64,000 nucleotides of DNA. Origin: Blastocystis sp. Blastoise (lineage: Eukaryota; Protista; Bigyra: Opalinata). Positions 1 through 64,000 of the stretch are shown here, piece by piece. Position numbers and translations under genes: made by a program. Each line of letters begins with the position of its first letter. Position 1 is the first letter of the stretch. The stretch lies in NCBI GenBank assembly GCA_039096225.1, contig JBBPEB010000028.1, positions 372,001 through 436,000 on the forward strand, written 5' to 3'. Below the pieces are notes generated by a model. That model did not search any database. It was given only the letters and a program-made list of their open reading frames with translations, and had not been told where the DNA came from.

Positions 1-4
1 TAAG

Positions 5-49
<45 letters not shown>

Positions 50-50
50 T

Positions 51-1183
<1,133 letters not shown>

Positions 1184-1644
1184 ATTCTTGAAAACTTCCT
1201 AAATATAAGGTAATGAAACAATCGTTTTCTCAATATACTTCCCAACAGAGAATGTTCTTATCTCTGATCGTTATTTTATTTGATGTAGGATATTGATTTG
1301 TATTACCCAACTGTTTATTCTCTACAACTTCTTGAGAAAGACCTATATTTATAATTATTCCAGAGTCTATTGCATACAGAGGATGCTAAATAAGGTAAGT
1401 AGTAATAATAACAAAAATTTCATCTTTAACTTGTATTGTGAATAATGAAAAGACTCTAAAAAGTTAAATTAGTTTCTTTCTCGTATTTCCTATAAAGAAA
1501 TATTAGAAAATTGCTCAGAATTGCGATATTTGTTTATAAAAAAGAAACAAACAATTGCGAAATTCAACTCGTTTCAGAAAAAAACTAGTTTGTTTTTTGT
1601 TTTGAAGTTATACGAATTATAATTGATATATATATTCAATTCTA

Positions 1645-5485
<3,841 letters not shown>

Positions 5486-6150
5486 TGAATATATACTATA
5501 TTTATATATGGAGATTATATAACAATTTATTAATTTGTTTTCTTGTTTATTTATGTAGTTCTTTTTAGAAATAATCAATAATTATGTTTCTTTTTAAGAG
5601 TAATGAATATAGTATAATAGTCACATCTTGATGCATTTTATTATGTTTTTTTAGAAACACATTAAAATATGTACTGTTTTCATTAGCGTACTATTATTCT
5701 GTTTTATCTTCTCGTGTATTTCACTTTATCAATAATATTATCGACAAAAGAGAATCATTTAAAATAGATCTGATTATTATATAATATATAAATAATAACA
5801 ATAATATTTCATACAAAAGTATTTACCATTGTCACGAAAAACAAACAATTAATAATGAGCAACTCTCATTTATCATGAGCATATAGCAATGCATTTCCAG
5901 ATATTGCCAAACATAGAGCATTATTTAGATTCACGAGAATCAAAGGAGAATAAATTGATGTAGTGATAATGGTCTTCAATAGTACATAAGCAACATAGCA
6001 GATCAACGTCCTTTATAGTTGAGCATAAATATATTCAATTTCTATGTAAAATGAATTCTCGTATATGTTAGCAAATGATAAATTTGTTAAGATTTTTAAT
6101 CAACTTTGGAATTTTTTCAAAAAAAGAATTAATTTTATTTTTTCGTATTT

Positions 6151-7825
<1,675 letters not shown>

Positions 7826-8092
7826 ACTATTCAATATTATATTATATATATAATATTCTAGTATAGTATATAAATAGTGTTTCTCTCATTAAATATCTAT
7901 ATGTTTTGTATTTTTACTTAATTTCATTCTTATGGAGATTTATATAATTTATTTGTTTATTTATGTATGTATTTTTTTATTTTAAAAGTATTGAAAAAGG
8001 TTTATAAATTAAAGAAATACAACACATTCTAAATTTGGGCATATATACTGAAATAACAATTTTAAAGATATATAAAAACAAAAATAAATTCA

Positions 8093-8422
8093 TTATAAAT
8101 CACTAAAAGAGTCACTTTCAGAGTCATAGAGTTCAATTTCATCATCATTATCTTCATATTCTTCTTCTTCTTCTTTGTTATTATTATTATTATTATCTGA
8201 GATATTATTATTATTATCTGAGATATTATTATTATTATTATTATCCTTATTATCTTTATTCTTCTTTATATCTAACAGACCATACTCTTTCTCTAATGAT
8301 ATTAATGTATAATAACTGGCTACTGACTGACTATATCGACTATTAGGACTGGAATAACGTGTATATATATTATTATCCACTTTTATTATACACTCAAATC
8401 GATTTTCTTTTGTATAACCATC

Positions 8423-8459
<37 letters not shown>

Positions 8460-8937
8460 AATCTAAAAAACTAATAAATATAATTAAATATATATTATAA
8501 ACTATCTAAAATTGTATAAAACTATTAATATATATATATACTAAATCGATCAATGGTTTTTAGAGAATAATTTATGTTTTTCTTTTGACAATATATATGT
8601 AGATGATGTATAAGTTGATATTTTAAGAGTTTTTTCATGGATAAACCTTGAATACCGTTCTCTATATGATCTTTAATATTATGATAATCATATTCATAAT
8701 ATTCTGTTGCTGTATTTAATTTCCGTTTCGGAATACAGACTTTAAAGCTTTGTGACCAATCGTGCGTCATTCCCATGTGTATAAATAACTCTATCATCGT
8801 ATTCACATTGAGTACTAAAAGAATAATAAAGAATAATGTATATATATCATATATTATATATATATATAGCAAATGATAAAAAAATATATATAGAATATGA
8901 TAAAATAAACTAACAAAATATGATTAATGTTTAAATA

Positions 8938-8968
<31 letters not shown>

Positions 8969-10205
8969 CCAGGCTTCTTACAGTTGGGTAGATATTCATT
9001 AATAGGAAGACGAAATGTAGGGATATGAAGAGAATCAGCACGTGAACATGATAAGTTCTATATATACAATTAAAGTATATAATAACAACTTATATATATT
9101 GTTGGCTAATATATATCATATATAATAATAAAAAACATATAAATACTATAAACTACATACATAATAAAAGATCATAAATAAATATATCTATATATACCTT
9201 ATTAACTGTTCTATCTACAATACCTCCTATAATATATACTTTATTTGTATTAATAGTATCTAGTATTTGAGTCCCATCAGGAGACATATAAATCATTTCC
9301 GCGGGGGAAAACACTTTTTCTCTAAGAATAATATATATAATATTTAATTCGAAATATATAGACATACTATCATAACACATAATTATATATATATAAAGTA
9401 TATATTTAGAAATCTATGAATATATCCTAAATAATAATGAATATATATGTATATATACATAGGTTCTTCATGAAAATTCATGGCCCATTTCTCTCCACCG
9501 AAATTCTTAAGTAATTCACAATTCTGTGGTGTCTTTAAGAAAATATATATAATAATATATATATATATATATATACATAAATGAAATAATAAACTTTAAA
9601 ATATGTGAAACTCTTATGTGAGAGTCACAATAAAATAACAATATACAATATATATATCAACAATAAAATAATGATATATATATATACCATTCCACAGACA
9701 TGAATAGCCAATGGGATTTCGGCGTGTTTATTTTCTCGATGACATAAAGAGAGTTGTTTAATAAGACTTCCTTGTTCCAGAGCACTCATTGTTGACCAAT
9801 AATTAGCATCAATGCATATTCTCTGACCATTCTGAAGAGAATCTTGTAATTTTTTTTCTCTTGATTCTCTTTCTGCTTTGATTCTTTTACGTATTTCATC
9901 AATTTCTTCCTTAGACTTGCCTTCAAACAATTTGTTTCGTTCTTCTGCATTCTGTTTCCTCTTCTTACGACTATAAAGCAATATTTTCATAAATATAAAC
10001 TTATAAAAGACAAATAACTAACCAACAAAAGTCATTATAGCTATATATAATACATACATAGATTCATGAGCATTCTTCCTTCTCTTTTCTTTGAGAAATT
10101 TCATCCTTTACATACATAGAAAAATGATTTGTGAAGATAATTATACTTTTCGATATCTTTCTCAGTGGGAACCCACTTGTGTTGTTCATCTTGTGTGGAA
10201 TTCAT
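8093..10205 (-). CDS. TRM10: tRNA (guanine-N1 at position 9) methyltransferase Trm10 family, spliced
   Basis: Motifs RICIDANY, IYMSPDG...VYIIGGIVDR, FRLPINEY, VLNVN, DWSQSFKVCIPKRK; ATG at 10205 (MNSTQDEQHKW). Confidence 0.9.
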
Positions 10206-10381
10206 ATCAACTTCTATATTAAATAACTTAATTGTTATGAAAACAATAACACAAAAAACTAAATTCAACAGTTTTCAGTACTATTCATGCGGAAATGAGT
10301 CGTCATCTTATTGAGTGAAACGTTCTTAAAAGAATCTGTTTAATAAAGTTTAGAAGAGAATTTTTCAAGTAGATATTAAGA

Positions 10382-10953
10382 ATGAATTCTGAAATTAAGC
10401 ATTATTTGGATATATACAGGACTCAAAGAAATTTCGATCCTGTTGATTGGATCGAGAAGAAATGTACGATGTTTAATGATTATATGAGAAAATGTGGTTT
10501 AAAGTCATGTTTGTAAGTTGATTCAACTTTGTTTTTTGTTGTTGGCAATATAATGAATAATTGTTTGATTTCTTATAGAGTTTCTGTTTCTGGAGGTGTA
10601 GATAGTGCTGTAACCCTTGGATTGATGAAGCATGCTATGTCTATGCCAAATTCCCCTATTAAGAAGATCCTTGGTATAGCTCAACCAATCAAAAGTTCAG
10701 CTTGGGCTTTGAATCGTGCTCTTGAATGTGGAAAGACTATGGATGTTGAAATCATAACTATAGATCAAACTGATATTTATTTAGCATTAGTATATCTTTT
10801 CGTTAAATAGTAGTTATATATTTTTTTTAAAGTGATTTTTTTTTATATTATATATATAGATGAATAAAGTAGATTCTATTGTTGGTACTCAAGGAGGTGA
10901 TTTTGCTTCTGGTCAATTACGTTCCTATATGGTAAGTTATATTATTAATTATT

Positions 10954-11004
<51 letters not shown>

Positions 11005-11835
11005 TTATTTATGTAAATCTATTGTTATTATTTGCTATCTTAGCGTACTCCAGTGGGTTATTATGTTGCTCAGTTATTGAGTCAATCTGGCTATCCCTGT
11101 GTTGTTATGGGAACAGGAAATCAAGATGAAGATGGGTATTTAGGCTATTTCTGCAAGGCTGGAGACGGTGTCGTGGATATACAATTAATCGCGGATCTAC
11201 ATAAGAGTGAAGTATATATTATTATTATTATATTTATTATTATTATTATATTTATTATTATGTTTATTATTATGTTTTTAATTTTATTATTATGCTTATT
11301 ATATTTATTATTATATTTTTTCATCTTATTTTACAAATTTATTATTTTTTCTTCATTTAGCATTTTTTAATAAACTATTATTATAAATACAACAATATTA
11401 TAATAGAACTATATTATTAATATTATTATTAATATTATAGGTTTTTAAGATTGGAGCTCATCTGAATGTTCCTGAATCGATCTTAAAAGCAGCTCCTAGT
11501 GCAGATTTATGGGATGGCCAAACGGATGAAAATGAACTTGGTATCACCTATGATTTTGTTGAGTTATATACAGGTATTTGTCTTTATATATAACACATAT
11601 TTACAATATATTTACTATTCATTATATATATATTCATATTTTTATGATTACTCTTTTTCATAATTCCACAGGTTATTATTTGAAATTATCTGAAGAAGAT
11701 CAAAAGAAAATGATTGAATCCTTTAGTGATACTGCTCGTGCAGAATGGGAAAGATCTTCAAAGATCTGTACAGATGTTCATAGAAGAAATGCTCATAAAC
11801 TTAATGGACCAACAAACTTAAATATCTTACATTAA
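10382..11835 (+). CDS. nadE: NH3-dependent NAD+ synthetase (single-domain NadE type), spliced
   Basis: SGGVDS P-loop, GTGNQDEDGYLGYFCKAGDG, IADLHKSEV, PSADLWDGQTDENELG; no glutaminase domain upstream (ATG 10382 directly follows the divergent TRM10 start). Confidence 0.9.
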
Positions 11836-12298
11836 ACTATAAATCCATCTATTTTCTTGCCTCTCTTGTATCACATTTTGTAAATCTAAGTTTTTTAGAG
11901 ACTATTATTGATTTATGAATATTTTAAAATTAATAAAATTACTTTCTAAGCATAAATCTCTGAGATTTTTGTTATGCGAACGAGCTTTTAAAGTCAGAAA
12001 AACAAATGATATTCATTAATGTTGTTCAAGTATTGTAAGTATTATTTAACTCAGTCTTTACTTTACTGATGATCATTCCAAGATAGATGAATTATATTTA
12101 AAGTCCATGACAACGCGATAATAATGATAATACATTAAATGAAAATTTAATCATAAATAAAATTCCAAAAATGACTCATGTTTTCTTTCTCCCCAGTATT
12201 AATTATCATTCATAAATAAAGGAAAAATAAACGGTTTTTTAACAATATATTAAATTACCTGGATTAGTCTTTTACTTTATTAGATTTATTTGGTTACT

Positions 12299-12905
12299 AT
12301 GTATGTTCAATTTATAATATCCTCTATTTGTTATATTAGGAGTTCAAATACAAATACAGTTGGTGAAAGTATATGATTTGTTTTTTAATCTTATTTCTTT
12401 AGTTACTATTCCTGAAACTCAAGTTATTGGACCCGATGCTCGTGGTAACAAAACTGTGATTTCTTACAAAATAAACGATAAGAATGAATTAGTTAAAGTC
12501 ACTCAAAAAATAAAAGAAACCGTTCAAGTCGTTAAGATCCCTAAGAAGATTATTGAAAGAAAGGTTTGTTTTTTTTCATATGATTATTTAACTATTTAGT
12601 TTATTTTCATATAATTTTTAATTTTAGAATCAATGGGCTCTCTTTGGTACTCCTCTTGAAAGAGGTAACGATGGTGTTATTACTACTTCTATTGAAGAAG
12701 TATATATTTTATTTATTATATTATTATGTTTATTATTATTAGTGTTATTATATTTATTATTATATATTTATTATTATATAGGTATATCTTGAGAGTGCTG
12801 CTCAAAGAGATAATAAAAAATCTGCTACTGAACAAGTTGTCGATAAATTCGCCAGTAAGGGTATTTCTGTATGTATTCATATATATAGATCTTATTACTA
12901 TGTTG

Positions 12906-12947
<42 letters not shown>

Positions 12948-13613
12948 TATTATATATAGTCTGCTATGAAATGTCGTACTTGTGGTGGTGCTCACTTTAC
13001 TAAAGATTGTCCTCAAAAGAATCTTCCCTTTACTCCTTCTGAGGAAGGTGGTAGAGCTGGTGCTGGAGATGCCCCAAAACCCGGTATTTGGGTACCTTCT
13101 TCTATACGTAATAGAATGAAACAAAATAATGATGATGAAGAAGAAGAAGAAGAAGATCCTACTATTTGTATTACCAATCTCTCTTCAGAAGCTACTGACG
13201 ATGACTTAAAGTTCTTATGTAGTACCTACGGTGGTGTACGTCGTGCAAATGTCTTAAAAGATCCCAATACACATCAATCGAGAGGCAAGGGATTTGTTAC
13301 CTTCTATAATATGTATATATATATATATATTATTATTATGTTTATTATTATTATTATTATTATGTTTATATATTCATTAATAATAACTAAATACTATACA
13401 ATCATATATATCTTATTATTATTCTTCCTCTTCTTCTCTAGGGAAGATGCTCAAGTAGCTGCTAAGGAATTGAATAATAATGCTTTCTTACATATGATTA
13501 TTACTGTTACTCTCTCCACTGGTAGAAGACGAAAGAATCCTAATACAAATAATTCTATGAGATATTTATCAGGTTATGGTAAGGCCTTACCTCAAACTAT
13601 TTCTGGAAAGTAA
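12299..13613 (+). CDS. EIF3G: Translation initiation factor eIF3 subunit G, spliced
   Basis: N-terminal GPDARGNKTVISYKINDKNELVKVTQKIK, zinc knuckle CRTCGGAHFTKDCP, C-terminal RRM (ICITNLS...RGKGFVTF). Confidence 0.92.
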
Positions 13614-14353
13614 TAAATATATATACTATTTTAAGAAAGTCTATCATCTCAAATTTGTTCTTTATCACGATTAGTCAATCTGTGTTTTTGTTTTTATTTT
13701 TGTTTTTGTTTTTTTGTTTTTATTTTTTCTTATTAAATAAAAATTATTTCTATTACCACATATTTCATTCAAGCCAAACATGTTTTTTATTTTTACAGAG
13801 TACACATTAAAATAAATTAATAATTATTTCTGTCAATTTACTTGATAATAAGAAATGATTATAATTCATCATTTTCATATTCTTTTAATTATATGGATAA
13901 TAACACATGTGATTTCTATGAAAGATTATAACTCTTTGAAGAAGAGTTTTACAATCATTGCCTGACATGAATCTAGAAATCATGAAATATGTTCAGGAAG
14001 TGTTTTAACAACTAATGAGAAATTGAAATCTCATGATAATAGAATTCTGTTAAAATTTCATACAAAATTTGAAAATTATGATGCCAAGAATATATATATA
14101 GACTCATGATAATCTTCAAAAAATCTTGGAGTCTACAAACATTAATAATTGAATATTTTTCATTTGCGTCAAATTTCTAAATAATAGAATAGTAATTAGA
14201 AACAAATAGCAAAAATAGTTCTAAAAATTATTAAAAGAATACTTTTTAATTTATTCATCTTAAATTAGCAAATCACTAATATATTATTATATATATACTT
14301 TACAGAACACTTTTTAAGAGTTTTTAAGTTAAACGTCCATCTTAGAACACACA

Positions 14354-15018
14354 ATGAGTGAAAAAAATATAGTAAATCCAGAAATGTAAGGGAATATCAT
14401 CATTATTGTATTATATATATATAGAAAAAGTCAGAAAGAACTTCCAGAAGCATTAAAAATCAAGAAATGTGTTAAGAAATCTAGAAAAGCGTCACCTTTT
14501 CATTTATTATGTAATAAAAGTATTTTCAGAGTCAATATATAATATTTTTATTCATTATTTGTATATTTTGAAATATATCTAGATAATGTTCAGAAGACAA
14601 TCACTGTTTTTTGTCGAAAGAGTCTTAATAATTATCTTCGATCTGAGACAGTTAAAACAGTTAAGCAAGCAAAAGATGATCTAAAAGCAAAATCAAGAAG
14701 GTGGGTAACGATTTTTTGTTAATTATCTTTTTCTTATTTTATTTATTATTGTATGTATATTTAGTGAAAGAAGAACGCTAACAAGTATACTGGCTGAAGA
14801 TGCAAATTATGAAAATGATATTGCTCTTGTATATATTTTTAGGATCACATTACTCTTTTTCTCTATATGTATATTTTTAAAAATTTCAACTACACTATTG
14901 ATCTTTTAAGATGATTCTGCGTGTTGAAGAAGAAAATCAAAAAGTGAAAAAAGAAACATCTGTGAAAGCTGATAATTATTCCGATAAATCTACAACTTCA
15001 AAGAATTCAGAGAACTAG
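14354..15018 (+). CDS. Hypothetical basic protein, 5 exons, about 135 aa (MSEKNIVNPEIKSQKELPEALKIKKC...SKNSEN*)
   Basis: Short GT-AG introns remove all stops and exons join in frame from ATG 14354 to TAG 15018; absent from the ORF track because exons are short. Confidence 0.55.
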
Positions 15019-15510
15019 ATTTTATGATTATCGTTGTTTAGACAAATTCTAAATATAATGAACCACTGGATTTTTATTTTATATTGAATATGTTTATTTG
15101 CTTTTTTCTTATATATTACATATTTTTCCATTTTCCTTGTATACATATATCTATTTTCCATTTTTAATTTTTTTTTCAAATTTTCTATAATCCTTGTATA
15201 GCTATTATATTCAAACTATTCCGATACTCTAATTTTTTTAAAAATACATTTGCTATTTTATTTATTTATATATATTTATCTTTGCTAACCAATAAATTCT
15301 GAAGTATAGAACACACAGAATAATATATTTGTAAAAAAGAAAGTAATTTCAAATCGTTAATTGTGTTATTCGAGTGATTTTTGATGTAATTATTATGACT
15401 AAAGAATTTTTTATTTTCTCGAATCACATTAATGATAATATATATCGTCAATGAGCCCAATATTAATATATTTATAAAACTACGAATAGAAGACAGTTAG
15501 AGATGGAACC

Positions 15511-15610
15511 TGTAATTACGCCGTTACAAATTACGCAAAAATGTGAAAAATTTTGCGTAATTATCTGAAATTTTTCAAATTACATCCTATTACACGAATA
15601 ACCGTGATTT
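15511..15610. promoter_or_regulatory. hAT left subterminal region with clustered TTAC/GTAA motifs and a 12-bp inverted repeat
   Basis: AATTACGCAAAA (15529-15540) and TTTTGCGTAATT (15551-15562), plus several TTAC motifs. Clustered subterminal motifs are typical transposase-binding sites in hAT elements; the function here is inferred. Confidence 0.55.
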
Positions 15611-15697
15611 TTATCTATAATTTTGTTATTTTTCTTAAAATAATTATTTTTTATCATATTGCTTGATTATTGCTTGATATTTTTGTATTATTTTCAA

Positions 15698-16046
15698 ATG
15701 AGCAAACACATATTGATGTCTACTATACATGAATGTATTCAAAAGTTGGCGTGCTATGATGAGAAAACAAAATTATACACTTGTCCTATTTGCTCTATGA
15801 AACATCTTAGAAATTTTACACGTTATATTGATCATCTATCGAAAGAATATATTTATCATAAAGACACGCTATCTAGTACCAAAAATACATTATGTCAAAC
15901 TGCATATAAGTTACGTATTCATCACGTTAACTTAGACATTGAGCAGGTTGATCATCTAGGTGAATCTAATACTATGATACCAGTTGATAATGAAATGAGT
16001 GTTGATAGATTTTATGATGATCTATTGTGCTATTTTTTAACTACAA

Positions 16047-16085
<39 letters not shown>

Positions 16086-19000
16086 TACACCTTTTTCGCA
16101 AGTTGAGAACAAATACCTTATTCAAATGTTTAGTGATATTAACTCACAGTACAAGTTACCAAAAAGGCATTCGTTAAGTAACAGACACTTGGATAACACC
16201 TTCTATAAGATTTACGAAATAGTGGAAGAAAGGATTCGAAATGCAACTAGAGTATATCTATCATTTGATGGTATTAATATCCTTAATTTAGTTCATGTAG
16301 CGTACGGTGTCTCACGTACTTTAACTATTGTTGAGTTTGTTATTAACTTTTATAAAATAAAAATAACATCATAAAAACCGGAACACAATTCTGAAAATGA
16401 CCGTTAAAGAAATTTTTCGAAAACTCTAAATTTCTGGCTAAAAATCGCAAAAAACCTTTTTCGCACAAAATTTTAACCAAAATTATTGGATTATTTATAT
16501 TTTATCCAATATTTTTCATTTTTATAAAAACACATAATTTTCAATTTTTCATTTTTTGTTCGTTATTTTTATTTTTATCATATCTACTCACATTCTTCAT
16601 ATTTAATTTTATAAAAATAATGTTTACTGACGGAGTGTTCCTATAAATAGTTTTGACGGGTAAATTTGTTTATATTAAGAAATTGACAACATATCAATAC
16701 ACACATTACTAACTATAAACTCTAAAATGGTTTCGGTTGTTATGATAATGACCCCAACTACTCTAAAACAACAATAATTTCTCTAAATAACGACAAAAGA
16801 CAAACTGATATCCAACATATTCCTTTTAAATAAACTTATTTTAGCTTCAGTGTATTTATCTAACTCTATATCCGTCATAAATATGTTTTATATTTTAATA
16901 ATATATTTTAAAAAAGAAATATTTGTTTCCAAAATTTTTTCATTTTTGATACCCAATTTTGTGATCATCAGATTTCTGTCAATATTCAACGTATATCAAA
17001 AATTAAAACATATTTAGAAACTAGACAACCTAAAGGTCATCCGTTTTTCATATTTTTACTTAATATTTAATATTGACCGAAATATGTTAATTTATATGAA
17101 AAACATAAAAATGGAATTTTTCTAAAAAGAGTATATTTTGTGATTGTGATTTCTCAGTCAATATTTAATTAAATACAAAAGGTAAAGTTTATTTAGATAT
17201 AAGACAACCTAAATGTCATCTATTTTTGTCACTTTTTCAAAATATTAAAAAATGAAGTTACAGGGGACAATAGTTGAACTCAATAGAAAAAGGACGTTCG
17301 AAATTTTTATTAAAAATTTCCATTTGTTTTTTGTTTATACTCTCATCATTAATAATTTTATTAGATATTAGACTTTATATTTAATCACTACATATTAAAA
17401 AAAACATATTTTACAATTTTCTATTGTTTTTAAAAGACTCTGACAACAGATCACCAGACAATGTTAACTCAATAGACTCTTAAAACGTTTCGACTCGTGT
17501 TACGAATTATTGGTAAACACTGAACGTGACTTATTTACAAAAATTAAGTAAACATGTTGAACTGATACAGACAATGTTTGTTTTAAAAAGTTTATTATGG
17601 GTCTTAATAAGTGTTAAATGTCATAAATAGTGTTTAAATAAATTAATAAGTTTTTAATTGTCTTTAATTAGTGAAATAAATCGTTTAAAAAGAAGAAAGT
17701 ATTTTTGATACTATAGTTTATTTTGATATTTTCTCCATCAATATTAATTTTTAAAAAATAAATAAAACTTATATATAAACTAGACAACCTATAGTTTATA
17801 AATTTATAAAAATAATTTCTAAACATATAATAACTTTTGAGATAAAAAATTATATATGCAAAACATAAAAATTATTTTTTTTCAAAAAAGGGTATAGCTT
17901 ATATAATTAATTTCTCAGTCAATATTTAATTATTTTATATAATTTTAACAAATAAATACAGAGAATAAAACATATTAATTATATTATTTTTAATATTTAA
18001 AATTAATAAAAAAATGAGTTCAGTAGAGTCAATAGTATAACATGTTAAAAAACTGAAAAAAAAAAATCTTTTTTCTAAAAATTTTCCGAAAGTTGACAAA
18101 TCAAATTCATATTTGACAAATAATTTTTATATTTTTGTAAACTAGACTACATATTTATTGCATTTCTCAAAATAAATGTCAAAAAAAAGTTCGACGAGTG
18201 AATGAGCAAGTGGACATGTTGACTTATAATTTGTTATAAAATTCATAAGTGTGTTATAAACAACATGTTAAATCAAATATAGAAATATTGGCCTAAAAAC
18301 AAAAGTTTAACGCGTCGAAATGTTTTGAATTGTCTTTTTACATATCTTAAGTTAAGAGATTCAAGATAAATTTTATGAAATCAATAAATGTGACTTTCAT
18401 TATATATATTTGTTATAATAATGTTTGTAATGAAAGTGATTGAATATTTGGTAATAGTCCTGAAATGAACAAACTTTTATAAAAAGTATCACTATATTGC
18501 TGAAAAGCATTTCATATTTGTATATGTAATAAAAAAACGTTTAAAAAATGTTTTATTGTAAATATAACAGTCGATTCTTTTCAATTGAAGTAAATCTATT
18601 TAGAGATTCAAGCCAACTTTTAAAGAAACTATAATTAAAATGTGTGATAATGTTATTTTGAGACATTTTAGTTAAAATAAAAATAGTTTGTTGATTGAAT
18701 AGAATTTTGAAATGGTTGTTGACGTATTATGAGTTAATAATCATAATTAATAAATATATATATTTTCAATTATTTATAATAAGATATAAAAGTGTATAGG
18801 AATCTTTTAACTTTCGCAATTAATATATAAGATTTGTCACATGTGTGAGTAATTATTTTTTTTTATCATAAATAAGTGTTATACTAATAATAATTTGATT
18901 AGTGACGAAAATAGTCTAAGATAAAACTATTCAGTTGCTTTTAAAACATTCAGATGAGCAGAATTTTTTGTGATATTATTTAAAGCTGTCAATATAGTGT

Positions 19001-22000
19001 GTGATAGTTGTATCAAACAGTTTTATATGAATTAATCAATATTTAGTGACAAATAAAGGAATCAGAAGTGAAAATGAGTTATAATTACGAGTTTGTTTTT
19101 AAATATTCATTCATTTGATATTTGTTTTAATTCAATTATAATAAAAACATTTATAATACAGGCAAACAAATGGAATAAATTATTAATATCCTTAATTTAG
19201 TTCATGTAGCGTACGGTGTCTCACAGACTTTCACTATTCTTGACTTTGTTATTAACTTTTATAAAATAAAAATAACATCATAAAATCCGGAACACAATTC
19301 TGAAAATGACTGTTAAAGAAATTTTTCAAAAACTCTAAATTTCTGGCTAAAAATCGCAAAAAACCATTTTCGCACAAAATTTTAACCAAAATTATTGGAT
19401 TATTTTTATTTTATCCAATATTTTTCATTTTTATAAAAACACTTATTTTTCCATTTTCATTTTTTATTGTTTTCTTATTTTTCCTATATCACTTCACATA
19501 CTCTATATTTATTTTTATAAAATTGACTTTTATTGACGGGTTAGTCTTATAAATAGTTTTGACGGGTAAATTTGTTTATATTTACAACTTGACAACATAT
19601 CAATACACACATCACTAACTATAAACTCTAAAATGGTTTCAGTTGTTATGATACTGACCTCAACTACTCTGAAACCACAATAATTCCTTTAAATAACAAC
19701 AAAAGTCAAACTGATATCCGACACATTCCTTCTTTATAAATTTATTTGAGCTTTAATGTATTTATTTAACTCTGTATCCGTCATAAATATGTTTTATATT
19801 TTAATAATATGTTTTAATAAGAAAATATTTGATAATAGAAATTTTGATGTTTTGATAGTATAGTTTGTTATTCGTCTTTCTCCTTGAGTTTTGGGTATTT
19901 TTTAAAAATAAAAGTATAATTATAATTAAGATAAGCTATTGCAGATACATATTTTTTATTTTATCTAAATATTTAATATTGACTGAGAAACATTCATTTA
20001 TATGAAAAACATAAAAATGAAAATTTTCAAAAAAAGGGTATAGTTTGTTATTGTGATTTCTCAATCAATTCTTAATAAAATAAAAAAGTTAGAACATATT
20101 TAGAAACTAGACATGTCATAGCAGATACATATTTTTCATTTTTTTAATTAATTGAAAACTCAGGTGACAAGAGTCAATAGTTGAACTCAATAAAAAATGA
20201 CTTTCAAAAAATTTTCTTAAAAAGTTTTCATTTGTTTTTTGTTTATATTTTCATCATTAACAATTTTATTTGACATTAGACTTTATATTTAAAAACTATA
20301 TATCAAAATAAACATATTTTATAATTTTATTTTGTTTTTAAAAGACTGTGACAACAGATCACCAGACAATGTTAACTCAATAAACTCTTAAAACGTTTTA
20401 ATTAGTGTTTAGAATCATTCATGGACACTGAATATGATTTATTTGAAAAAGTTAGGACAACATGTTGAACTGATACAGACAATGTTTGTTCTAAAAAGTA
20501 AGTTATCAGTCTTACTAAGTTGTAAATATCATAAATATGCTTTAAATAAATAAATATGCTTTTAATTATCTTTAATTAGTGAAATAAGTCGTTTAAAAAG
20601 AAGAAAGCATTTTGGATACTATAGTTTATTTTGACAATTTCTCCATCAATATTAATTTTTAAAAAATAAATAAAACTTATATATAAACTAGACAACCTAT
20701 AGTTTATATATTTATAAAAATATTATCAAAATATTAAATAACTTTTGAGATAAAAAATTATATATGCAAAACATAAAAAAATTAATTTTTGAAAAAAGGG
20801 TATACTTTATAACATTAATTTCTCAGTCAATATTTAATTATTTAATATAATTTTAGCAAATAAATATAGAGAATAACACATATTAATAATATAAATTTTA
20901 ACATTTAAAATTAATTAAGAAATGAGTTCAGTAGAGTCAATAGTATAACATGTTAAAAAACTGAAAATTGAAAAATCATTTTTCTAAAAATTTTCCGAAA
21001 GTTGACAAATCAAATTCATATTTGACAATTAATTTTTACATATTTGAAAACTAGACATTATATGTATTGCATTTCTCAAAAAATTAGTCAAAAATAAGTT
21101 AGACGAGTATATATATATGCACATGTTGACTCATAATTTTGAAAAAAGTAGTTAAATATGTCCTAAACCACATATCAAAGCAATTCTATAAATATTATCA
21201 CTTTATAATGAGTTTAAAGGATAAAATAATTTTGAATTGTCTGTTTGACTGTCTTAAGTGAAGAGATTCAATACACTTTTTATAAAAATGAGTATTAGAG
21301 TGTTTAATGTTTATAATAATAAAAGAATTGTTTGAAATAAAGGTGGTTGTGTGTTTGACCAAAATGTTAAAATGAGTCTATTTTTCTAAAATGGTTACAA
21401 TAAGTATATATTGAGTGTTTTTAGAGTATTTTATATTAAAATCTACAATAAATAAACATTTTAAGTTGTTCAAAAAATTATTTTTTTAGAATTACAATAG
21501 TTAAGTCAAGAGATTCAAGTCACTTTTTATAATAATAATAAATAGACTTATTATAGAATATAAAATATTAAAAATTAGTTTAATTAAACATGGTTGACTG
21601 TTTGATAGGAGTGTTAAAATGGGTAAAAAGATTTTAATTGTTTCTAAAACTGTATAATACGTTTTTATGTCACTAAATACAAAATTATTATTGTTTAAAG
21701 AATGTTTTTTGTCTTTCAAAAGAACTCATTCTTTGTAATTGTGACTTAAAACAAAAGAGATTCAAGTTATTTTTTACAAATTAAAATAATAAATTAAATA
21801 TATATGTATATTAATATAAAATTCGTTTTAATAAAAGTGGATATGTGTATTTAAAAACGTTAAAATCTTTTAGAGTTTTTTAAAAATAACTTATTTGTTT
21901 TATAAACTATATTTTATGTATAATAGGTAAAGTTTCCAAAGTATTTAAATCTATTTAGTTATGAAATGGAATGTAATTTTTGGTTTATATTTAGTTTTTC

Positions 22001-25000
22001 GTTTCATTTAATGAAATGATTTTGATAACACTATAAAAATTGAATTAAACTTGAATTAATTAATTTTAAATAATGAAAAGATAATTTCTCTATAAATATT
22101 CTCTTTTACTTAAAACGAATAGATTCTATTAATGATAAATATTAAAATAAGACTCTAATTTTTTTGTTTATTATATAAAGTAATAAATATCTTTTAATTA
22201 TTAAGAGTACTTTTGTATTAATAATTCAAACTAAAATAAGTATAATAAAAGAAAAATTATAATATTTATCAAATAATATCAAGATATGATTACTATTTAT
22301 ATAATTAAACATTTATTAATTGAGAAAAGCTGTATAATAAAATTTCTAAAATATTTATATAATAGTATATATAAAAGGAAAGGATAAAATATAAAAAAAC
22401 AAATAGATATCAAAATTATTAATATCCTTAATTTAGTTCATGTAGCGTACGGTGTCTCACACACTTTCACTATTATTGACTTTGTTATTAACTTTTATAA
22501 AATAAAAATAACATCATAAAAACCGGAACACAATTCTAAAAATGACTGTTAAAGAAAATTTTCAAAAATTCTAAATTTCTGGCTAAAAAACGCAAAAAAC
22601 CATTTTCGCACAAAATTTTAACCAAAATTATTGGATTATTTTTATTTTATCCAATATTTTTCATTTTTATAAAAACACTTATTTTTCGTTTTTCATTTTT
22701 TATTGTTTTCTTATTTTTCCTATATCTATTCACATACTCTATATTTATTTTTATAAAATTGACTTTTATTGACGGGTTGGTCTTATAAATAGTTTTGACG
22801 GGTAAATTTGTTTATATTAAGAACTTGACAACATATCAATACACAGATCACTAACTTTAAACTCTAAAATGACTACATTCGTAATGTAAATGACTTTAAC
22901 TACTCTAAAACAACAATAATCCCTTTAAATAACGACAAAAGACAAACTGATATCCGACACATTCCTTCTTTATAAACTTATTTGAGTTTATTCAAGTTAT
23001 TTAGAATCAATACATGTCATAAGTATATCTTTTAGTTGTTTAAAAAGTTTTAATAAGAAAATATTTGATAATAGAAATTTTGATGTTTTGATAGTATAGT
23101 TTGTTATTCGTCTTTCTCCTTGAGTTTTGGGTATTTTTTAAAAATAAAAGTATAATTATAATTAAGATAAGCTATTGCAGATACATATTTTTTATTTTAT
23201 CTAAATATATAATATTGACTGAGAAACATTCATTTATATGAAAAACATAAAAATGAAAATTTTCAAAAAAAGGGTATAGTTTGTTATTGTGATTTCTCAA
23301 TCAATTCTTAATAAAATAAAAAAGTTTAAACATATTTAGAAACTAGACATGTCATAGCAGATACATATTTTTCATTTTTTTAATTAATTGAAAACTCAGG
23401 TGACAAGAGTCAATAGTTGAACTCAATAAAAAATGACTTTCAAAAAATTTTCTTAAAAAGTTTTCATTTGTTTTTTGTTTATATTTTCATCATTAACAAT
23501 TTTATTTGACATTTGACACTATATTTAAAAACTACATACCAAAATAAACATATTTTACAATTTTATTTTGTTTTTAAAAGACTTTGACAACAGATCACCA
23601 GACAATGTTAACTCAATAAACTCTTAAAACGTTTAGATTAGTGTTTAGAATCATTTATGGACACTGAATATGACTTATTTGAAAAAATTAAGACAACATG
23701 TTGAACTGATACTGACAATGTTTGCTTTAAAAAGTCAGTTATGAGTCATTATGAGTTGTATATGTCATAAATAAGCTTTAAATAAATAAATTTGTTTTTA
23801 ATTGTCTTTAATTAGTGAAATAAGTCGTTTAAAAAAAGAAAATGTTTTTGAGACTAAAATTTATTTTGACAATTTTTCCATCAATATTTATTTTTAAAAA
23901 ATAAATAAAACTTATTTATAAACTAGACAACCTATAGTATATATATTTATAAAAATTTTATCTAAATATAAAATAACTTTTGAGATAAAAAATTATATAT
24001 GCAAAACATAAAAAAATTAATTTTTGGAAAAAGGGTATACTTTATAACATTAATTTCTCAGTCAATATTTAATTATATTTAATAATTTTAATAAATTAAT
24101 ATAGAGAATAAAATATATTAACGATATAAATTTTAACATTTAAAATTAATTAAGAAATGAGTTCAGTAGAGTCAATAGTATAACATGTTAAAAAACTGAA
24201 AATTGAAAAATCGTTTTTCTAAAAATTTTCCGAAAGTTGACAAATCAAATTCATATTTGACAATTAATTTTTACATATTTGATAACTAGACCTTATATGT
24301 ATTGCATATCTCTAAAAAATAGTCAAAATTGAGTTTGACGAGTGTATGAGTATATGCACATGTTGACTCATAATTTTGAAAAAAGTAGTTCGATGTGTCC
24401 TAAATCACATATTAGGGCAATTCTGAAAATATTATCACTTTATAATGAGTTTAAAGGGTAAAATAATTTTGAATTGTCTGTTTGACTGTCTTAAGTTAAG
24501 AGATTCAATACACTTTTTGTAAAAATGAGTATTAGAGTGTTTAATGTTTATAATAATTAAAGAATTGTTTGAAATAAAGGTGGTTGTGTGTTTGACCAAA
24601 ATGTTAAAATGAGTCTATTTTTAAAAAATGGTTGTAATAAGTATGTATAGAGTGTTTTTAAATTGTTTTATATTAAAATCTACAATAAATAAACATTTTA
24701 AGTTGTTTAAAAATTTGATTCTTTAGAATTACAATAGTTAAGTCAAGAGATTCAAGTCACTTTTTATAATAATAAAAAATAGAGTCATAATAGAATATAG
24801 AATATTAAAAATTAGTCTAATTAAATGTGGTTGACTGTTTGATAGGAATGTTAAAATGGGTAAAAAGATTTTAATTGTTTCTAAAACAGTATAATACGTT
24901 TTTTTGTCACTAAATACAAAAATATTATAGTTTAAAGAATGTTTTTTGTCTTTCAAAAGAACTCATTTTTTGTAATTGTGACTTTAAATAAATGAAATTC

Positions 25001-28000
25001 AAGTTATTTTTTACAAATTAAAATAATAAATTAAATATATGTATATATTAGCATAAAATTAATTTTAATAAAAGTAGATATGTGTATTTCAAAATGTTAA
25101 AGTTTTTTAGAGTTTTTTTATAATAACTTATTTATTGTATAGACTATATTTTATGTACAATAATAAACGTTTTTAAAGTATTTAAACATATTTAGTTATG
25201 AAATGTAGTGTAATCTTCGTTTTATATTTTAATTCTTAGTTTTTATTTAATTAAATGGTTGTTAATAATATTATTAAATTTGAATTTATTATGAACTATT
25301 AATTTAAAATAATGAAAAGATATTTTTTTTACAAAATTTTTTTTATTTTTATTTAGATTCAAGCGTAGGCTGGCGTAGCCAGTCGTGAAACGCTTGTAAT
25401 ATTTTAAAAATAAAACAAAACAATATATGAAAAGAATAAAAAAGAATATATAATATTTTTTTAGACAAGAGAATAAGCTATTTCTCACAATAATAATTAT
25501 ATAGACTAATTCAAATAAAACATAAATATTTAAAGGTAGGGTATAAGTGATAATAATATGTTTTAAAAGAAAAAGTATTTTATAATCATATTGATATTAT
25601 TTAAAATACTAAATATTTATAAAACTAAATGAATTGATAAAATACATAGAAAGTTATAAATGAAATAACAAAGAAAAGTGAATTAATATTGAAAACTAAA
25701 AACTAAATAGAAATAGAAATAGAAATAGAAATAGAAATAGAAATAGAAATAGAAATAGAAATAGAAATAGAAATAGAAATAGAAATAGAAATAGAAATAG
25801 AAATAGAAATAGAAATAGAAATAGAAATAGAAATAGAAATAGAAATAGAAATAGAAATAGAAATAGAAATAGAAATAGAAATAGAAATAGAAATAGAAAT
25901 AGAAATAGAAATAGAAATAGAAATAGAAATAGAAATAGAAATAGAAATAGAAATAGAAATAGAAATATGAATAAGATCAAAACTAAAACACAAGAGCTAA
26001 TCAATTATCATTAATAAACAATAAATATATATAATCAATAATAAAAATAGCTAAAATAATACTAAATAAAAAAGGAAATAATACTCAAAAAATGTAATAT
26101 AAAATGTTAAATAGGAATTATGAATAAATTGTGAATTAAATTATTTAGAATATACTAAACTAATAACTAAACAATAGAAGATAACAACTAAAACAATTGA
26201 AATAATAATTTATAAAATATGAAATAGTCTTCATCCTAAAAATAAAAAAATAGAAATGAATAACAAAAACATAAAAATAAACATAATATTTAAAAAAAAA
26301 TCAACATAAAATATAATAATTAAGAGATGACAACTATCAAAACCCAAGCGTAGGCTGGCGTAGCCAGTCGTGAAACGCTTGTATATATTAAATAATAAAG
26401 TTTGTTTTCTTATTATAAAAAAAAATAGAAAAATACTTTGAAAATCACTATTTTTCATGAATATATGATTAACAAGTTTCAAAAATAATGACCATTGATA
26501 CTTTTTATTATATTTTTATTCAATATAAGAATACCTGCCTTTTATAAATTAATAGGTAATGAGCAATTCGTCTCAAGAACCAAGTATATTAGTTTACAAT
26601 CTGTTTTTTTTGTAGTTTTAATTTGTTTAATATTACATTCTTATAATTCTCTATGTTAATACTTCTTAAATAGTCTCAGTTTCAAAAGGGAGCTCAGAAG
26701 TTGACCTTAATGGTGGAGAAATGTCTGATAAATCTCTGGATATTGTTGAGTTGGCTAAAAATAGACCTGAGAAAGGCATCAATGATGATTCTACTGATAA
26801 AAATAGTTTAAAACAAGCAGATGATAATAAAAAAACTTCTATCGATCAAATATCTTTGTCTCAATTCTCCGATAGGTCTTCGAAAGATCAAAAAGATAAG
26901 GAAGATAGTTACCGTGAAATGCCATCACTTGAGGTTCCAAGTCAAGATATGAAAGAAAAGCAAAAAGAATCGTCAAATCAAGATCCGGATGACCCGGATA
27001 ACCCCATAATTGATATTCTATCAGAAAATAAAAATCAAGAAAACAAATCAAAACCAATTTTAAAAAAAATAAATAAGAAAATAATAAGTATGATAATAAT
27101 TATTATTTATTTCGATATTATTTATTATATATTTTTTATAGATACTGTTAATGAGAAGGTAATTATGAATAATGAGATTCCTATTATAGGTATGTATTTA
27201 AAATTATATTACATTTTCTAACAAATCTTTATAGATACTTCCATTAAAAAGGTTACTCGGAACACTGAGATTCCTGTTAAAGGTATATATTTCTTATTAT
27301 ATTATTATCACATTAGTATATTAGTCTTTTTAATAAAGTATTGTATTTCGTTTATAGAAAAGCCAGTGATAAGTGTTGGATTAAAAGAGGCAAAAGCGAA
27401 TGCTATCTCGCTTCTAGATTATACGTATTATATATTTTTATTATTAATTTTATTTATTATTGTTTACTCTTTGCTATTATTCATTATTATTATATTATTT
27501 AGATACGTCATGGAAATCAAAGTCTCTTCAACAAAAACGTATATATTTTATATATAATATATTTATGAATTGAAATTAATATAATTTTTTTTTGTATTTA
27601 TATATAATCTTTTAATTTAATATTTTTTTATCAAAAGTTTATTTATATAGCGAATAACTTAAATATTATAAATAATAATTCAAATAGAGGTATGTATATA
27701 TTTGATTATCATAATATGTTTATTATTGTATTTTAAATATAAATTTATTATTTTTTATTACACATATTATTATTTAGAAGAATCACAAGAAGCTAAGCAG
27801 GTGTCTATTAGCAGTATGAAAACTATTTATTATTATATTTTTAGAAGATATTATTATTATTTTATTATAAAATTATTATTATATAATTATTACTCTATAA
27901 ATTATGCTATTTAGATGGTACAATTAGAAATACCATCACTAATAATAATTTATCTAAACCTACTTCATCCGTCACTGGAACCCAAAACAATAATAAAAGG

Positions 28001-28075
28001 ATGAATGATTCCTCAAATAAAAAACAGACTCAGACTACAGAAGATTTCAACAGTTGTGTAAATATACTCAATAAA

Positions 28076-28124
<49 letters not shown>

Positions 28125-31100
28125 TACATGCTAACATATTATACATTCTATATATTCTCTGTAAATATGTTTTTATATATAAGTCATTTATAGACTATGA
28201 TGAAACTGTAAATACTATAACGTTTGACAAAAGTACGTTGCTTTCTATTAGTGGTGTTCAACTAAATGAAGACTTTATTCAGGACTTGCTCCCATTAACA
28301 CTAGAAACATTATCAAAGTCGCTATCAGTTGTAAATTGCGGTAAATATATATGTTTTATGCATAAAATTTGATTTCTTTTATCATTATTTGAATATAATC
28401 TATAAAAACTTATGGAACGAAACAACGATATTATAAGGCGCGAAAGTTAAGTAACGAGAACGTAATCCCGTGATTATTCATCCTTATGATCTATACTATG
28501 TCTATTACTGTGATTATTCATCCTTATGATCTATACTATGTCTATTCCCGTGATTATTCATCCTTATGATCTATACTATGTCTATTCCCGTGATTATTCA
28601 TCCTTATGATCTATACTATGTCTATTACTGTGATTATTCATCCTTATGATCTATACTATGTCTATTACTGTGATTATTCATCCTTATGATCTATACTATG
28701 TCTATTCCTGTGATTATTCATCCTTATGATCTATACTATGTCTATTACTGTGATTATTCATCCTTATGATCTATACTATGTCTATTCCCGTGATTATTCA
28801 TCCTTATGATCTATACTATGTCTATTCCTGTGATTATTCATCCTTATGATCTATACTATGTCTATTACTGTGATTATTCATCCTTATGATCTATACTATG
28901 TCTATTCCTGTGATTATTCATCCTTATGATCTATACTATGTCTATTACTGTGATTATTCATCCTTATGATCTATACTATGTCTATTCCCGTGATTATTCA
29001 TCCTTATGATCTATACTATGTCTATTCCCGTGATTATTCATCCTTATGATCTATACTATGTCTATTCCTGTGATTATTCATCCTTATGATCTATACTATG
29101 TCTATTACTGTGATTATTCATCCTTATGATCTATACTATGTCTATTCCCGTGATTATTCATCCTTATGATCTATACTATGTCTATTACTGTGATTATTCA
29201 TCCTTATGATCTATACTATGTCTATTCCTGTGATTATTCATCCTTATGATCTATACTATGTCTATTACTGTGATTATTCATCCTTATGATCTATACTATG
29301 TCTATTCCCGTGATTATTCATCCTTATGATCTATACTATGTCTATTCCTGTGATTATTCATCCTTATGATCTATACTATGTCTATTCCTGTGATTATTCA
29401 TCCTTATGATCTATACTATGTCTATTCCCGTGATTATTCATCCTTATGATCTATACTATGTCTATTCCCGTGATTATTCATCCTTATGATCTATACTATG
29501 TCTATTCCCGTGATTATTCATCCTTATGATCTATACTATGTCTATTCCTGTGATTATTCATCCTTATGATCTATACTATGTCTATTCCTGTGATTATTCA
29601 TCCTTATGATCTATACTATGTCTATTACTGTGATTATTCATCCTTATGATCTATACTATGTCTATTACTGTGATTATTCATCCTTATGATCTATACTATG
29701 TCTATTCCTGTGATTATTCATCCTTATGATCTATACTATGTCTATTACTGTGATTATTCATCCTTATGATCTATACTATGTCTATTCCCGTGATTATTCA
29801 TCCTTATGATCTATACTATGTCTATTCCTGTGATTATTCATCCTTATGATCTATACTATGTCTATTCCTGTGATTATTCATCCTTATGATCTATACTATG
29901 TCTATTACTGTGATTATTCATCCTTATGATCTATACTATGTCTATTCCCGTGATTATTCATCCTTATGATCTATACTATGTCTATTCCCGTGATTATTCA
30001 TCCTTATGATCTATACTATGTCTATTCCTGTGATTATTCATCCTTATGATCTATACTATGTCTATTCCTGTGATTATTCATCCTTATGATCTATACTATG
30101 TCTATTACTGTGATTATTCATCCTTATGATCTATACTATGTCTATTCCTGTGATTATTCATCCTTATGATCTATACTATGTCTATTACTGTGATTATTCA
30201 TCCTTATGATCTATACTATGTCTATTCCCGTGATTATTCATCCTTATGATCTATACTATGTCTATTCCTGTGATTATTCATCCTTATGATCTATACTATG
30301 TCTATTACTGTGATTATTCATCCTTATGATCTATACTATGTCTATTACTGTGATTATTCATCCTTATGATCTATACTATGTCTATTCCCGTGATTATTCA
30401 TCCTTATGATCTATACTATGTCTATTACTGTGATTATTCATCCTTATGATCTATACTATGTCTATTCCCGTGATTATTCATCCTTATGATCTATACTATG
30501 TCTATTACTGTGATTATTCATCCTTATGATCTATACTATGTCTATTCCTGTGATTATTCATCCTTATGATCTATACTATGTCTATTACTGTGATTATTCA
30601 TCCTTATGATCTATACTATGTCTATTACTGTGATTATTCATCCTTATGATCTATACTATGTCTATTACTGTGATTATTCATCCTTATGATCTATACTATG
30701 TCTATTCCTGTGATTATTCATCCTTATGATCTATACTATGTCTATTACTGTGATTATTCATCCTTATGATCTATACTATGTCTATTCCCGTGATTATTCA
30801 TCCTTATGATCTATACTATGTCTATTCCTGTGATTATTCATCCTTATGATCTATACTATGTCTATTCCTGTGATTATTCATCCTTATGATCTATACTATG
30901 TCTATTACTGTGATTATTCATCCTTATGATCTATACTATGTCTATTCCCGTGATTATTCATCCTTATGATCTATACTATGTCTATTACTGTGATTATTCA
31001 TCCTTATGATCTATACTATGTCTATTCCCGTGATTATTCATCCTTATGATCTATACTATGTCTATTCCTGTGATTATTCATCCTTATGATCTATACTATG

Positions 31101-34100
31101 TCTATTACTGTGATTATTCATCCTTATGATCTATACTATGTCTATTACTGTGATTATTCATCCTTATGATCTATACTATGTCTATTCCCGTGATTATTCA
31201 TCCTTATGATCTATACTATGTCTATTACTGTGATTATTCATCCTTATGATCTATACTATGTCTATTCCCGTGATTATTCATCCTTATGATCTATACTATG
31301 TCTATTCCCGTGATTATTCATCCTTATGATCTATACTATGTCTATTCCTGTGATTATTCATCCTTATGATCTATACTATGTCTATTCCCGTGATTATTCA
31401 TCCTTATGATCTATACTATGTCTATTCCTGTGATTATTCATCCTTATGATCTATACTATGTCTATTCCCGTGATTATTCATCCTTATGATCTATACTATG
31501 TCTATTCCCGTGATTATTCATCCTTATGATCTATACTATGTCTATTACTGTGATTATTCATCCTTATGATCTATACTATGTCTATTCCCGTGATTATTCA
31601 TCCTTATGATCTATACTATGTCTATTCCCGTGATTATTCATCCTTATGATCTATACTATGTCTATTACTGTGATTATTCATCCTTATGATCTATACTATG
31701 TCTATTCCTGTGATTATTCATCCTTATGATCTATACTATGTCTATTACTGTGATTATTCATCCTTATGATCTATACTATGTCTATTACTGTGATTATTCA
31801 TCCTTATGATCTATACTATGTCTATTACTGTGATTATTCATCCTTATGATCTATACTATGTCTATTACTGTGATTATTCATCCTTATGATCTATACTATG
31901 TCTATTCCCGTGATTATTCATCCTTATGATCTATACTATGTCTATTCCCGTGATTATTCATCCTTATGATCTATACTATGTCTATTCCCGTGATTATTCA
32001 TCCTTATGATCTATACTATGTCTATTACTGTGATTCTATGTTCTCACGATTCTTTCATATTTATTAATTTAATATTTCTTTATTTCTATATTTTCTTATG
32101 TTTTATTCTCTTTTAATAGTTCACTAATATTTATTATTTGTAGAGTATTATTAATTTACATTATTTCCTTTTAGGTGCTTCCGATGGTCACAATAAATCT
32201 TCGAGAACGGAGTTGAAATTTACTAACTGTTCTTCAATAATTAATGTTAGAGCGAAAAGTGATTCAAAAGAAAACGAAAACTTTGAAAATCATACTATAC
32301 GCCATAAAAGGAAATCAAAACTTCAAGTGATATCAAAAATTTTAGCTTCGTGTTTAGATGATGATGATTCAGAATCTGACAGTATGTGATATTTTAGTTA
32401 TTTATGTTTTTCTTTATTTTTTACCATAATATTTTTATTTAATAGCTTATAATATACTTTAAAGATACAATTATGTGTTTTACATGCTTTATATATATAT
32501 ATATATATATCAGTTTATATGAACTATTTACTATATATATATATATTGTTTTCTTAATCTTATTCATACATTTCTTTACTCTTTAATAATGGTAATTATT
32601 TGTTGTTTTTATAGCTCCCTTTAAAACATATTATAAAAGTAGGAGAGAAAAAATGCCAAAAAACACTTTCATACATAAAAAAGAATTTATTAACTTTAAT
32701 AATAGGAATGATATAAATGATTATCATGACCAATGTGCTATTAGTAATGAGATTAGTTTTAGTGACGATCTTAACCATGAACAAAGCCAAATTGACGAAA
32801 ATGACAAAACAGCACATATTAGTGATACTAATTTCGATAACAATATACCAAAATTTATAGTAAACGAAAATAATACTTTGAACAGTAACTGCCTTGAAGA
32901 CAACACGAGTGAGTATACCCAATTCTTAGATATATATGATATTACTCAACATCAATCAGAAAATAGTGACAAAAATGTATCGACAATTGGTAATATTAAT
33001 AATCAAAATATGAATGACGACTCTGATCAAGTAATGTTGCAAGAATCATGTTTGGATGATTTTGAAACAAATAATAATAATATTACTTTTCATATGGAAG
33101 ACATAGACATAGATGTTGACAGCAGAATGCAAGACCATATAACGGAAAATAACGACAATTACGTAAATGAAAATCATAACATTTTCTTAAATGATTCAGA
33201 ACAATTTCAGATATTAAATGATCTTGATAATATAATGGTTGATACTAATACTGCTTCAAATATAACTAATGATGAAATATTATTACCAACAGAGGAAACT
33301 CATGATAATCGATCAAATGAAAATTTATTTACCATGTATACAATGTCTAATGAAAATAATCATGGTATATTTTGTTCTATTACTAAATTGCTTTTCATAA
33401 AGATATAATATAATTATATATTTAGAAACTGGTATCAGCTCTCAGGAATCAGAAGAAGACACAATAATAGCAATAATTAACCCATTACCAAATATTTTGT
33501 GTTCATCGAAACTAAGTATGCTATCTCAATCAATTAACATATATATTCACTTTTTATTTTTAATCCCCAAATATATAACTATTTTTTATATATAGGAAGC
33601 TCATATCAATTAATTGATGAAAATGATTATAAGTATGAATATTATGATTTGGGTAAAATGATATTTAAATGTCCATGTTGTAATGGTTTACATTTTGAAC
33701 ATGAACGTAATCGTTTTGTATGGACTATAAACTATGATACAACATTTTTTGAAGAACCATCAAATTCATATAATGACACAATAAATAATACAACAATATA
33801 TACAAAAAGAAGGAAACAATGGACACTTGACACAGAAGAGAATATTTTATTAAAGAATAGTCAGTATAGTGGTTGTTGTCGTAATGGAAAGGTACGTTTA
33901 GGTTCATTATCAGAGCCAGATATATCAATACAAAATTTATTGAATGATAATACAGATTCTTCAAAACAATTTAAGAAAGATATTCGTAGATATAATAATT
34001 CAATAGCTTTTGCTTCTATGTCATGTACTGATACACAAACAAGATTAGATAATAATGGAATATATTTCTATAAAGTACATGGAAATATATATCATTCTAT

Positions 34101-37100
34101 GGCAGATTTATATCCTCCTGAAGGTATTACTCCTAATTATAATCAAATATATATTTATGATCAAGAAGAAGCTTTTCAACTTCGATCAAATAATCAATAT
34201 TATGATAATTTGAATACAGAAATAATGAGAGTATTACATAATTCATTATTAAATAATGAATTAATGAATGCTTTTAAGACATTACATGAAGAAGTAACTA
34301 CTGCTACAACTAATAATAATAATCTTCATATATCACAAGTAGATGTTTCATTAAAATTCAAAACATTACATTCAGATGATCAAAGAAGATATAATACTCC
34401 TTCTGCTTCTCATGAAATAGCACTTATTGTTCCTATTAATTCTATGGAAACATTTCCTCATACTGAATTTAGATGTTATCCAAGAATTCATCTTAATAAT
34501 AATACAAATCATATGAATATGAATGAAGAAATAAGACAACATTTTACAAGAATGAAATATGATAATCCATTTTGTGATCCTATGGTTTATCCTATATTTT
34601 ATCCCACAGGAATTCCATTATTTATTCTTGCATCTAAAAGTGAGTTAAGAAGAAATCCTAATTATATTCCAAGAAGAAATAATAATATAGAAATACATTC
34701 TCAAATCAATTCAAATACAATAGAAAATACTAATATTCAAGTAGAACAAATAGAGAGAGAATCTAATAGAAATAGTAGATATAATAATAGAAATCAATTA
34801 TTAGATAATGAAGAAGATGAAATAGATAATGAGGATAGAGAGTCTTCAAGACAAACTCATGATGATTTTTCAAAATCAATTACTTTATTAGCTAATTATC
34901 AACAATTTAATAATGAAGGATATCCTATAGATTTAATAGGAAATCCTGTATATGAGAAATCATCTTTTACATTAAAGGATTTTTATTCTTTTCTTTGTTT
35001 TCCTAGATCATTTCCTAATAAGAATTATTTCTTATCAGGAGGAAAATTATTCTTACAATATATTGTAGATGCTTATTCTAAAATAGAAGAACAACGATTA
35101 TCATTTATAGAAATGAATCAATCAAAATTAAGAGCAGAATCTTATAATGTATTACGACAATATAATCAAAGAAGAAGAGAACAAGTAATAGATGAAGAAG
35201 TAGCAAATGGAATAGGAAAACCTATTATATTAAATAGTGGTTTTGTAGGAGGACCAAGATATATGAAAGGAGCTTATTTAGATGCAATGACAATAGTAAG
35301 ATATTATGGTAAACCAGATTTTTTTATTACTTTTACATGTAATCCAAAATGGAAAGAAATAGTAGATAATTTATATCCTAATCAAGAAGCATGGGAAAGA
35401 CCTGATTTGGTTTGTAGAGTATTTGCAATTAAATTGAAATATTTATATCATTTATTAAAAGATGAGAATGTATTTGGTAAAGCACAAGCTATTACTTATA
35501 CTGTTGAATTTCAAAAGAGAGGATTACCTCATGCTCATATCTTATTGAATGTTGAACAACAAGATAAAATACATGATATTAATGAACTTGATTCTATTAT
35601 ATGTGCTTATCTTCCTGATGAAGAAAAGAATCCTAGATTATTTAAAATAGTAAGTACAATGAATATACATGGTCCTCATGTATCTAATTCTCCATGTTTA
35701 GATTCTCATGGAATATGTAAGAAAGGATTTCCTAAACCATTTCAAGAATGTACTACAATTCCTAATGATTCTTATCCTTTATATTTTAGACCAAATGATG
35801 GAAGAAAAGTAGTATTTCATCGTAATAATGGTGATTTAGAAGCTACTAATGAATATGTTGTTCCATATAATCCATATTTATCACTCAAATTAGAAGCACA
35901 TATTAATGTTGAAGCAGTTTATAGTTTACATACAGTAAAATATCTATATAAATATACAACAAAAGGTCATGATTCAATGAGAGCAGAATTATCAGCTTCT
36001 TCAAATGAAACAAATAATAATGAAGTTAAACAATATTTAGATGCAAGATATATATCATCAACTGAAGCAGTTTGGAGAATATTAGGCTTTCCTATAGTAC
36101 AATCAAATATAGCTGTTCAAATATTATTGATTCATGATGAGAATGATAAGAATATAGTATATACAGATGGTTCAGAAGAACAAGCAGAAGAAATACAAGG
36201 AAATAAATTATCTATGTTAGAAGCATATTTCAAAGTAAATGATGATTTAAATAATCATTTATATGTTCCTACTTTAGAAGAACCAGAGTTTATGACATAT
36301 GATATGTTTCCTCAATATTATACATGGTGTAAAGGAGAACATATATGGAAACCAAGACAAAAGAATTCGAAGACACTTGGAAGAATACCTTATATAAATC
36401 CAACTAATAAAGAAGCATTTTGTTTAAAATTATTATTAACTCATGTAAATAGACCAACAAGTTTTGAATCATTAAGAATATATGATCGAGAATTACCTTA
36501 TCCAACTTATGAAGGAGTATGTATAGCAAGAGGATTATTAGATGATACTAATGAATATAGACATATATTAGATGAAGTAATGCATGATTGTCATCCTTCT
36601 CAATTACGATTAGTATTTGCTTTATTATTTGTATATTATAATATTACTGATAAAGCAATGGATTTATGGAATGAATTTAAATATGAAATGATTTCTGATA
36701 TATATTATCAATATACAATAGATCATTTTACTATAAATGAACGTATTAATCATTCTCTTTCAACTGATCCTGATATTATTGATCAAGATCCTATTGTAAT
36801 CAATTATTGTTATCCAAGAGCTTTATATAATATCAAAACATTAATAGAATCAAATGGAGGTAAATATACTAATATGCCTACTATTCAATATACTTCACAT
36901 TTTAATCCTAATAGTGGTGTTTCAACATTAGAATTTTATGATTTTGATGTTGCACATAGAGAAGCAGAAAGAAATTATCAAATGTTAAATAGAGAACAAA
37001 AAGAAATATTTGATAGAATTATGGTATCTGTTAATAATACTCAACCTCATAATAATAATATGTTCTTTATTGATGGTCCTGGTGGAACTGGAAAAACATT

Positions 37101-39163
37101 CTTATATAATACTTTGATCAAGATGATTCGTACAAGAGAAAAATCTGTATTAGCTGTTGCATTCACAGGAATAGCAGCTACTTTATTATCAGGAGGAAGT
37201 ACTTCTCATTCTGTATTTGGATTACCACTTGATCTGAATGAAATGTCTATTTCACATATAACAAGAAGTAGTGCAAAAGCAAATGATTTAAGAAAAGCTG
37301 CTATTATTATTTGGGATGAAGCACCTATGGCTTCTATTTATGCTTTAGAAGTTCTTGATAATTTATTACATGATTTATTTAGTTCAATAGATTCTGAAGA
37401 TCCATGTCTTCAATATCCTTTTGTTGGTAAAACTATTGTTTTAGGTGGAGATTTTAGACAATGTTTACCAGTAGTTAAAAATGGAAATGAATCATCTACT
37501 GTTGGTGTATGTTTGAAAAGATTTAAATATTGGAATAATTTTATACAATGTCATTTAGTTCAGAATATGAGAGCAGATAGAGATGCTTTAGATTTTAAAG
37601 AATGGTTAATGAAAGTAGGAAATGGTGAACGATTAAATAATGAATCTGATTTGAATGATAATATTGTAGAAATACCTTCACAATGTATAAGTACAGAAAA
37701 TTTATATAAAGAGATATGGGAGAATATACTTCATAATAGAAATATTTTGTCAGAACAACATAGAAAAGATTTATCTGAGAATTGTATTTTATGTTGTACG
37801 AATGAAGATACTTTTGGTATAAATGAGAAAGTATTAGATTTAATACCTTCTTCAGAATCAGAAAAAATATATTATAGTTTTGATACTTTAGAAGATGAAA
37901 TAGTTAATGATTCTGAAAGAGCTGCTTATTCTCCTGAATTTCTTAATACTCTTCTTCCTCAAGGATTTCCTCCTCATAAATTAAGATTAAGAAAAGGATG
38001 TATTATTATGTTATTGAGAAATCTTAATATAAAGAAAGGTTTATGTAATGGAACAAGATTAGTTGTTCTTGAAACATTAAATAATGTTATTCGTGCTCAA
38101 TTATTAAATAAACCAGATAATTTATTACCTGGTGAAGATATTGTATTTATTCCAAGAATTAGTTTAATTACTTCAGATGATTCACTTCCTACTAAGATGA
38201 GAAGAAAACAATTTCCTGTTCGATTAGCTTTTGCTATGACTATTAATAAATCACAAGGTCAAACATTTAAAAATGTTGGATTATATTTAAAGAGACCTGT
38301 ATTTAGTCATGGTCAGTTATATGTTGCTTTTAGTAGAGTTCGTTCTTTTAATGGTTTACATATTTATGCTGAAAATTGTAATAATAATAATCAAGGACAT
38401 CTTAGTAAAGACTATCCTAATAAGGTATTTACGACTAATTGTATTTTTGATGGAGTTTTAAATTAGTTATTGTTTTATTTATTGTTATTCTATTGTTTGA
38501 TTACTTTTATATTTTATTCTTTGTTTACATAATTTTTTTTTATTTGTTATTTTTCGCTTTTCAATTTTTATTTGTTGTTTTTAAAAGTTAAATATAAAAT
38601 ATTCTATTGTTTTGTTAAACTTATATACCAAAAACTAAAACTAGATATTCTAAAAATAAAACTCAAGCGTAGGCCTGCGTAGGCAGGCCGTGAAACGCTT
38701 GTATATATTATTATATTATTATATTATTATATTTTTATAATATTATATTATTAAAATATTATATTATTATAATATTATATTATTATATTATTATATTATT
38801 ATATTATTATATTATTATATTATTATATTATTATATTATTATATTATTATATTATTATATTATTATATTATTACAGGTACAACTAATATAAATCAAGAGA
38901 AATTTCTAAATGTTGTTGCAATTATAGAACATAAGCCATATTTGTATTGCATATATAATGTTACATATTGTGGTGAGACATCAGATTCAATTGCATATGT
39001 TATATATGACTGTATGCTAAGAATAGGTGTGAATAAAGTCAAGGGAATAGTGTCTGATAATTGTGCCGCTAATATATCAAGTCGTGAAAAACTTATTGAA
39101 AAAATCAGAAACGCTCAGAATCAATTAAGAAATAATAGTTCACAGATACCACAATATGAACCA

Positions 39164-39194
<31 letters not shown>

Positions 39195-40361
39195 ATTGCT
39201 TTCATTATTTATATTAATTTATTTATACATATCGTTATTAGTTAAATTATTTATATATATGTAGACACCAAAACTGATGATATGTCTAATGAAAATATAC
39301 TGCCATTAGTTTCTTGTCATGATTCTTTCTGTAATAATATTAACGAATTGTATTTTTTTGGATGTGCTTCACATATGGGAGAGCTGTTACTAGGTGACTT
39401 TATTAGTTCTGAAGACTTTCCTAGACACTATTATTCCCCAATGAATATAGTTAATAAAGTTAATGCTATTTCTATATATTTTAAATATCATGTTGCTGAT
39501 AGAGTTGAATTATGTATTGAAGCTGGTCATAACTATTGTGATAATACTCCTAAATTGTATTGCCCGACCAGATGGTGGTCAGAGTACTCTTCATTAAAAT
39601 GGCTACTTGATCATAAAGATCAATTGCAAAATTATGGATCCAAACATAAAGAAGAAAAAAATAAAGATTTTATTATTAGTCTAAACGATAATTCATTTTG
39701 GAAGTCTTGTGTTTCTATATTTGATATTCTAGTTATATGTAAAAATTCTGTTGAAAAGCTTGAAGCTAATGGATCTTCAATTTCAGATGTCTACTTTTAT
39801 TATAAACAGTTTATACATGTTAGTAATGAATCTATGTATAAGGAAATATTTGATAGGTGTTTATCCAAAAGAAAATACTTTTATACTCACCAATTGTACA
39901 TTTTGGCATATTACCTTAATATTCAACATAAAAATGAAATAATAAATAATCCAGATGATGTGCAAGCTATAATGGAATATTTACAAGAATCAGATAATAG
40001 AGAGTTGTATTCATCATTTCTTAATTATGCACATAATGATGGAGTTTTCATACAAAATCAAATTATCAACTGCCTAAATTATAATAACAATAAGATGTAC
40101 TGGCAGACTGTAAATTTCTTTGAGAAGAGCTTGTCTTCTCTAGCATTGCTACTTGATGATGCTCCTTCGTCGAGTGGTTTTTCCGAGAGAGTATGGTCAC
40201 AGTTACTTCTTGTTCAAACTAAGCTTAGAAACCGTTTAAGTTTCAGTAAAACTGCAAAAATATTATTCATAAGATGTAATCTTCCATATGTTGATTCTTC
40301 TGAGTCTTCATTCATGAACAGTGATAATATCGATATTGATGAGCTTTTTAATCCCGAATAG
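15698..40361 (+). CDS. hAT transposase, 4 exons (15698-16046, 16085-16270, 38877-39167, 39265-40361), 640 aa
   Basis: BED-like CPIC...HL...H; PFSQVEN; catalytic D in LSFDG|TTN spanning the large intron; VSDNCAAN; CASH; TRWWS; SSGFSERVWS and RNRLS dimerisation region. Exons total 1923 nt with no internal stop. Confidence 0.88.
22419..25396 (+). mobile_element. Shorter non-autonomous Helitron (2978 bp) nested in the 19183-26381 copy
   Basis: Same 5' terminus at 22419; hairpin and CTTG end at 25396; its flanks rejoin to match the uninterrupted sequence in the minus-strand copy. Confidence 0.88.
25360..25396 (+). terminator. Helitron 3' terminal hairpin (rolling-circle termination signal)
   Basis: CAAGCGT-A-GGCTGGC-GTA-GCCAGTC-GTGAA-ACGCTTG. 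Confidence 0.85.
25705..25966. repeat. (GAAATA)n hexanucleotide repeat inside a non-autonomous Helitron
   Basis: About 43 units; equivalent (TATTTC)n tract at about 40900-41175 in the inverted copy. Confidence 0.95.
26345..26381 (+). terminator. Helitron 3' terminal hairpin
   Basis: 37-mer identical to 25360-25396. Confidence 0.85.
26559..33648 (+). CDS. Putative upstream exons of the RepHel gene (low-complexity N/D/S/E-rich extension, up to about 685 aa)
   Basis: Phase-1 exons 26559-26583, 26674-27087, 27142-27189, 27235-27282, 27503-27538, 27651-27689, 27778-27813, 27915-28076, 28194-28340, 32175-32381, 32615-33364, 33426-33515, 33596- join in frame with RepHel. One candidate exon (27358-27424, 67 nt) breaks the frame unless skipped. 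Confidence 0.6.
28471..32030. repeat. Minisatellite: 89 x 40 bp, TGATTATTCATCCTTATGATCTATACTATGTCTATT[ACT|CCT|CCC]G
   Basis: Exact 40-bp period; only two positions vary; lies in the predicted intron 28341-32174. Confidence 0.97.
33649..38466 (+). CDS. Helitron RepHel protein (HUH Rep + Pif1-family SF1 helicase), main exon
   Basis: N-terminal LGKM..CPCC..HF..E...CC; Rep motifs PDFFITFTCNPKW, VEFQKRGLPHAHILL, KYLYKYTTKG; helicase motifs DGPGGTGKT, IWDEAPM, GGDFRQCLPV, GLCNGTRL, QFPVRLAFAMTINKSQGQT, HGQLYVAFSRV. No AP-endonuclease domain, so canonical Helitron1-like. Confidence 0.97.
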   Translation: MGKMIFKCPCCNGLHFEHERNRFVWTINYDTTFFEEPSNSYNDTINNTTIYTKRRKQWTLDTEENILLKNSQYSGCCRNGKVRLGSLSEPDISIQNLLNDNTDSSKQFKKDIRRYNNSIAFASMSCTDTQTRLDNNGIYFYKVHGNIYHSMADLYPPEGITPNYNQIYIYDQEEAFQLRSNNQYYDNLNTEIMRVLHNSLLNNELMNAFKTLHEEVTTATTNNNNLHISQVDVSLKFKTLHSDDQRRYNTPSASHEIALIVPINSMETFPHTEFRCYPRIHLNNNTNHMNMNEEIRQHFTRMKYDNPFCDPMVYPIFYPTGIPLFILASKSELRRNPNYIPRRNNNIEIHSQINSNTIENTNIQVEQIERESNRNSRYNNRNQLLDNEEDEIDNEDRESSRQTHDDFSKSITLLANYQQFNNEGYPIDLIGNPVYEKSSFTLKDFYSFLCFPRSFPNKNYFLSGGKLFLQYIVDAYSKIEEQRLSFIEMNQSKLRAESYNVLRQYNQRRREQVIDEEVANGIGKPIILNSGFVGGPRYMKGAYLDAMTIVRYYGKPDFFITFTCNPKWKEIVDNLYPNQEAWERPDLVCRVFAIKLKYLYHLLKDENVFGKAQAITYTVEFQKRGLPHAHILLNVEQQDKIHDINELDSIICAYLPDEEKNPRLFKIVSTMNIHGPHVSNSPCLDSHGICKKGFPKPFQECTTIPNDSYPLYFRPNDGRKVVFHRNNGDLEATNEYVVPYNPYLSLKLEAHINVEAVYSLHTVKYLYKYTTKGHDSMRAELSASSNETNNNEVKQYLDARYISSTEAVWRILGFPIVQSNIAVQILLIHDENDKNIVYTDGSEEQAEEIQGNKLSMLEAYFKVNDDLNNHLYVPTLEEPEFMTYDMFPQYYTWCKGEHIWKPRQKNSKTLGRIPYINPTNKEAFCLKLLLTHVNRPTSFESLRIYDRELPYPTYEGVCIARGLLDDTNEYRHILDEVMHDCHPSQLRLVFALLFVYYNITDKAMDLWNEFKYEMISDIYYQYTIDHFTINERINHSLSTDPDIIDQDPIVINYCYPRALYNIKTLIESNGGKYTNMPTIQYTSHFNPNSGVSTLEFYDFDVAHREAERNYQMLNREQKEIFDRIMVSVNNTQPHNNNMFFIDGPGGTGKTFLYNTLIKMIRTREKSVLAVAFTGIAATLLSGGSTSHSVFGLPLDLNEMSISHITRSSAKANDLRKAAIIIWDEAPMASIYALEVLDNLLHDLFSSIDSEDPCLQYPFVGKTIVLGGDFRQCLPVVKNGNESSTVGVCLKRFKYWNNFIQCHLVQNMRADRDALDFKEWLMKVGNGERLNNESDLNDNIVEIPSQCISTENLYKEIWENILHNRNILSEQHRKDLSENCILCCTNEDTFGINEKVLDLIPSSESEKIYYSFDTLEDEIVNDSERAAYSPEFLNTLLPQGFPPHKLRLRKGCIIMLLRNLNIKKGLCNGTRLVVLETLNNVIRAQLLNKPDNLLPGEDIVFIPRISLITSDDSLPTKMRRKQFPVRLAFAMTINKSQGQTFKNVGLYLKRPVFSHGQLYVAFSRVRSFNGLHIYAENCNNNNQGHLSKDYPNKVFTTNCIFDGVLN
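38664..38701 (+). terminator. Helitron 3' terminal hairpin, autonomous variant
   Basis: CAAGCGT-A-GGCCTGC-GTAG-GCAGGCC-GTGAA-ACGCTTG, about 200 bp after the RepHel stop. Confidence 0.87.
38702..38873. repeat. (TTATATTA)n 8-bp repeat; remainder of the original hAT intron 2
   Basis: Lies between the Helitron 3' end and the acceptor ttacAG at 38876. Confidence 0.85.
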
Positions 40362-40458
40362 ACAATATTTAATAATACTCTTAACTTTCCATATAAATAT
40401 TCTCCCAATTCTTATTTTATTTTATTTTATTTTTCATTATTTATGTAATAAATGTATA

Positions 40459-43400
40459 CAAGCGTTTCACGACTGGCTACGCCAGCCTACGCTTGAGTTT
40501 TGATAGTTGTCATCTCTTAATTGTTATATTTTATGTTGGTTTTTTTTTAAATATTATGTTTATTTTTATGTTTTTGTTATTCATTTCTATTTTTTTATTT
40601 TTAGGATGAAGACTATTTCATATTTTATAAATTATTATTTCAATTGTTTTAGTTGTTATCTTCTATTGTTTAGTTATTAGTTTAGTATATTCTAAATAAT
40701 TTAATTCACACTTTATTCATAATTCCTATTTAACATTTTATATTACATTTTTTGAGTAGTATTTCCTTTTTTATTTAGTATCATTTTAGCTATTTTTATT
40801 ATTGATTATATATATTTATTGTTTATTAATAATAATTGATTAGCTCTTATATTTTATTTTTAATCTTATTCATATTTCTATTTCAATTTAGATTTCAATT
40901 TCTATTTCTATTTCTATTTCTATTTCTATTTCTATTTCTATTTCTATTTCTATTTCTATTTCTATTTCTATTTCTATTTCTATTTCTATTTCTATTTCTA
41001 TTTCTATTTCTATTTCTATTTCTATTTCTATTTCTATTTCTATTTCTATTTCTATTTCTATTTCTATTTCTATTTCTATTTCTATTTCTATTTCTATTTC
41101 TATTTCTATTTAGATTTCTATTTAGATTTCTATTTCTATTTCTATTTCTATTTCTATTTAGATTTCTATTTAGATTTAAATTTATATTTTAGTTTTCTAT
41201 ATTAATTCACTTTTCTTTGTTAATTTATTTATAACTGTTTTTGTAATTATAAATTCATTTAGTTTTATAAATATTTTATACTTTAAACAATATTATTATG
41301 ATTATAAAATATTTTTTCTTTTAAAACTTATTATTATCAGTTATTTCTTATCTTTAAGAATTTATTTTTTATTTTTAATTATTCTATATAATTATTATTA
41401 TGAGAAAGAACTTACTCTTTTGTCTAAAAAATATTATTTATTCTTTTATAAATTTTCTCATATATTATTTTATTCCATTTTAAATTATTATCATTTTTAT
41501 CTCTATTTGATTTTTTATATTCTATCATTTCTTTTTATATATACTATTATATATATATATTTAATATTTTATTATACCCCTTTTCTTATTAATAAATGTT
41601 TAATTATATGTAATAGTTACTATATTTTAATACTATCAGATTCAAATGTTTATAATATTATTATTTTTTATTACTCCTATTTCAATTTGGATTTAAAAAA
41701 ATATATATATATTTTTAATAATTAAAATATATATATTATTCTATATAATCGATAATAACTCATAGAGTTCTTTCTAAATATTTATCATATATAGAATTTC
41801 TTTTATAAAAGAAAAAAAGAATTATTTTTAAAAATTATCTATTCATTTTTTATAATGTTTTCAAAATCATTTCATTAAATGAAACGAAAAACTAAATATA
41901 AACCAAAAATTACATTCTATATCATAAATAGATTTAGTACTTTAAAAACTGTAACTATCATACATAAAATATAGTTTATAAAACAAATGAGTTATTTTAA
42001 AAAAACTCTAAAAGACTTTAACGTTTTGAAATACACATATCCACTTTTATTTTAACTAATTTTATGCTAATATACATATATATTTAATTTATTATTTTAA
42101 TTTATAAAAAGTAACTTGAATTTCATTTGTTTAAAGTCACAATTACAAAAAATGAGTTCTTTTGAAAGATAAAAAACATTCTTTAAACAATAATATTTTT
42201 GTATTTAGTGACAAAAAAACGTATTATACTGTTTTAGAAACAATTAAAATCTTTTTACCCATTCTAACATTCCTATCAAACAGTCAACTACATTTAATTA
42301 AACTAATTTTTAATATTTTATATTCTATAATAAGTCTATTTATTATTTTTATAAAAAGTGACTTGAATCTCTTGACTTAACTATTGTAATTCTAAAGAAT
42401 CAAATTTTTAAACAACTTAAAATGTTTATTTATTGTAGATTTTAATATAAAATACTCCAAAAACACTCAATACTTTCTTATTCTAACCATTTTTTTAAAA
42501 TAGACTCATTTTAACATTTTGGTCAAACACACAACCACCTTTATTTCAAACAATTCTTTTATTATTATAAACATTAAACACTCTAATACTCATTTTTACA
42601 AAAAGTGACTTGAATCTCTTCACTTAAGACAGTCAAACAGACAATTCAAAATTATTTTACCCTTTAAACTCATTATAAAGTGATAATATTTATAGAATTG
42701 TCCTAATATGTGGTTTAGGACATATTGAACTACTTTTTATAAAATTATGAGCCAACATGTGCATATACTCATTCACTCGTCAACTCCACTTTTGACCATT
42801 TTTTTGAGATATGCAATACATATAAGGTCTAGTTTTCAAATATGTAAAAATTAATTGTCAAATATGAATTTGATTTGTCAACTTTCAGAAAATTTTTAGA
42901 AAAACGATTTTTCAATTTTCAGTTTTTTAACATGTTATACTATTGACTCTACTGAACTCATTTTTTTATTAATTTCAAATATTAAAAATAATATAATTAA
43001 TATATCTTATTCTATGTATTTATTTGTTAAAATTATATAAAATAATAAAATATTGACTGAGAAATTAATGTTATAAAGTATACCCTTTTTTCAAAAAATA
43101 ATTTTTTTATGTTTTTCATATATAATTTTTTATCTCAAAAGTTATTATATATTTTGATAAGATTTTTATCAATATATAAACTATAGGTTGTCTAGTTTAT
43201 ATATAAGTTTTATTTATTTTTTAAAAATTAATATTGATGGAGAAATTGTCAAAATAAACTATAGTATCAAAAATGTTTTCTTTTTTTAAACGATTTATTT
43301 CACTAATTAAAGACAATTAAAAACTTATTTATTTATTTTAAGCTTATTTATGACATATACAACTCATAAAGACTCATAACTAACTTTTTAAAACAAACAT

Positions 43401-44698
43401 TGTCTGTATCAGTTCAACATGTTGTCTTAACTTTTTCAAATAAGTGATATATAGTATCCATGAGTGGTTCTAAACACATATTAAAACGTTTTAAGAGTTT
43501 ATTGAGTTAACATTGTCTGGTGATCTGTTGTTAAAGTCTTTTAAAAACAAAATAAAATTGTAAAATATGTTTATTTTGGTATGTAGTTTTTAAATATAAA
43601 GTAAAATGTCAAATAAAATTGTTAATGATGAAAATATAAACAAAAAACAAATGAAAACTTTTTAAGAAAATTTTTTGAAAGTCATTTTTTATTGAGTTCA
43701 ACTATTGACTCTTGTCACCTGAGTTTTCAATTAATTAAAAAAATGAAAAATATGTATCTGCTATGACATGTCTAGTTTCTAAATATGTTTTAACTTTTTT
43801 ATTTTATTAAGAATTGATTGAGAAATCACAATAACAAACTATACCCTTTTTTGAAAATTTTCATTTTTATGTTTTTCATATAAATGAATGTTTCTCAGTC
43901 AATATTCAATATTTAGATAAAATAAAAAATATGTATCTGCAATAGCTTATCTTAATTATAATTATACTTTTATTTTTAAAAAATACCCAAAACTCAAGGA
44001 GAAAGACGAATAACAAACTATACTATCAAAACATCAAAATTTCTATTATCAAATATTTTCTTATTAAAACTTTTTAAACAACTAAAAGACATATTTCTGA
44101 CATGTATTGATTCAAAATCACTTGAATAAACTCAAATAAGTTTATAAAGAAGGAATGTGTTGGATATCAGTTTGTCTTTTGTTGTTATTTAAAGGAATTA
44201 TTGTTGTTTCAGAGTAGTTGAGGTCAGTATCATTGCATATAAAATGGTTTTAGAGTTTATAGTTAGTGATGTGTGTATTGATATGTTGTCAACTTCTAAA
44301 TATAAACAAATTTACCCGTCAAAACTATTTATTAGACTAACCCGTCAATAAAAGTCAATTTTATAAAAATAAATATAAAGAATGTGAGTAGATATAGAAA
44401 AAATAAGAAAACAATAAAAAATAAAAAACGAAAAATAAGTGTTTTTATAAAAATGAAAAATATTGGATAAAATAGAAATAATCCAATAATTTTGGTTAAA
44501 ATTTTGTGCGAAAATGGTTTTTTGCGTTTTTTAGCCAGAAATTTAGAGTTTTCGAAAAATTTCTTTAACAGTCATTTTCAGAATTGTGTTCCGGTTTTTA
44601 TGATGTTATTTTTATTTTATAAAAGTTAATAACAAAGTCAATAAATGTGAAAGTGTGTGAGACACCGTACGCTACATGAACTAAATTAAGGATATTAA
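40459..44698 (-). mobile_element. Non-autonomous Helitron (4240 bp), inverted, between the hAT stop codon and the right TIR
   Basis: Reverse-complement 5' terminus ...CTAAATTAAGGATATTAA ends at 44698; reverse-complement hairpin CAAGCGTTTCACGACTGGCTACGCCAGCCTACGCTTG at 40459-40495; flanks gtata^tatta. Confidence 0.9.
40900..41175. repeat. (TATTTC)n hexanucleotide repeat
   Basis: Seen directly, with a few TAGATT variant units. Confidence 0.95.
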
Positions 44699-45397
44699 TA
44701 TTATACCATAAAAGTGATATATGTTTTATATGATTTATTTTAGAGGTACATTTTCTTATAATGATTTGTTGACTGTTGTATTTGTGACTAATAACTTCAA
44801 TACTATTTCGAAAAAGCATGACTAATAATTATTTTAATTTATGTTAAGGCTAGGTACTTTTATCTTTAAAAAAATAAAAATGTAATCAAGCAGAAATTTT
44901 CAAAGAATTTCATTTTGTTTCAAGTGTAATAATGAAATTCTACCAACACTAGAAGACAGTATAGTTGAAAAAGTCTTGAGATGTCTGAAAACACGATAGA
45001 ATATGAATAGTTTGATTATTGAAAATATTTATGAGAAGAATATGAAAAATTTAAAAAGAGCCTTCCCAGTAAAAATACCGTGATATATCCGTTATTCAGT
45101 TATCCAATAGAAACGATAGAATAAAGCTCAAAGAGAGAACGAAAATATCTATAAAAACCCTGTTTATTATATGAAAAGAATGTATTTATTGGATGATTGA
45201 AATTAAATACCAACAAAAAAATAAAAAACAAAAAAACCAAGAATATGATTCCGACGTTTATTTCCAAACTGTTTTAGACTTAGTTGTGCTTAAATAGCTG
45301 CTTAGAAGTTGTAAATTTATTGAAATAGGTAGATATTTGAAAGATCTTTCGATAAATAAAAAAATAATCAACTAGAAGTCTAATTCAATTTCGATTC

Positions 45398-46770
45398 ATG
45401 TTATCTTCACAACCAAAAAGACCAAGAGCTGGTAGTGTATCAGGGAGATTAAGAAGTGTTTCCATATTATGCACAGATGGTGTTATTACAAATGATCAAA
45501 AAGGAATTGTAAAAGACTTAATTATATCAGGGGATAAAGAATTAGAAAAGGGTATAGATGAATACTTACAAGGAAATCAAGCGTATATTATGCAATTAAT
45601 TAACAGTGGTCATTTAAATACGCGTAAGTCTACGTTTGATTATTTGAATGATTTTGGTATGGATGGTATGGATATAAATGCAGGAATGCCAATTTATGAT
45701 CAAGTATTTTTATTATGAATATTTTCATTTTAAAATATTATTACAATTTACTCATCATTTATAACAAAATTTATGTATGATTATTTTACAGCAAGCATTT
45801 ATGGCTGATAATTATCAAGATAATTATTACAATCGCCCTCGAGGTAGTTCTGTTAATCCTTTCTCAAGTATTTCTATATAGAATTTATTCTATTAATTCT
45901 TAATGTTTATTTAATGTTTTAGTATGATTAGTTTTTATAATTATGATTGATTTTATTTTAATTATTTTTTTTTATTAATGTTAATGTTTTATTATTGTTA
46001 TTATATATATATATATGATAGGAAGAGAGAATTCTGTCGTAGAGACTCCATTTTATGATTATAACTATGAGGGTCAAGTGAAGGCAAATAATGATAATAA
46101 TGCTTATTCTCAATTTGGAAACTTCGTGGATTATCAAACGGAAAAAGATGCAGATTATCTTGTATGCTTGTTCTATAATATTATATTAATTATATTAATT
46201 ATATTTATAATGTTTATTAAATTTATTATATTTATAATGTTTATTATATTAATTATATTTATAATGTTTATTAAATTTATTATATTTATAATGTTTATTA
46301 AATTTATTCATTAAATGTTTTTTATATGATTATACATATTATTATATATTATAATATATATTATTATGATTCATTTTTAATATCATTTACATGGTATTTC
46401 TATATTCTTTACCCTTTCTTCTGTATATATTATTCTTTACTCTCCTTCTATTCTTCTATAGGAAGTTACTCCATATAATATGATGAATAACAATGACAAT
46501 AGATCGGATTCTATGTCCCCGAATCATGGTACTTATTCCGAGTCCTTCTCGAATCTCTCGTTTATACAGAGTAATGCCCCTAATATGTATACTTCTCAAC
46601 CTATGGGATATATGGACAATACTATGCCCATGATGAATCAGACGCTCATGGGACACCCAGTCACACTCATGTCCAATGGAAACCAACCCATGAAACCACG
46701 TATATATATTAGTATTATTTTATGCTATTCATTTATTCATTTATTATTAATTATTTATTATTTATTTATT

Positions 46771-46810
<40 letters not shown>

Positions 46811-47282
46811 TATATTTATTTAATATATTTATTCAGTTTTATTATGTGTATATATATTTATATATTATTACAATAGATCTTTATATATATATATATATAG
46901 CAACCATAAAGACAAGTGAAGCTGATCTGCCGCCAGTAGAGATGAATAAGCATGAACCCGGCAAGAAGTATATAGGTGCTTATTCCCCAGAGAGTAGAAG
47001 AAAACGACTTGAGAAGTATATTCTATTTATTATTATAATTATATTATTCTATTTATACTATTATAATTATATTATTCTATTTATTATGATTTTAATAACC
47101 GTAAAAATAATAATACACATTTTTTTTATAGATTTTTTGAAAAACGAAAGCAACGAGTTTGGACAAAACGTGTTAAATATGATGTACGAAAGAACTTTGC
47201 GGATTCTCGTTTAAGAGTGAAAGGTCGTTTTGTTAAAAAAGAAGATGAAGAATTACTTCGAGAACTTATGAATTTAACATAA
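45398..47282 (+). CDS. CCT-domain (CONSTANS/TOC1-like motif) protein, spliced
   Basis: Spliced C-terminus YIGAYSPESRRKRLE..FEKRKQRVWTKRVKYDVRKNFADSRLRVKGRFVKKEDE; TAA at 47282. Confidence 0.88.
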
Positions 47283-48213
47283 ATAATATAATTATAATAA
47301 TCATTATATATATATAGAATTCAATAAATACTATTTATATTATTTTTTATTTTTTCATTTTTAAATTTTTAAACTTCTTTTTTCCCATTTTATTATTTTT
47401 TTAATAATTTTTTTTTATTTGTTTATAGATATATACTATATACTATATATATGTATATATTATAAATAATTTGTATTTCTTATCTTCTCTTTATTCTTAT
47501 TACTTTTGTTCTTTTCGTATATAATTATTTTTGTTTTTATAGTTTTTTTATATACTATTTTTATACTATAATAGAATATTACATATATAATGTTTTGCTT
47601 TCATGCTATTTCCGTTTATTTATTTTATTATTACATATTCTAATCATATATATATATGATTAGAAATATCTTCTTCCATTTCTACTGTTATAAACAATCA
47701 TCTTTATTTCAGTATTATTTATAATTATATATATATATATTTTTTTTCTTTAGCACCTTTTAATGATAGTATTCTCTATATATATGTTATATTCATTTTA
47801 TTTCGTTTTTTTTGTATTCTTATTTTGCTTGTAGCTTCATCACATTTGTTTTCTATCTATAATATATAATATATATGGATATGTATTCAATATAAACATA
47901 TCTTTTAAATGATACTTTTTCACTTCTTTTTTTTTGTTGCTTTATTATCTGTCATGTTTTTATTACTTGTAAATAACTGTAAACTAAATACATGATAATA
48001 TTTAAATCTAATAATAATATAGAATATAATATGAAATTTTTATTTTTCCAAATAATTTTTTACAAACAAATAATTTCATCGTTTAACTAATAAAAAACTA
48101 TTTAATACTACTCATTTGTGAATGTTATAATGTTTTAAAAAGAGAATACAATCTATTCTTTTCAATAATAATAATGATATACTCTTATACATAGGAAAGA
48201 GAGTATATATATA

Positions 48214-48682
48214 TTATAAAGATAAATTTAGATTCTCTTTAATTTCTGTCATTTTCTTTTCCATTTCATCACTTGTCATTGTGACAAATTCACTTGTATA
48301 ATTATGTTGACTTATATGTAAATCGTTGATGCTTGCAATGTCTAAAGTTTTTCTATTCAATATATTTTCGCAAATTGTATTGTGATATTCCATATCTGAT
48401 ATAAGAATGGGTTGATTACAGTCATGACAAATAACGTAAGGCATATTATTATCTTGTGGAAATGATCCTATTATATCTTCAAACTCTGAAGGAAGAACAT
48501 TTGTAGATGGACTCGTGCTGTTCAGACTATCTAGAACAGTTGAAAACAAATTATCCCAAGGTTTGCCCTCATTTGCTGCCAACTCTAGATATTATATATC
48601 AATATATATATCAGTGCGGATTCAATGAGTAGTATCAAATACGGCCAAAGACAGTATCTTCAAAATGTTCTTTGGAAAACAT
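48214..48682 (-). CDS. Small zinc-finger protein, possibly Sgf73/ataxin-7 N-terminal-like; 2 exons
   Basis: ATG 48682 (MFSKEHFEDTVFG|QLAANEGKPW); CHDC...H...C motif. The family assignment is from motif resemblance only. Confidence 0.45.
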
Positions 48683-48759
48683 AGAAACATTGATAACAAA
48701 TTTTATTTTTTTAAATATTTTTTAAAAGTATTATTAACTAAGGTTTTTGACAAGATAGG

Positions 48760-49428
48760 ATGGTATTTATATTTTATTTTAGTTGATCATCGACTCTATA
48801 TTAGCAATACACTGGTGCATTTGAAAAAGATAAGTTGAAATTTTCGAATTCCATGAAAGCAGCTGTTCAAAGTTTAGAAAATGTTAAGAATGGATTAGAT
48901 AATCCACGATGGTATATATATATCTGATTGATATTTCATATTCAAATAATTCTAGGCCAGATCTATTAAATAATTTTGATTTAGCTATTCAAAATGTTAT
49001 TAAGATGTATGGAATCGTATGTTCAATATATTTACAATCCTTAAATATTACATAGACGAATTCTTTAGCTCAAGAAACTGTTGATCCATATTTATTATCT
49101 GCAAATCCTCAAGATAGTATGTTTTATATATGTTTCTTTTTTCTTATTGTATTATATATTTTAGTTACATTGTTTTTGGAATCAAAGTTGCCTCCAGAAA
49201 AGACTACAATGGATAAATCTCTAGAGAATTCTCTTATTGAACGGAATGAAGCTTATAAAGACAATTTTCAATTAGTAGAAGTATGCATAATTTATATAAT
49301 TAACATAGAGTTATTCTAATGTCCCACATACAATTTCTTATTGTGTTTATATATATATCTAGAAAGAAGTTGATGATCGTAAGAAATGGGCAAAAGATTT
49401 ATTGGATTATATTAAAGATATTGAATGA
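48760..49428 (+). CDS. Probable Mediator subunit Med8-like protein, spliced
   Basis: Exons join to MQYTGAFEK...NPRWPDLLNNFDLA...LFLESKLPPE...IKDIE*; WPDLL..F and L.SKL.PE resemble Med8 motifs. Confidence 0.5.
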
Positions 49429-49998
49429 TGCTCATGACTATTTGTAACAACTTATTTATTATTCTCGTATGTATTCTTGCTATTATAGAAGCACACAACT
49501 GTGATTCACTATATTTCTATTTCTCTTTTTTTTTTGTACTTTAAACAATGATTTTTTTTTTATTTCTCTTCTTTTCTATTTTTTCGTATTACTTGTTTAA
49601 TAAAAACAATCTATTTTCATTTGTTGTATTCACATAATTCGTGATGATGTCTCATAGGGTTACTTTATTTTTCATAAAGGTTTCTCTCACTACTCAGAAA
49701 ATTCATAGAAAAATAAAATAACACATTAATTGATATAAATCGATGAAAAAAATAATTATCAAGATAATCACATAAGTCTATTTCACAAAAGGAGATGACT
49801 GTAATGTGTAATAAGACTCTGTTTGCGAATCACAAACTAATCTATTTGTTATAGTTTGATAAAGAAGACGAATTTGAATAAAAATGAATAAAATGATATT
49901 CCCATGAAAAAACAGGAATAGAAGAAAAGCCAGACGATTTTTTCATTGTTTTCAAAAACTAATTATTTTTCCTCTTCTAAATATAATTTTTCATTAAA

Positions 49999-50859
49999 AT
50001 GTCTATGAGAAAGCTTAAATTCCATGAGCAGAAGTTATTGAAGAAAACTGACTTCTTAAGTTGGAAGAAAGATCAGAATATTCGTGAAATTGAAGTCTTA
50101 CGTCGTTATCATATAGAGAATCGTGAAGATTATAAATCTTACAATATCGTTGTCGGCAAAATTCAACAGTTATTGATTGCTTTAAAGAAATTAAAGACTA
50201 GTGATACTTTCCGTATGCAACTTACAGAACAACTTGTTCATAAATTATATAATATGGGTTTGCTTGGTGCTGAATCAAGTCTAGCTGCTGCTGAGAAAAT
50301 CAATGTATCTTCTTTTTGCAGGTATTCTTATTATATACATTCTCTATAATGTGAATTATGATTTTAATTCATATTATTGTGGATTTTTTAAATTATTATT
50401 TTTTATTTATTATAAATTATATTATAATATAATATATATATTATATATAATATTATATATTATATTAATATTATATATGCTATATAGACGTCGATTACCT
50501 GTAGTTATGGTTCGTCTGCGAATGGCTCAAAATTTAAAAGAAGCAATTACTTTAATTGAACAAGTATACTTTTATTCATGATTCCTTTTATATTGTATTT
50601 TATACATTTCTATATTCCTTTTTTAAATAAATATTTATATATATATAAATATATATAAAGAGTAGACAATATAATGTTATTATTATCATTATATATATAG
50701 GCTCATATTCGTGTTGGTCCCGAAGTTATTACAGATCCTGCATATATAGTAACGAGAAACATGGAAGATTTCGTAACATGGGTAGATTCTTCTAAGATTA
50801 AGAGACATATTATGAAATATAATGAAAAACTTGATGATTATGATTTATTAGGATTATAA
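49999..50859 (+). CDS. IMP3: U3 snoRNP protein IMP3 (S4 domain), 3 exons
   Basis: [62 protein letters not shown]. Confidence 0.95.
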
Positions 50860-52518
50860 AATCATGTTCAATTATATTGAATATATATACTCCTATTGTT
50901 TTCTTTATTTATTTATTCATTTTTTTTCAATATTTTTTTATTTATTTGTTTCTGTTGTTGTCTATTATTGTTGTGTTTTATGTTTTTTGAAAATATTTTA
51001 TATATATAGAAAAATGTGAATAATAAAGTATACATTATTTTATCAACAGATTTTTCTTTATTATTCTCTAATCCATTCAATTGAAAGATTGGTTATTATT
51101 ATTCATCTTATTTCTGAACATCTTCGTAAATCTTCTTATTAAATTATTCTATAGAATTAGTACTTTGAGTTAATTTCTCCTTTTTTGAAAAGAAAGTGAA
51201 TAATCATTCAAAAATTGTTTTATGATGAACAAAAAAGTATAAAAATACTTTTTTAAATACTAGACACTTATTATAGTGCGATAGTGGACATAAATGATAC
51301 ATATATATAATTATTTTTTAAAAGATTATATATATAATTTTCTTATTTGAGTACTCCATATTATTGAAGAAGAAAATGTAAATATAATAGTGATTTTCAT
51401 TTTTTTAGTATATAGATTAATTATTGATTTTCAAATCGTATTTAAATAATTCTTCAAATAACAAATCACATCAATTGATGAAATATTTATATTTCTCTTA
51501 ATGATATTGTGTTCGAATCGCTCCATTCATGCATTTACGTCACTTATAATTGTCAAATTTCATAAAAATATAAAATAAGAGATTCGTTTACTTCGAAAAT
51601 AATCACGAATTGCTTCAATTCATTGATTTGAAGCATTTTAAAAAGAAATCAAATTACGAAAGTTATACTATTATAATGTTATCCATAGAATTATTGATTT
51701 TATTATCATTCTATTATTCTAATGGACAAAATAGTGTTTGTTATTGATTAAGAAACCATTCTTTCATTTGTATTTTTACATCAAAATATAATCCAAAGAA
51801 TTGAAGACATGAAGTATATATTCAGACAACGTCTGACAGAAAACAAGTATAATAATGCCATGAAACGCTATTAACTAGATTTCTATAATCAAACAATATA
51901 TATATCGACAAATTTAAAACAAAATAATTATAATACTTTTGAATTATTTCAAATAAATCACTACGATCCATAATTAATATATGACTTTCGACCTCTACTT
52001 CTTTTAAATAAGTGACTCTTATTTTGTTTAATTGGTTTCTTTCTTTAATATACTTCTAATAATGGTTCTTGAAATAAAATAAACGAAATAATAAACCCCG
52101 CTTGAAACTTAAATAACTTGACTAAATATATATTTCAGCATGGATTAATCGATTATTTTTCTATTTCAGTCATTTTTTTCTAAATAGTCTTTTTGTCCAT
52201 ATTGTCCAATGAAATGAAAGGAAAAAAGGAGTGAAGGAATTCTTGTCAACTAGGTAATTTTCGGTTTTAGTGAATTCTTGAATATTACTTCCATGGGGAA
52301 TCACGTTTTCATAACGAAAATAATATTATTCCCGAGAATAGTAAAATAATCACGATTATTTAATAATAAAGATACATTTGAAGAAGGAATTGGAAGAGAA
52401 TGTGAGAAAACCATTCACTTAAAGAGGAAAGTAATTGAATAAATTTTAAGTCTATTGTATTTAGAAGATTCGTAAGTTAATTGAGTAATATATGTAGTTA
52501 TTCTATGATATATTCATA

Positions 52519-52895
52519 ATGGGTAAAGTTCACGGTTCTCTTTCTCGTGCTGGTAAGGTCAGAAATCAAACTCCTAAGGTTGATAAACAAGAAAAACAAA
52601 AACAAGCTAAGGGTCGTGCTCACGTATATATATTGATATGATAATCGAATAATTTTATTTTGCCTCTTTTTGAAGTAGTTGCTTTTATTTGTGAGATTTC
52701 ATTATAATTAGGCTATAAAATTATTATACGTTATAACGCAAGTTGATGCTTATATTTATATATATATAGAAGAGACTTTGTTACAACAGACGTTTCGTTA
52801 ATGTTGTAGCTGCTCCCAATGGCAAGCGTCCTAGTCCTAATAGCTTTGCTATTCGTACTGCTCGTGCTGCTGCTAAGGTCGAAAAGAGCGAATAA
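52519..52895 (+). CDS. RPS30: 40S ribosomal protein S30 (eS30), 2 exons, no ubiquitin-like fusion
   Basis: [26 protein letters not shown]...GRAH|[13 protein letters not shown]. Confidence 0.95.
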
Positions 52896-53552
52896 GCTTT
52901 ATAAATTAATATATATATATTTTATTTGTTGCTCTCTATTTTATTATTATTTTACTCTATTTAAAGCTTTATAAACCTCTCGTAACTGTGATGAATCAAG
53001 TATGAATACAAATGTTTTACTATTGATATATTTATATTCGTATTATTTGTAATAGTTGTATTTATATATTAATAATAAACAAAAGACCCTTAAAACAAAA
53101 TGTGTTTTGTTTTGCCTACTTATAAGATAATTTAAATAACTTATCTTATTGCTTTTGAAGTATATTCTTATTTTATTAGAATAAAGATTTTGTCATAGTA
53201 TTACAAATGATATTATGATTATTAATGAATATTAAACAGAATAATGTTTTGATAACTATGAATAAATTGTTTCATTATTTATGATAGTTCATAGTAATTA
53301 ATAAGTTACGTATATTGTTTTGTATTCTTTAAAGACAAGTTAGTTTGTCAAATATTATAAAAATTTATAGAATACCAAAACAATAGGAAATAACGATTCT
53401 TTTGAAATAATGACAAATTGCCAATAATGACTCATAAAAAAAGATGAAAAATGAAAATAATAATAATAAAAAAAAAATTAAATATCAAAGAATTAAAATA
53501 GAAATTAAAAATCAATTGAATAGATAAAAAAGATATATATATATGTATATAT

Positions 53553-64000
<10,448 letters not shown>

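What the first reader, a model, noticed from the sequence alone, without database searches (positions are those of the whole stretch)
15698..40361. Intact hAT transposase split by a 22.6-kb intron carrying an autonomous Helitron stack
Seen: exon 2 ends ...TTT GAT G|gta at 16270 and exon 3 resumes ttacag|GT ACA ACT AAT at 38877, rebuilding the catalytic LSFDGTTN motif. The four exons give an uninterrupted 640-aa ORF with D, D, E, CxxH and W motifs. The Helitron landed 3 nt inside a roughly 180-nt intron and left both splice sites intact. Other introns in the window are tens to hundreds of nt, except the 3.8-kb array intron. Inference: a cut-and-paste element with both ends and a potentially functional transposase carries a complete rolling-circle element as intronic cargo, a composite that could move by two mechanisms. 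The Helitron gene is co-oriented, so chimeric hAT(BED)-RepHel splicing is frame-compatible because all these junctions are phase 1.
Basis: partly seen in the sequence, partly recalled or inferred. Interest (0 to 1): 0.85.

Follow-up and report, generated by a model that had tools for sequence, protein, structure and literature searches.

The report
Helitron nest inside a hAT transposon
A very young 2.8-kb hAT transposon of a tortoise-gut Blastocystis has taken a 22.4-kb three-level nest of Helitrons into one transposase intron and a fourth Helitron behind its stop codon; its reading frame is still perfect, but the public gene models show the gene cut in two and its back half spliced onto the Helitron's gene.

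Summary
Four exons (15698-16046, 16085-16270, 38877-39167, 39265-40361) give 640 codons, and each exon translation is an exact piece of the public 640-aa protein P0126 from a compact copy of the same element. The window is Blastocystis sp. 'Blastoise', GCA_039096225.1, contig JBBPEB010000028.1. The hAT element spans 15498-44951. Three Helitron-free copies (two with perfect 8-bp target duplications) supply exact empty sites. The insert 16274-38701 sits 3 nt inside a 178-nt intron. It is not a tandem stack but a nest: a 2,978-bp Helitron inside a 4,221-bp one inside a 15,229-bp RepHel-coding one. A fourth Helitron (40459-44698, minus strand) lies in the 3' UTR. Nothing shows that the 22.6-kb intron is spliced, its acceptor is weak, and 57 better acceptor-like sites lie inside it. 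The composite was seen only once. This is a well-resolved but ordinary nested-transposon case. One odd side observation: nearly all introns of these transposon genes are phase 1.

The parts
15498..44951 (+). Whole hAT element (29,454 bp; 2,786 bp without the Helitrons), TAGAGATGG...CCAACACTA
   Evidence: Homology to the Helitron-free copies L001 9801-12617 and L007 5801-8572 begins and ends here.
15489..15497 (.). Left copy of the flanking direct repeat GAAGACAGT (right copy at 44952-44960); 9 bp here, against perfect 8-bp duplications in L001 (ACTGACTT) and L007 (AAAACTTA)
44952..44960 (.). Right copy of the flanking direct repeat GAAGACAGT
15698..16046 (+). hAT exon 1 (zinc-finger-like CPIC...H...H N-terminus)
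   Evidence: only a weak Zn_ribbon_16 hit and no zf-BED hit
16085..16270 (+). hAT exon 2, ends ...LSFD G| (first catalytic Asp, D178)
16271..38876 (+). hAT intron 2 as it now stands (22,606 nt; 178 nt in the compact copy L001)
16274..19182 (+). Outer Helitron Z, 5' part (starts TTAATATCC)
   Evidence: 5' end motif; 5' module 83-87% identical to other copies
19183..22418 (+). Middle non-autonomous Helitron Y, 5' part
22419..25396 (+). Innermost non-autonomous Helitron X (2,978 bp, own 5' end and 3' hairpin end)
   Evidence: Ends. The empty site is contiguous in the L008 copy, 60/60 and 60/60.
25397..26381 (+). Helitron Y, 3' part with hairpin terminus (Y total 4,221 bp, same type as the 4,240-bp element D)
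26382..38701 (+). Outer Helitron Z, 3' part: RepHel gene and 3' hairpin terminus ...GTGAAACGCTTG (Z total 15,229 bp)
26559..38466 (+). RepHel gene: 14 exons in GenBank model WA158_001692; main exon 33596-38466 is 98% identical to paralogs P0003/P0004; own stop at 38464-38466
28466..32035 (.). 40-bp x 89 tandem array inside the 3,834-nt RepHel intron 28341-32174; absent from the paralogous Helitrons
38441..38876 (+). Intron of the annotated chimera: a donor 26 nt before the RepHel stop joined to the hAT intron-2 acceptor
38877..39167 (+). hAT exon 3 (second catalytic Asp, D239)
39265..40361 (+). hAT exon 4 (CxxH, W379, E583, dimerisation region) with stop codon
40459..44698 (-). Fourth Helitron (D, 4,240 bp, non-autonomous, antisense) in the hAT 3' UTR, 97 nt after the stop codon (which ends at 40361) and 253 bp from the 3' end of the element
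   Evidence: Empty site in L001 and L007; ends
15698..16374 (+). GenBank model WA158_001691 (P0124, 212 aa): exons 1-2, then read-through of the 16270 donor into the Helitron up to TAA

Best explanation
Shown: this is one of at least four copies of a recently active 2.8-kb hAT transposon in tortoise Blastocystis. After it landed between an eIF3g gene and a downstream gene, Helitrons hit it twice, each at an A^T site in TA-rich sequence. The first hit is a 22,428-bp unit that entered transposase intron 2 after its third base. That unit is an autonomous 15.2-kb Helitron, which contains a 4.2-kb non-autonomous Helitron, which contains a 3.0-kb one. The second hit is a 4.2-kb non-autonomous Helitron that entered the 3' UTR in antisense. 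Coding sequence, terminal inverted repeats and GT/AG signals were all spared, so the conceptual 640-aa transposase is intact. Inferred: the gene no longer works as one unit. Transcripts from the hAT promoter mostly fail to reach the weak exon-3 acceptor 22.6 kb away and end as a truncated N-terminal product. Transcripts of the co-oriented RepHel gene run past its stop and capture hAT exons 3-4. Because every intron involved is phase 1, that capture stays in frame. The composite would then be a functionally non-autonomous hAT. It could still be moved in trans by the intact compact copy (P0126, locus L007), and its Helitrons keep their own ends.
For: Identity of the locus: L006 equals window 5698-26374 at 100%. 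hAT membership: a profile of 40 relatives matches Hermes transposase at E = 9e-29 over nearly its full length, aligning the D, D, CxxH, W and E motifs; D178, D239, C309 and H312 are invariant; target duplications are 8 bp. Empty sites for both Helitron hits. Nest structure: three 5' ends are followed by three 3' hairpin ends, and the empty site of X is proven 60/60 + 60/60. Youth: only two substitutions separate this copy from L007, apart from microsatellite lengths. Split expression: P0124 is exons 1-2 plus read-through. P0138 maps as 16 exons, from RepHel 26559-38440 to hAT 38877-40358. The annotation pipeline required at least 3 junction reads and favoured strictly RNA-supported introns (PMC12129017). 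Splicing handicap: 67 mapped introns of these genes measure 34-451 nt, apart from the 3,834-nt array intron. The donor falls from 9.9 to 6.4 bits, the acceptor scores 3.0 bits against a 10th percentile of 5.4, and 57 better same-strand acceptor-like sites lie inside the intron. A trans source exists: intact P0126 at L007.
Against: I could not look at any RNA data. GenBank models are predictions, and the RNA support for these particular junctions is inferred from the pipeline's rules, not seen. The 3,834-nt array intron in the same model shows that this organism may splice multi-kb introns. The exon-2 donor still scores within the normal range (20th of 67 known donors), so some correct splicing cannot be excluded. 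The splice-site matrix was trained on only 64 introns, all from transposon genes.
Confidence: 0.7

Rival explanations
1. One reading: the 22.6-kb interval is removed as a genuine intron, so this copy still makes the full 640-aa transposase and is an autonomous hAT carrying Helitron cargo.
For: GT and AG are kept, the phase is preserved, and the ORF is identical to P0126. The donor remains in the normal score range. A 3.8-kb intron is annotated in the same region.
Against: The intron would be about 50 times longer than the longest ordinary intron mapped here. Its acceptor is weak, with many competitors and a co-oriented 14-exon gene inside. The annotation joins neither exon 2 to exon 3 nor exon 2 to any Helitron exon.
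Confidence: 0.15
2. The RepHel-hAT chimera is a real, translated fusion protein with a function of its own (regulator or new transposase), not just splicing noise.
For: In-frame 2,749-aa model WA158_001692. The pipeline demanded junction support.
Against: The hAT part lacks exon 1-2, so it lacks the N-terminal DNA-binding region and the first catalytic Asp, D178. The event is very young and found at a single locus. Other RepHel copies end at their own stop.
Confidence: 0.1
3. Assembly artefact: repeats were mis-joined in a Nanopore/Flye assembly, so the composite does not exist as drawn.
For: The isolate was sequenced on R9 Nanopore and the region is repeat-rich. An A7/A8 homopolymer difference between copies may itself be a sequencing error.
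Against: All four outer junctions are clean transposon ends at A^T sites. They restore the paralogous empty sites to the base, the intron remainder is exactly 178 nt, and the element is flanked by a matching direct repeat. Mis-joins fall inside shared sequence, not at element termini.
Confidence: 0.04

Closest known systems
Nested transposon insertions ('Russian doll' nests, classically in maize intergenic DNA) and transposon insertions in introns
   Same: Elements are inserted into elements, each with clean ends and recoverable empty sites. The host gene's exons are spared but its transcription unit is disturbed.
   Different: Here the host gene is itself a transposase gene. The nest has four levels (X in Y in Z in hAT) in a 33-Mb protist genome with normally short introns. 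All partners are DNA transposons of two mechanistic classes.
Hermes / Ac-type hAT transposons
   Same: 8-bp target duplication; short imperfect terminal repeats starting TAG; DDE transposase with CxxH and W in an insertion domain; C-terminal dimerisation region. The family profile matches Hermes at E = 9e-29.
   Different: About 21-29% identity to the relatives aligned outside Blastocystis. There is roughly a 50-residue extra loop between the second Asp and CxxH. The protein itself gets no Pfam Dimer_Tnp_hAT or zf-BED hit. It has three phase-1 introns.
Canonical Helitrons (rolling-circle, e.g. Helraiser, maize Helitrons that yield chimeric transcripts)
   Same: RepHel with HUH (RGLPHAHILL) and a PIF1 helicase. 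Insertion at A^T without target duplication. No terminal inverted repeats. A 3' hairpin, non-autonomous partners and chimeric transcripts with neighbouring exons.
   Different: The termini are 5'-TT...CTTG-3' rather than TC...CTRR. The hairpin's outer stem reaches the very last base. The RepHel gene has a long, many-exon, copy-specific N-terminal region.
Host-transposase fusion genes formed by splicing into transposase exons
   Same: An upstream gene's donor is spliced to a transposase acceptor, giving an in-frame fusion.
   Different: The upstream partner is another transposon's gene. The fusion is single-locus, very young and not shown to be translated.

Membership tests
hAT superfamily | 8-bp target-site duplication | tested here: met
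   L001 ACTGACTT and L007 AAAACTTA are perfect 8-bp duplications. The window copy has a 9-bp direct repeat, GAAGACAGT, i.e. 8 plus 1.
hAT superfamily | Short terminal inverted repeats with the YARNG start | tested here: met
   5' TAGAGATGGAAC and reverse complement of the 3' end TAGTGTTGGTAG: imperfect, with 8 of 12 positions matching.
hAT superfamily | DDE catalytic triad, with CxxH and W in the insertion domain | tested here: met
   D178, D239, C309 and H312 are invariant; W379 and E583 are nearly invariant in 40 relatives. The profile aligns these motifs with those of Hermes, E = 9e-29.
hAT superfamily | C-terminal hAT dimerisation domain (PF05699) | tested here: inconclusive
   P0126 and exon 4 get no Pfam hit. 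However, 36 of 40 relatives do, and the region aligns with the Hermes C-terminus.
hAT superfamily | N-terminal BED zinc finger | tested here: inconclusive
   Only a weak Zn_ribbon_16 hit (E = 2e-4). zf-BED was found in 3 of 40 relatives, and not in this protein.
Helitron (canonical) | RepHel protein: HUH Rep domain plus PIF1-like helicase | tested here: met
   Helitron_like_N 1e-55, PIF1 4e-61, Pif1_2B 1e-18. HAH motif and Walker A motif were read directly.
Helitron (canonical) | Insertion between A and T without target duplication | tested here: met
   Three events have empty sites: Z in hAT (GGTA^TATAT), D in hAT, and X in Y. One base of ambiguity allows T^A instead. Other copies lack empty sites, and two of their 5' flanks do not end in A.
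Helitron (canonical) | Termini 5'-TC and CTRR-3' | tested here: not met
   All copies start TTAATATCC and end ...AACGCTTG, so this is a terminal variant.
Helitron (canonical) | 3' subterminal hairpin; no terminal inverted repeats | tested here: met
   Hairpins of -10.6 to -14.4 kcal/mol, z-scores -4 to -5, with compensatory differences between Z and X/Y/D. The match of the 5' end against the reverse-complemented 3' end is no better than shuffles.
Functional spliceosomal intron (the 22.6-kb interval) | GT...AG boundaries and preserved phase | tested here: met
Functional spliceosomal intron (the 22.6-kb interval) | Length and signal strength within the range used by this genome | tested here: not met
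   Ordinary introns mapped here measure 34-451 nt (one of 3,834 nt). The acceptor scores 3.0 bits, below the 10th percentile.
Functional spliceosomal intron (the 22.6-kb interval) | Spliced transcripts observed | not testable with these tools
   No read data were available. The GenBank models do not contain this junction for this locus.

The most novel reading that the evidence does not exclude
The RepHel-to-hAT chimeric mRNA is really made. The almost exclusive use of phase-1 introns by the transposon genes of this genome (hAT, RepHel N-terminal regions) would then be a general design or by-product that keeps any exon combination between nested transposons in frame. That would be a ready route to new fusion transposases, caught here at its first step.
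Probability: 0.15. Interest if true: 0.75.

Novelty: new member of a known kind. Interest (0 to 1): 0.42.

Why it matters
Transposons of Blastocystis have hardly been described. This locus and its paralogs give base-exact ends, target sites and empty sites for one hAT family and one Helitron family that look active now: the copies differ by two substitutions. The locus is also a clean natural example of how an insertion that spares every codon and splice dinucleotide can still dismantle a gene and create a transposon-transposon fusion model. It also warns that the two GenBank gene models here are products of the insertion. It does not reveal a new mechanism.

Tried and rejected
1. Tandem 'stack' of 3'-truncated Helitron heads, by unequal crossing-over or read-through. 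I held this until one search showed three 5' ends followed by three 3' ends, and proved the inner empty site. It is a nest.

2. Helitron2/Helentron type with a T^T target and asymmetric terminal repeats. Rejected by the empty sites (A^T) and by the lack of any terminal inverted repeat.

3. Termini read from copy-to-copy alignment alone (TATTAAT...GTATA). These were two to four bases too wide because the targets are TA-rich. The empty sites corrected them.

4. Phase-1 introns as a genome-wide rule. Rejected. Host genes with a unique single-intron solution are phase 1, 0 and 2, and a parsimonious reconstruction of 16 host genes gives 28:25:22. A first score-maximising reconstruction over-split genes and was discarded.

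5. Single-sequence searches were weak. Pfam on exon 4 found nothing, and P0126 against PDB sequences found nothing. The family profile was needed.

6. Search for an uninterrupted Z-type Helitron to prove the Y-in-Z empty site. The other RepHel copies (L003, L004, L005, L008/9) share only the 2.2-kb head and the last 5.15 kb, so this level of the nest rests on the pattern of ends only.

7. The second hAT family (P0002) also has a copy split by a Helitron (P0127/P0130/P0129). That insertion lies in a coding exon, inside yet another element, so it is an independent event and not a copy of this composite.

8. The viral, metagenome and prokaryote contig collections were not scanned, because they would not hold this eukaryote.

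The exons were searched by reference, and whole-length searches used the public protein P0126.
Full report
**Source of the window**

The window has about 22% G+C. Locus L006, fetched through protein P0124, equals window 5698-26374 at 100% identity. The window is therefore contig JBBPEB010000028.1 of GCA_039096225.1, 'Blastocystis sp. Blastoise'. This appears to be the Russian-tortoise isolate Rus-B of Lind et al. 2025 (PMC12129017), which is listed there with 33 contigs, 33.3 Mb and 23% GC. It was sequenced on Nanopore R9 with Illumina polishing. It is not human sequence.

**Checking the observation**

- The exons are 15698-16046, 16085-16270, 38877-39167 and 39265-40361. That is 1923 nt, or 640 codons plus a stop, and every junction is phase 1.
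Each exon was handled by reference.
- The four in-frame translations are exact substrings of the public 640-aa protein P0126, at residues 1, 118, 180 and 277. P0126 was then used for whole-length analyses.

**It is a hAT transposase**

- A library-wide search with P0126 finds 656 relatives.
- In an alignment of 40 of them, D178, D239, C309 and H312 are invariant. T377-R378-W379 and E583-R584 are nearly invariant.
- All 40 carry DUF659 and 36 carry the hAT dimerisation domain.
- The profile matches Hermes transposase at E = 9e-29 over almost its whole length, motif for motif.
- The protein alone gives only a sub-threshold DUF659 hit (29.4 bits, below Pfam's 34.7-bit cut-off), and its paralog P0002 gives a weak Hermes hit.
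- A BED finger is not demonstrated.

**The element and its other copies**

Helitron-free copies lie at three other loci.

| Copy | Coordinates | State |
|---|---|---|
| L001 | 9801-12617 | compact, extra A in an A-run |
| L007 | 5801-8572 | compact, intact, encodes P0126 |
| L010 | from the equivalent of window 15840 | 5'-truncated, one-base indel in the exon 3-3'UTR segment |

- These copies delimit the window element as 15498-44951, TAGAG...CACTA.
- The target duplications differ: ACTGACTT (L001), AAAACTTA (L007), and a 9-bp GAAGACAGT repeat in the window.
- All four exons are identical in nucleotide sequence to L001, except for the extra A in L001 (A8 against A7 at 39655-39661).
- That extra base explains why the annotated P0001 skips 41 residues, including CPTRWW. 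P0123 (L010) has the same skip, and L010 shows a single one-base indel in that segment, so it most likely carries the same extra A.
- Against L007, the window copy differs by two substitutions (39902, synonymous; 44931) plus microsatellite lengths.
- The family is therefore very young. It has one intact compact copy, one intact but split copy (this one) and two damaged copies.

**The Helitrons**

- The compact copies give exact empty sites. Bases 16274-38701 (22,428 bp) sit in GGTA^TATAT, after the third base of a 178-nt intron. Bases 40459-44698 (4,240 bp, minus strand) sit at an A^T site 97 nt after the stop codon.
- All copies start TTAATATCC and end ...GTGAAACGCTTG, within a strong hairpin. 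They have no terminal inverted repeats.
- I first read the interior as tandem repeats. A scan for termini then showed 5' ends at 16274, 19183 and 22419, followed by 3' ends at 25396, 26381 and 38701. That is the signature of nesting.
- The 60 nt to the left of 22419 and the 60 nt to the right of 25396 are contiguous and identical in another copy (L008 8336-8455). X (2,978 bp) is therefore inserted in Y (3,236 + 985 = 4,221 bp), which is of the same type as D.
- That Y lies inside Z (2,909 + 12,320 = 15,229 bp) follows from the pattern of ends and an A^T site only. Other RepHel copies share just the 2.2-kb head and the last 5.15 kb with Z.
- Y enters Z 177 bp upstream of the annotated RepHel start codon.
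- Z's RepHel main exon is intact and 98% identical to its paralogs. It has HUH and Walker A motifs.
- Whether the nest was built in place or arrived as one 22.4-kb unit cannot be decided. Given how little the hAT copies have diverged, a single arrival is the more economical reading.

**What the gene now does**

GenBank has two models here.

- WA158_001691 (P0124, 212 aa) is exons 1-2 followed by translation straight through the 16270 donor into the Helitron.
- WA158_001692 (P0138, 2,749 aa) maps as 16 exons. There are fourteen RepHel exons from 26559 to 38440. Then a 436-nt intron runs from a donor 26 nt before the RepHel stop to the hAT intron-2 acceptor. hAT exons 3 and 4 follow.
- The annotation pipeline required at least three reads per junction and favoured transcripts with strictly RNA-supported introns. 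I could not see the reads myself.
- The chimera lacks the hAT N-terminus and D178.

Splice-site scores come from a matrix built on 64 mapped introns.

- The exon-2 donor drops from 9.9 to 6.4 bits, which is still ordinary.
- The intron-2 acceptor (…TTACAG) scores 3.0 bits, below the 10th percentile of 5.4.
- 57 better same-strand acceptor-like sites lie inside the 22.6 kb. The eight nearest all lead to a stop within 18 codons.
- Ordinary introns in these genes measure 34-451 nt.

I therefore think split expression is the main outcome (inferred, not shown). The copy probably depends on the L007 transposase if it moves at all.

- Frame compatibility of hAT and Helitron exons is true by construction, because every junction is phase 1. 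The only modelled chimera, however, runs the other way.
- Reads across 16270|38877 cannot be assigned to this locus, because the compact copies produce the same junction. Only copy-specific long cDNA (A7 plus T39902) can settle the question.
- The three other copies found are Helitron-free. A Helitron in a copy of the related hAT-2 family is an independent insertion at a different site. Nothing indicates that the composite has moved.

**Side observation: intron phase**

- 15 of 15 introns in P0138 and 51 of 53 in five paralogous transposon gene models are phase 1.
- Host genes are mixed. Unique single-intron solutions are phase 1, 0 and 2. A parsimonious reconstruction gives 28:25:22.
- The host-gene reconstructions are my own inference from gene boundaries and product lengths, not published exon tables.
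- I have no explanation for this bias.

**Verdict**

The structure is real and now resolved to the base. It is a four-level nested transposon with an intact but probably unusable split transposase gene. That makes it a new and tidy instance of a known phenomenon, not a new kind of element.

Noticed in passing
window 26559-40358; L001, L002, L003, L004, L005 gene models: Nearly all introns of the transposon genes are phase 1: 15/15 in WA158_001692 and 51/53 in five paralogous models. Host genes nearby show mixed phases. Many of these introns are little more than G(TA)nG or TA-rich microsatellites. No explanation found.
   Followed up: partly
window 28466-32035: A 40-bp unit repeated 89 times at 97% identity fills a 3,834-nt annotated intron of this RepHel copy. 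The paralogous Helitrons in L003 and L005 have no such array.
   Followed up: partly
L001 11560 and L010 (equivalent of window 39655-39661): L001 carries A8 instead of A7, a frameshift that the annotators bridged with a 124-nt 'intron' removing the CPTRWW motif. L010's model has the same skip and the locus shows a one-base indel in that segment. This may be a real inherited defect or a Nanopore homopolymer error.
   Followed up: partly
L008 10909-L009 ~9280 (contig JBBPEB010000002.1): A copy of a second hAT family (60% protein identity, TIR TAGAGATGAT, TSD TTCATTTC) is split into two annotated genes by about 16 kb. That insert holds an L003-type autonomous Helitron nested in another element, which begins CTAGGGTCACGCCGCAGG (a GC-rich hairpin next to CTAG). 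A 4.2-kb non-autonomous Helitron lies 470 bp upstream.
   Followed up: partly
L003 672-4594 and L010 3355-7270: The same pair of intronless ORFs (542 aa on the plus strand, 311 aa on the minus strand, no Pfam hit on record) lies upstream of a Helitron in L003 and upstream of the 5'-truncated hAT in L010. It may be yet another mobile element.
   Followed up: no
L007 8809-12822: A 790-aa gene without Pfam hits next to the intact hAT copy also reconstructs with almost only phase-1 introns, like the transposon genes.
   Followed up: no
window 25705-25967 and 40873-41189: An (AAATAG)n microsatellite of 44-53 units lies in the tail of the non-autonomous Helitrons Y and D.
   Followed up: no
window 38664-38701 versus 26344-26381, 25359-25396, 40459-40496: The inner stem of the Helitron 3' hairpin differs between the autonomous element (GGCCTGC/GCAGGCC) and the non-autonomous ones (GCTGGC/GCCAGT), with pairing kept. 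This suggests selection on the structure.
   Followed up: partly
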